DNA of 40,000 nt from an uncultured Chloroflexia bacterium (lineage in GTDB: Bacteria; Chloroflexota; Anaerolineae; Anaerolineales; UBA11858). Numbering within the stretch: the stretch's first letter is position 1; each line of letters begins with the position of its first letter. The stretch lies in contig CAVQTT010000024.1 of the NCBI GenBank assembly GCA_963716695.1, positions 311,562 to 351,561 on the forward strand, in the 5' to 3' direction. The notes below the pieces were generated by a model that worked only from the letters and a program-made list of their open reading frames with translations, was not told the DNA's origin and searched no databases. Made by a program: the position numbers and the translations under genes. Positions 1 through 40,000 of the stretch are shown here, one piece after another.

Positions 1-15
1 GAGCGGGGGTTAGGT
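1..15 (-). repeat. attC site, partial (only the R''-side end GAGCGGGG-GTTAGGT is inside the window)
   Basis: Plus strand 1-15 'gagcgggggttaggt' is identical to the right end of the other attC sites (e.g. 14600-14614). Confidence 0.8.
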
Positions 16-623
16 GCGGTTTGTTCGTTCTTTTCTTGGAGTTCGCTGATTGCTTTAAATCCAGGCCACATGAATACGATAAAGAAAACCCGAACGATTA
101 CACCAGAAGTCACGCCAGAAATCAAAGACAAGATTGTTTCTAATCCATATAAACCTATAGCAATACCCAATGCGATTTTAGATTTCCTTTGGACAATATA
201 GGCCAGTAAGAGATATATACTACCCACAACCACAGAGTATGTCCCCATGCCCAAATTAATCAAGAATTCGATTTGGAACAGTACCGCAATAATTCCCAGT
301 ACTAAATTGAAGCCACCAATAAAATATAAAAGGCCATAAGTTTGTTTTAGCTTTGTTCCGGGATCTGAACCTGAACCTGGCACAGGTTCTCCATCTCGTA
401 ATATTTGTAACGTTGTAGATGACCAAGTTCGCACAAGTTTTATCTCAAGGTTAGATCCATCGGGTAAATTAAAAGTCTTGCCTTGGAACAACTCTTTTTG
501 GCCAAGTATTGTTCCAATTTTTGATCCATCCAGTTCAACAGTGAAGTCCTTCCAAAATGATTTCCATGAAATGGTTAATCGCTCTTCCCCACCTTGAATA
601 AATGGATATGTTTTTTTTGGCAT
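1..623 (-). CDS. Cassette 15: membrane protein of unknown function, 3' partial (runs through the attC R'' box and off the window)
   Basis: Hand translation from ATG at 623-621 gives MPKKTYPFIQGGEERLTISWKSFWKDFTVELDGSKIG..., a soluble N-terminal ~95 aa followed by about 4 hydrophobic helices. The frame stays open to base 1. It is not in the ORF track because no stop lies inside the window. Confidence 0.65.
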   Translation of the reverse strand, partial: MPKKTYPFIQGGEERLTISWKSFWKDFTVELDGSKIGTILGQKELFQGKTFNLPDGSNLEIKLVRTWSSTTLQILRDGEPVPGSGSDPGTKLKQTYGLLYFIGGFNLVLGIIAVLFQIEFLINLGMGTYSVVVGSIYLLLAYIVQRKSKIALGIAIGLYGLETILSLISGVTSGVIVRVFFIVFMWPGFKAISELQEKNEQTAPNPR

Positions 624-675
624 TGTTATCTCCAAATACTTAGTAATTGTTAATCTATGTTGATCTTTTATCTGC

Positions 676-817
676 GCCTACCGGATGAGCTTCGCAATGC
701 ATCTACCCTGCGGGTAAAGGGCACCTGCAGCCAGATGTTCTTCCCGGTCCTCCGTCTCCCGTCTCCGGTCGTTCGCGCAGCGAACCAAACCGGCTATCGG
801 GTGGAGCGGGGTTAGCC
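676..817 (-). repeat. attC site (142 bp) closing cassette 14; slightly degenerate boxes (GCCTACC / GTTAGCC)
   Basis: gcctaccggatgagcttcgc ... ctatcgggtggagcggggttagcc. The central part shares ccggtcgttcgcgNagcgaac with the attC at 4490-4603. Confidence 0.75.
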
Positions 818-827
818 TGGGACTTTA

Positions 828-1199
828 TCAAACCTTTATATAGTTGACATTTTCCAGGCCATCAAAATCTGAGTCTTGAGTCCAAAGTATTGCATCATAT
901 TCCCGGGCGGTGGCTAGCATAATGCTGTCTGCTATAGGAATTTTTAGGTCAGCAGATATCCGTGCTGCGTGTAAGGCAATCGGGCTCGATAAATCAATGA
1001 GTTTCCCTGATTGCATAAATGCTATCGCATTTAATGCCTCGGTTTCATCAAGCTGTTGAAGGATCCGTTTGAAAACCTCATATAAACTTATTGTGGGTAC
1101 AATCAGGGAATCCGTATCCTCTATTGGCTCTGAGAAGAAGGTGGCGTTAGTTCCATTGGCAAAGTATTCCAGCCATCCGGATGAATCAACTATGTTCAT
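828..1199 (-). CDS. vapC: Cassette 14: PIN-domain toxin VapC
   Basis: 123 aa. The start MNIVDSSGWLEYF and the pattern of acidic residues (D5, E41-region, D-S-I, D-S-D) fit a PIN fold. It overlaps the upstream antitoxin ORF by 4 nt. Confidence 0.85.
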   Translation of the reverse strand: MNIVDSSGWLEYFANGTNATFFSEPIEDTDSLIVPTISLYEVFKRILQQLDETEALNAIAFMQSGKLIDLSSPIALHAARISADLKIPIADSIMLATAREYDAILWTQDSDFDGLENVNYIKV

Positions 1200-1402
1200 A
1201 ACCGATCCGATTCTCGTTCAATTTTGGTGTCAATTCCCTTCAAGAATCCCCTGCTTTCTTGAATTTTCCGGACTGGAATCAATTCGATTCTTCCCATATA
1301 GGGAATGACCTGGACCTTCTGCCCAGGCTTGATTCCAGCCTTGTCCCTAACTTTCTTTGGAATGACAACTTGATATTTTGATGATATAGTCGCTTGTTCC
1401 AT
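1196..1402 (-). CDS. vapB: Cassette 14: AbrB/SpoVT-family antitoxin (VapB-like)
   Basis: 68 aa. SSKYQVVIPKKVRDKAGIKPGQKV is a swapped-hairpin AbrB/SpoVT motif. The gene is translationally coupled to vapC. Confidence 0.8.
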   Translation of the reverse strand: MEQATISSKYQVVIPKKVRDKAGIKPGQKVQVIPYMGRIELIPVRKIQESRGFLKGIDTKIERESDRL

Positions 1403-1479
1403 ACGAAACTCCTATCGATATAAAAAACGTATTACTTGTGATTATACCAATAAGATTGGATTTGAGAATGTAGGAATCA

Positions 1480-1544
1480 GGCTAACAGATTGAGCTCACT
1501 TGCCCTGAGCGGAGACGAAGGGTCGGGTGGAGCGCGGGATAGGA
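1480..1544 (-). repeat. attC site (65 bp, shortest in array) closing cassette 13; degenerate R'' (GATAGGA)
   Basis: ggctaacagattgagctcacttgccc ... gggtcgggtggagcgcgggatagga. Confidence 0.65.
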
Positions 1545-1548
1545 CCGT

Positions 1549-2076
1549 CTAATCACGAATATTCGATCTATTGTTAATTGAATACTTCCAGTATTGAATT
1601 CCATTCATATTGATTTCATCAGAAAATTGCATTCCAATTTTCTCAGAAACACGCTTAGACGCCTCGTTTCCAACCCGGATAAGCGAGATTAAGGATGGGA
1701 GTTTGAGGTTATTAAATGCGTAATCACGAACGGCCAATGCGGCCTCAGTCGCATATCCTTGATTCCAGTAATCACTTCGAAAATCATAGCCAAGTTCGGT
1801 TGCCAACTCTCCACCCACTTCCATATGTTCAAGACCACAATCCCCGATTAGGAGATCATTTAATTTGTGTATGACTGCGAAAAGCCCATACCCATAAGTA
1901 CCTTGATGTGCAAGATTCCCGCGGATCCACTGCTCCATTTGTTCGCTACTGAAGGGTGAAGAATTGAAGGAAGCCATAACAATCGGGTCCCCGAATATTT
2001 CCAAGAGACCATCCACATCTGATGAGTCCATCAGGCGAAGGTGCAACCTGGGTGTTTCAAGGTGTAATTTGTCCAT
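1549..2076 (-). CDS. Cassette 13: GNAT family N-acetyltransferase (RimJ/RimL-like, Acetyltransf_3 type)
   Basis: 175 aa. LETPRLHLRLMDSSDVDGL is a typical N-terminus, and YWNQGYATEAALAVRDYAF ... NEASKRVSEKIGM is an acetyl-CoA-binding core pattern. Confidence 0.85.
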   Translation of the reverse strand: MDKLHLETPRLHLRLMDSSDVDGLLEIFGDPIVMASFNSSPFSSEQMEQWIRGNLAHQGTYGYGLFAVIHKLNDLLIGDCGLEHMEVGGELATELGYDFRSDYWNQGYATEAALAVRDYAFNNLKLPSLISLIRVGNEASKRVSEKIGMQFSDEINMNGIQYWKYSINNRSNIRD

Positions 2077-2113
2077 AAGTTTTATGTTTTCTCCGGAATT
2101 GGATTATTTTACG

Positions 2114-2239
2114 TCCTAACGGATGAGCTCGCCCGCCCGGTGAAAACGACCCTTAACCTGGCTAGCAAGGCATTTTGGCCGGACCTCATGCAGGCGGGAG
2201 GGCAGCGACAGCCGGGTCAGGGTTAACGTGGGGTTGGGT
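2114..2239 (-). repeat. attC site (126 bp) closing cassette 12
   Basis: tcctaacggatgagctcgcccgcccgg ... gccgggtcagggttaacgtggggttgggt. Confidence 0.75.
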
Positions 2240-2251
2240 GGCATTTTAATC

Positions 2252-3313
2252 TTACGGCAATGAAAATGGCCTCTCTGGCGAATAGATGCTATCAAAGAAA
2301 CCCATGTATGGGATATCCTCTTCAATGCACTTGATTTTGTAATTTAACCCGGCTTGAATTTCTTCACTTGGATCATCAAGATACTGCGCATAATGCAAGA
2401 ATTCTTCGATTTGGATTATTTTGATAAAAAGGGGTAATTTTGCTAACCATTCATCAGGCAACAAATTCTCGCGATTATATCCTGCCATTACTTGATCCAT
2501 GTAACGATCCATAAAGGATTTTCGGTCTTCCAGACTACGAAACATAACTCTGCCTATCCCGCCTTCCCAAGCAGATGCCAACTCATACACAAACCAGAAA
2601 TAACATGAGTTATCAAAATCAAAAACAGTTATTTCCCCATTAGTGTAGTCAACTGTGAAATTACCATCGTTGAAATCTCCATGAATTAGCCCAAATGAAT
2701 CTTTATCCTTTGGGAGAGACCTGAGTTCTTCTAGCGTGGATTGAATTCGTTGACCAACAACTTGCAACTGCTTCGGTAATCGGCCCAAAATAGCGAATCT
2801 ATTCTTGTGCAATTCAAACCACTCTGGTCGCCGAACTTGGTCGTTGGAGGGGCGATAGCTTTTGGTAACATAGTGCATTTGACCCAATATTTGCCCCCAG
2901 TTCTGAAAATATTCTTCAATTGGCGCATCTGTTCGGTAACGATACCCGTTATCCGGTACTCGCATTCCTTTTCCTTTGACAAAAGATGTAATACGAAATT
3001 CTATTCCTTTCACTTGAATTATTTCAACCTGATTCCCATTTCGAGAGGTTACTGGTTTGGATACTCGAACATCATGATCCGCCAAGTATTCCACAAAATC
3101 TAATTCGGCTCGAATTTGATCTGCGGTTCTATCGGGAGTAAATGACAATCTTAGAATGAAAGGCTTTCCGCTAATTCCATATTCGTAGACAAGGTTTGCA
3201 GCACCTTCATATTCTGCAAATACTTTCAAATTCTCCTGCCGAGTTTTAAAAAGCTTGGCCGATTTTTCAAGGACTTCACTTTTACAGATTTCAATTACTT
3301 TTTCTCTTTTCAT
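2252..3313 (-). CDS. Cassette 12: phosphotransferase-family kinase (APH / homoserine-kinase-II-like fold)
   Basis: 353 aa. The Brenner-type catalytic loop LIHGDFNDGNF and the Mg-binding VFDFDNS are diagnostic of the aminoglycoside-phosphotransferase/choline-kinase superfamily. Confidence 0.8.
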   Translation of the reverse strand: MKREKVIEICKSEVLEKSAKLFKTRQENLKVFAEYEGAANLVYEYGISGKPFILRLSFTPDRTADQIRAELDFVEYLADHDVRVSKPVTSRNGNQVEIIQVKGIEFRITSFVKGKGMRVPDNGYRYRTDAPIEEYFQNWGQILGQMHYVTKSYRPSNDQVRRPEWFELHKNRFAILGRLPKQLQVVGQRIQSTLEELRSLPKDKDSFGLIHGDFNDGNFTVDYTNGEITVFDFDNSCYFWFVYELASAWEGGIGRVMFRSLEDRKSFMDRYMDQVMAGYNRENLLPDEWLAKLPLFIKIIQIEEFLHYAQYLDDPSEEIQAGLNYKIKCIEEDIPYMGFFDSIYSPERPFSLP

Positions 3314-3351
3314 ACCTTTCCTTTGTATTATCCCTATAACTACTCTATGCC

Positions 3352-3517
3352 ACCCAACTTAGTAGCTCACCCGCCCGGTTTGCTAAAGAGCAAGTTGTAA
3401 AAAGTAAGCTGATTTGATTATTGCCTGCTGCTGTTATTCGTCGGGAAGTTAGGATACTTACTAATTACTAAACTTCTATTACTGTGCCGAAGGCACCGGG
3501 TCGGGTGGGGGTTAGGT
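3352..3517 (-). repeat. attC site (166 bp, longest in array) closing cassette 11
   Basis: acccaacttagtagctcacccgcccgg ... caccgggtcgggtgggggttaggt. The stop codon of ORF 3512-4051 lies in the R'' box. Confidence 0.75.
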
Positions 3518-4051
3518 ATTTTTAATAAGATTGTGTTTAATGTTATCGAATTCATCCAACTTGCCTTCCAGTTTTGACCATTCTTGAAGTTCAACAAGAT
3601 TTACCTTGTGTTTGGAGGCAACTAGAATAGCTTGTTTGAGACATTGGCGGTCACCCCAATGATAAAAGTGAGCAAGCCGATCTTTTACGCAATCTGTTGG
3701 AGAGATTATTCGTAATGTGCCCGTATCAAATTCCATCTCATTAATTTCTTTTACTTTTCCCCCGCCAAATTGAAGTGGTCCGGGTGGAAATTCGATAGTA
3801 TGATCCGTGGCAGGGTGTTGAAAATGACGACCAATCGGGGAAAAGCCTAACTCTTTCATTGCTTTTTCGATTTTATCTCGAATAGCAAAATGGGCATTTA
3901 CGAAATCAATATCACCTGATACATATTCTCCATTGGTATAAATCCCAACAGCTGCACCACCTGAAAGAACAACAAACAAACCTGAATCTTTGAGATGTTG
4001 ATCCACATATGCAGCTAGCTGAGCTTGACTCATTTTATCGATTGATTTCAT
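3512..4051 (-). CDS. Cassette 11: nucleotidyltransferase-fold protein of unknown function
   Basis: 179 aa. VVLSGGAAVGIYTNGEYVSGDIDFV resembles the G[GS]...DxD signature of pol-beta-type NTases. It overlaps the upstream wHTH ORF by 4 nt (ATGA). Confidence 0.6.
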   Translation of the reverse strand: MKSIDKMSQAQLAAYVDQHLKDSGLFVVLSGGAAVGIYTNGEYVSGDIDFVNAHFAIRDKIEKAMKELGFSPIGRHFQHPATDHTIEFPPGPLQFGGGKVKEINEMEFDTGTLRIISPTDCVKDRLAHFYHWGDRQCLKQAILVASKHKVNLVELQEWSKLEGKLDEFDNIKHNLIKNT

Positions 4052-4380
4052 TCGGGTTTGCCGTGACGACGTGGACGCCGTCTGTTCATAAGTAGTCTCT
4101 CTTGCAGATCTTCTGGGTAAAAGGAGATTGCCTTATTCAACAATGATTTTAATTCTTTCAATAAGGCATACCTGGGATTAAATCGATATAAAATTGTTCT
4201 ACCAACTTTTTTACTTACTATTACACCGCCCACCTCAAGTTTTTCTAATTGATCTTGAATTGGGAAGAGATCTGTTTCAAAAAACCGAGCAATTTCACGC
4301 GCATATCCCTCGTCTCGAGCCTGAAGAAAGATAAGTACTCGTTCACGATTAGACGATCCAACAATTGGTTCGAGCAACAT
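4048..4380 (-). CDS. Cassette 11: small winged-helix DNA-binding protein
   Basis: 110 aa. SNRERVLIFLQARDEGYAREIARFFETDLFPIQDQLEKLEVGGVIVSKKVGRTILYRFN shows an ArsR/MarR-like wHTH pattern, followed by the basic tail NRRRPRRHGKPE. Confidence 0.6.
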   Translation of the reverse strand: MLLEPIVGSSNRERVLIFLQARDEGYAREIARFFETDLFPIQDQLEKLEVGGVIVSKKVGRTILYRFNPRYALLKELKSLLNKAISFYPEDLQERLLMNRRRPRRHGKPE

Positions 4381-4489
4381 TAAAACAACGTCCTTTCCGA
4401 CCTATAAAATAAGTCATATGACCTATTATATGGTCCGTATGACTTATTTTATACATCAAAGAACTTATGTTGTCAATACTATGAATAAT

Positions 4490-4603
4490 ACCTAACGGAT
4501 GAGCTCACCCACAGTCGGCTTTTTTATACCGGTCTTCCGTCCCCGGTCTCTTTTTCCCGGTCGTTCGCGAAGCGAACAATACCAGCTGTCGGGTGGCTTA
4601 ATT
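4490..4603 (-). repeat. attC site (114 bp) closing cassette 10; degenerate R'' (CTTAATT)
   Basis: acctaacggatgagctcacccacagtcgg ... accagctgtcgggtggcttaatt. Confidence 0.65.
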
Positions 4604-4646
4604 GCTTATGCGCTTTGGAGTGTGCGCGAACTTGTCTACAGAATTA

Positions 4647-5126
4647 TTAATGATGATCCATTGAAAATCGTTGTCTTGCTATCAGCATTTCCCCTGCCAA
4701 CATGGCGACGGACACTACGCCATAGAGCCCGGCGCCCCATAAAATCAGTGCCCCCCGGTGCGCGTACCAGATTCCGAAGAACCAAAGGAGCGAGTAAATA
4801 GCAGCAAATCCCCATGCTGTCAGGTGACAGAACAACAGCCACCGACGATTTCCAATCAGGAGGAGAAGCAGTGTGCTGAGAATTGGTAGCACTGGCGGAA
4901 GACCGAGTAACCATAACGAACTTTGGCCTGAAGCGACATCTTCCACAAATGCCCTGAAAGTAATCAGGCATGCGCAGTAACCATTGCCCAACCAGACAAG
5001 AGGAGGAGAGCAGGTCTCATCTGTAGCTGGGTGGCTGTCGGCAAACCAGGGCCCCATCGATGATACCAGCAGTAACACTAGAGATACCACTCGGCCCACA
5101 TTCATTAGTTTGCTGATATGTAACAT
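4647..5126 (-). CDS. Cassette 10, distal gene: integral membrane protein of unknown function
   Basis: 159 aa with about 4-5 hydrophobic helices and an ATG start. It is the longest coherent frame among three overlapping ORFs here. Confidence 0.55.
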   Translation of the reverse strand: MLHISKLMNVGRVVSLVLLLVSSMGPWFADSHPATDETCSPPLVWLGNGYCACLITFRAFVEDVASGQSSLWLLGLPPVLPILSTLLLLLIGNRRWLLFCHLTAWGFAAIYSLLWFFGIWYAHRGALILWGAGLYGVVSVAMLAGEMLIARQRFSMDHH

Positions 5127-5183
5127 AATCCCTCTTATCTCCCGGGACTATCATTCACGCAATGACGCCTTGTCATTTCGTGG

Positions 5184-5816
5184 CTAGTTTACTTTTCCCA
5201 GCATTCCGAAAGCCAACCAAATCAACCCTGCGCTCATCAGCGTGACACCCAGCGATCGTGGATAGACCTGATACTTTCCAAACATCGACCCTAAACCAAA
5301 TGTCGGTGCTCCGATAGCGATCAAATATCCAGCCACTTGCGGAAGCACGCTCGCTTGTACGATTCCGATCCCAACCAGAATGTACCCGATGCTATATATC
5401 AGTCCAGAAACAATGAAAAATGGAAGAAAAGCCTTGCTTGAATAAATAGGTCCTTGAAAATCAAGTAATGAGCTTTCATGTTCCACCAGGATTGGCCATA
5501 ATACGGTCTCCCATGTCATCGTTCCGATAAGTAAAGTCGTTCCGGTAACTGCGATATAAAAGCCAATGGATGCATACAGGTTAGAATTCGCCATCTGATA
5601 AACATAGATTCCTGCTTGCCCCAAGAGCCCACTCAAAGCGCCAAGGATTCCCAGGGTGTTTATCCATGTCCAATTGCGGTTTTTGACCAGGATCGAAAGT
5701 GTTGTTGATAACTCCCTGTATGGGAGGAAGATGGCGAACGAATACCAATAGATTAGCAGCACAACTCCCGCAACCATGTTTAGGTATCCGCTGATATTGA
5801 TAAAATCAATTCCCAT
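5184..5816 (-). CDS. Cassette 10, proximal gene: polytopic membrane protein of unknown function
   Basis: 210 aa with about 6 predicted TM helices. I recognise no motif. Confidence 0.65.
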   Translation of the reverse strand: MGIDFINISGYLNMVAGVVLLIYWYSFAIFLPYRELSTTLSILVKNRNWTWINTLGILGALSGLLGQAGIYVYQMANSNLYASIGFYIAVTGTTLLIGTMTWETVLWPILVEHESSLLDFQGPIYSSKAFLPFFIVSGLIYSIGYILVGIGIVQASVLPQVAGYLIAIGAPTFGLGSMFGKYQVYPRSLGVTLMSAGLIWLAFGMLGKVN

Positions 5817-5861
5817 ACTGATTTATGACCTCCAAACCGCATTTTAAGGATAATAATGGCG

Positions 5862-5960
5862 TCCTAACGTAAAAGCTCACCCGCAGCCGGATCCTTTTTT
5901 CGATCTTCCGTCCTCCGTCCCCGGTCCGCCGTAGACGCTCAGGTGGAGCTTGGGTTAGGC
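5862..5960 (-). repeat. attC site (99 bp) closing cassette 9
   Basis: tcctaacgtaaaagctcacccgcagccgg ... gctcaggtggagcttgggttaggc. Its central ~62 nt are nearly identical to the attC at 10155-10270. Confidence 0.85.
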
Positions 5961-5995
5961 ACCACAATCCGAAACCTATATTCCCAGTACCCCAT

Positions 5996-7096
5996 CTATT
6001 TAATCTTCATTCCAATTAACCAACGAGTAATCTTCCAACGTCGCACCAGTTCGTATGCCAATAACGTCGAGCCAGTTGCGATTAGAACGATCAAGGGATA
6101 TTTGACAATCACCGGCGCATCAATTCTGATCACGAAGAATCCGACCAATACTGTGAAGGTCATGTGCAGTAAATAAAACGGCATTGCCGCTTCGTTGGCA
6201 TATAGCAACAGGCTGTTGCCGCGGTTTAGAAACCGATGCCCAAGCCCAAGCGCAGCCAGCGTTAATGTCCAGCGTCCCATTTCATAGAGCAAACCATGAG
6301 CAATCCAGGTAGGCTTCCATTCCGGGAAATCGTAAATTATTGTTATCTGGATCACTGCAGCGAATATACCAATTGCCAGGACGCCCCAAGTCATTTTATC
6401 TATGGCTTGCTGAAATCGCGCATCGCTGGGAATGAGAAATCCATAGCTGAAAACAAGAAAGTAATAGATCGGATTCTTGTCTCCGAGAATATTCATCGCC
6501 GCGGCAAGTATCAGCGGAACACCAAACAGGAGCAGAGTTAAAGGAGGAGGTATCGCCTTTCCTAGATTATTAATCGCATTTTTGCCCCTCTCGGAACGCA
6601 TTGCTAGAAAGATGGGTAAACCGATCAAAGAAAAGGCAAATAGATAGAGGATGAACCACAGATGTGCTGGAGTAAATGTCCCATTCATTCCGTCTAAGTG
6701 TGCAAAGTCCAGCTGAAAGAATCCCAGATATGCTTCTGGCAGTGAGGTGGTCTTGCTGTGTTGGATGTAGGTTGTCAGTGGAATATAAGTCAGAATGCCA
6801 AAGATGAGCGGAACAAACAAGCGCAGGAAACGTTCACGAATATATTGCCTTACCGAGCGGAAGCCAAGCGCGAAATAGGTGGCACTTCCTGAAACGAAAA
6901 ACAACATAGGCATGTGCCACATATGAATGAACCCCGCCATCCTGGTTAGTGCGCGGCTGTTGATTGTATCCTTGACATACATGATGGAATTTGGATCTAG
7001 AATAAAGATCTGTGCCGCGTGGAAGGGAACTAGCACGAGTACACCCAGTACGCGCAACCAATCAATATCATGGCGTCGTTGGGAAACTTTTTTCAT
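5996..7096 (-). CDS. Cassette 9: acyltransferase family 3 (OafA/OpgC-like) membrane protein
   Basis: 366 aa. The N-terminal RRHDIDWLRVLGVLVLVPFHAA motif and about 10 TM helices are typical of Acyl_transf_3. Confidence 0.85.
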   Translation of the reverse strand: MKKVSQRRHDIDWLRVLGVLVLVPFHAAQIFILDPNSIMYVKDTINSRALTRMAGFIHMWHMPMLFFVSGSATYFALGFRSVRQYIRERFLRLFVPLIFGILTYIPLTTYIQHSKTTSLPEAYLGFFQLDFAHLDGMNGTFTPAHLWFILYLFAFSLIGLPIFLAMRSERGKNAINNLGKAIPPPLTLLLFGVPLILAAAMNILGDKNPIYYFLVFSYGFLIPSDARFQQAIDKMTWGVLAIGIFAAVIQITIIYDFPEWKPTWIAHGLLYEMGRWTLTLAALGLGHRFLNRGNSLLLYANEAAMPFYLLHMTFTVLVGFFVIRIDAPVIVKYPLIVLIATGSTLLAYELVRRWKITRWLIGMKIK

Positions 7097-7130
7097 AGTT
7101 ATCCATATCCATAGTTATATAGAAGTAGGT

Positions 7131-7217
7131 GCCTAACGGAAGAGCTCAGCTATTTATTCAGTTCTAGTTTCCTTGACCTCCGTGCGTCCCAGGCGTCCGC
7201 TGGAGCGGGGGTTAGGC
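7131..7217 (-). repeat. attC site (87 bp) closing cassette 8
   Basis: gcctaacggaagagctcagc ... cgtccgctggagcgggggttaggc, with canonical boxes at both ends. Confidence 0.85.
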
Positions 7218-7233
7218 CGACACACAAGCCAGA

Positions 7234-8166
7234 TCAAGTAGAGTAATCAGCCCTATTCCGGGCCTCAATATCCGTGAAATCCCCCCAGGGTTTAACTTCC
7301 GGCATTTGCAAACGTTTGGTTACGAGTCCAAGGATCGGAATCATCAACAGATGGAGGATTAAGAACATTAGAACAAAGGGCATGAATTCAAGGCCAGATT
7401 GAAGACCTTCTCTAGTCTCAATAAACAGGACATTAAAAATGCTGTTATTGATGAAGTGGGCTACAAAGGCTCCCCAGAGATTGTTGGTCTTGTAGTAGAA
7501 GTAGCCATATACAACACCGGAGATAATTGTCGATAGCAGAAGGCCAAACGCTTCAAATGCCACATCCCCAACAGCCTGACCATCCAGTAAATGCCTTAAT
7601 GGCCAGCTAAGATGCCAGAGAGAGAATAGAAACGCTTGAAGGAAAATCGCTCCCCACCTGGAATATCGGACCAAGAAATGGCGCAGCATGACCCCTCTGA
7701 ATAGACCTTCCTCCATTCCCGAATTAAAGAGATTGGAAAAAACAAGCCAAAGCCCAAATAGCAAACCGCCGGATAAGCCTGTTTTGGGATCTATTGCAGA
7801 AAAAACCAGGGCGGCTTTTTCCCCGGAGAATTTCAGAATAGCCAACTGGCTTGTATAGGCGATCACATAGATCAAGCCAAATCCCCCAATGGCAATTAAT
7901 AAGGTGATGCCTATCTTCCTGGAATGAAAACCAATATCACCAATTTTTCTTTTCACCAGCCAGAGATAGAGGAGAATTAATAGAAAACCCAGCGCTTTGG
8001 TGAGGATGGCTTCGCCGATCAACTCATCCAGCCTGAAAACAAAAGTGTCAACTATTTTGATGATCCAGGCCATGATGTAGAGGCTGAGCATGATCAGCAA
8101 GGGCTGCTCGGTCGATTTTTTTAAGAGTGTATTTTGTTTACTGAAGTCGTTCTGGAAGTCAGACAT
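7234..8166 (-). CDS. Cassette 8: CPBP (CAAX protease / bacteriocin-processing, Abi) family intramembrane glutamic endopeptidase
   Basis: Motifs EEGLFRGVMLRHF, FSLWHLSWP and VAHFINNS. The start is moved to ATG 8166 (MSDFQ...), which follows a strong AGGAGGG Shine-Dalgarno. The track start 8208 falls in the attC. Confidence 0.85.
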   Translation of the reverse strand: MSDFQNDFSKQNTLLKKSTEQPLLIMLSLYIMAWIIKIVDTFVFRLDELIGEAILTKALGFLLILLYLWLVKRKIGDIGFHSRKIGITLLIAIGGFGLIYVIAYTSQLAILKFSGEKAALVFSAIDPKTGLSGGLLFGLWLVFSNLFNSGMEEGLFRGVMLRHFLVRYSRWGAIFLQAFLFSLWHLSWPLRHLLDGQAVGDVAFEAFGLLLSTIISGVVYGYFYYKTNNLWGAFVAHFINNSIFNVLFIETREGLQSGLEFMPFVLMFLILHLLMIPILGLVTKRLQMPEVKPWGDFTDIEARNRADYST

Positions 8167-8207
8167 ATCAGGCCCTCCTATAATATATTTCCAGATTATT
8201 ATATTCA

Positions 8208-8331
8208 ACCTAACGGGGGCTTCAGGCGCTGGGGGTGCTAGTCAACCACCCAGCTTCCGAAAGCTCCAACCTTTGCCCTATTCCCATTTTTCGCCCCGCG
8301 GACCCCCAGTCGCCTGCAAGCGGGGTTATGC
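8208..8331 (-). repeat. attC site (124 bp) closing cassette 7; R'' GTTATGC
   Basis: acctaacgggggcttcaggcgctggggg ... cccccagtcgcctgcaagcggggttatgc. Confidence 0.7.
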
Positions 8332-8414
8332 GACAACATTATCAACATTCATCAGTTGAATGGGAGAAATTGAAATATGTATCTGCCATCAGATTATTGG
8401 TTGCTAGCATTCAT

Positions 8415-10151
8415 TTAGCAGATTAGTGCCGCAAACATCAATTTTCCTAGTTTGAATACTGATGGTGATGCTTCAAATTCTGCCAACTGTCTAGCAAAAA
8501 CATGAGCCCTCTTGGAGCCGATTGTTAGAGGGTCCATACGTTTAAATGGTGCTCTCAAAATGACCTTTTCAACATGGTCGAGCATAAGAAAATTGAAAGC
8601 TTTGCCATTTCCCGATTGAATATCATAGATATCGTGACCAGGTATCCCACCCCAGGGGCATACCATAGTATAGGCGGAGTAAAATGGCAAGGCATTGAAG
8701 GAAACAGTGCCATACCGCAAGTTGACTATTGCTCGTTCTATTGCCTTTGCGACTGCGGGTTTTTCCAATGTTTTAGGATGTACGATCAAAGCTACACATA
8801 ATGTTCCCCAAAGCTGGTTATTTGCGAATTCAACTGCTAGATCTATATATTCTTCAATTGTACCTGCATCAAGAGATGTTTCTGCACACAATCCTCCAAA
8901 AGCCTCACGTCTAAAGCAGATATCATCAGAATTGGTTGGGTCAACATTCGGCATAATTATCCATGGAAGATGATCGCCTGACTCTATGCCTAACTTCAGC
9001 GCATCGGGGTGCGCACCAAGATATTCTCTGTGGATTTCGAAAGAGCCCGGGTAATATGCCTTGCGTGTCGGATATTGATCCAGTTCCAATCTTATAGTCT
9101 CCGTCAAATCGATTCTTTGAGACCATGACTTGTGCTGAATGATTACCCTTGGTGTGTGACATGTAAAACCTGCATTCGCAACGATCCACGTAGCTATTTG
9201 AGTTGCGTACTCATCAATATCGTTCTTTTTCCACGGACCAGGAACGACAATCACAGGTGTTACATTGCCCAATTCGCCTGAGAATGGCTTATTATTGAGT
9301 GGTTTGCGTGCTAATTTTCGGCTAACTCCTTCAGAACCGCTACCGAAAACTATGGCTTCAAAGGTTCTATCTGACCCGGTCATGTGGATTTCTTCGACTA
9401 GCGGATGGCTGGAAAGATACTCTCCCACATCTGCACCACCATATACAACAGCCAAAAATCCCCGTTGTATCAGGCTTTGGAAGCACCGCTCAACCACCTG
9501 CCCAATGTGTGCATTAACCGGATTCATTTTTAGCACTACGACCTGTAGATCAACGAATAATTTGTGGAAACTATCGCAAAATGGAAGCATGGCAGCGTTC
9601 CCACCTGCAAGCACCAAGGCAACTTCACCATGATAGTCAGGATCTCGGTACCTCGCAGCCTGTGAATTGAGAACATCTTCCGGTTGTATTCTTGGGATGG
9701 TCCAAACATTGCCGGTTATCCCCCGAAAAATAAGGCGATCCCACAACGTCTTGGGAAAAACGGAGAATACAGACCTTCCATCTGGCCCAGGTTCGATTGG
9801 ACCAGGAATAGTTGGGCGTCCTTGGGATTCTATATCCACTAAAGATGATTGAATCTGGCGGATGGCTCGAAATGCTTCTGCTAGGATCACCCATTCTTCT
9901 GAAACACCAAATGAATTTGCAGTTATCCCTTTAGCGCTCAGCTCCAATTGAACTAGAGCTTCTCTGACTTCCCAAAGCTCCCTTCGGACATTATCCAGAA
10001 GTTGAATGCGCTCCCGATTTTCAAGCTGAACCCATTCACTTTTATGAGCTTCAAGAGTTTGGATGAGGTCATTTATTTCATTGCGCGGTGTATTTTCCGT
10101 TTGCTTGATATGTTCATTGCTCATCAGAAAAACCTTTTCATTAATATTCAT
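8415..10151 (-). CDS. Cassette 7: aldehyde dehydrogenase family protein (long, 578 aa)
   Basis: GELGNVTPVIVVPG is the catalytic Glu region and ANAGFTCHTPRVI the catalytic Cys region of the ALDH fold. The start could alternatively be M10 (10124). Confidence 0.75.
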   Translation of the reverse strand: MNINEKVFLMSNEHIKQTENTPRNEINDLIQTLEAHKSEWVQLENRERIQLLDNVRRELWEVREALVQLELSAKGITANSFGVSEEWVILAEAFRAIRQIQSSLVDIESQGRPTIPGPIEPGPDGRSVFSVFPKTLWDRLIFRGITGNVWTIPRIQPEDVLNSQAARYRDPDYHGEVALVLAGGNAAMLPFCDSFHKLFVDLQVVVLKMNPVNAHIGQVVERCFQSLIQRGFLAVVYGGADVGEYLSSHPLVEEIHMTGSDRTFEAIVFGSGSEGVSRKLARKPLNNKPFSGELGNVTPVIVVPGPWKKNDIDEYATQIATWIVANAGFTCHTPRVIIQHKSWSQRIDLTETIRLELDQYPTRKAYYPGSFEIHREYLGAHPDALKLGIESGDHLPWIIMPNVDPTNSDDICFRREAFGGLCAETSLDAGTIEEYIDLAVEFANNQLWGTLCVALIVHPKTLEKPAVAKAIERAIVNLRYGTVSFNALPFYSAYTMVCPWGGIPGHDIYDIQSGNGKAFNFLMLDHVEKVILRAPFKRMDPLTIGSKRAHVFARQLAEFEASPSVFKLGKLMFAALIC

Positions 10152-10154
10152 GGC

Positions 10155-10270
10155 GCATAACGGATTAAGCTCACCCGCAGCCGGATCCTTTTTTCGGTCT
10201 TCCGTCCTCCGTCCCCGGTCCGCCGCAGGCGCTCATCCTGAACGAAGCCGAAGGAGAGCGGGGGTTAGTT
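10155..10270 (-). repeat. attC site (116 bp) closing cassette 6; boxes GCATAAC / GTTAGTT
   Basis: gcataacggattaagctcacccgcagccgg ... gaaggagagcgggggttagtt. The mazF stop codon lies in the R'' box. Confidence 0.8.
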
Positions 10271-10603
10271 TGAGATAATCTCGTTTAACCCTTCCACAAT
10301 GATTTCCAATTCTTCGGAGTCAACCTGGCCAACCTTATTGTCAAGACGCGAGGTGGATATTGTCCTTACTTGGCTGATCTTGACCCACGACTTTTTTTGT
10401 AGATCCCCGCTTTTCAGTTCATGGGTTAAAGGAAAACCAGCTCTGGGCGGCTGGCTTGAAATAGCCATGGCGATAACTGTGCCAGACTTATTATTGAAAA
10501 CATCATGACTGATAATCACAACTGGCCGAACACCAGCTTGTTCATGGCCTTTTGTAGGATTCAGATCAGCCCAGTAGATGTCCCCTCTTAATATTCTGGC
10601 CAT
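10265..10603 (-). CDS. mazF: Cassette 6: MazF/PemK-family endoribonuclease toxin
   Basis: 112 aa. RGDIYWADLNPTKGHEQAGVRPVVIIS is the canonical PemK/MazF N-terminal motif. It overlaps the upstream antitoxin by 16 nt. Confidence 0.88.
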   Translation of the reverse strand: MARILRGDIYWADLNPTKGHEQAGVRPVVIISHDVFNNKSGTVIAMAISSQPPRAGFPLTHELKSGDLQKKSWVKISQVRTISTSRLDNKVGQVDSEELEIIVEGLNEIISN

Positions 10604-10839
10604 TCAGATAAATCTCCTAAGAGACCTTCATCTGCCAGAGCTTGTTCATAAGCAGGATCAAGTTTTGCAGATTCCTCAGCTAATCTTGACTTTTCCACTT
10701 TGACCATGCGTTCAATAACAGCGTCTTCAACTGCTCTGCTCCGGCTGGGATATTTTCCTTCGGAAACCATGCGATCCAATTTCACTATAAGATCCTTTTC
10801 CATTGTGACCGCTACTTTTTGCTTTGGCATGTTTATCAC
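10588..10839 (-). CDS. mazE: Cassette 6: ribbon-helix-helix (CopG-like) antitoxin
   Basis: 83 aa. KVAVTMEKDLIVKLDRMVSEGKYPSRSRAVEDAV shows an RHH pattern, with the acidic C-terminal tail typical of antitoxins. The start may be M5 (10827). Confidence 0.75.
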   Translation of the reverse strand: MINMPKQKVAVTMEKDLIVKLDRMVSEGKYPSRSRAVEDAVIERMVKVEKSRLAEESAKLDPAYEQALADEGLLGDLSEWPEY

Positions 10840-10896
10840 CTCTAGTATGACATTCTATCATACCTCTGACCAGAATTGTCAAATGAATTTATCGAA

Positions 10897-10983
10897 AACT
10901 AACGGATGAGCTCACCCGCCTAAGATAATTTGATTATACTTGCGCCGCCGCCTCATCAGGGTCGGGTGGAGGTTGGGTTAGGC
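10897..10983 (-). repeat. attC site (87 bp) closing cassette 5
   Basis: aactaacggatgagctcacccgcc ... cagggtcgggtggaggttgggttaggc. Confidence 0.85.
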
Positions 10984-10986
10984 GCA

Positions 10987-11796
10987 TTATTTACTCCAAA
11001 AAAGATAAAACAAGATTGCCTGTGGGCCATAATTCATGATGCCATGCAATATAGCAGGTGCAATTATGCTTTCACTTTTTTCACGCACAAACCCTAAGAT
11101 CAGCCCAGCAAACATGGTCCAGAGAACATGCGGCCATTCTGGCGCACCAGATTTCCAGCCTAAATGCCAAAGACCAAAAAGCACAGATGAGATAACCAAT
11201 CCTAATCCCCAACTAACCCCAAAGAATCGATTGGGGCGATCAAATACTGAATTCAGGCGAGACTGGATATATCCGCGAAATAGAATCTCTTCACTTAAGG
11301 CAACAAACAAGTAGAAATAGATGATAGCAACAATGGCGCTCGCAAACTTAGACGAGATTTGAGATCCAACTGGAAAGAGCAAAAAGCTGCTTATGACTCC
11401 AATATTCTGCCATGATGGTTTGTGTCTAACCATCCATGCAAACCAGAAAAGCAATCCAATTTCGACGATGGAGATCAGAGTTGCTCCAACCCAATGGGTC
11501 CAATCAATCCTACTGAGAAGAACACCAAGAACGAAAAATGGGAAGAAGCCATAAGCGGTTATATCTAATTGATAGTGGAGTTTCTGGGAAAAAGGGCTCT
11601 GGTGCTGCCTCTGAGTCCTGAAAATGTAAAGGCAGAAGGAAGTAATCAATAGAGCTGCATATCCTGGAAAAAGAAAACCGTTAATGGAGTTGGTTATCTT
11701 CATTGCCAGCGGAATTGAATTGACAAACCTGAAAAGGCAAATCATCACGATGAAGACAATGCTGACTTCAATTATGATTAGTATTTTTGCCTTCAT
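10987..11796 (-). CDS. Cassette 5: second CPBP/Abi-family intramembrane endopeptidase
   Basis: Motifs EEILFRGYIQSRL, FGLWHLGW and PAILHGIMN. ATG 11796 (MKAKILII...) is preferred over the upstream TTG at 11835. Confidence 0.82.
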   Translation of the reverse strand: MKAKILIIIEVSIVFIVMICLFRFVNSIPLAMKITNSINGFLFPGYAALLITSFCLYIFRTQRQHQSPFSQKLHYQLDITAYGFFPFFVLGVLLSRIDWTHWVGATLISIVEIGLLFWFAWMVRHKPSWQNIGVISSFLLFPVGSQISSKFASAIVAIIYFYLFVALSEEILFRGYIQSRLNSVFDRPNRFFGVSWGLGLVISSVLFGLWHLGWKSGAPEWPHVLWTMFAGLILGFVREKSESIIAPAILHGIMNYGPQAILFYLFWSK

Positions 11797-11845
11797 ACCG
11801 GCAACCTTTTCAACATTGAGAAGTTTGATTATCAAAACACCATGC

Positions 11846-11969
11846 GCCTAACGGTTTGCGTTACCCGCCGCCGGGGTTAACAAGGCGACAAAATCATAAT
11901 AGCATGAACCTCTGCAAAGTTACTGTGCGTACCTCCGGCGTAGGCAGTCGGGTGCACGCGTTGTTAGGC
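11846..11969 (-). repeat. attC site (124 bp) closing cassette 4
   Basis: gcctaacggtttgcgttacccgccgccgg ... ggcagtcgggtgcacgcgttgttaggc. The hydrolase stop codon lies in the R'' box. Confidence 0.8.
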
Positions 11970-12785
11970 AGAGTGATGAATGAATTTCTCTACCAAATCG
12001 TTGAAAAGCTCAGGTCTTTCAAAATTCATAGCATGGCGCGCTGCGAGGACAATCCTGGCTTCGGCGTGCGGGACATTGCGCAGAATCTCCTTTGTATGAC
12101 GAAAAGAATTCTTTGGCTCAAGCTCTCCATTCAATATCATTGTAGGGCAGGTTATTCTCTCTAACGGTAGCGTATTGAAGCCATAGATAGCATTCCATAT
12201 CTTCAAATACTCGTTGCTATTCATCCGAAGCATACATTGCTCGAGATACTCTTTGGCCGCTTTGTCTTGACTCAACCAATGCTTTCCTCGAGTGAGGCGG
12301 GCTAACAAAAAGGAGAAGCGAGTGAAACTCTTAACGTTCATCGTTTTGATCGTCAGCTCCATAGCCCATTTTGGGAACAGGACGTCACAAAATAACTTAT
12401 CTAATAAGGTCAATCTTATTGAGACAGCAGTGGACGCAAGCACCATTGCTTTGAGACGTTCTGGATAAAGTACAGCAAATGCTTGGGCGATACTTCCGCC
12501 CCACGATAAACCGCAAATAATTGGTAAGCGAATATCCAATGCATCAAGCAGGGAACAAAGATCATTATTATAAGTATCCATGGAATACCTGCTTAGATCA
12601 GACCCCCCCGTTTTCCCGTGGCCGCGCAGGTCATAGCGTAAAAGCCGATATTTGGATGAAAAATATTCCCATTGAGGTTCCCAAATACGAGAATTGGCAA
12701 ATGCACCATGAATAAACACCAGTGAAGAACCTTCCCCTATTTGTTCATAATAGTGCTCCAAGCCATTTATTTGAATTTTTGGCAT
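11964..12785 (-). CDS. Cassette 4: alpha/beta-fold hydrolase
   Basis: 273 aa. It has the oxyanion region LVFIHGAF, the nucleophile elbow GLSWGGS (GxSxG) and a C-terminal His region AARHAMNFE. Confidence 0.85.
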   Translation of the reverse strand: MPKIQINGLEHYYEQIGEGSSLVFIHGAFANSRIWEPQWEYFSSKYRLLRYDLRGHGKTGGSDLSRYSMDTYNNDLCSLLDALDIRLPIICGLSWGGSIAQAFAVLYPERLKAMVLASTAVSIRLTLLDKLFCDVLFPKWAMELTIKTMNVKSFTRFSFLLARLTRGKHWLSQDKAAKEYLEQCMLRMNSNEYLKIWNAIYGFNTLPLERITCPTMILNGELEPKNSFRHTKEILRNVPHAEARIVLAARHAMNFERPELFNDLVEKFIHHSA

Positions 12786-12802
12786 TTGTATAGATTCACT
12801 CT

Positions 12803-12932
12803 GCCTAACGGATGAGCTTCGCGAAGCATGCTGAGCACAGCGAAGCTCACCTGCAGCCGGGTCTTGGTTTGTAGGATCCTTTATCCCAGGCCATCCACCT
12901 TAACCAGCTGTCGGGTGGAGCGTGGGTTAGGT
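12803..12932 (-). repeat. attC site (130 bp) closing cassette 3; carries an extra inner hairpin (gagcttcgcgaagc...gcgaagctcac)
   Basis: gcctaacggatgagcttcgcgaagc ... ccaccttaaccagctgtcgggtggagcgtgggttaggt. Its right half closely matches the attC at 14515-14614. Confidence 0.85.
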
Positions 12933-12935
12933 GGA

Positions 12936-13256
12936 CTATTTAGCTAATTTACTATATGCAAATCCAAGAGCAGAACCCAAAATCAGAGTCATTATCAAAA
13001 TCGGTATTAATGAAATTGGGTCTTCCCAACCAATGATGGGCAAACTTGGCAACAAACACAAGAAAGAAATAACTACACCCTTGAGAATAGGTGAGAGTTG
13101 AAGGTTAGAGGTTGCAAGGACAAAACCTGAGACAACCCAAAGAAGGAAGGCAGATAGGTTAGCATCCCAGGTCAAGCCTTGAATTACCATAGGTATCAGG
13201 TCGATGATGCCTGCTCCAATCCCAAATAAGATTCCAATCCGAATATTTTTCTTCAT
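12936..13256 (-). CDS. Cassette 3: small 4-TM membrane protein of unknown function
   Basis: The start is moved to ATG 13256 (MKKNIRIGILFGIGAG...) because the track start 13343 lies inside the attC. 106 aa, almost entirely hydrophobic. Confidence 0.65.
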   Translation of the reverse strand: MKKNIRIGILFGIGAGIIDLIPMVIQGLTWDANLSAFLLWVVSGFVLATSNLQLSPILKGVVISFLCLLPSLPIIGWEDPISLIPILIMTLILGSALGFAYSKLAK

Positions 13257-13313
13257 AGAACGTTCCTTTTTCCGAGAAGGAATATTGCTTATGTTTTTGT
13301 TCCACCTAACGGA

Positions 13314-13432
13314 ATAGCTCAGGCGCAGCGGCGGTGACTGCAAGATACCTTCCCATCATCGCGCCATTTCGTGCAATTCGCGCACCGTACCCATAGGGGC
13401 GGAGCCGCTGTCGCCTGGAGCCTGGGTTGGGC
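13314..13432 (-). repeat. attC site (119 bp) closing cassette 2; R'' GTTGGGC
   Basis: acctaacggaatagctcaggcgcagcggcgg ... ccgctgtcgcctggagcctgggttgggc. Confidence 0.8.
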
Positions 13433-13500
13433 GGCCTTTACCAAGAACTAACAATTATCTATTTTACGGACAAGAGATTTCTTCCAAACAGAAACCATCA

Positions 13501-14493
13501 TCAATGGACAACACCCCCCCAGGAAGGCCAGAGATCCCCAACCTGGTTATTCGTTAGCTGAAATGGATTGAAACCATCATTGCCCTCGAGAGCTTCTTCA
13601 ACGTTAATCGCGTAGATCTCGAAATCCCCGTCATTGCTCGATTGATAGACAATCCAATTTCCATCCGGAGACCAGGTTGGATTCTCAGCGTTACCTTGAT
13701 AAGTTAGGCGTCGCTCATTGCTGCCATCTGCATCCATAATATATATCGCTCGATCCTCAAGGACTGCAAATGCAATCCGGAGACCATCTGGCGACCAGTC
13801 AGGGAAATAATCCAATCTGCCATTCTGGGTCAGACGGCGCTGGTTACTCCCATCCGAATCTGCCAGGTAAAGCTCGACATTTCCATCCCGCTGGGAAGCA
13901 AAGACAATTTGTGTTCCATCCGGTGACCAGTCTGCCCAAAACCCACCTTCTATCAATAGCTGCAAGTCGCTGCCATCTGCATTGACAATGTAGATATCTC
14001 CTTGAAGGTCTTTCTCTGTATCGACACTTATGCTTGTGCCGTTTGGGTGCCAATCCGGGTGAAGGGTGGAAAACTCGGTCTCTATCAACTTATGATCCCT
14101 GCCGTCATCAACGTTAATGATGTAGAGTTGGTAAAAACAACTATGGACACAAGCGCCCGAATTCGGATCGTCCCGATCGGAGATGATGGCAATCTGAGAA
14201 CCATCTGGAGACCAGACCGGTGAATATTCATCGCTTTCATTGGAAGTCAAGCGGCGTTGATTGCTTCCGTCCGGATTCATTGTATAGATTTCAATGTTGC
14301 CATCACGATGGGAATAAAAGGCAATCATGCCATTAGCATCGTCACTAACAGGTATCATAACCATGGGAGTGATCGTTTCTGACGGCTGAATTGCGCTAGA
14401 GGGAGTGTCCGCCTGCAATGGGGCATCTACCGCCCGACAAGCAACGCAGATCCCCAAGAGAAGGAACGAGAAGAAATTAGATCTTCTTACCAT
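13501..14493 (-). CDS. Cassette 2: secreted/lipoprotein PD40 (TolB-like) beta-propeller repeat protein
   Basis: 330 aa. It has the signal peptide [19 protein letters not shown] and the repeated blocks DGSNQRRLT ... WSPDG. Confidence 0.85.
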
Positions 14494-14514
14494 AATTCTT
14501 GCCTCCTGTTGGCC

Positions 14515-14614
14515 GCCTAACGGATGAGCTCACCCGCGGCCGGGTCTTGTTTTAATGATCCTTATTCCCAGACCGCCCACCTTAACCGGCTGTCGGGTGG
14601 AGCGGGGGTTAGGT
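14515..14614 (-). repeat. attC site (100 bp) closing cassette 1
   Basis: gcctaacggatgagctcacccgcggccgg ... ccaccttaaccggctgtcgggtggagcgggggttaggt, with canonical boxes at both ends. Confidence 0.9.
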
Positions 14615-16525
14615 GTCAAGTCCTATCCAGCTTTGGACAATACCTGGGTCAATCCAATCAATCACAACTGCATCCTTTGGCAGATCAATCTCCACCGGTT
14701 TCCAATCGTCTACCTTAGAAATACACACGCCGCCAATAGAACCTCCACCCACATCACCAGTGTTGAGGATCGCCCAATCAGCTTCAGGATTCCAAATTAC
14801 ATTGTAATATCCCTCAATGTAATATTTTTCTGTGCCATCTAACCTGATTACGAAAAGTCCACCTTTCCTATTATCAGGATTTATCGCCCTGAACGAAACC
14901 CAATTATTATCTGGACTCCAATCGGGAGCCATCGGTAAGCCTTCACCTTCAACCATCGTATAGGGGTATAGCAATCGGAGAGTGGTGTCTTCAAGATTGT
15001 ATATTCCAATCCCGTTAAGCCACGCTTGATCTGTGTCTATTCCCACACCCCAACCTATATATTTTCCATCTGACGACCAAGATGGGTAATAAAGTTGATA
15101 TTCAAGACCTTGATCAGTATTTATAATACCTGGCGATATCTTTGAAGATCATAGTCCTGTGTAAATAGCTCTCCACCAAATATTGCGGCGGTGGATCTGT
15201 CAGGCGAGATCCTGAAGTGACCGTTATCTTTTTCCTCAGAATAGACAAGGTATTCTGAACCATCAAGATTTATTGAGGTCAAGTAACCTGAGAAGTATGG
15301 AATAAATTCATCATCAGTATTTCTTGACGAGAAAATAAGTTTGTTTTCATTGCCAAACAGCCTTGGCCAACCTTCAATACGATCTTCTGTGTTTGAAAGA
15401 TTGGTCTTTGTTCCTGTTAATATGTCTATAGACCAAATATCTGGACGCCGGATTGAGTCTGAATAAAGATCCGAGTTATAGAAGATAGTTCTGTTATCGA
15501 TTGACCATGTTGCTGAATGTAGGATTTCTGCCCATTCCCTATCAGGATCCCGTATTTTCTGCCACTAGTGATGGCTCCCCTCCATTGACTGAAACCATAT
15601 ATATTGATCCAGCTTGGCTAAACATGATCCATTGTCCATCAGGGTGCCAGGCTAAACCATTAAAGAATTCCAGGTTATCAATTATTAATTGTTCATGTTC
15701 CAACACCACATTAATTATCCACAGCTTGTGGTTAGAATAAACTGCCAAAAGTTCACTCGTAGGTGACCAAGATTTTAAGATATTTGTCGGATGCGAAAAA
15801 GATAAGAATGGTCCCCTAGCCTCGTCTCTACATTTTGAAGGGTTATCTATACAGCTTAAATCACTAATGTATAAACCTTCATTAGGTTCCGGTCCCAAAG
15901 TTGAAAGTGAATCATACCCATATGAGACCATTTCTCCATTTGGAGAAACCAAAGGGTCAAGAGAAAGCATCTACATTTTCCTGGGCGATGATAAAGTTAT
16001 CAAATCGTTTGTCTTGAATATCAAAAATAAATAAACTGTAACTACACTCAAACATCAATCTGTCTCTTGAAGGGAACCAAGAATAATCAAAACAATATTC
16101 CTTCTCAATCAGATACTCTTCTTTACTTCTATCTTGCGTATTGAAAACGATAAGCGTGTTATCAGATAACAACGCGAAGTGTTTGCCATCATCGCTTATT
16201 TCGCCCCATGAATTTCAATGAACATAATACGATTTTCTGACTGGTTTTCCGGTAAAAGATATAAGGATTCATCGGTGTAGTTATAGTAGATAATGCTGTC
16301 TCCGTCAGGTATAGTTGAATAATCAATTATCGTTTCAAAGACATCCCGCGGAGTAGGCGTAACGCTTGGTACATTTTCTGTTAGGTAGATAACAATATTA
16401 GTCGGTGTGGAAATTGGTTCAGAAGTGTATATTGGATCGGGGTCCTCATTTAGGAAAGTTGTCTCAGGCACATCGATTGGGTTAGGCAATTTATAGCAGC
16501 TGCTTACGAATAAAATCATTATCAA
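14609..16525 (-). pseudogene. Cassette 1 (attI-proximal): degraded ~640-codon beta-propeller (PD40/TolB-like) lipoprotein gene
   Basis: Colinear fragments 16525-16196, 16172-15957, 15970-15542 and 15046-14609 lie in different frames. The 15047-15541 gap still translates to propeller-like peptides (e.g. LYYPSWSSDGKYIGWG) across further shifts. An N-terminal lipobox-like IAICLIMILFVSSC has no ATG. Confidence 0.75.
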
Positions 16526-16779
16526 GCAAATAGCAATTACTCTATTTTTCGTTCGATTGAATGACAGATAATCTAGAGAGGACGAAATGTAACGTCGATG
16601 AAAGAGGAATTATCGTGATACACTTCGTTGATGATAGCTGGTCACTAAAGGACCAATACGGAATATATTGTCATTATCGAAAACTTGGAATAATCAGGAA
16701 GATCCGGTAAAACGAGATGTGCTTGACTGTTCTGGTACTGAGTGGCGAGGCATTTAATGATTGTCTCTCTGAATATTTC

Positions 16780-16890
16780 ATCGCTAACACGCGAACGCCA
16801 ATATCGTCGATTAGGAGCGACTCTACCGATGCCAATAAGAGGTAATCATTCCATCGATATATCGGTTATTAAACTTGACAGCTAACGTTA
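16780..16890 (-). promoter_or_regulatory. Candidate attI recombination region (two possible crossover boxes, plus-strand CGCTAAC 16782-16788 and AGCTAAC 16880-16886)
   Basis: Only these two RYYYAAC-like boxes lie between the first cassette ORF and intI. The second sits in the palindrome TTAACGTTAA. The exact attI site cannot be fixed from sequence alone. Confidence 0.35.
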
Positions 16891-16978
16891 ATTATCTCTT
16901 AAATGCGGGATAAACCCTTATCCCTTTACCCGCCAGATGTGGGTAGATAACTGATTATGATGTTATCCTGCCTACCTC

Positions 16979-17008
16979 TTGAACCGGGCGCTTCTCGTCT
17001 GTGATAAT
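16979..17008 (+). promoter_or_regulatory. Putative intI promoter (TTGAAC - 18 nt - TG-n-GATAAT extended -10)
   Basis: The sigma70-like hexamers end 44 nt upstream of the intI ATG. A GGGAGGGGG Shine-Dalgarno lies at 17041-17049. Confidence 0.4.
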
Positions 17009-17052
17009 GGCAGTGTAACATATTCCAGGCGATCTTAACTAGGGAGGGGGAC

Positions 17053-18030
17053 ATGAATGAACCGAAACTTTTGGATCAGGTCAGATCTGTGATCAGGCGC
17101 TTGAATTATTCCTACGCCACTGAAAAAGCCTATACTTCTTGGATCAAACGTTTTATCCTTTTCCACGACAAACGCCATCCCCGCCAAATGGGCGAGGTCG
17201 AGATCGAATCCTTCTTAACCTACCTGGCTGTACATCGGCAGGTAGCCCCCTCGACCCAGAACCAGGCTTTGGCTGCCCTGCAGTTCCTGTATCAGAAGGT
17301 GCTCCATCTTCCATTGGACGAGGGGATCCTGCCAGTGCCGGCCAAACGGTCCAAACATCTGCCTGTGGTGCTCAGTAGATCAGAAGTCAAGTTGGTGCTG
17401 GGCCAGCTTTCGGGAACCTACCGCCTGGTCTGCCAGCTGCTCTACGGCTGCGGACTGCGGGTGACAGAATGCCTCACCCTGCGGATCCAGGACCTGGATC
17501 TGGATCGCTCCGAGATCACCGTTCGCAGCGGCAAGGGCAACAAGGATCGCCGGACGATGCTTCCCGGAACCGTTCAGGATGCCCTGGTTCGTCATCTTGA
17601 ATATGTAAAGGCAGCCCATGAGAAAGCCTTGGCTGAGGGGTACGGGGGCGTGGAGCTGCCGTACGGTTTGGCCCGGAAATACACCGCTGCTGCTGGTGAA
17701 TGGATCTGGCAGTATGTCTTCCCTGCCCACCTGCCTTCCCATGACCCTCGCTCCGGGGTCTTCCGTCGGCATCATCTTCACCCCAGCGGCCTGCGCCGTG
17801 CTGTTCGCTCGGCTGCCCAGAAAGCCGGGATCCAAAAACATGTCACACCGCATATCTTCCGCCACAGCTTTGCCACCCACTTGCTGGAAAGCGGCTATGA
17901 CATCCGCACTGTCCAGGAGCTATTGGGGCATGCCGATCTCAAAACCACCATGATCTACACCCACGTGCTCAACAAAGGCGGCCAAGGCGTGAAAAGCCCG
18001 CTGGATGAGCTTCGGGATAGCAGTATCTGA
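17053..18030 (+). CDS. intI: Integron integrase IntI (tyrosine recombinase)
   Basis: 325 aa. The catalytic residues sit in [10 protein letters not shown] (Arg), [12 protein letters not shown] (His-x-x-Arg), LLGH and MIYTHV (Tyr). The IntI-specific insertion reads [25 protein letters not shown], matching the ALxRKYPxAxxxWxWQWVFP-type additional domain absent from XerC/D. Confidence 0.95.
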
Positions 18031-18261
18031 TTACAGGATGCAGTTTACGCCAATGAGATGTCCCGCATGGATTGCAATCCAGCTTGGGATCAGGTCCAGG
18101 ATTTGTTCAGATTGGATCTGTTCAAAAATGAATGGGTACCTTTCTAGAATAGTACTGTGAATGGTCGGCTCATCCGCGCAGCAATCACCGATGACTGCAG
18201 ATAAAAACCCCAATTGAGTCGCTGAGGAGGCTGTGAAGAATACACATATTGAGGTGACCAA
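18031..18261 (-). CDS. Hypothetical small protein (possible membrane-anchored fragment), uncertain
   Basis: 76 aa from a TTG start. The frame is open all the way back to the TAA of the upstream redoxin gene. Its stop codon abuts the intI stop codon with 0 nt spacing. Confidence 0.3.
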   Translation of the reverse strand: MVTSICVFFTASSATQLGFLSAVIGDCCADEPTIHSTILERYPFIFEQIQSEQILDLIPSWIAIHAGHLIGVNCIL

Positions 18262-18351
18262 ACCTGCGACCAGCAGGAATCTTTTCTTCTGATTCTGAAG
18301 ATAAGAGATCAGGGAAGGATTATGGAATCCATCAAGGGTTTGATTTCGTGA

Positions 18352-19140
18352 TTATGATTCTTTTGGATTGCCCAATCTAATCGATTGAAGGCTGGCAATG
18401 ATATCCGCGGGGAGGGCTCGGTCATCCACCCTGGTGGATCTATAGATATAAACAATCTTCCCGGAAGTGTCAATTACCAGGGCCGTTGGCATGGCGATAT
18501 CCTGGTGTTTGGCGCCAAACAGGATGCGGTCATACCAGGGTGCGCCGCGTTGATCCCGGGAGCCGATCTCATCCAGTACTGATTCTGATAAGCCCCCCAG
18601 GATTGTGATCTTATCGCCGATATGCCCCTGGAGTGGAGCCGCTTCCGATGGTTCATCCACTGAGGCGGCAAAGATCGTCAATCCTGCTTCATTGAGGTTT
18701 TCATAATATTCTTTAATTTCGCCAAGCTGCGTTTTGCTCGATGGGCACCACCATCCCCGATAGAGTACCAGCAATGTCGGAGCAGCAGCAATCAAATCTT
18801 GTTCTGTAACCAGCTTGCCAGTGGTAGTTATGAGGTTTATCTGAGGGATACGATCTCCAACCTGCAGTTTGAGGTGTTTTGACCCGGTGAGCTTCAGCTC
18901 ATGCCTCGTTACAGGAAACCAGGCAGCCCCCAGCATGGTAGAGATTACAGACACTACGGTATTGCCGCCGAATGCCCAGCCCGTGAGCGTCACTGCAATT
19001 CCCAACAAGATAATGGCGTCGAAGATCCAGGTCCGGTATGTGAAACCATGAATTCCGAACAATAGAATTAGATAGGAAAAAAAGCCGCTCAGTACGATTA
19101 TTAAGCCAATGGTTGACACTATTCCCATCCTGATCTCCAA
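18352..19140 (-). CDS. Membrane-anchored thioredoxin-fold protein (AhpC/TSA-redoxin family)
   Basis: 262 aa. About 3 N-terminal TM helices are followed by LLVLYRGWWCPSSKTQL (a CxxS redox motif) and PTALVIDTSGKIVY. Confidence 0.8.
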   Translation of the reverse strand: MEIRMGIVSTIGLIIVLSGFFSYLILLFGIHGFTYRTWIFDAIILLGIAVTLTGWAFGGNTVVSVISTMLGAAWFPVTRHELKLTGSKHLKLQVGDRIPQINLITTTGKLVTEQDLIAAAPTLLVLYRGWWCPSSKTQLGEIKEYYENLNEAGLTIFAASVDEPSEAAPLQGHIGDKITILGGLSESVLDEIGSRDQRGAPWYDRILFGAKHQDIAMPTALVIDTSGKIVYIYRSTRVDDRALPADIIASLQSIRLGNPKES

Positions 19141-19267
19141 TGATCCTCTGGATCTATTAAACTTGAAACTGCCAACCGAGGCAGGTTATCTTTTACACTC
19201 GCCAGATCAGCTCAAGTGCGAGGATGAATAAACCCGTCAGAGTTTTGACTTTTCCCAGCCTTGATCC

Positions 19268-21076
19268 CTAATCCACCGTCAGGGTCTTGCTCAAATTCCT
19301 CGGGAAATCCGGATCGAACTCCCGGTCCAGGCTGCAGTTATAAGAAAGCAGCTGGAGGGGGATGGCGCTCAGCAGAGCCAGGACGGCTGGCCTGAGCTCC
19401 TCTGAGATCTCGATCTCGGGGATGATCAGGGTTTGCTGGGCGTTGGATTCCAGGCGGGAGTCCTCGAACCCGATGGCGATCACATGGCCGCCCCGGCAGG
19501 TTACTTCATTGATGCCGCTGATGATCAGCGGGATATCTTCGGGTCCGGCACTAAAGATCACCGGGTAGCCCTCATAGACGGCCGATAAGGGACCGTGTTT
19601 AAACTCGGTTGAAAGCATGCCCTCGCAGTGGGCGTAGGTGATCTCTTTGAATTTCAGGGCTCCTTCCAGGGCAACCGGGTAGGTCAGGCCGTATCCAAGG
19701 ATGTACAGGTCATCCCATCCGCTTAATTTTCCGACAATGGGGCTGATCTGTTTCCGGGCTGATTCCAGGGTCTGGTCCATAAAAGCCGGGATCTTGTGGA
19801 GTTCGGTTGTATCCCTGTCCCCGCAGCGCAGCGCCAGGTACAGCAGCGCCAAGACCTGGTTGCTGTAGGTTTTTGTGGCCGGCACGCTGATCTCGTATCC
19901 GCACACCAGCGGCAGATGGTAGTCGCTCACCAGGGTAAGCGTCGAGCCAACCACATTGACCAAGCCTAAAACACCCATGCCCCGTTTTTTGGCGGCTTCA
20001 ATGGCGTTGAGCACATCTTTGGTCTCTCCACTTTGGCTGATGAAGATCCCCAGGTCATCCGGCCCCACTGAGCTGCCATATTGGGCTGAGAATTGAGGCG
20101 CCAGGACCGGAATCGCGGCCCGTCCGGCAAATTGATTGAAATAGACTGAACCCAACATGCCTGCATGGTAGCTCGTTCCACAGGCTATCAGGTACACGTC
20201 CCGGGCTTTTTTGATCTTCTCCAGAAAAGGTGCCAGGTCCGGTGAGCTGTCCAGCATATTCAGCAGCTCCCCCGCCACCTGGCTCTGTTCGTGGATCTCC
20301 TTGAGCATAAAATGATCGTACCCGCCCTTCTGGGCAACTTCCATCGTGTCTTCGACCAGCTCGGGTGATCTCTCGATCTGAAGGCCATCTTCGACCCGGG
20401 TGATCTCATAGCCCCCGGCCCAGAAACTGATGATCTCACCGTCGGACAGGCGCAGGATATTGCGGGTGATGGGCAGGATAGAAGGCAGGTCAGATCCGAC
20501 GCAGACCAGGTCCTCGGTGATCCCGGCAACCAGGCCGGAGCCTTTTTTGATGGCATAGAGCCGGTTGTCCCCCACAGCGCCGATCACAAAAGAGTAGTCG
20601 CCCTCCAGGTCCCGGGTTGCCATGCGGATGGCAGTCACCATGTCGTGGCCCTGGTCATAATAGCGTTCCACGGCGTGAACGCAGCTTTCCCCGTCATTTT
20701 CGGACCGCACTACCATACCTTCAGCCGCAAATTCCTTCCGCAGTTCCACGTTATTAACCACATTCCCGTTATGGGCGCCTACCAGATCGCCGTCGGAATC
20801 CAGGTGGGGTTGGGAATTGATTTTTGAGGGCGCTCCAAAGGTTGCCCAGCGAAGCTGGAGGATGGCCCGGTCTCCGGTCATATCCTTAAAATTATATTTT
20901 TCGGCCACATCCTGCACTTTGCCTGCGTCTTTCCTCAGGTCAATTGCCCCTTCCTGGGGCAGTGTGGCCGCGCCAACGGTGTCATAACCCCGGTAAGACA
21001 AACGTTCACCGGCTCCAATCAAGATCGGACCCAGGTTTTGTGATGTTTTGGTAACGATTCCAAATATTCCACACAT
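19268..21076 (-). CDS. glmS: Glutamine--fructose-6-phosphate aminotransferase (isomerising)
   Basis: 602 aa. It has the N-terminal nucleophile MCGIFGIV, two SIS domains (ACGTSYHAG, SQSGETKD) and the C-terminal NLSKTLTVD. Confidence 0.95.
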   Translation of the reverse strand: MCGIFGIVTKTSQNLGPILIGAGERLSYRGYDTVGAATLPQEGAIDLRKDAGKVQDVAEKYNFKDMTGDRAILQLRWATFGAPSKINSQPHLDSDGDLVGAHNGNVVNNVELRKEFAAEGMVVRSENDGESCVHAVERYYDQGHDMVTAIRMATRDLEGDYSFVIGAVGDNRLYAIKKGSGLVAGITEDLVCVGSDLPSILPITRNILRLSDGEIISFWAGGYEITRVEDGLQIERSPELVEDTMEVAQKGGYDHFMLKEIHEQSQVAGELLNMLDSSPDLAPFLEKIKKARDVYLIACGTSYHAGMLGSVYFNQFAGRAAIPVLAPQFSAQYGSSVGPDDLGIFISQSGETKDVLNAIEAAKKRGMGVLGLVNVVGSTLTLVSDYHLPLVCGYEISVPATKTYSNQVLALLYLALRCGDRDTTELHKIPAFMDQTLESARKQISPIVGKLSGWDDLYILGYGLTYPVALEGALKFKEITYAHCEGMLSTEFKHGPLSAVYEGYPVIFSAGPEDIPLIISGINEVTCRGGHVIAIGFEDSRLESNAQQTLIIPEIEISEELRPAVLALLSAIPLQLLSYNCSLDREFDPDFPRNLSKTLTVD

Positions 21077-21300
21077 GGAGTGACCATCCTTGCTGATTTG
21101 AGGTGCTATTTCCGAGCCTTCATTCTACCATCCGGCTTCCCCCGCTGCAGCTGAAAAATGACCTATTTGAGATCCTGGAAATCTCAGATCCGGGCCTGTT
21201 TTTCTGAAATGACGATCCGGTTGGCAGGAGGCCGGGCTGTGTAAACTTCAATGATAAAATACAACTAATCTGACGCAGACCCAGTATGGAAGGATTGATT

Positions 21301-21621
21301 ATGGCCTCAAAGATCACCCCCGAAGATTTCCAGCGCCTGGCCGATCTGGCCTCATTAGACCTGCCAGAACATGAAGCCGAATATTTACGCCGCGAGCTGA
21401 ACAACCAGATGGTTTCCATCGAAGTCCTGGAATCCATCCCCATTGAGGCGGGAATTGACGCAGCAGCCCACGGCTTGCCCTACACGGAGGATAACAGCGC
21501 CCTTCCCCGGGAGGACCTGTCCCGCCAGGATCCCCATCGCCAGGAAATATTAGACCAGGCGCCTGAATTGGAAGATGGGTATATCGTCGTTCCAGACATT
21601 TCCCATCAGGAGCTGGACTAA
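21301..21621 (+). CDS. gatC: Asp/Glu-tRNA(Asn/Gln) amidotransferase subunit C
   Basis: MASKITPEDFQRLADLASLDLPEHEAEYLRRELNNQ is a typical GatC N-terminus. The gene sits immediately upstream of gatA. ATG 21301 is preferred over 21286. Confidence 0.85.
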   Translation: MASKITPEDFQRLADLASLDLPEHEAEYLRRELNNQMVSIEVLESIPIEAGIDAAAHGLPYTEDNSALPREDLSRQDPHRQEILDQAPELEDGYIVVPDISHQELD

Positions 21622-21624
21622 CTC

Positions 21625-23227
21625 ATGAATATCCCCGATCTTCCCGCATATGTGATCGCTGACCTGGTGCGTACCAAGCAGGTCTCCGCTGAAGAAGTCC
21701 TTGATAAAACCCTGGACCGGGTCCGGCAGGTAGATGGCCGGCCAGGTGAAGTGCACGCGCCGGAAGCAGAAACCGAACAGGATCTTAAAACCATCCATGC
21801 CTTCACCCTGGTCACCGAAGATTATGCCCGGGACCAGGCCAGGCAGGTTGACCGGCTCCTTGCTGAGGGGAAGAACCCCGGCCCCCTGGCCGGCGTGCCC
21901 TATACGGCCAAAGACATCTTCACTGTCAAAGGGATCCGCTCTACTGCCGGATCCAAGATCCTCTCCAACTATATTTCCCCCTATTCTGCAACCGTGGTGG
22001 AAAGAATGCAGGCTGCTGGGAGCAGTGCTGCTTGGCAAGGTCAATCTGGATGAATTCACCTACGGATCTTCCAGTGAATCATCCGCCTTTAAACCTGTCC
22101 CCCGCAACCCCTGGGATACCACCAGGGTAGTAGGGGGATCGTCAGGCGGCAGCGCAGCCGCGGTAGCCGCTGGTGAAGGTGCCATCTCGCTGGGAACAGA
22201 TACTGGCGGCTCTATCCGCCACCCGGCTTCCTTTTGCGGCACGGTAGGACTGAAACCCACCTACGGCCGGGTTTCACGCTATGGTTTGATCGCCTTCGGG
22301 TCCTCGCTCGACAGCCCGGGACCCCTGACCCGGACAGTGACCGACGCGGCCCTGACGCTTCAGGCCATCGCCGGCCAGGATCCCAGGGATGCGACCGCGG
22401 CGGTTGTGCCGGTGCCAGACTACCTCGAGGAAATGGAAAAGGATATCCGCGGCCTGCGGATCGGCCTCTCCGAGGAGTTCTTCCGGGTGACCTATTTCGA
22501 TGCCGAAACCGGGGAGTTGGTTGAGAACCCGATCGATCAGCAGATCAGGGACGCGATCTACAGTGTGGCCGGATACCTGGCCCAACTGGGAGCTGATATT
22601 GTGGAAAATGTTCCCCTCCCCCATACCAAATACGGTGTACCCACCTATTTTGTGATCTCAAGGGTGGAAGCATCATCCAACCTGCTCCGCTATGACGGGG
22701 TCAAATACGGCTACCGAACTGGCGAGAGCTTTGCAGACCTCCGGGAAATGTATCGGAAAACCCGCGGCGAGGGTTTTGGGGTTGAGCCAAAACTGCGCAT
22801 GTTAATGGGCATCTATCTCAGCGCCGCTCAATTTGATAAGGGTTATTATCAGCGGGCTCTGAAGGCCCGGGCTTTGATCCGGGATGATTTTGACAAAATA
22901 TTTGATTCCAGGGGCAAACACAAACTGGATGCCTTATTAACTCCAACGGCACCAACAACAGCTTTTCCAATCGGAAGTGTCTATGGGGATTCGGTGTTGA
23001 TGCAGTATTCCGACCAGCTGACAGCCACGACCAATCACGCTGGCATACCGGGATTGTCGATCCCGGTGGGATTCGATCAGGAACAACTGCCGATCGGCGC
23101 GCAGTTTCTGGGCCCGGATTACAGCGAAGGCAGGCTGCTGGGACTGGGAAGGGCCTTTGAAAAGCTCACGGAAAATGAGGATTGGCGGAAAAAACGCCCC
23201 CCTTTACTTGCTGAGCTCCCGGGGTGA
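21625..23227 (+). pseudogene. gatA: Glutamyl-tRNA(Gln) amidotransferase subunit A with an apparent +1 frameshift at GGG 22018-22020
   Basis: Frame 1 gives ...YSATVVERMQAAG and frame 2 continues AVLLGKVNLDEFTYGSSSE...GGSSGGSAAAVAAG (the amidase signature). Deleting one G restores a canonical 533-aa GatA. Confidence 0.85.
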
Positions 23228-23333
23228 AAAGCTGGCAGTCATGATCTGGACGATGCCTTCCTGGAGGTCTTTCGGAAAACCCCATATCTGGTCCCACCTG
23301 GTTTGACCCCGTTCTTTTTAATCCTCGATCCCT

Positions 23334-24083
23334 TTGATCGGTTATCTGGCTGTGCAAAAGGATGTTGATTTGAACCTGGATTGGATCGCTTTTGACGCGG
23401 ACGACACCCTCTGGAAGAATGAAGAAACCTACCTCGAGGGCAGGGAGATATTCCTAAAGATCCTCTCAAAATATGATGTTGCGGTTGAAAACCTGGACAA
23501 CCTTGATCAATTGGAAGTAAAAAATATCCAATATTATGGTTATGGCGTGATGAGTTTTATGTTCTCGCTGGTCGAACAGGCCATCCAGCTTACTGAGGAG
23601 AATATCCATCCTGGCGATATATTAAAATTGCTGGATCATGCTAAAAAAATGCTCACTGACGAGGTCGAGGTCTTTCCGGGAGTTCAAGATCTACTGGAGG
23701 ATATTGGAAAAGAGCATCGCCTGATGTTGATCACCAAAGGTGATCTGTTCCACCAGCAAAGGAAGATCAAATCCTCGGGGTTGGGAAAGTATTTCCAGGC
23801 TGTAGAGGTGGTGAGCGAAAAAAACACGGAGGTATATCTTGAAATCCTGGAGCGCTACCAGGTCCTGCCAGATCGATTTGTGATGATCGGAAATTCCTTG
23901 CGATCAGATGTCCTGCCAGTTCTGTCCCTGGGAGGTTGGGCGATCCATCTCAAGGGCCATTTGAGCTGGTCCCATGAAGATCATCTCCTGGATGATCATA
24001 ACCGGGACCGTTTTATTGAAGTTGCTGGCCTGTCCGCTCTTCCTGACGTTATCCGCAGGTTGGCAAGGGGTCAATCCATATGA
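23334..24083 (+). CDS. HAD-superfamily hydrolase
   Basis: HAD motifs I (IAFDADDTLW), II (ITKG) and IV (GNSLRSD) are present. The start is uncertain: TTG 23334, GTG 23352 or TTG 23370. Confidence 0.75.
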   Translation: MIGYLAVQKDVDLNLDWIAFDADDTLWKNEETYLEGREIFLKILSKYDVAVENLDNLDQLEVKNIQYYGYGVMSFMFSLVEQAIQLTEENIHPGDILKLLDHAKKMLTDEVEVFPGVQDLLEDIGKEHRLMLITKGDLFHQQRKIKSSGLGKYFQAVEVVSEKNTEVYLEILERYQVLPDRFVMIGNSLRSDVLPVLSLGGWAIHLKGHLSWSHEDHLLDDHNRDRFIEVAGLSALPDVIRRLARGQSI

Positions 24084-24096
24084 TTAGGAAGATCAG

Positions 24097-24764
24097 ATGA
24101 AGATCCTTGAAAAACAAACCTATCACCTGGTATTCCTTGGTTTGCTGCTCGCTGGAGTTTATGCTGCAGCAAAGGGGGAATTCCTGCTTGGGTCCTGGGG
24201 CGGCTTGAGGACTGCTGACTGGCTTTGGCTCTCAATCCTGGTTCCGAGTAGTCCATCAGGTCTATGTTTTGATCTGTTGGCGGGGGGAGCTCTATTACCA
24301 GCTGTTGAGCAAAACTCTGGGAGCCAAAGCATTTATGATCTGGACCGCAGGGTTTATGATCTTGTTTATTGCCCGCCTGGTAACGGTGATTGGCCTGGCC
24401 GCTGCTAACCGGGGCACGCTGCCAATCTCCTTTGGGATGGGTTTGCTGCTGGCAGGAATCTGCCTGGTCCCTAGCGATATACCTGTTCTATTCGGTCATC
24501 CAATATTTTGGCCTGAACCGGGCTCTGGGCCTGGATCATTTCCAACCCGAAATCTATCAGGGTCAACCGCTTGTCAAGCAGGGCATCTTCAGATGGACTT
24601 CCAATGCCATGTACACCTATGGCTTTCTGGTGCTGTGGATTCCTGGTTTGCTGTTCCACTCCCGGGCTGCTTTGCTGGCTGCCCTGTTTAATCATCTCTA
24701 TATCTGGGTCCATTTCCATTTCACTGAAGCGCCCGATATGCAATATATCTACGGCTCCAAATGA
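24097..24764 (+). pseudogene. PEMT/ICMT-like membrane methyltransferase interrupted by two +1 frameshifts
   Basis: Three overlapping frames join colinearly: ...WLWLSILV / VVHQVYVLICWRGELYY...GICLV / LAIYLFYSVIQYFGLN...LVKQGIFRWTSNAMYTYGF. The shifts are near 24239-24245 and at CCC 24469-24471. Confidence 0.7.
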
Positions 24765-24855
24765 TCGGCTCCAATCCTGCGTTCTGATTCGGGAACCTTT
24801 TTTAGCCTGCAACCGTCATGAGGGTGCTGGATTAAAATCACCGCAGGAGGAGAAT

Positions 24856-27244
24856 ATGTCTGTCCCCCGCTCAAATCCCCGAAGGATCCTGATCAGTCTT
24901 GTTATCAGCCTGGTATGGCTGACTCTCGGTTATCAATCCGCCCTGGCTGATGGAATTGTTATCCCTGATCCCCCCCCTTTCCCTGAACCGATCACTTTTG
25001 AAGAAAACTGGCTGACGATCCGCTACCATCAGGTTTCAGTCACCATAGAAGGTCAAATTGCCGTGACCCGCATCGAGCAGGAATTCTTCAACCAGCATGA
25101 TTGGGAGGTCGAAGGCACTTATATCTTCCCCGTCCCCCCTGGAGCTTCGCTCACGGAATTTGTGATGTGGGTAGATGGGGTCCCGGTTGAGGGCAAACTG
25201 CTTCCTGCAGAAGAAGCCCGCCAGATCTATGAGGATATCGTCCGGGAAAGGAGGGACCCGGCTTTATTGGAGTACGTAGGCCAGGCTGCGGTCCAGGCCA
25301 GGATATTCCCAATCCCGGCCGGCGGATCGCGCCGGATCGACCTGGAATACAGCCAGGTCCTCGAGGTCGAGAATGGGATGGTGAAATATATTTACCCTTT
25401 GAATACAGAGAAGTTTTCCTCGCAGCCCCTCGAAAATTGCTCCATTAAAATTGAGCTGCTTTCGAAACTTCCCCTGCGCAGCCTCTACTCTCCCACCCAC
25501 CAGGACAGGATCTACGTCGAAAGAGATGGGGATCGGAGAGCCTTGATCAGTTATGAGGAACAGGATGTGCTGCCCGATCAGGATTTTGAATTGATCTACA
25601 CCATCAGTCAAGATGATATCGGGTTGAGCCTGCTGACCTATCCCGATCCAGATCTCGCCGACCGGCTGCAGAAGGAAGGTTACTTTTTGCTGATGGCTTC
25701 TCCAGCGGTGGAAGTTGACCAGATCATACCCCGGGATATCGTGCTGGTGCTGGATACCTCTGGCTCCATGGAAGGTGACAAGCTCTTGCAGGCCAAAGGC
25801 GCTGCCTCCTACGTGCTGGAACATCTCAACCAGGAAGATCGATTTAATGTGATTGCTTTTTCAACCGGGATCAAGAATTTTTCCCATCAGCTGGAGCCCC
25901 GAAGCCGGGCAGGTGAAGCCAACCAATGGCTGGAACGGCTGCCGGCCCTGGGGGGCACAAATATCAATCTGGCGCTGCTTGAGGCTTTGACCCAGAACAA
26001 GTTTGGGGGCGAATCGGGTTCGGATCGGCCATTGATTATTCTTTTCCTGACCGACGGTTTACCCACCGAGGGAGTCACAGAGGTTGAACAGATCCTCAGC
26101 AATGTCACCGGATCTGCTGATAGTAAAGTGCGGTTATTTGCATTCGGGGTAGGCGATGATGTGAACACTGAATTGCTGGATACCCTGGCGGGAGATCACC
26201 GCGGCCTGGTGCAGTACGTTCGCCCCGGGGAAAACATTGAAGAGGAAGTCTCAACACTGTACGGCCGAATCAAAACCCCGGTGCTGACAGATCTGAAACT
26301 CGATTTTGGCGATGTTCTGGTAGAGGAGATCTATCCACCCGTATTGCCGGACCTTTATTCAGGTTCCCAGTTGATCATCACCGGGCGTTATCGAATCCCG
26401 GGGGGAAGTACAGGTAGAACGAGAATTGATTTATCTGGCGCTGTCAACTCGCGGGAAGAAGAATATTCCTACCAGGTGAATTTTGATCCACCGGCCAGGA
26501 GCAGTGGGAGCCATGATTTTATTCCCCGCTTGTGGGCCACTCGCAAAATCGGCTATTTGCTGGGTCAGATCAGGCATCAAGGAGAAAATTCCGAATGGGT
26601 GGATGCCATCATCCAGCTTAGTCTTCGCTACGGTATCATCACGCCCTTATACTTCTTTCCTGATCCTGGAGCACGACATGTATGCCGGAGATGGTTTGGA
26701 TTCAGCCGCCGAGGAATTAATCCAGGTCTATTCCGGCCCCTCCATGGGCGCTGAAGCGGTAGACAAAGCAGATGCCGAATCTAATCTGCGATCGGCGGAG
26801 TCAATCCCCCAGCCAGCGTCCCCGAGTTTATATGCGGAAGGATATTCTGATCAGCCGGCCCTAAAATATGTGGGTGACAAAACATTTATCTACCAGGAAG
26901 GTGTCTGGATAGACAGCCAGTATGACCCCGGCACCATGGCATTAATCAAGATTGGTTTTGGATCTGAGGTTTATTTTGAACTGCTCTCTGTCCAACCAAC
27001 CCTGGGAAGAACCCTGGCACTGGGAAAGGAAATCATCTTTGTCGTCCAGGGAGAGGCTTACAGCATCGTGGATGGGGAGGGCGAAACGCAATACCTTCCT
27101 GAGGACCTGAGGAGTATCGAGTCCCCGGCTGATCTTCAGCCCCAGGGGCAAAACCCGGCAACTAAAGGTTTGCGCTCCCTGTGTACTGCTCCCCTGTTGG
27201 TGGGATTGGCCTGGTTCGGATGGCGCAAGGCAAAGACTATTTGA
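24856..27244 (+). pseudogene. VIT-domain + von Willebrand factor A domain protein with signal peptide and C-terminal TM anchor; one +1 frameshift at CCC 26644-26646
   Basis: It starts MSVPRSNPRRILISLVISLVWL after a GGAGGAG Shine-Dalgarno. The VIT domain reads WLTIRYHQVSVTIEGQIAVT and the vWA MIDAS motif LVLDTSGSM. The frames join as RYGIITP / YTSFLILEHDMY, and the tail is LLVGLAWFGWRKAKTI. Confidence 0.8.
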
Positions 27245-27260
27245 TCCTTCTCCAATAACC

Positions 27261-27288
27261 AAAATCCGCGGCAATTACCGCGGATTTT
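27261..27288. terminator. Bidirectional rho-independent terminator between convergent genes
   Basis: Perfect hairpin AAAATCCGCGG-caatta-CCGCGGATTTT, flanked by A-run and T-run. Confidence 0.8.
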
Positions 27289-27310
27289 GGTATTGGATCC
27301 CAGCTTTAAT

Positions 27311-27580
27311 TTATTGGCTATCTTTTGTAGTGATTTTGGATATCAGCTTGTTGTAGATCCAGGCCACAAACAGACCGATCAAAAAACCGTCTAGAAAACC
27401 CCAAAGAAATCCTACTATGCTGCCAGCAGGACTTAAGGACCAACCCCTGTACATACGGCCGATGATGGTGATTTCGTGGGTGATGCCGTCAAAAATCATC
27501 ATCCACCAGGTCAGGGCAAACCAATTGATTCCCCACACCAATCCAGCGGCAATCGCAAAGGCTTTAATATTTAGTTTCAT
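27311..27580 (-). CDS. Small 2-3 TM membrane protein of unknown function
   Basis: 89 aa, hydrophobic. I recognise no catalytic motif. Confidence 0.6.
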   Translation of the reverse strand: MKLNIKAFAIAAGLVWGINWFALTWWMMIFDGITHEITIIGRMYRGWSLSPAGSIVGFLWGFLDGFLIGLFVAWIYNKLISKITTKDSQ

Positions 27581-27856
27581 GGTTTTCTCCCTCGACTGGG
27601 TTTGGTAAATTGATTATACAGAAAAACCCCCTGGTTAGGTGAATTTCAGGTCAGATTTACTTATCGACCTGACCTCTCCGATAAGAAACCCGCATAATAA
27701 AATGTGAAATAAGTCACCTACCTCTTCCCGAATCTTGTCGTAACATGGTATCATGTTGCTTGTTACGCCAAGGGCATTGTGAATTATTGTACAAATAAGG
27801 ACCTTGGGATCGAGACCCTCAATTAATGGTATGGATCAGTTCAGGAGTGTTGGTAG

Positions 27857-29092
27857 ATGAAGACTTTTTTGATTTTAGGCGGTGGCACTGGCGGCACCAT
27901 GGTCGCCCACAAAATGGCCCAGAAATTGGATCTCCGGGAATGGGACATTATTGTTGTGGATCGGGAGGAAACCCATTATTATCAGCCGGGATTTCTATTT
28001 ATCCCCTTTGATATATATACCCGGGCGGATGTTGAAAAACCCAAGCGGGATTTTATCCCCCGGGGAGTGCAATTGATCTTGTCGGATATCGAGCTGATCG
28101 AGCCTGACAAGAATCAAGTCAGATTATCCAGGGACAAGCAGGTGATCCAATATGATTACCTGGTAATTGCCACTGGTACCAATATCCAGCCCGGACAAAC
28201 TGAAGGCCTGCTGGATGGGGGTGGGTGGCGCAAGAACATCTTCGATTTTTACACTGCTGATGGAGCAGAAGCCCTGGCTGCCTACCTGGATACCTGGGAA
28301 GGTGGGCGGATGGTGGTGAATGTGGCTGAGATGCCTATCAAGTGCCCGGTCGCTCCCCTGGAATTTGTATTCCTGGCTGACTGGTATTTCCATAAAAAAG
28401 GCTTGCGCGATAAGGTCGAGATCGTTTTTGCCACTCCCCTGGATGGCGCTTTTACCAAACCGATAGCCTCCAAGGTCCTGGGCGGCATGATGGAGGAAAA
28501 AGGGATCAAGATCGAGCCCGATTTTAACATTGGGGAGGTCGATAATCAAAAAGGGGCTATTTATTCCTGGGACCAGCGGGAGATCGAGTATGATCTGCTG
28601 GTCACCATCCCCACCAATATGGGATCAGAGCTGATCGCCAAATCTGGAATGGGGGATGAGCTGAATTATGTCCCGATCGATAAACATACCCTGCAGTCCA
28701 AAAAATGGGAAAACATCTGGGTGATTGGTGATGCCGGGACAGCCCCGACCTCAAAAGCCGGTTCGGTTGCCCATTTTATGCTGGACGTTTTGATCGAGAA
28801 TCTGCAGCTGCACATGGCAGGCAAGGAGCTGAAACCCGCCTTTGATGGCCATGCCAATTGTTTTATCGAATCGGGTTTTAACAAAGGCATCCTGATCGAT
28901 TTCAATTATGACGTCGAGCCCCTGCCGGGAGCATTCCCGCTGCCGGGGGTGGGCCCGTTTGCGCTGCTGAGTGAGTCGGTCATCAATCACTGGGGAAAAA
29001 TGGGATTCCGCTGGGCCTACTGGAACATCCTCCTCAAAGGACGTTATCTCCCCATCTCCAACCAGATGACCATGAATGGAAAGAAACAGTAA
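27857..29092 (+). CDS. FAD-dependent pyridine nucleotide-disulfide oxidoreductase, sulfide:quinone oxidoreductase-like
   Basis: 411 aa. It has the N-terminal dinucleotide fold FLILGGGTGGTMVA, the conserved MPIKCPVAPLEF cysteine region and the second motif VIGDAGTAPTSKAGS. Confidence 0.75.
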   Translation: MKTFLILGGGTGGTMVAHKMAQKLDLREWDIIVVDREETHYYQPGFLFIPFDIYTRADVEKPKRDFIPRGVQLILSDIELIEPDKNQVRLSRDKQVIQYDYLVIATGTNIQPGQTEGLLDGGGWRKNIFDFYTADGAEALAAYLDTWEGGRMVVNVAEMPIKCPVAPLEFVFLADWYFHKKGLRDKVEIVFATPLDGAFTKPIASKVLGGMMEEKGIKIEPDFNIGEVDNQKGAIYSWDQREIEYDLLVTIPTNMGSELIAKSGMGDELNYVPIDKHTLQSKKWENIWVIGDAGTAPTSKAGSVAHFMLDVLIENLQLHMAGKELKPAFDGHANCFIESGFNKGILIDFNYDVEPLPGAFPLPGVGPFALLSESVINHWGKMGFRWAYWNILLKGRYLPISNQMTMNGKKQ

Positions 29093-29219
29093 GAACAGCG
29101 GCTTGATCATCGTCAATGCGCTGAGAAAGGATTAATCAAACACTGATCCGGAGGGGTTGGATCCCGCAGGGAAACACCCGGATCTATAAGGATCAGTTTC
29201 TATCACAAGGAGAATAATT

Positions 29220-29528
29220 ATGTCCCCAGATATACTCGATACCGTCGAATTTGATGATGATGGATTTATGGTTGATGCTGGAGCCTGGACCAAGGATGTT
29301 GGTGAGGCTATCGCTGAAGCCCTCGAGATCAAATTGTCTGATCGGCATTGGGATGTGATCAACTTTGCCAGGAAGGATTTCCTGGAAAGTGGTGAACCGC
29401 CGACCCTGAGGCGCATCACCCAGCAAGCCAATGTCAGTATGAAAGAAATGTATCAATTATTCCCCGACGGACCGGCCAAATTGGCCGCAAATATCGCCGG
29501 GCTGAAAAAACCCACTGGTTGTATCTAG
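29220..29528 (+). CDS. TusE/DsrC-family sulfur-relay protein
   Basis: 102 aa. It contains HWDVINFARKDFLESGEPPTLRRI and a flexible C-terminal arm ending KKPTGCI, with a single penultimate-region Cys (TusE-like rather than two-Cys DsrC). Confidence 0.8.
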   Translation: MSPDILDTVEFDDDGFMVDAGAWTKDVGEAIAEALEIKLSDRHWDVINFARKDFLESGEPPTLRRITQQANVSMKEMYQLFPDGPAKLAANIAGLKKPTGCI

Positions 29529-29547
29529 GTCATAAAAGGAGATTAAG

Positions 29548-30060
29548 ATGGCAAAACCATCCAAGGCTTTACATCAGAGTTCAGGAGCCACCGGGAACAG
29601 GAAATTGGCTTTAATTGCATCCAAAGGATCCCTGGATATGGCATATCCGCCCTTGATCCTGGCAAACGCAGCCAGAATGAGCGGGATCGATGTTGAAATG
29701 TTCTTTACTTTTTGGGGGTTGGACATCATCACCAAAAAGAAAATGAAGGGACTAACCGTGGCTACTGTTGGTAATCCCAACATGCATCCCTGGTTTGGAA
29801 TCCCCACACTATTGGGCGCATTGCCCGGAATTTCAGCCGCTGCTTCCTGGATGATGCGGGGTGAAATCAAAAAACTGGGCTTCCCCCCGGTGCCCGAGTT
29901 TATGGAGCTGATCATGGATGCGGGCGCAAATGTTTATGGCTGCAAAATGTCCATGGATATGATGAAACTGACCCAGGATGATCTGATCGATGGTTCGACT
30001 GTGTTGGGAGCAATGGAATTTATGGACCTGACCGAAGGTGCCCAGATCGTATTTGTCTGA
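29548..30060 (+). CDS. DsrE/DsrF-like family protein (DsrE2-type)
   Basis: 170 aa. KLALIASKGSLDMAYPPLILANAA...MFFTFWGL and the YGCKMSMD Cys region are typical of DsrE-like sulfurtransferases. Confidence 0.75.
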   Translation: MAKPSKALHQSSGATGNRKLALIASKGSLDMAYPPLILANAARMSGIDVEMFFTFWGLDIITKKKMKGLTVATVGNPNMHPWFGIPTLLGALPGISAAASWMMRGEIKKLGFPPVPEFMELIMDAGANVYGCKMSMDMMKLTQDDLIDGSTVLGAMEFMDLTEGAQIVFV

Positions 30061-30080
30061 TCGGCTTATGTCTGGGAATT

Positions 30081-30117
30081 AAAAACAGCCTTCAGTATCT
30101 ACTGGAGGCTGTTTTAT
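30081..30117. terminator. Bidirectional rho-independent terminator
   Basis: aaaaACAGCCTTCAGTAtcTACTGGAGGCTGTtttatta has a 13-bp stem with one A/G mismatch, between convergent genes. Confidence 0.7.
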
Positions 30118-30762
30118 TATTTCTTTGGATCTTCTTTATCCGCTTTTTTACCGGCTGTAGCAGCCAGATGGTATTTGCTGGGGCTTTCGCTGTCATGGAA
30201 ACCACACAGAATGATCAGGGCATTGGTGACCGTTTTGCCGGGGTTATGCCATTTATGCTCCAGGGTAGCAGAAAACACCAGGGCATCACCAGATTCCAGG
30301 CGGTAGGATATTCTCACCTACTTCGTACACCAGCTCTCCCCGCAGGCAAAAGACAAATTCATGGCCGGAGTGGGCCATCGAAAACCTGCCGCTGCTGGTA
30401 CCGGCCTCCAGGGTGACCATAAAAGGCTCCACGGTTCCGGAAAACTGCTCGCCGCCTAGTCCCTCCCATAATCCCCTGTGGAGGGGGATCCGCTTCCGCT
30501 CATTGGATTTAACCAGCACAACATCCAATTGATCCGGCGCACCTTCAAAAAAAGCAGTCACCGGGATTTCGAGGGCAGTTGAGATCTTGTACAGCGTGCT
30601 TACGGAAGGCGAGGATAATCCGCGTTCGATCACACTCAAGGCGTTGGCTGATAATCCACTGATCCTGCCCAGGGCCCGAATAGAAAGGCCTCTTTCTTCC
30701 CTAAGTTCCTTTAGCCGTTCGCTGATGTCCACTGAACTGGCATTTTGATCGTACATATTCAT
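30117..30762 (-). pseudogene. XRE-family HTH + cupin-domain transcriptional regulator with one +1 frameshift near 30305-30306
   Basis: The N-terminal HTH reads LSIRALGRISGLSANALSVIERG. The cupin domain is split: ...CLRGELVYEVGEN / (I)YRLESGDALVFSATLEHKWHNPG continues in the next frame (ORF 30117-30317). Confidence 0.75.
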
Positions 30763-30940
30763 AGATCCTCTTTGGTTAGCTAGACCTGATTATATCAAAA
30801 TATTCATAGCTTCTGGTTTTTAGAACCGCAGATGGCCGTTTTAGATTCGCCAAAAGATGGATAAAGTCAAAACGTGCAACTTTTGGTACCTGCCGGCGTA
30901 TATCTAGCATAAAATCGGATCTTAGTCAGGAGAAAATCAG

Positions 30941-31192
30941 ATGAATTCAGAATATAAGCGGCTCTACCGATCAGTGGATGATCGGATGATCGCCGGTGTT
31001 TGTGCGGGAATTGGGGTTTATTTCGATATCGATCCCACCCTGGTGCGCCTGCTGTTTGCATTGGGCTTTTTTGTCACCGGGAGCGGTTTGTTCTGGATAT
31101 ACGTGATTATGATGATCGTGGTTCCAGAAACCGTGCCCGCATCCCAGGATATTATCACCACAGATGCCGAAGATATTCCGGCAGACAAATAA
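30941..31192 (+). CDS. PspC-domain membrane protein
   Basis: 83 aa. RLYRSVDDRMIAGVCAGIGVYFDIDPTLVRLLF is the PspC-domain signature, followed by a TM helix. Confidence 0.88.
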   Translation: MNSEYKRLYRSVDDRMIAGVCAGIGVYFDIDPTLVRLLFALGFFVTGSGLFWIYVIMMIVVPETVPASQDIITTDAEDIPADK

Positions 31193-31208
31193 AGGATCCA
31201 AACCTGAT

Positions 31209-31240
31209 AAAAAGAGCCCGGAGATCTCCGGGCTCTTTTT
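31209..31240. terminator. Bidirectional rho-independent terminator
   Basis: Perfect hairpin aaaaAGAGCCCGGAgatcTCCGGGCTCTtttt between convergent pspC-like and LiaX-like operon genes. Confidence 0.85.
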
Positions 31241-31265
31241 GGATCAGCATCAATCCAGGTCGATC

Positions 31266-31652
31266 CTATTCGATGAAGATCTCTACATGCTCTTGATCTT
31301 CTTCGTCGATCACATCCACGATCTTCCCGCTCATGTTCTCTGCCAGGGCTTCCTTGACGGCCTCCATCATCTGGGCATTCTCCATTTCCGGAATGAATTG
31401 GGCAGCGATATTCAACCCGGCGTCGACCAATTTCATCGGTACATTGACATTGACCTTGGTTTTCCCGGTAGCCATATCTGTCACCCTCACCCGCAGCATT
31501 TGGCCTGCCAGGGAGTGCTTGGGTGATTTCCGGGGTTTATCGCTTCGCTGCGAGAGGGCCGATAATAGCTGAGAACCTTCATCGGCAGTGATTTTTCCGT
31601 CATTGATCATTTTTAGGATTTTCATCCGTTCTTCGCTGGTAACCATACTCAT
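31266..31652 (-). CDS. Small soluble protein with LiaX/YvlB-N-terminal (SHOCT-like) helix motif
   Basis: 128 aa. The N-terminus reads SEERMKILKMINDGKITADEGSQLLSAL. It is the last gene of the operon. Confidence 0.7.
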   Translation of the reverse strand: MSMVTSEERMKILKMINDGKITADEGSQLLSALSQRSDKPRKSPKHSLAGQMLRVRVTDMATGKTKVNVNVPMKLVDAGLNIAAQFIPEMENAQMMEAVKEALAENMSGKIVDVIDEEDQEHVEIFIE

Positions 31653-31674
31653 TCTCCTCGCTCAGGGCTGATAA

Positions 31675-32289
31675 TCACCCGATAAAAACTTTAATTTCTT
31701 CTCCATCCTCGTCATCACTGATATCGATGCTCAGGGGAGGATCTCCAGGCCCCCTGCGTTCCAGGGCCAGGATGACCTCATCCACTCCTGTGGCGTCCAT
31801 TCCGGGTAGATGACTGCCAAAATTCCTGATGGCCCAGGCCAGAAACCGGATCGGGAGCGGCAGGCTGATTGCGATCCTCCGGGGAGATTCTCCTGGTTTT
31901 TGATTAATCCTGATATGCACCCAGGGTCCGGTCTGGCTGTTCCAGCCCAGTACCATGGTGCCTACGCCGATCAGGAAGGGGATCCAGGCCAGAATAAATC
32001 CGGCTCCCAGGCCCTTCGCCGACCAGGCCGTATACATCAGGGCTCCTCCCAGGGTGGTCAGGGCTGCCCCAATCCCAAAGGGGATTGTCCACCAGTTATT
32101 ATCTCGATCGATGTCTTCCCCGATATCGTTTGGCACAGCGTCCGTTGGCTCGAAGACCAGCCCGGAATCCAGCTCATCTTCATCCCAGGTTTCACCCAGG
32201 GCTTCGATGAGCTTTAATCCTTCCTGGGGGCTGATGGTCCCACGCTGGATCATTTCCAATATCTCTAATCTTTCATCAGATGATGTCAT
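31675..32289 (-). CDS. Membrane protein with LiaX/YvlB-N-terminal (SHOCT-like) motif and 2-3 TM helices
   Basis: 204 aa. The N-terminus reads SDERLEILEMIQRGTISPQEGLKLIEAL. It shares an ATGA overlap with the upstream gene. Confidence 0.7.
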   Translation of the reverse strand: MTSSDERLEILEMIQRGTISPQEGLKLIEALGETWDEDELDSGLVFEPTDAVPNDIGEDIDRDNNWWTIPFGIGAALTTLGGALMYTAWSAKGLGAGFILAWIPFLIGVGTMVLGWNSQTGPWVHIRINQKPGESPRRIAISLPLPIRFLAWAIRNFGSHLPGMDATGVDEVILALERRGPGDPPLSIDISDDEDGEEIKVFIG

Positions 32290-33515
32290 GGTTTTTTCTT
32301 GCCCTCCAGGGCCTGTAACAGGTTGTCGGCCTCCTCGGGGGAGATCTTCTTTTCCTGCAGCATATTCAGGATTAACATGCGTTCGTCGGCAGAGATCGAT
32401 TGTTTTTGATCTCGGGATCTGAGGAAGCGATCCAGGTCAAATTCCTTGGCTTTGGATTTGATCTTCAAAGCCTGCTTGCGGGCGATGGCGAATTTCTTTT
32501 CGACTTTGGCCTGGGCTTTGACAGCGGCAATTTCTGCTTTTTTGGCTGTATCCCGGCTGGCTTCCTCGATCTGGGTAGCTAACCTTTGAAGGTTCTCCTC
32601 CGAGATGCCGATCGATTCCAGGGAATCAGACAACCCTGATAAGGATTTATTTAAATCATCTTCCAGGTGGCTGAAGTGACTTCTGATCTGGTCGGCAGTT
32701 TGGGCAGAAAAATCCACTGCCAGATCCTCGAATTCATCAGCGTTCAGTTTGAGGTTCTTCAGCCAGGTGAATTCATCACCAGACAGGAAGACTTTTCCGC
32801 CGGCATGCAGCTGCAGATCCGGTCCACCTTCCCCGATCTGCTGGTGATATTTTTTTTCCTTCAATTTTAGATCTATATCTCCAACGATCACGGTTATATC
32901 CTTGGCCTCGCTTGTGATCGTCAGATCTACCGGAGTTTCATCTGGAATGGTTGCGGAGATATCCCCTCCCGACTTGACGTGGTAGGCTTGCCAGGGGACA
33001 GGGTGGAAGCTCAGGCGAGCTTCTCCGCCAGCCGATAACTCAATTCCTCCCCCGATCTTTTCCAAATAGGCGTCTCCCCCAATTCTTTGGAGGGAGATCT
33101 GACCCTTGATATTTTCCGCAAATCCATCCCCCCCGGTGTTTTTGACTCGCAAATCACCCTGAACCCGATTGGCGGTCAGATCGCCACCGATTGAATCGAC
33201 CGTTACTGAACCAACATCAATCAAGCTCAGGTCCCCTCCCACGCTGGAGATTTCCAGCTCTCCCCGGATCCCCCGAAGTGACGCATCACCCCCGACGGAC
33301 TGGATCTTGGCAGTCAGAGAATGAGGAATGTGGACATAGGCATCACCCGCCATGGTCAAGCTGAGCAGATTTTTTTTCTTTTTAACGGAGTCCTGATCCG
33401 AGATTTCCTTAATGCGAATGTCGTCCCGGTTCCAGCCAACAAGATACAGATTTCCTCCTGTGCTGAGGACCTCCAGGCTGGTTAAGTCTTCCTGGGCAAT
33501 GATCTGTTCGGCCAT
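32286..33515 (-). CDS. DUF4097-type beta-strand-repeat protein (YvlB/LiaX C-terminal-domain-like) with coiled-coil and C-terminal SHOCT-like motif
   Basis: Repeated GGD(L/A/I)(S/T/Y) beta-solenoid units (SVGGDASL, SVGGDLSL, SIGGDLTA, NTGGDGFA, RIGGDAYL, SGGDISA). The C-terminus reads ADERMLILNMLQEKKISPEEADNLLQAL. ATG 33515 follows a GAGGGA Shine-Dalgarno, 1 nt after the upstream stop. Confidence 0.8.
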   Translation of the reverse strand: MAEQIIAQEDLTSLEVLSTGGNLYLVGWNRDDIRIKEISDQDSVKKKKNLLSLTMAGDAYVHIPHSLTAKIQSVGGDASLRGIRGELEISSVGGDLSLIDVGSVTVDSIGGDLTANRVQGDLRVKNTGGDGFAENIKGQISLQRIGGDAYLEKIGGGIELSAGGEARLSFHPVPWQAYHVKSGGDISATIPDETPVDLTITSEAKDITVIVGDIDLKLKEKKYHQQIGEGGPDLQLHAGGKVFLSGDEFTWLKNLKLNADEFEDLAVDFSAQTADQIRSHFSHLEDDLNKSLSGLSDSLESIGISEENLQRLATQIEEASRDTAKKAEIAAVKAQAKVEKKFAIARKQALKIKSKAKEFDLDRFLRSRDQKQSISADERMLILNMLQEKKISPEEADNLLQALEGKKKP

Positions 33516-33516
33516 A

Positions 33517-33903
33517 TTAATTTCCCTCGTCACTAAGCTGCTTCATGGCCTCATCGTAGCTGATCTTGCCTTCATCCAGATCGCTGAGGATCTGCTGGCG
33601 TTCTTCATCAGATAGCGTAGAGAGCTCATCCTCACCCCCTGGTTCATAACCCAGGGCCTGGATAACATCATGCAGTTTTTTCCGGATGGTTGGATAAGAA
33701 ACCTCAAGCTCCTTCTCCATGTGTTTGATCTTGCCTTCCAGGCGGACGAAGGTTTCCACAAAATCCATCTGTTCGGGTGTGAGCTGGGAAAATGTCCGGG
33801 AAGAGAATCGCCCATCGATCGTTGTATTGCAGTCCCGGCAGTTGATCCGGGTGACAACAATTTCGCCCTGGCAGATGGGACATTGAGATGGTAAGGGGTG
33901 CAT
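33517..33903 (-). CDS. DUF2089-type zinc-ribbon + HTH protein with C-terminal SHOCT-like motif
   Basis: 128 aa. It has the zinc ribbon CPICQGEIVVTRINCRDC, then LTPEQMDFVETFVRLEGKIKHMEKELEVSYPTIRKKL, then SDEERQQILSDLDEGKISYDEAMKQL. Confidence 0.8.
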   Translation of the reverse strand: MHPLPSQCPICQGEIVVTRINCRDCNTTIDGRFSSRTFSQLTPEQMDFVETFVRLEGKIKHMEKELEVSYPTIRKKLHDVIQALGYEPGGEDELSTLSDEERQQILSDLDEGKISYDEAMKQLSDEGN

Positions 33904-33932
33904 GGTTTGCTCCTTTAAAGATGCCTGATTGC

Positions 33933-34121
33933 TTAATGTGCCAACTGGGCCCGTCTGACCAATAACTGGCCAGACTGGATCAATAGCTGACCGATCAGAT
34001 TGTTTATCCGGGCCATCCCGGGAGCTGATCTTTTTAATGATCTCAGCAGGCGGTATTGTTCTGCCTGTTTCTGAAGTTCGATCTGCCGGGTGTTGATTTC
34101 ATTTAAGTCTGTTGTAAACAT
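33933..34121 (-). CDS. Small protein (62 aa), paralog B of a tandem pair; unknown function
   Basis: MFTTDLNEINTRQIELQKQAEQYRLLRSL...IGQLLIQSGQLLVRRAQLAH. A GGAGG Shine-Dalgarno lies 7 nt upstream. Confidence 0.65.
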   Translation of the reverse strand: MFTTDLNEINTRQIELQKQAEQYRLLRSLKRSAPGMARINNLIGQLLIQSGQLLVRRAQLAH

Positions 34122-34149
34122 GATTACCTCCGGGGAGAATGTTTTGGTT

Positions 34150-34332
34150 CTAGGCCTGGGCTCGGCTGACCAGCAGCTGCCCTGATTGGATCAAGAGCAT
34201 GCCAATCACACTTGCGATCCTGGGTGCCAGGGGATAGGTGATGGACAGGGATTTCACAAGCCGGTAATTTTCAGCCTGCCGTTGAAGTTCTGCGCTTTTG
34301 AATTTGAATTCCAAATAATTTGCTGTAAACAT
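34150..34332 (-). CDS. Small protein (60 aa), paralog A of a tandem pair; unknown function
   Basis: MFTANYLEFKFKSAELQRQAENYRLVKSL...IGMLLIQSGQLLVSRAQA. It has an AGGAGA Shine-Dalgarno and a near-consensus promoter upstream. Confidence 0.65.
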   Translation of the reverse strand: MFTANYLEFKFKSAELQRQAENYRLVKSLSITYPLAPRIASVIGMLLIQSGQLLVSRAQA

Positions 34333-34368
34333 GGTATTCTCCTGTTTCTGAAACTGAACATTGCTTAC

Positions 34369-34396
34369 AGTATATCAAATAAATTTAGTTTGTCAA
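34369..34396 (-). promoter_or_regulatory. Sigma70-type promoter for the small-protein/LiaX-like operon (TTGACA - 16 nt - TATACT)
   Basis: The minus strand reads ctcTTGACAaactaaatttatttgaTATACTgtaagc, about 35 nt upstream of ATG 34332. An AT-rich AATATTAATA-repeat block (34405-34445) lies just upstream, like an UP element. Confidence 0.6.
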
Positions 34397-34563
34397 GAGC
34401 AAATATAAGAAATATTAATAACAATATTAATATTATTAATATACTGGAGTGAAATCACGTGTTTTGGAGGGTATTTAACCCTTAACCCACAAGATCGCTG
34501 GCTTGAATTGGGGCCAAAGCGGTTAGGAGAGCAGTAATTAATTCTCTTAGAGGGGGTGAAAAA

Positions 34564-36036
34564 TCAGGGAATCGGGGTTGGCGCGTTGATTAAGCTTTTT
34601 TCTTCGGCATCGACACTGGCCGAGACAGATTCGGTAAAACGGGTGAGGGTTCCCAGGTATTCAGCCCGCCCTTCGGCTGGAACCCAGGCGTCCATCACAA
34701 AGGGCAGGACCCCGGCAGCGGGAATCCACTCCCCGTTATATTTCCGGGCAATGTGGATATGGGATCCGGTGCTCTCCCCACCCTCGCAGGAGGGATGGCC
34801 AATTTGATCCCCGGTCTGGAGCTGATCGCCGACACTGACTTTGTGCTGGGTTCCCAGGTGAAGGTACAAGATCACCCAGCCGGTCCGGTAGTCCCCATCG
34901 CCATCCAGGTCAAGTTCAACCAGACCGGTTTCAGAGCGGGCGATCACACCCGGAGCCACTGCCACAGCCCATTCGGAAGTAATTTCACAGCCGGACTCAG
35001 CGCTGGGAGGAGCAAAATCCAGAGCAGCCCAGGGATCTCCCTGCCCCCAACCGGTATGGGGTCCGCCGGTAAAAGCCCAGGTCTTTCCACTTTCAAAAGG
35101 CAGTTTCAGTTCGGGCTGCCGGAGACTGCCCGGGATCACAGGCTGGCAGTTCCAGGGATCTCCGAAGAGCCGGGTATAGGCCTGCAGAAAACCATTCGGG
35201 CTGGTGCTGTGAAGATAGGTTTCCCGGGGCTCTAAAAGTGAAAAATAGTACTGCAATCCCACAGTTCCAGCATTCTGCCAGGGATCGGGATGTTCAATGG
35301 TACGATTTGTGAATTCTAGGGTATCCAGACGATTGGTGGTCCAGCCGTAATACCCTTGATTGAGGGTGTTTGCGGCCCAGACTAACTGGATATAAAGGCC
35401 GTGGTACCCGGTCTTCTCATAACCCAGAGGATAGCCTGTTAAAAGATTCTCAGGGCTGATCGGGTTGCTGAGAGCGCCAAGTTGATATTCTAATAACGCC
35501 AGCAGCAGTTTGGGGCTGATGCTGAATAGATTAGCGACATAGCTGATTATTTCTGCCCCGGACCGGGTCTGCTCGGCGGCAAACTGCTGGTAATCCTTAA
35601 ACCAGCCAGGTTGGGACTCCACAAATTCACCAATCTCAAAATCGCTCTGAGCCGGTCCATTGACAAAGGCGCAGTTGGGCAGGATCTGGAATTGGGATCC
35701 CCATAAGGACTGATAATAAATCGGGATGGCCATTGGCAATCCCGGAGGAAGGGTGGTCGCATCCGAAGGAATGATAGGATTCTCAGCCAGGATTTCTTGT
35801 ACAGTGGTATTAAAACGGAAAGCCAGGTTGGGAAGGGTATCGCCGCTTTGAGCGAAGTATTCAACCAGCTCCCCTGGAGGATAGACCGGCCGTTCAGTGA
35901 CTGGGATGGCTGATATAGCAGCCGCTGGTGAGGTCGTCAGGTCTGAAGGTGTCAGGGTGGTTGGAACCTGAGCCGTGCAGGCAGCCAAAAATACAATCGC
36001 CCACCAAAATGCGATGTACCGGAAAAGGCGCTGCAT
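34564..36036 (-). CDS. LysM-domain + M23-family metallopeptidase lipoprotein, paralog 1
   Basis: The start is moved to ATG 36036 (MQRLFRYIAFWWAIVFLAAC lipobox). The LysM domain reads YFAQSGDTLPNLAFRFNTTVQEILAENP. The C-terminus has AALDFAP ... GHPSCEGGESTGSHIHIARKYNGEW (HxH zinc motif). Confidence 0.85.
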   Translation of the reverse strand: MQRLFRYIAFWWAIVFLAACTAQVPTTLTPSDLTTSPAAAISAIPVTERPVYPPGELVEYFAQSGDTLPNLAFRFNTTVQEILAENPIIPSDATTLPPGLPMAIPIYYQSLWGSQFQILPNCAFVNGPAQSDFEIGEFVESQPGWFKDYQQFAAEQTRSGAEIISYVANLFSISPKLLLALLEYQLGALSNPISPENLLTGYPLGYEKTGYHGLYIQLVWAANTLNQGYYGWTTNRLDTLEFTNRTIEHPDPWQNAGTVGLQYYFSLLEPRETYLHSTSPNGFLQAYTRLFGDPWNCQPVIPGSLRQPELKLPFESGKTWAFTGGPHTGWGQGDPWAALDFAPPSAESGCEITSEWAVAVAPGVIARSETGLVELDLDGDGDYRTGWVILYLHLGTQHKVSVGDQLQTGDQIGHPSCEGGESTGSHIHIARKYNGEWIPAAGVLPFVMDAWVPAEGRAEYLGTLTRFTESVSASVDAEEKSLINAPTPIP

Positions 36037-36079
36037 ATTTATTCTAGGGAGATCCTGCCGGCAAGACATGGCCTCTATT

Positions 36080-37651
36080 TTACCGCTTAATTTGGCTGCC
36101 TGGCGCGCTGAAGGAACTGGCAATTACCATATTTTCACCCGATTTTGTCAGGCTGCCTTGATAGGCTCTGGCGCCGTTATGGGTGGTCCAGCCACTGAGC
36201 ATAAAGGGAGTCGGTCCATCTGCGGTCATCCACTCACCGTTGTATTTCCTGGCCAGGTGGACATGGGTTCCGGTGGATATGCCCCCTTCACAGGAGGGAT
36301 GGCCGAGGCGGTCACCGGTTGAAACTTCATCACCGGCATTGACCAGGCGGCCTGTTGTTGCAATATGGAGATAAAGCAGCACCCATCCAGAGTGTTCATT
36401 ATCTATATAATCCAGGTTGATGACCACCGCGCCACCCTCGGCCCTGACCACCAAACCGGGGGCAGAGGCAGTCACGTAGGCATAGGACGAAGAGCATTCG
36501 CCTTTAAATCCCGAGGGAGCAAAGTCTATGGCAGATAAGGAACCTTCTCGTTCCCAGGCCCCATGAGGACCACCGGTATAGTTCCAAACCACACCGGGAT
36601 GAAATGGCAGCTCCAGCACCGGTTGGACGAGGTTGTGGGAAAACAGGGGTTCATACTGGGTTCTGGTTTGCGGGGACCCGAACATTGCTTCATAAGTCGT
36701 GATAAATCCGGTATCGTCATCCAAGGCCTGGATCCATTCCTCGCTGTCATGGAGTTGGGAAAAATAATACTGCAGGGCGACTGTCCCGGCATTGAGGCTG
36801 GGTTCGATCCTGGCAGTGACATGATGGGTGATATTCTGAGAATCCTGGAGGATGATTTCCGTCAATCTGCCTTCCCTCCAGCCATAATATCCAATGGAGA
36901 GCTGATTGACTGCCCAGCGGAGCTGATTAACCAAGCCATCATCATCATAGTTGATGTGACCGAGAGGATATTTCAACTGGGCTAAATTTTGAGGCTGCCC
37001 AAAGACCCAATGGCTCTGGTATTCCAACAAAGCCAGAAGTAAAAAAGGGTTGATGGAATTATTCCTGGCGATGTCCCTGATGATCTCGCCGCCGTGGGTC
37101 AAGGAGGAATGTTTGTATTCCCGGGTTTCACTCAGATAGCCCCCGGCCTGATTAATATAGTCAACAATATCGGTTGGAAAATCAGAATCAGTAATGGCCC
37201 TGGAACTCACGAATTCGCTATCTGGCAGCAGATGAGTTCCGGAAGTGGTATTGACCAGCACCTGGGGGATCACCAGCAGGGTGCCGGGATTAATGAAGGA
37301 ACTCTCTGGCAGTTCAACGTTGGACTGGATTTGGTTGACGCTGACTCCAAAATGTGTGGCTACAACTGACAGAGTATCCCCTGCCTGGGAGTGATAGACA
37401 TAAGGTTCCCGCTGGATATCGGGAGTGGGCACCAGAGTTTCAGTGGGAGGGATGTAAAGAGTGGGTGTGGGGCCGCCCCCGGCTGACTGGCTGGGGGTTG
37501 GCTGCAAGGTAGGTTCGGCAGTGGGTTCAGCAACAGGTGTTTTGGGTGTTGGAGTGGATCCCACGGGAGGCACAAAGATCGGGGGAGTTTTTTGATAAAA
37601 ACTGCACCCGGCGAGTGAGATTGCCACCAGAACGATGAGGATCTTTTTCAC
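36080..37651 (-). CDS. LysM-domain + M23-family metallopeptidase lipoprotein, paralog 2
   Basis: GTG 37651 (VKKILIVLVAISLAGC lipobox) lies 7 nt after the upstream stop. The longer track ORF overlaps the upstream gene. LysM reads YHSQAGDTLSVVATHFGVSVNQIQSN and the M23 end GHPSCEGGISTGTHVHLARKYNGEW. Confidence 0.8.
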   Translation of the reverse strand: MKKILIVLVAISLAGCSFYQKTPPIFVPPVGSTPTPKTPVAEPTAEPTLQPTPSQSAGGGPTPTLYIPPTETLVPTPDIQREPYVYHSQAGDTLSVVATHFGVSVNQIQSNVELPESSFINPGTLLVIPQVLVNTTSGTHLLPDSEFVSSRAITDSDFPTDIVDYINQAGGYLSETREYKHSSLTHGGEIIRDIARNNSINPFLLLALLEYQSHWVFGQPQNLAQLKYPLGHINYDDDGLVNQLRWAVNQLSIGYYGWREGRLTEIILQDSQNITHHVTARIEPSLNAGTVALQYYFSQLHDSEEWIQALDDDTGFITTYEAMFGSPQTRTQYEPLFSHNLVQPVLELPFHPGVVWNYTGGPHGAWEREGSLSAIDFAPSGFKGECSSSYAYVTASAPGLVVRAEGGAVVINLDYIDNEHSGWVLLYLHIATTGRLVNAGDEVSTGDRLGHPSCEGGISTGTHVHLARKYNGEWMTADGPTPFMLSGWTTHNGARAYQGSLTKSGENMVIASSFSAPGSQIKR

Positions 37652-37658
37652 TAATAAT

Positions 37659-39164
37659 TTACCGTTTAATGCGATTGAAGTCTGTTTTGGTATCTTCGGC
37701 CCGGATGGTTTGATCTCCAAGCACCAAAATTCCCTGGTACTCATATCCCGATCCCTGGGAGATCCAGCCGTCCAGGTTAAATGGCAGATCCTGATCCGCG
37801 GAAATCCATTCCCCATTATACCGCCGGGCAATATGCAGGTGAGTTCCCGTGGAAACTCCCCCTTCACAGGATGGATGTCCAATCCTGTCACCGGCTCTTA
37901 AACTGACCCCGATTTCTACCCGGTCGAGGGGGTCGATGTGCATATAAAGGATTGACCAGCCGGTCTGGTCATAGGGATCCCCGTCAATACTCTGCATTAC
38001 TGCACCGTGGTCCGAGCGGGTGATGATCCCATCTGCGACTGCAACCACCCAGGCGTTGCTTGACTGGCATCCCAGTTCCTCAGCAAGGGGAGCAAAATCC
38101 AGGGCAGCCCAGGCTGACCCGGTATCCCATCCCCCATGTGGACCACCAGAGAACAACCAGGTGACACTATCCTCAAAGGGGAGCTGTAGCTGAGGCTGGG
38201 CCAGGTCAGCAGGGATCAAGGATCCGTAGGTGAAATCAAATGGGTATCCAAAGAGATCGATGTAGGTTTTCACAAAACCATCTTCCGAGACAGTCGAAAA
38301 CCACTCCTCAAGTGTCATTAATCGGGAAAACAGGTTCTGGACACCGGCTGTCCCGGCATTGATCGTGGGTTCGATCGGCACGTTGACACCGTCTTTGAGA
38401 GTCCAGGTTCCAATTCCATTGACTTTCCAGAGATAGTAGCCCCTGTTGAGTTCATCTGCTGCCCAGGCCAGCTGGTAGTAAAGTCCCTCATAACCAAATT
38501 CACGGTAGCCAAGCGGGTAGGGATTTTCCTGATCATCCCAACCTGTCAGCCAGCCGGTTTGATATTCGATCACTGCCAACAGCAAACGGGGATTAACCGA
38601 ATAGTCCTGAGAGACCTTTGAAATGATCTCCGCAGCACTCAATTCTTCACCATCAAGATCAACCTGATAGGTATTTAAATACCCGGGCAGATTATTGATG
38701 AAGGAATCGACCTGGAAGCGGATAGAATAGGGACCGCGAACCAGTTCCGAATCGGGGATGATCTTAAAACCCGGGCCGATGCCGCTGATCTTTGGGGCGG
38801 GAAGCAGAAGCTGCTGACCGGTAAAGATCAAACTGGGATCGGTGATCTGGTTGGCATCGATGATCTGCCCGGGAAGTATATTATAGTGGTAGGCGATTGA
38901 CTTTATCGTGTCTCCCCACTGGACAGTGTAATAAAGATCTTCAGTCCTCAATGTTGGCAGGGGGAGGGGAGCGTCGGGGGTGGGTGTATAGTAAGGTTGA
39001 TCCGGGATCCGGGTGGGAGGCAGATAGGGATCTATTGTCGGGTCCAATTCTTGCCCTGAACCCACTTTTGAAAAATTAATGTAGGGAGCGGTATGAGCCT
39101 GGCGAGTGCAGGCTGAAATCACAAGAACTAAAAATAACAATTTCAAACGTTTTAAATTGGCCAT
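37659..39164 (-). CDS. LysM-domain + M23-family metallopeptidase lipoprotein, paralog 3
   Basis: The lipobox is MANLKRLKLLFLVLVISAC. LysM reads YTVQWGDTIKSIAYHYNILPGQIIDAN and the M23 end GHPSCEGGVSTGTHLHIARRYNGEW. Confidence 0.88.
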   Translation of the reverse strand: MANLKRLKLLFLVLVISACTRQAHTAPYINFSKVGSGQELDPTIDPYLPPTRIPDQPYYTPTPDAPLPLPTLRTEDLYYTVQWGDTIKSIAYHYNILPGQIIDANQITDPSLIFTGQQLLLPAPKISGIGPGFKIIPDSELVRGPYSIRFQVDSFINNLPGYLNTYQVDLDGEELSAAEIISKVSQDYSVNPRLLLAVIEYQTGWLTGWDDQENPYPLGYREFGYEGLYYQLAWAADELNRGYYLWKVNGIGTWTLKDGVNVPIEPTINAGTAGVQNLFSRLMTLEEWFSTVSEDGFVKTYIDLFGYPFDFTYGSLIPADLAQPQLQLPFEDSVTWLFSGGPHGGWDTGSAWAALDFAPLAEELGCQSSNAWVVAVADGIITRSDHGAVMQSIDGDPYDQTGWSILYMHIDPLDRVEIGVSLRAGDRIGHPSCEGGVSTGTHLHIARRYNGEWISADQDLPFNLDGWISQGSGYEYQGILVLGDQTIRAEDTKTDFNRIKR

Positions 39165-39438
39165 AATTCTGGGTACATTTTACCTTTAACAGGTGCAGCC
39201 TTGCCCCTGAAATCTATTATATGAACTAATTGCAAGATAAATGCCATAAAACCACTTGATTCGGAAGCAAAATCAATGGTAGAAATCTAAAGGTGAGCAT
39301 CCTGGCGAGAAATGAATGGATAACTCAATCTATAATATGGTCCGGATTATGCTTTACTGAAAACCAGGTATAGCTTATGATTATGAAAATACCTCTGCCA
39401 TCAAAGGATGCAGGGAAACCAAAGAGGTCGCCCATTTT

Positions 39439-40000
39439 ATGAAAGCGTTGATCATCTCTGATATTCATGGAAATCGCACAGCCCTGGAAGCGGTTCTGGA
39501 AGCTGCTAATAATGTAGATGCCGTCTGGTGCCTGGGAGATATGATCGGGTATGGTCCGGACCCCAATGATTGTATTGCCATCATTCGTGATTTGCCAAAT
39601 CTGGTCTGTTTGCGCGGGAATCATGATTCTGCTGTGATCGGATTAACCGAGACGGGCAAATTCAATCAGGCGGCTCAACGGGTGCTGGAGTGGACCAAGG
39701 ACCAGCTGAATCCGATCCACCGCCAATACTTACAAAGTCTTTCTCCCCAGGCAGTGATCGATGATGTCACCCTGGTCCACGCCAGTCCCCGGGACCCGAT
39801 TTGGGAATATATCATGGATGTCTACACCGCCACAGCTAACTTCGAGTATTTTGATACGAAATACTGTTTTGTGGGTCATTCTCACCTTCCAGTGCTCTAT
39901 TATCTCCGGAATGGAAAAGACCTGGCCAACGTGACCTTTGTTTATCCTGGCGATACAACCAAACTGCCGGATAGGACTATCGTGAATCCTGGATCTGTAG
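39439..40000 (+). CDS. Metallophosphoesterase (calcineurin-like, YfcE/MJ0936-type), 3' partial at window edge
   Basis: Hand translation from ATG 39439 gives MKALIISDIHGNRTALEAVLEAANNVDAVWCLGDMIGYGPDPNDCIAIIRDLPNLVCLRGNHD. The DxH...GD...GNHD motifs are present and the frame is open to the window end. Confidence 0.85.
   Translation, partial: MKALIISDIHGNRTALEAVLEAANNVDAVWCLGDMIGYGPDPNDCIAIIRDLPNLVCLRGNHDSAVIGLTETGKFNQAAQRVLEWTKDQLNPIHRQYLQSLSPQAVIDDVTLVHASPRDPIWEYIMDVYTATANFEYFDTKYCFVGHSHLPVLYYLRNGKDLANVTFVYPGDTTKLPDRTIVNPGSV

Follow-up and report, generated by a model that had tools for sequence, protein, structure and literature searches.

Does the recombinase gene in this 40-kb stretch of DNA (the window), with the gene array beside it, form an integron, and if so does it travel or stay in place? 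We read the locus as very probably a complete integron (intI plus attC sites, in the sense of IntegronFinder and PMC4889954) of the sedentary chromosomal type, held at a fixed chromosomal site in an uncultured member of the Chloroflexota.

The recombinase gene and the head of the array

The integrase gene lies beside two short conserved sites.

17053..18030, plus strand: intI, integron integrase, 325 aa, intact (TIGR02249, Pfam, 2a3v alignment)
16979..17008, plus strand: promoter-like site for intI, TTGAAC-18-GATAAT with a TG extension (consensus scan and alignment)
16880..16894, minus strand: putative attI core, TAATTAACG|TTAGCT (conservation across five loci)

The reading frame has neither a frameshift nor a stop codon, and the protein matches the NCBIfam profile TIGR02249, 'integron integrase', with 443.6 bits (cutoff 265) over profile positions 1-315 of 315, with the Pfam domains Phage_integrase and Phage_int_SAM_4. 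The best solved structure, VchIntIA (PDB 2A3V, E 1.9e-86), aligns end to end with residues 7-319. XerA, XerC and XerD, in contrast, align in separate stretches only, none of which spans residues 182-237, and XerC (162 bits) and XerD (155 bits) score far under their own cutoffs. XerA matches residues 22-181 and 238-306, skipping ~56 query residues against ~18 of its own, which leaves an insertion of ~38 aa in the query. The first-pass annotation of this DNA had called the gene an intact IntI with the integron-specific extra domain and had named the lack of a ~35-aa insertion as the finding that would overturn this; the ~38-aa insertion upholds the call. By these alignments the recombinase is an IntI and not a Xer. 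Its sequence has the catalytic residues R136, K161, H267, R270, H293 and Y302, and the extra domain covers about residues 182-237, with K209, Y210, W219, P232, H240 and H241 noted with it. Using the list of residues that contact extrahelical bases given in PMC3053210, we found seven of the eight kept (Q146 and the six residues just named), and the eighth position (W157) is R158 here, as in IntI1, where it corresponds to R168.

The -10 element of the promoter-like site and the adjacent AGTrTAnCATAT are conserved in five related loci, and the site may serve as the intI promoter. A 13-nt sequence, CTAACGTTAATTA (16882-16894), contains GTTAG when read on the cassette strand; it does not vary among the window and the four related loci L001-L004, and lies ~170-200 bp upstream of intI in all of them. 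Conservation stops directly past GTTAG in the five loci, as expected of an attI/cassette junction, so this conserved core is likely to mark the cassette insertion point, with a predicted crossover G|TT between 16886 and 16885 on the minus strand. A sigma-70 consensus scan near attI found no cassette promoter (Pc) on the minus strand, where Chloroflexota promoters may not fit such a scan, and its sole match was the plus-strand site of intI.

From this arrangement, IntI would bind attC sites in folded form and carry out recombination between them and the double-stranded attI beside its own gene, the predicted crossover placing each incoming cassette at the head of the array, and recombination between two attC sites would excise cassettes. 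Reading of the cassettes would run along the minus strand and lead away from intI.

An array of 15 cassettes

All cassette ORFs (1-16525) lie on the minus strand, divergent from intI, and make up 15 cassettes, the last of which is incomplete at the start of the window.

14521..16885, minus strand: cassette 1 (attI-proximal), 2365 bp, GC ~0.39, lipoprotein/PD40-type beta-propeller pseudogene; attC a15
13310..14520, minus strand: cassette 2, ORF 13501-14493, 330 aa, PD40 beta-propeller; attC a14
12809..13309, minus strand: cassette 3, small ORF within 12936-13343, no family match; attC a13
11852..12808, minus strand: cassette 4, ORF 11964-12785, 273 aa, alpha/beta hydrolase; attC a12
10903..11851, minus strand: cassette 5, ORF 10987-11835, 282 aa, Rce1-like CAAX protease; attC a11
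10161..10902, minus strand: cassette 6, MazF/PemK toxin 10265-10603 and upstream 83-aa partner 10588-10839; attC a10
8214..10160, minus strand: cassette 7, ORF 8415-10151, 578 aa, partial aldehyde-dehydrogenase match; attC a09
7137..8213, minus strand: cassette 8, ORF 7234-8208, 324 aa, Rce1-like CAAX protease; attC a08
5868..7136, minus strand: cassette 9, ORF 5996-7096, 366 aa, Acyl_transf_3; attC a07
4496..5867, minus strand: cassette 10, ORFs 5184-5816 (210 aa) and 4647-5126 (159 aa), no family match; attC a06
3358..4495, minus strand: cassette 11, ORFs 4048-4380 (110 aa, wHTH-like) and 3512-4051 (179 aa); attC a05
2120..3357, minus strand: cassette 12, ORF 2252-3313, 353 aa, APH phosphotransferase family; attC a04
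1486..2119, minus strand: cassette 13, ORF 1549-2076, 175 aa, GNAT acetyltransferase; attC a03
682..1485, minus strand: cassette 14, MazE-type antitoxin 1196-1402 and PIN toxin 828-1199; attC a02
1..681, minus strand: cassette 15, incomplete, ORF from 623, open at base 3, at least 207 aa, membrane-type protein

The gene of cassette 1 is split into at least five fragments in different frames, as seen by three-frame translation, and is therefore a pseudogene; its protein has weak similarity to that of cassette 2 and a weak PD40 match, and there is no attC site inside the cassette. Four cassettes carry two ORFs each: PIN with MazE (828-1402), 3512-4380, 4647-5816, and MazF with its antitoxin (10265-10839). 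In the second of these, ORF 4048-4380 matches PADLOC PDC-M05A (E 1.4e-10). Cassette 6 also bears its own operator-like palindrome, GTATGACA..TATCATAC, around 10845-10865. The two toxin-antitoxin cassettes (PIN-MazE and MazEF) probably stabilise the array. The cassette content as a whole (toxin-antitoxin pairs, GNAT, APH, an acyltransferase, hydrolases and unknowns) is what chromosomal integrons typically carry. Of the cassette 15 attC, cut by the window edge, the L''/R'' end is left as bases 1-15 (GAGCGGGGGTTAGGT); since the window starts inside an attC site, the array reaches the window edge.

The first-pass annotation had described a complete integron whose co-oriented array, with at least 15 cassettes and four two-ORF units, runs divergently from intI and continues beyond base 1. 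All of this agrees with what we found, an intI, an attI and an attC-bounded array; its count of 16 attC repeats needs correction, to 15 (14 complete and the one truncated at bases 1-15).

Structure of the attC sites

The 14 complete sites, in order from attI, are as follows.

14515-14614, minus strand: a15, 100 nt, canonical; R box 7/7, L and stem 9/9, T-N6-G; R1 93.5 bits
13304-13432, minus strand: a14, 129 nt, canonical; compensatory ACCCG/CGGGT to AGGCG/CGCCT
12803-12932, minus strand: a13, 130 nt, canonical boxes; a 29-nt hairpin inserted past GCT in the L' arm
11846-11969, minus strand: a12, 124 nt, canonical; arm type as in Anaerolineales loci L053/L048
10897-10983, minus strand: a11, 87 nt; 92% identical to an attC of locus L029
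10155-10270, minus strand: a10, 116 nt; ~17-nt insertion in the 3' arm
8208-8331, minus strand: a09, 124 nt, canonical; covarying L box GCTT/AAGC
7131-7217, minus strand: a08, 87 nt
5862-5960, minus strand: a07, 99 nt; variable loop 96% identical to the a10 loop
4490 to ~4612, minus strand: a06, without R'' and part of L''; probably not recombinable
3352-3517, minus strand: a05, 166 nt; GAGC of L'' missing
2114-2239, minus strand: a04, 126 nt; 3' L/stem not complementary
1480-1544, minus strand: a03, 65 nt; R'' GTT mutated to GAT
676-817, minus strand: a02, 142 nt; ACC in place of AAC in R'; 30 nt inserted in the L' arm

From these 14 sites we built a covariance model (R1); run with filters off over the 40 kb, it recovered exactly the 14, all on one strand, the next best score being 12 bits, and found no further attC in the 40 kb and none in its 22 kb of core genome. 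Where 4.7 copies of GTTAGGY would be expected there are 21, and the consensus arms quoted in the first-pass annotation are present in the repeats. The plus strand folds as a canonical attC bottom strand, with paired R box (RYYYAAC/GTTRRRY), unpaired spacer (6 nt against 4 nt), paired L box, and G and T bulging as extrahelical bases from its 3' arm in the order T-N6-G, the spacing reported as optimal in PMC3053210. Across the 14 sites pairing reaches 86%, compared with at most 51% when the partners are slid, and four pairs show compensatory changes. Each site lies exactly at an ORF end, often giving the stop codon, with the same polarity in 14 of 14.

The sites had been called unusually homogeneous, and their uniform boxes a hallmark of sedentary integrons. 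The arms are indeed conserved (74% mean pairwise identity); the full-length sites are not (56%, lengths 65-166 nt), and both values fall below those of L001 (75% full-length, 87% arms) and short of the high attC homogeneity taken as a criterion of sedentary integrons. Because the arms are 74% identical among themselves and 69% identical to arms in cyanobacterial, Burkholderiales and other integrons, the R and L boxes largely represent a clade-wide consensus, which makes homogeneity a weak argument; the sedentary behaviour itself is supported from L001.

The same locus in a second species

Next to intI lie an AhpC/TSA-family gene and then glmS, followed by the neighbours that the first-pass annotation had listed, namely gatA, a Pyr_redox_2 (SQR-like) gene, dsrE and a LysM-M23 triplet (34564-39164). 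The integron is chromosomal, with core genes such as glmS and gatA on its flank; the array has a GC content of ~0.44 against ~0.52 for the core genes. The six best IntI matches (74-61% identity) are from Chloroflexota/Anaerolineales metagenome-assembled genomes (MAGs), which, together with the GatA match to L001, bears out the earlier guess of a Chloroflexota/Anaerolineae host. No exact IntI match is on record and no conspecific genome was found, the nearest relatives being 74-76% identical.

L001, the only syntenic relative found, is a Chloroflexota MAG (CAVOGS010000012.1, 'uncultured Chloroflexia bacterium MFD09964.bin.2.149') whose IntI is 74% identical. Synteny extends over five flanking genes (glmS 76-84%, gatA 87%, HAD 59%, VIT-VWA 69%). 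The attC sites of L001 share 82-92% identity with the a13/a15 type of the window, variable loop included; a15 is the 'house' type common to both, 82-90% identical to 12 L001 sites. No cassette protein is common to the two arrays. Since they share locus and attC type while their cassettes are wholly different, the cassettes must have turned over completely since the lineages split, and the same locus with related attC sites and different cassettes is the signature of a sedentary chromosomal integron. Judged on this one relative, the location appears fixed and vertically inherited together with lineage-related attC sites. By the criterion of PMC4889954, a sedentary integron has more than 19 attC sites or occurs in all genomes of a species; 15 sites, fewer than that number, are visible here, in an array that reaches the window edge.

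Is the integron still active?

The most serious alternative is a fossil, in which the parts are recognisable and intI is open, but capture and shuffling have ceased and the array is a set of frozen chromosomal genes. The boxes are all intact in 8 of the 14 complete attC sites, and the six with lesions follow a gradient: damage to the R or L boxes affects all five complete sites distal to attI, and the sixth, a proximal site, has an insertion (Fisher p = 0.003). The attI-proximal cassette, expected to be the newest and best expressed, is the multiply frameshifted, low-GC pseudogene, and the scan near attI showed no minus-strand cassette promoter. The damaged sites and the proximal pseudogene speak against recent activity, which is uncertain, and part of the array is probably frozen. 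Against a fossil as a whole, however, IntI is uninterrupted and keeps its catalytic residues and seven of eight contact residues, the eight other proximal sites are canonical, and the complete difference in cassettes from L001, at a shared locus and with a shared attC type, requires turnover after the lineages parted. Moreover, the likeness of a11 to the L029 site and of a12 to the L053/L048 type suggests imports from other Anaerolineales integrons. We consider a fossil doubtful and prefer the sedentary integron.

A further reading, which we regard as improbable, is that cassette fixation is in progress, recorded in the gradient from intact to damaged attC sites, and that a02 and a13 may represent a tolerated structural variant. 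In both of these sites a homologous insertion of 29-30 nt interrupts the L' arm at one and the same point, across from the extrahelical G, and in a13 it forms a hairpin, which would make a three-way junction of the folded site. We know of no description of a branched attC substrate for integron integrases; if IntI still recombines a13, attC recognition would tolerate, or even use, one.

Could the element be mobile?

Alternatively, the integron could be mobile or lie inside a larger mobile element, such as a Tn7-like element or island downstream of glmS. The region downstream of the glmS 3' end is the classical Tn7 attachment region, and intI lies ~1.2 kb downstream of that end. Furthermore, the single gene between intI and glmS differs (AhpC/TSA in the window, radical SAM/SPASM in L001), the far end of the array is outside the window, and L002-L004 (Anaerolineales, IntI 68-71% identical) match none of the flanking core genes of the window. 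On the other hand, the 22 kb beyond intI contain no transposase, Tns-like or relaxase gene, and the locus is common to L001 despite an IntI identity of only 74%. The protein is 54% identical to IntI1 and scores 350 bits against the PRK15417 equivalog cutoff of 435, and the only plasmid IntI closer than IntI1 is one from a cyanobacterial plasmid (57.6%). We therefore give a mobile element very little credence compared with an integron resident at this site.

Are the repeats attC sites?

Applied to other genomes, R1 gave 29 of 31 attC-like matches upstream of IntI on the matching strand, 12 of them in L001, and its matches adjoin the IntI genes of many phyla. Its top match among plasmid loci of class 1 is the aac(6')-Ib attC. 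The converse search was less successful. With models of four class 1 sites (arms only, loops removed; R2) and of ten foreign sites (loops removed; R3), the window sites did not rise above noise; a control showed that R2 cannot span sites much longer than ~80 nt, and the window sites of 65 nt and 87 nt escaped R2 as well. Scanning by rule in the class 1 register gave a moderate enrichment, with 6 matches where 1.9 were expected when at least 14 of 16 pairs were required, and an Rfam search returned no match to the repeats, although Rfam may hold no attC family. That the repeats are other intergenic palindromes (REP-like sequences or terminators) beside a Xer-like recombinase, as the silence of the class-1-derived models and of Rfam might suggest, has next to no probability given their AAC/GTT triplets, L box, 6/4 spacer and T-N6-G bulges, all confined to a single strand, their uniform polarity at exact ORF ends, their absence from 22 kb of core genome, the R1 matches beside IntI genes in many phyla, and a recombinase that is IntI rather than Xer.

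Comparison with known integrons

PMC4889954 (2016) and PMC8618304 (2021) already include integrons from Chloroflexi/Chloroflexota. In each public collection there are at least 574 relatives of this IntI, hundreds of them in public MAGs. Chloroflexota are abundant in soils, sediments and wastewater sludge, and their integrons are known only from genome surveys. The claim in the first-pass annotation that integron biology is essentially unstudied in this lineage thus holds for experiments, as to our knowledge no integrase or attC site from Chloroflexota has been tested, but not for the existence of the elements. The present element is a good addition to a well-known kind rather than a new kind, and leaves the picture of what integrons are and how they work unchanged. 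It adds a well-resolved complete integron for Chloroflexota, and the window and L001 together, with attI defined, a 'house' attC type recognised and the locus conserved, could serve as a basis for recombination assays or for comparing cassette turnover in the phylum.

The Vibrio cholerae superintegron likewise has intI divergent from a long co-oriented chromosomal array with toxin-antitoxin cassettes and a lineage-specific attC type, which here is the ~100-nt a13/a15 repeat that dominates the L001 array. A further likeness is the locus kept between species (window and L001) while the cassettes turn over completely, and VchIntIA aligns end to end with the window IntI, with seven of eight extrahelical-base contacts kept. 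The V. cholerae element differs in its phylum and in its ~180 attC sites, against 15 visible here; its VCRs are highly uniform, unlike the heterogeneous window sites, and the window array has decayed distal sites and a pseudogene as its first cassette. The L001 integron has the same site (intI, one gene, glmS, gatA, HAD, VIT-VWA), geometry and attC family. Its array is much more homogeneous, with 12 sites, 10 of which measure 100-102 nt, and a mean identity of 75% (median 81%), and it differs in having no cassette in common and another gene between intI and glmS.

A class 1-5 mobile integron was considered and rejected on the IntI identity to IntI1 (54%), the PRK15417 score (350 against 435) and the core-gene flanks without transposition genes. 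Class 1 integrons share the overall architecture and the attC register 7+6+3+6 / 6+1+3+5+7, that is, an R box of 7 nt, a spacer of 6 nt, then 3 bp and 6 bp, with a bulged G or C and a bulged T six nt further in. In contrast, the window has no Tn402/3'-CS context, attI1 is unrelated in sequence to the window attI, and class 1 attC sites have a 3' spacer of 5 nt rather than 4 and an L box of GTT/AAC rather than GCT/AGC.

An integron integrase with the additional domain

The first-pass annotation of a complete chromosomal integron was right: the element in the window is genuine and of the sedentary type, its host genome is from Chloroflexota, and IntI, attI and 15 attC-bounded cassettes are all present. 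The integrase is encoded by one gene:

17053-18030, + strand: intI, 325-aa ORF

The protein scores 443.6 bits against the NCBIfam integron integrase profile TIGR02249 (curated cutoff 265), covering profile positions 1-315 of 315, and the XerC, XerD and XerA profiles give 155-185 bits, far under their own cutoffs. Its Pfam domains are Phage_int_SAM_4 and Phage_integrase. The best solved-structure match is VchIntIA (2a3v; E 1.9e-86), unbroken over residues 7-319; the alignment to XerA is limited to residues 22-181 and 238-306 and skips ~56 query residues versus ~18 in XerA, implying an insertion of ~38 aa in IntI relative to the Xer proteins. This insertion and the TIGR02249 score bear out the earlier reading of the recombinase as an IntI with an extra domain, and speak against a Xer-like protein. 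The catalytic residues are R136, K161, H267, R270, H293 and Y302. VchIntIA grips the extrahelical T, one of two bases flipped out of the folded attC bottom strand, with P232, H240 and H241, and the extrahelical G with Q145, W157, K209, Y210 and W219 (PMC3053210). Counterparts kept in the window IntI are Q146, K209, Y210, W219, P232, H240 and H241; W157 is replaced by R158, and IntI1 has the same residue there (R168). An exact look-up in the assembly index found no identical IntI protein.

Fifteen attC sites in one orientation

All sizeable ORFs between bases 1 and 16525 lie on the minus strand, and of the motif GTTAGGY the window has 21 copies (4.7 expected), nearly all within the first 16.5 kb. 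Repeat finding recovered the arm consensus sequences GCCTAACGGATGAGCTCACCCG and CGGGTGGAGCGGGGGTTAGGY, so those quoted earlier are real. The sites delimited from these repeats are listed below, with the lesions found in six of the 14 complete ones (R'', L'', L' and R' are the pairing boxes).

attC sites of the array, numbered from the window start toward attI
..-15: attC cut by the window start
676-817: a02; R' triplet AAC changed to ACC
1480-1544: a03; R'' GTT changed to GAT
2114-2239: a04; 3' L/stem not complementary
3352-3517: a05; GAGC of L'' deleted
4490 to about 4612: a06; R'' and part of L'' missing
5862-5960: a07
7131-7217: a08
8208-8331: a09
10155-10270: a10; insertion of ~17 nt in the 3' arm
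10897-10983: a11
11846-11969: a12
12803-12932: a13
13304-13432: a14
14515-14614: a15

The well-preserved sites, folded as plus-strand single-stranded DNA, pair in the R box (CCTAAC/GTTAGG), leave a spacer of 6 nt versus 4 nt unpaired and pair again in the L box (GCT/AGC); inward of it come a bulged G or C, a 6-bp stem, a bulged T, a further stem and the variable loop. The two bulged bases are both on the plus-strand 3' arm, ordered T-N6-G. In the attC bottom strand, T is the first and G the second extrahelical base, with an optimal spacing of six nucleotides (PMC3053210); the plus strand is therefore the bottom strand and the cassettes are read on the minus strand, which fits both the direction of the ORFs and the position of intI and attI at the high-coordinate end. 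The proposed structure pairs 86% of cells over the 14 sites, a share that falls to 28-51% on sliding the partners by 1-3 columns, and four pairs have compensatory double changes, such as ACCCG/CGGGT to AGGCG/CGCCT (a09, a14).

R1, a covariance model built from the 14 complete sites, was applied with filters off to the whole window and returned exactly its parent sites, all on the plus strand with 36-94 bits, and nothing else in the 40 kb above 12 bits. The count of attC sites is thus 15 (14 complete and one cut) instead of the 16 first reported, while the estimate of at least 15 cassettes agrees with the 15 that we counted, and the four two-ORF units are all there. An Rfam scan of the whole window gave no family at gathering score, which is uninformative for attC. 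A 50-nt exact pattern from cassette 15, at the window edge, sought in metagenome contigs for sequence past base 1, had no match.

The same register in other integrons

To place the sites among other integrons, we searched 80 loci fetched through IntI homologues with R1 (E < 0.01). There were 31 matches, 29 of them upstream of IntI and on the strand seen in the window, in hosts that include Anaerolineales, Ardenticatena, several cyanobacteria and Burkholderiales. Two Acidobacteriota/Thermoanaerobaculia loci (L068, 16734-16803; L047, 16850-16926) differ from all others in having their attC-like matches on the opposite strand and downstream of IntI; intI may be inverted relative to the array there. 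On four class 1 plasmid loci the best R1 match was the attC of aac(6')-Ib (20 bits, E 0.008, expected strand), and the remaining class 1 sites scored at noise level. Read directly, class 1 attC sites have the same register as those of the window (7+6+3+6 on one arm, 6+1+3+spacer+7 on the other), the only systematic differences being a 3' spacer of 5 nt instead of 4 nt and an L box of GTT/AAC instead of GCT/AGC.

Two models from foreign sites, R2 (four class 1 attC, arms only) and R3 (ten sites from class 1, cyanobacterial, Burkholderiales and other Chloroflexota integrons), scored none of the window sites. Both were built with the variable loop removed and so cannot span long sites; as a control, R2 recovered its own parents of 70-81 nt and missed the parent of 112 nt. 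A rule-based scan for the class 1 register was too permissive in its first version (7 matches versus 5.4 expected). The refined scan at 14 or more of 16 pairs found six matches, all true plus-strand sites and none on the minus strand, versus 1.9 per strand in shuffles, and at 15 or more pairs three versus 0.2, a moderate enrichment only.

attI and the region upstream of intI

For the window and its four closest genome loci (L001, the Chloroflexota MAG contig CAVOGS010000012.1, and L002-L004 from Anaerolineales), we aligned the ~300 bp that precede intI. Within otherwise divergent sequence, CTAACGTTAATTA at 16882-16894 is invariant in all five. Read on the cassette strand it is TAATTAACGTTAG, and because conservation stops directly after GTTAG, we infer that the attI/first-cassette junction lies here, with a putative G|TT crossover between 16886 and 16885. 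A consensus scan found a single promoter-like site, TTGAAC-18-GATAAT at 16979-17008 (+), which coincides with a TATAAT-like box conserved in the five loci; AGTrTAnCATAT comes next, shortly before the intI start:

16995-17030, and aligned positions in L001-L004: element TATAAT..(C/A)AGTrTAnCATAT

The element may comprise the intI promoter and a regulator site; to our knowledge, it is unlike LexA boxes. On the minus strand, a simple consensus scan detected no cassette promoter.

Cassette content

GC content is ~0.44 in the array versus ~0.52 in the core. The attI-proximal cassette is unusually long (2365 bp), has a low GC content of 0.39, and its gene is split by at least four frame changes:

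14521-16885, - strand: cassette 1, lipoprotein/PD40 beta-propeller gene in several frames

The PD40 propeller of the adjoining cassette 2 is intact and only distantly similar to it. Other recognisable cassette genes encode an alpha/beta hydrolase, two Rce1-like CAAX proteases, MazEF, an Acyl_transf_3 protein, an APH-family kinase, a GNAT protein and PIN-MazE, and a 578-aa protein has a partial aldehyde-dehydrogenase match; Pfam matches nothing in two further two-gene cassettes or in the single-ORF cassettes 3 and 15. PADLOC, run on ten cassette proteins, gave one match only: the 110-aa wHTH-like protein of the two-gene cassette 11 (3512-4380) hit PDC-M05A, a candidate defence family (E 1.4e-10), and its 179-aa partner matches no family. 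In the cassette array of a Burkholderiales MAG integron, a gene pair (L057, 1408-1970) encodes counterparts of the MazF toxin and its partner (10265-10839) with 67% and 46% identity, and the palindrome GTATGACA..TATCATAC, probably the toxin-antitoxin operator, precedes both pairs, which suggests one toxin-antitoxin cassette common to different phyla.

A sedentary integron with different cargo in its closest relative

Among the matches listed, the closest IntI proteins in species-representative genomes are from Chloroflexota MAGs (L001 at 74%, then three Anaerolineales MAGs at 71-68% and two more Chloroflexota MAGs at 62-61%), with cyanobacteria and other phyla mixed in at lower identity; the closest listed from metagenome contigs reach 76% and 75%. 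Together with gatA, 87% identical to that of L001, this supports the Chloroflexota lineage proposed earlier. Beyond intI lie genes for an AhpC/TSA-family protein, glmS, gatA, a HAD hydrolase and a VIT-VWA protein, and further core genes that include an SQR-like flavoprotein, DsrE, a DUF2089/SHOCT trio and three LysM-M23 paralogues; of the neighbours named in the first-pass annotation, LysM-M23, GatA, SQR and DsrE are confirmed. L001 has glmS, gatA, HAD and VIT-VWA in this order downstream of its intI (glmS 76-84%, HAD 59% and VIT-VWA 69% identical to the window). Upstream it has 12 attC sites, 82-92% identical to the a13/a15 type of the window, loop included. None of the window cassette proteins has a match in L001. 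A common locus and a common attC family with different cargo are, as judged from the sequences of this one relative, what a sedentary integron should show when it is inherited vertically and turns over its cassettes. The sedentary assignment thus holds on the flanking core genes and on synteny with a single relative; published criteria ask for more than 19 attC sites or presence throughout a species (PMC4889954), which is more than the window alone, with 15 visible sites, can provide.

The adjacency of glmS recalls a Tn7-like element, a low-probability rival only, with no transposition genes on the visible side. The gene between intI and glmS differs, being AhpC/TSA-family in the window (18352-19140) and radical SAM/SPASM in L001 (10248-11366); the slot is variable, though outside the cassette array. 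In L001, glmS (11457-13266) is two overlapping ORFs; the probable cause is a frameshift introduced by the assembly of that MAG, and caution is due with frameshifts in assemblies of this kind.

Diversity and decay of the attC sites

The attC sites had been described as unusually homogeneous, which overstates their likeness. Their mean pairwise identity is 56% over the full length (65-166 nt) and 74% in the 22+22-nt arms, compared with 75% and 87% in L001, and the window arms are 69% identical to attC arms of unrelated integrons. Given this last value, most of the R/L-box homogeneity is the consensus that the whole IntI clade recognises and not array-specific homogenisation. Only a13 and a15 are of the lineage's house type. 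Site a11 is 92% identical to an attC of another Anaerolineales MAG (L029, 33-119), and the arms of a12 are those of an attC family in Anaerolineales integrons (L053/L048) whose IntI is only 53-54% identical, which suggests that cassettes were imported from other integrons, with exchange among those of Anaerolineales.

The lesions are concentrated far from attI, in five of the five distal complete sites (a02-a06, 676-4612) versus one of the nine proximal ones (5862-14614; Fisher p = 0.003), which suggests ongoing fixation of the distal cassettes. Taken with the pseudogene of cassette 1, the lesions suggest an old array whose distal part is frozen. The integrase, intact by its sequence, and the complete cassette turnover relative to L001 argue for activity of the platform at some time after the two lineages split.

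Homologous insertions of 29-30 nt follow directly on GCT in the L' arm of both a02 and a13 (GGATGAGCT|TCGC...), and none of 164 related loci has one. In a13 the insertion forms its own hairpin (GAGCTTCGC...GCGAAGCTC), which on folding of the bottom strand would create a three-way junction across from the extrahelical G. The 3' end of intI (GGATGAGCTTCG, 18004-18015) shares 12 nt with the arms of the insertion-bearing sites; these lie within the codons for the IntI C-terminal residues PLDELR, none of the 164 loci has them, and the match was rejected as a coincidence.

Integrons in Chloroflexota

The claim that integrons in this lineage are essentially unstudied goes too far, since Chloroflexi/Chloroflexota are already among the integron-bearing phyla (PMC4889954; PMC8618304) and at least 574 IntI relatives were found in each of the two collections. 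An Anaerolineae MAG hosting an integron-associated sul4 gene has also been described (PMC12772301). The window integron will not surprise a specialist; it is a good candidate for first experimental work on integron recombination in Chloroflexota. Two sets of tandem paralogues stand out in the core, three DUF2089/SHOCT-domain genes (31675-33903) and three LysM-peptidase M23 genes (34564-39164).

Follow-up and report, generated by a model that had tools for sequence, protein, structure and literature searches.

A winged-helix protein coupled to a minimal nucleotidyltransferase in a Chloroflexota integron cassette, a candidate toxin–antitoxin-like module

AbiE systems are two-gene operons with overlapping frames, in which a winged helix-turn-helix (wHTH) DNA-binding protein is encoded first and a nucleotidyltransferase (NTase) of the pol-beta fold second; their promoters contain inverted-repeat operators, and they are located on mobile elements. 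The antitoxin AbiEi (COG5340) combines an N-terminal wHTH with a C-terminal neutralizing domain in about 200-300 aa. In MNT-HEPN systems (MntA/HepT), the NTase is the antitoxin and modifies its partner. The gene order in AbiE is antitoxin then toxin, and AbiEi and MenA4 both consist of an N-terminal wHTH and a C-terminal kinase domain (PMC10435456). The catalytic residues of MenT1 are T39/D41/D43, K137, and D152, and its tRNA cavity is electropositive (PMC10435456). PDC-M05 is defined as a nucleotidyltransferase plus HEPN module (PMC12988326).

Here we follow up a sequence-only reading of a 40,000-nt stretch of DNA from an uncultured Chloroflexia bacterium (the window), which had singled out one integron cassette as a candidate uncharacterized toxin–antitoxin (TA) or defense module. 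The two ATGA-coupled genes that it had described are both present as open reading frames (ORFs) on the minus strand, encoding a 110-aa wHTH protein (4048..4380) and a 179-aa protein (3512..4051) with a start/stop overlap at 4048-4051. The cassette is also real and has attC core boxes at both ends, with limits (3358-4495, minus strand) one base off the 3359-4496 originally given. At its 5′ boundary stands GTTAGGT (4490..4496, minus strand), the R′ core site that belongs to the attC before it. Its own attC site (3352..3516, minus strand) extends from the R″ box ACCTAAC (+3510-3516), in which the 179-aa gene has its TAA stop, to the R′ box GTTGGGT (+3352-3358), the closing end of the cassette on the minus strand. 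All three boxes follow the attC core pattern RYYYAAC...GTTRRRY, and in the predicted DNA fold GCTCACCCGCCCGG at one end of the attC is paired with CCGGGTCGGGTG at the other. CCTAAC...GTTAGG repeat families recur throughout the array, which has an intI gene: the cassette lies downstream of a true integron integrase (17053-18030), which scores 443.6 bits with TIGR02249, well over the cut-off of 265. The two TA cassettes reported earlier in the same array are genuine, namely a VapBC cassette with an AbrB-type VapB and a PIN protein (828-1402) and a MazEF cassette with an RHH MazE and MazF (10265-10839). An Rfam search of the window gave no match.

The cassette contains a sigma-70-like promoter on the minus strand (4448..4476), with a -35 box TTGACA (+4471-4476), a 17-nt spacer, and a -10 box TATAAA (+4448-4453). 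A consensus promoter scan missed it, since the scanner demands T as the last -10 base and this box has A there; TTGACA is found at the matching position in seven homologous loci (L002-L008). An operator region is predicted at 4397..4453 (minus strand), consisting of palindromes O1 GGTCCGTATGACTT (+4432-4445) and O2 AAGTCATATGACCT (+4411-4424) and an O3 half-site GACCTAT (+4397-4403), and a perfect 16-nt inverted repeat is formed by 4403-4418 and 4438-4453. Homologous loci carry 2-3 operator copies at 21-bp spacing with the consensus AGGTCATATGACCT, and perfect 12-nt palindromes occur upstream in 28/79 loci versus 3.7% of shuffles, an enrichment of about 10-fold. The operator class co-varies with wHTH residue 28 and with residues 38-40, where the recognition helix begins. 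Comparison of these sequences supports a model in which the wHTH protein, as an ArsR/MarR-type dimer, would bind the 2-3 palindromic operators and repress its own operon, with the predicted operators overlapping the -10 box and transcription start of the module's promoter.

The 110-aa protein is a predicted ArsR/SmtB/MarR-like winged-helix repressor. Its AF2 model (pLDDT 86.6) has an ArsR/MarR fold, matches SqrR, SmtB, and CzrA (TM 0.55-0.63), and is composed of a wHTH, two helices, and a disordered tail, without a ligand-binding domain. The NCBIfam model HTH_metalloreg scored 20.7 bits, short of its cut-off of 55, and PADLOC PDC-M05A matched with an E of 1.4e-10, covering only the generic N-terminal wHTH part of that model. 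As noted before, the cassette has no HEPN ORF. Assignment to PDC-M05/MNT-HEPN was rejected on these two grounds: such modules are likewise mobile two-gene units with a minimal NTase, but the partner of the window NTase is a DNA-binding protein. The wHTH protein is basic (pI 9.9) and ends ...NRRRPRRHGKPE. The basic tail to which attention had been drawn is NRRRPRRHGKP (residues 99-109; 4054..4086, minus strand), and its columns are nearly invariant in the family (consensus RRRPRRxGKP). Disorder is predicted for it, with a pLDDT of 53 in the model's final block. The tail resembles an AT-hook or an arginine-rich nucleic-acid-binding motif.

The pol-beta-like signature of the 179-aa protein, LSGGAAVGIYTNGEYVSGDIDFV, lies at residues 29-51, and the NTase fold proposed from it holds. 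In the AF2 model (pLDDT 92.4), it is a two-lobed, minimal nucleotidyltransferase of the pol-beta type whose C-terminal lobe has four helices. The family conserves G31 G32, S45-x-D47-x-D49, E87, K123-D124-R125, D134, and E162, and the model places K123/D124/R125/D134 on the helical lobe. Together, the model and the conserved residues support a catalytically intact enzyme, in which the GG turn, the S-x-D-x-D motif, and E87 would hold Mg-NTP. Foldseek matched the model to ANT(2″)-Ia, 5uvd, LnuA, AbiEi, MenT1, and MenT3. The top matches are two antibiotic nucleotidyltransferases, ANT(2″)-Ia with an E of 8.6e-5 and LnuA with an E of 3.6e-4; MenT1, also among the nearest folds, has a TM of ~0.56 (E 1.2e-3), and the AbiEi antitoxin 6y8q (E 5.7e-4) has a TM of 0.46-0.49, below 5uvd, LnuA, and MenT1.

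The NTase passes no model in Pfam, NCBIfam, and PADLOC profile searches. Neither NTP_transf_2 and PDC-M05 nor PF08843 (DUF1814/AbiEii) and PADLOC AbiEii matched it, PDB sequence searches found nothing, and a viral fold library gave generic nucleotidyltransferase matches only. Among 59 diverse NTase members, PF08843 matches one (E 0.059), Aminoglyc_resit (PF10706) weakly matches three (E 0.014 or weaker), and DUF2204 (PF09970) gives sub-threshold matches to 32 (best E 7.1e-5). DUF2204 is the closest sequence family, itself uncharacterized and adding no mechanism; the window NTase did not match it at E<=1 or reach its gathering threshold. PHROG families for the pair are of unknown function, and literature searches on DUF2204 and on wHTH/ArsR plus nucleotidyltransferase TA pairs turned up no description of it, in line with the earlier naming of the module as uncharacterized.

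The sequence-only reading had made its proposal depend on consistent pairing of homologs, and the wHTH gene lies directly upstream of the NTase gene in 80/80 homologous loci. The 4-nt gene overlap is found in 78/81 loci (window counted), and the architecture is unchanged at 30% NTase identity. The loci span more than 10 phyla, including Chloroflexota, Desulfuromonadota, Spirochaetota, Verrucomicrobiota, Lentisphaerota, Acidobacteriota, and Gemmatimonadota, and the family is centered on uncultured anaerobic Chloroflexota, not on antibiotic-exposed taxa. It comprises thousands of protein clusters and is present in the genomes of at least 579 species. Judged by sequence comparison, both genes are real, far beyond chance: homologous clusters exceed 1000 for either gene, and dN/dS is low (0.03-0.05 for the wHTH gene, 0.08-0.24 for the NTase gene). 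The wHTH is more conserved than the NTase in 97.6% of locus pairs. The pair is carried on 38 plasmids, among them plasmids of Leptospira, Campylobacterota, and Bdellovibrio, adjoins parB on Leptospira pLiSL32, and occurs as two paralogs (P0040, P0101) in at least one metagenome-assembled genome. On one Leptospira plasmid, an intact NTase gene stands beside a frameshifted wHTH gene.

A search within 4 kb on both sides revealed no conserved third gene. The only recurrent neighbors are common ABC ATPases, in 10 loci, and a response-regulator-like family, in 6, and the defense-gene signal among 146 immediate neighbors is weak and heterogeneous. AbiE and MNT modules occasionally adjoin the pair, with AbiEii as an immediate neighbor in 3/80 loci and AbiEi matches in two members against three for AbiEii. 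None of 50,697 phage records matched the pair, and of 2.9 million viral contigs just 2 carry it. Fused forms of 237-607 aa in a representative search appear to be miscalled high-GC ORFs, and we rejected them as genuine fusions. As a module of two genes, the pair is self-contained and horizontally mobile, and it belongs to a large family without functional annotation. Most homologous pairs are in ordinary chromosomal or plasmid surroundings, and cassettes are confined to the closest Chloroflexota homologs: GTTAGG lies ~113 nt upstream, the same distance as in the window, in four loci (L002, L003, L005, and L017), four close homologs have degenerate R′ boxes by inspection, and the window was the sole match when a strict attC pattern was searched 3′ of homologs. 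The integron location is incidental to the family.

The parallel drawn earlier with AbiE stands for gene order, overlapping frames, and predicted autoregulation, the pair being bicistronic with the DNA binder first and, at the sequence level, inverted repeats in its promoter. It does not extend to the proteins themselves. AbiEi profiles (PADLOC, Pfam) match neither protein; the NTase, at 179 aa, is shorter than AbiEii (~280-300 aa), as had been pointed out, and has no AbiEii/DUF1814 match; and in the 110-aa DNA binder an Arg-rich tail replaces the C-terminal domain of AbiEi. AbiE membership was rejected on the missing profile matches. MenT1 (~190 aa) and MenT3 share with the window NTase a bilobed structure of a beta-sheet NTase lobe and a four-helix bundle, and by motif S45-x-D47-x-D49, K123, and D134 would parallel the T39/D41/D43, K137, and D152 of MenT1. 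The window NTase is, however, acidic overall, unlike the electropositive tRNA cavity of MenT1, and lacks a DUF1814 sequence signal. As for the antitoxins, a DNA-binding domain is missing from MenA1, and MenA3 belongs to the kinase type. We do not count the pair as a member of MenAT.

Our tentative reading, to which we give slightly less than an even chance, is that the pair represents a new family of autoregulated nucleotidyltransferase TA or abortive-infection-like modules that follow the logic of AbiE and MenAT. The ATGA overlap would cause the NTase to be made in fixed proportion to the wHTH protein. The NTase may be a growth-arresting effector that nucleotidylates a cellular target, for example tRNA 3′ ends, and the wHTH repressor may be its neutralizer, with the disordered RRRPRRxGKP tail possibly occupying the acidic catalytic cleft. 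Loss of the repressor, through plasmid or cassette loss or through transcription shut-off in infection, would free the NTase, and this would stabilize the integron array or plasmid carrying the module, or abort the infection. This reading is favored by a confident fold model whose nearest folds include AbiEi and two toxins that nucleotidylate tRNA, MenT1 and MenT3; by the motif parallel with MenT1; by strict pairing with a 4-nt overlap and no conserved third gene; by the signs of autoregulation in promoter, tandem palindromes, and operator/helix covariation; by a TA-typical mobility (an own-promoter cassette beside VapBC and MazEF, plasmids, paralogs, and an occasional adjoining AbiE or MNT module); and by the opposite charges of the basic repressor and the acidic NTase (family median pI 5.6).

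Several findings argue against the TA reading. No AbiEii/DUF1814 model matches, the NTase is acidic, and the top folds are antibiotic nucleotidyltransferases. The putative antitoxin is the slower-evolving partner in nearly all locus pairs, opposite to what TA modules usually show, and the Leptospira plasmid retains an intact NTase gene with a frameshifted repressor gene. Enrichment of defense neighbors is weak, and viral contigs and phage records hardly ever carry the pair. The AT-hook-like tail could also mean DNA binding, which it may serve instead of neutralization.

A regulated small-molecule nucleotidyltransferase is the main rival of the TA reading. The enzyme would then inactivate a cationic antibiotic, a xenobiotic, or a metabolite in the manner of ANT(2″)-Ia and LnuA, with the wHTH protein as a dedicated repressor. 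We consider this unlikely, but such a role is in play because the NTase shares the acidity typical of aminoglycoside modifiers and has antibiotic nucleotidyltransferases as its best structural matches. ANT(2″)-Ia (AadB) and LnuA are also similar in length (~160-180 aa), acidic, and carried on mobile elements, and aadB is a known integron cassette gene. The weak Aminoglyc_resit matches point the same way, as do an APH-family kinase and a GNAT encoded in neighboring cassettes of the array and an hhalign alignment that places the GG and DxD motifs in register with ANT(2″)-Ia. That alignment, however, has a probability of 1.3% and covers 60 N-terminal columns only, aligning the generic core and leaving a C-terminal lobe unrelated in sequence; with 3/59 weak PF10706 matches and no PDB sequence match, ANT(2″)/Lnu sequence membership was rejected. 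Resistance cassettes are normally single, promoterless genes, and those of ANT(2″)-Ia and LnuA have no obligate repressor coupling, whereas the pair has its own promoter, translational coupling, and an invariant repressor tail across its many phyla. The lack of a ligand-binding domain in the repressor and the center of the family in anaerobic Chloroflexota also speak against this role.

A less probable alternative, in our view distinctly doubtful, is that the NTase is a regulatory partner that binds or modifies the wHTH protein as a co-repressor or sensor, or that the acidic NTase neutralizes a harmful basic DNA or RNA binder by type VII MntA-HepT logic. The stronger constraint on the wHTH, the complementary charges of the two proteins, the invariant tail, the antitoxin role of the NTase in MNT-HEPN systems, and the persistence of an intact NTase gene with a frameshifted repressor gene would all fit. 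Yet the tail offers no Ser, Thr, or Tyr acceptor, a 110-aa autorepressor is unlikely as a toxin, and the NTase fold is not known to take part in a switch of this kind. In addition, a DNA binder followed by an enzyme is the antitoxin–toxin order of AbiE (PMC10435456).

That the pair is a split AbiEi/MenA-type antitoxin, its wHTH and NTase-like "kinase" acting in trans on AbiEii/MenT toxins, is very improbable: the 6y8q match, the wHTH-plus-kinase architecture of AbiEi and MenA4 (PMC10435456), and the three loci with adjoining AbiEii genes are outweighed by the lack of AbiEi profile matches, a lower TM than for 5uvd, LnuA, and MenT1, the absence of an AbiEii immediate neighbor from 77/80 loci, the AbiEi matches counted beside those of AbiEii among the immediate neighbors, and no genuine fused forms.

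If the TA or abortive-infection reading is true, a large family would be added to the nucleotidyltransferase toxin systems, together with a model now missing from defense and TA finders, and it would help to explain how sedentary integron arrays are stabilized in uncultured Chloroflexota. Were the enzyme instead a regulated small-molecule NTase, the pair would point to a new environmental reservoir of enzymes that modify drugs and already come as integron cassettes. The arginine-rich tail and the covariation of operator and recognition helix are directly testable handles. As a long shot, the tail could be the core of an undescribed mechanism, either as a pseudo-substrate or arginine-finger peptide on the acidic site of the NTase, coupling enzyme activity and operator occupancy reciprocally in an enzyme-sensor repressor switch, or as an arginine-rich arm that recruits nucleic acid for tagging; either would make the pair a new class of nucleotidyltransferase conflict or addiction system, apart from AbiE, MenAT, and MNT-HEPN. 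Even Leptospira and the subfamily at 30% NTase identity retain the RRRPRRxGKP tail.

We examined the wHTH-nucleotidyltransferase pair within the integron array that carries it. In the minus-strand direction, the cassette begins at the R' core GTTAGGT of the preceding attC (+4490-4496). Its own attC starts with R'' ACCTAAC (+3510-3516), within which lies the TAA stop of the 179-aa gene, and R' GTTGGGT (+3352-3358) marks the end of the cassette. The attC ends show the expected pairing, and the pair is a genuine integron cassette. These core positions set its limits at 3358-4495, so that the span of 3359-4496 proposed by the sequence-only reading was essentially right. Both overlapping genes of that reading are present on the minus strand: a 110-aa wHTH protein (4048..4380), ending in ...NRRRPRRHGKPE, and a 179-aa protein (3512..4051), hereafter the enzyme, with LSGGAAVGIYTNGEYVSGDIDFV as residues 29-51. 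The wHTH stop codon and the enzyme start share ATGA at 4048-4051. The array, on the minus strand, extends from near position 1 to ~16.5 kb and holds at least a dozen cassettes; G+C rises from ~0.38-0.48 in it to ~0.47-0.57 in the chromosome that flanks it beyond ~17 kb, and a divergent integron integrase gene lies at 17053-18030 (+; TIGR02249, 443.6 bits against a cut-off of 265). Two bona fide toxin-antitoxin (TA) cassettes, already recognized from the sequence, occupy the same array. Both are canonical type II cassettes on the minus strand: an AbrB-type VapB (68 aa) with a PIN toxin, joined by an ATGA overlap (828-1402), and an RHH MazE-like protein (83 aa) with a MazF/PemK toxin, joined by a 16-nt overlap (10265-10839).

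In a scan of one genome per species, relatives of the pair were found in at least 579 genomes. Among the best 80 loci of this set, Chloroflexota are in the majority, and the others include Desulfuromusa, Geobacter, Spirochaetota, Eisenbacteria, Lentisphaerota, Verrucomicrobiota, Gemmatimonadota, Acidobacteriota and Latescibacteria. The sequence-only reading had proposed checking whether homologues stay together, and they do: the wHTH gene is directly upstream of the enzyme gene on the same strand in 80/80 of these loci, and a 4-nt [A/G/T]TGA overlap joins them in 78 of 81 loci, the window included. No third conserved gene was found within 4 kb on either side in the 80 best loci. The two genes form an obligate module that is complete in itself. 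Purifying selection acts on both, with dN/dS of 0.03-0.05 (wHTH gene) and 0.08-0.24 (enzyme gene). Against expectation, the wHTH protein is the slower-evolving partner in 97.6% of pairwise comparisons between these loci (mean identity 66% versus 56%), which reverses the usual antitoxin/toxin or regulator/enzyme pattern. Their distances are only moderately correlated (r 0.58). A Desulfuromusa MAG has the closest enzyme (84%) but a more distant wHTH protein (76%), and its upstream repeat differs, being of TGGTATA type; this mismatch suggests recombination, with occasional shuffling between repressor/operator units and enzyme genes. The upstream neighbour of that locus is a reverse transcriptase.

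The module occupies varied genomic settings. Only in the window and in its nearest relatives within Chloroflexota (L002, L004, L005 and L006) is the pair an integron cassette. The genes directly next to the pair are a mixed set across the 80 loci, including a few integrases, transposases and AbiEi/AbiEii pairs, an MNT, PDC-S01 and mad genes. The pair is also present on 38 plasmids, 35 from Leptospira and the rest from Bdellovibrio, Sulfurospirillum and Sulfurimonas. It adjoins parB on L. interrogans pLiSL32 and lies directly downstream of a reverse-transcriptase-like gene on a Sulfurimonas paralvinellae plasmid (L082, 2103-4552), where a gamma-glutamylcyclotransferase-family gene and a DUF2130 gene complete a group that may be a defence-type cluster. 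On the Leptospira noguchii plasmid p3_LIP1512017 (L081, 3650-3980), the wHTH gene is frameshifted, its tail ...STRRRPREKGKPVY being readable in another frame, and the nucleotidyltransferase gene that follows it is intact and carries an annotation; two other Leptospira plasmids (L089, L090) carry an intact pair. The phage records searched yielded no copy, and only 2 viral contigs have one. Two phage-protein families of unknown function, phrog_13263 for the enzyme and phrog_18520 for the wHTH protein, fit the copies on Leptospira plasmids nearly perfectly (431 and 258 bits), implying carriage on Leptospira phage-plasmids.

The enzyme passes no model threshold in Pfam, NCBIfam or PADLOC, has no match in a PDB sequence search and, like its PHROG, carries no functional name: its homologues form more than 1000 clusters at 90% identity, all called 'hypothetical', in agreement with the uncharacterised status first assigned to it. 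A profile search collected 2215 clusters (50% identity) at E<=1e-3, and a subfamily at ~30% identity adds more than 1500. The AlphaFold2 model, built from an alignment of 44 homologs, is confident (pLDDT 92.4, pTM 0.87) and bears out the proposed pol-beta signature, showing a nucleotidyltransferase alpha-beta-alpha-beta core followed by a four-helix lobe. Foldseek matches in the PDB include ANT(2'')-Ia (E 8.6e-5), the fungal nucleotidyltransferase-like protein 5uvd (E 9.6e-5, TM 0.64), LnuA (E 3.6e-4), the AbiEi antitoxin 6y8q (E 5.7e-4) and the MenT1 toxin 8an5 (E 1.2e-3, TM 0.56), as well as MenT3, TM1012 and JHP933. Conserved columns are G31, G32, S45, D47, D49, E87, K123, D124, R125, D134 and E162, with D49, D124 and R125 invariant even in the most diverse set. 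Aligned by hhalign with ANT(2'')-Ia (the sequence used was confirmed to be that of 4WQK), GG and DxD are in register, over the first 60 columns only and with a probability of 1.3%. Pfam scans of 59 diverse members gave only sub-threshold hits, to DUF2204 (32), NTP_transf_5 (7), Aminoglyc_resit (3), DUF6036 (3) and AbiEii (1). Given the confident fold, the conserved columns and these sub-threshold hits, the enzyme is an active-looking nucleotidyltransferase of an unannotated family at the edge of the nucleotidyltransferase clan.

The 110-aa protein is modelled (pLDDT 86.6) as an ArsR/SmtB/MarR-type winged helix with two additional C-terminal helices and a disordered last decapeptide; sequence models match it weakly. 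Its most striking feature is the nearly invariant tail N99-R-R-R-P-R-R-x-G-K-P, which reads RRRPRRAGKP in the divergent subfamily (30% enzyme identity) and RRRPREKGKP in Leptospira. Upstream of its gene, on the minus strand, TTGACA (4471-4476) and TATAAA (4448-4453) are separated by 17 nt and followed by AGGTCATATGAC-type palindromes (4432-4445, 4411-4424, half-site 4397-4403); a perfect 16-nt inverted repeat is also present. This layout recurs in homologous loci, which carry two or three palindromes at a centre-to-centre distance of 21 bp. Of 79 upstream regions, 28 contain perfect 12-nt palindromes, as against 3.7% of shuffles, and 26 of the 28 are one of four recurring cores, GGTCATATGACC, TGACATATGTCA, GGTTATATAACC and GGTGATATCACC. 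The best predictors of operator class are wHTH residues 38-40, where the recognition helix begins, and residue 28; P38-D39-S40, for instance, goes with the CTGACA class in 15-16 of 16 loci. Although shared ancestry may inflate this association, it places the predicted specificity determinants where the winged helix reads DNA. Autorepression through predicted operator binding is well supported at the sequence level.

The sequence-only reading had likened the pair to AbiE and MNT-type systems. The organisation does resemble that of AbiE/MenAT; membership tests failed for AbiEii/DUF1814 and DUF2204 (enzyme), AbiEi (110-aa protein) and MNT-HEPN/PDC-M05 (pair). In the PADLOC search it had suggested, the match of the wHTH protein to PDC-M05A (E 1.4e-10) covers the wHTH part of that model only; since PDC-M05 is a candidate nucleotidyltransferase+HEPN system (PMC12988326), the pair is not PDC-M05. 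The literature searched contained no description of this pair. We rate the system as a nucleotidyltransferase-based two-gene mobile module. The evidence shows or strongly supports a mobile, autoregulated bicistron encoding first a predicted DNA-binding repressor and then an enzyme whose nucleotidyltransferase centre is intact and which is produced at a fixed ratio to the repressor. By analogy with AbiE/MenAT modules (PMC10435456), the enzyme would act as effector and the repressor would neutralise it, plausibly with the basic disordered tail of the repressor (pI 9.9) plugging the acidic cleft of the enzyme (pI 5.6). We hold this reading at slightly under an even chance, because the enzyme is acidic, unlike the tRNA-binding MenT1, and has its best fold matches among enzymes that modify drugs; the 'toxin' evolves faster than the 'antitoxin'; the L. 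noguchii plasmid has a frameshifted wHTH gene next to an enzyme gene that is still intact; and the tail might just as well serve as an AT-hook-like arm touching DNA in the AT-rich spacers between operators. A regulated small-molecule nucleotidyltransferase, to which the ANT(2'')-Ia and LnuA folds point, is unlikely; the enzyme failed the ANT(2'')/Lnu membership test. Somewhat less probable again is an arrangement of regulatory or type VII-like kind, with the enzyme acting on or with its co-produced repressor. A split AbiEi-like antitoxin, despite the 6y8q match, is very improbable. Another nucleotidyltransferase TA-like family, if true, would leave current understanding standing; this one is a large family with sharp limits and no annotation, and it offers clear handles for experiments.

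Other cassettes of the array encode a GNAT, an APH-family kinase, an acyltransferase, two CAAX proteases and an alpha/beta hydrolase. The GNAT (1549-2076, -; Acetyltransf_3, with weak similarity to bleomycin-family N-acetyltransferases) and the APH-family phosphotransferase (2252-3313, -) lie directly downstream of the pair, and both folds resemble resistance enzymes. Rce1-like CAAX protease-family membrane proteins, a family frequently linked to bacteriocin immunity, occupy two different cassettes (7234-8208 and 10987-11835, both -). Finally, 69-nt attC-internal segments at 5873-5941 and 10167-10235 are 96% identical, with a looser third copy at 717-785; near-identical attC sites in unrelated cassettes suggest recent duplication or a host-typical attC type.
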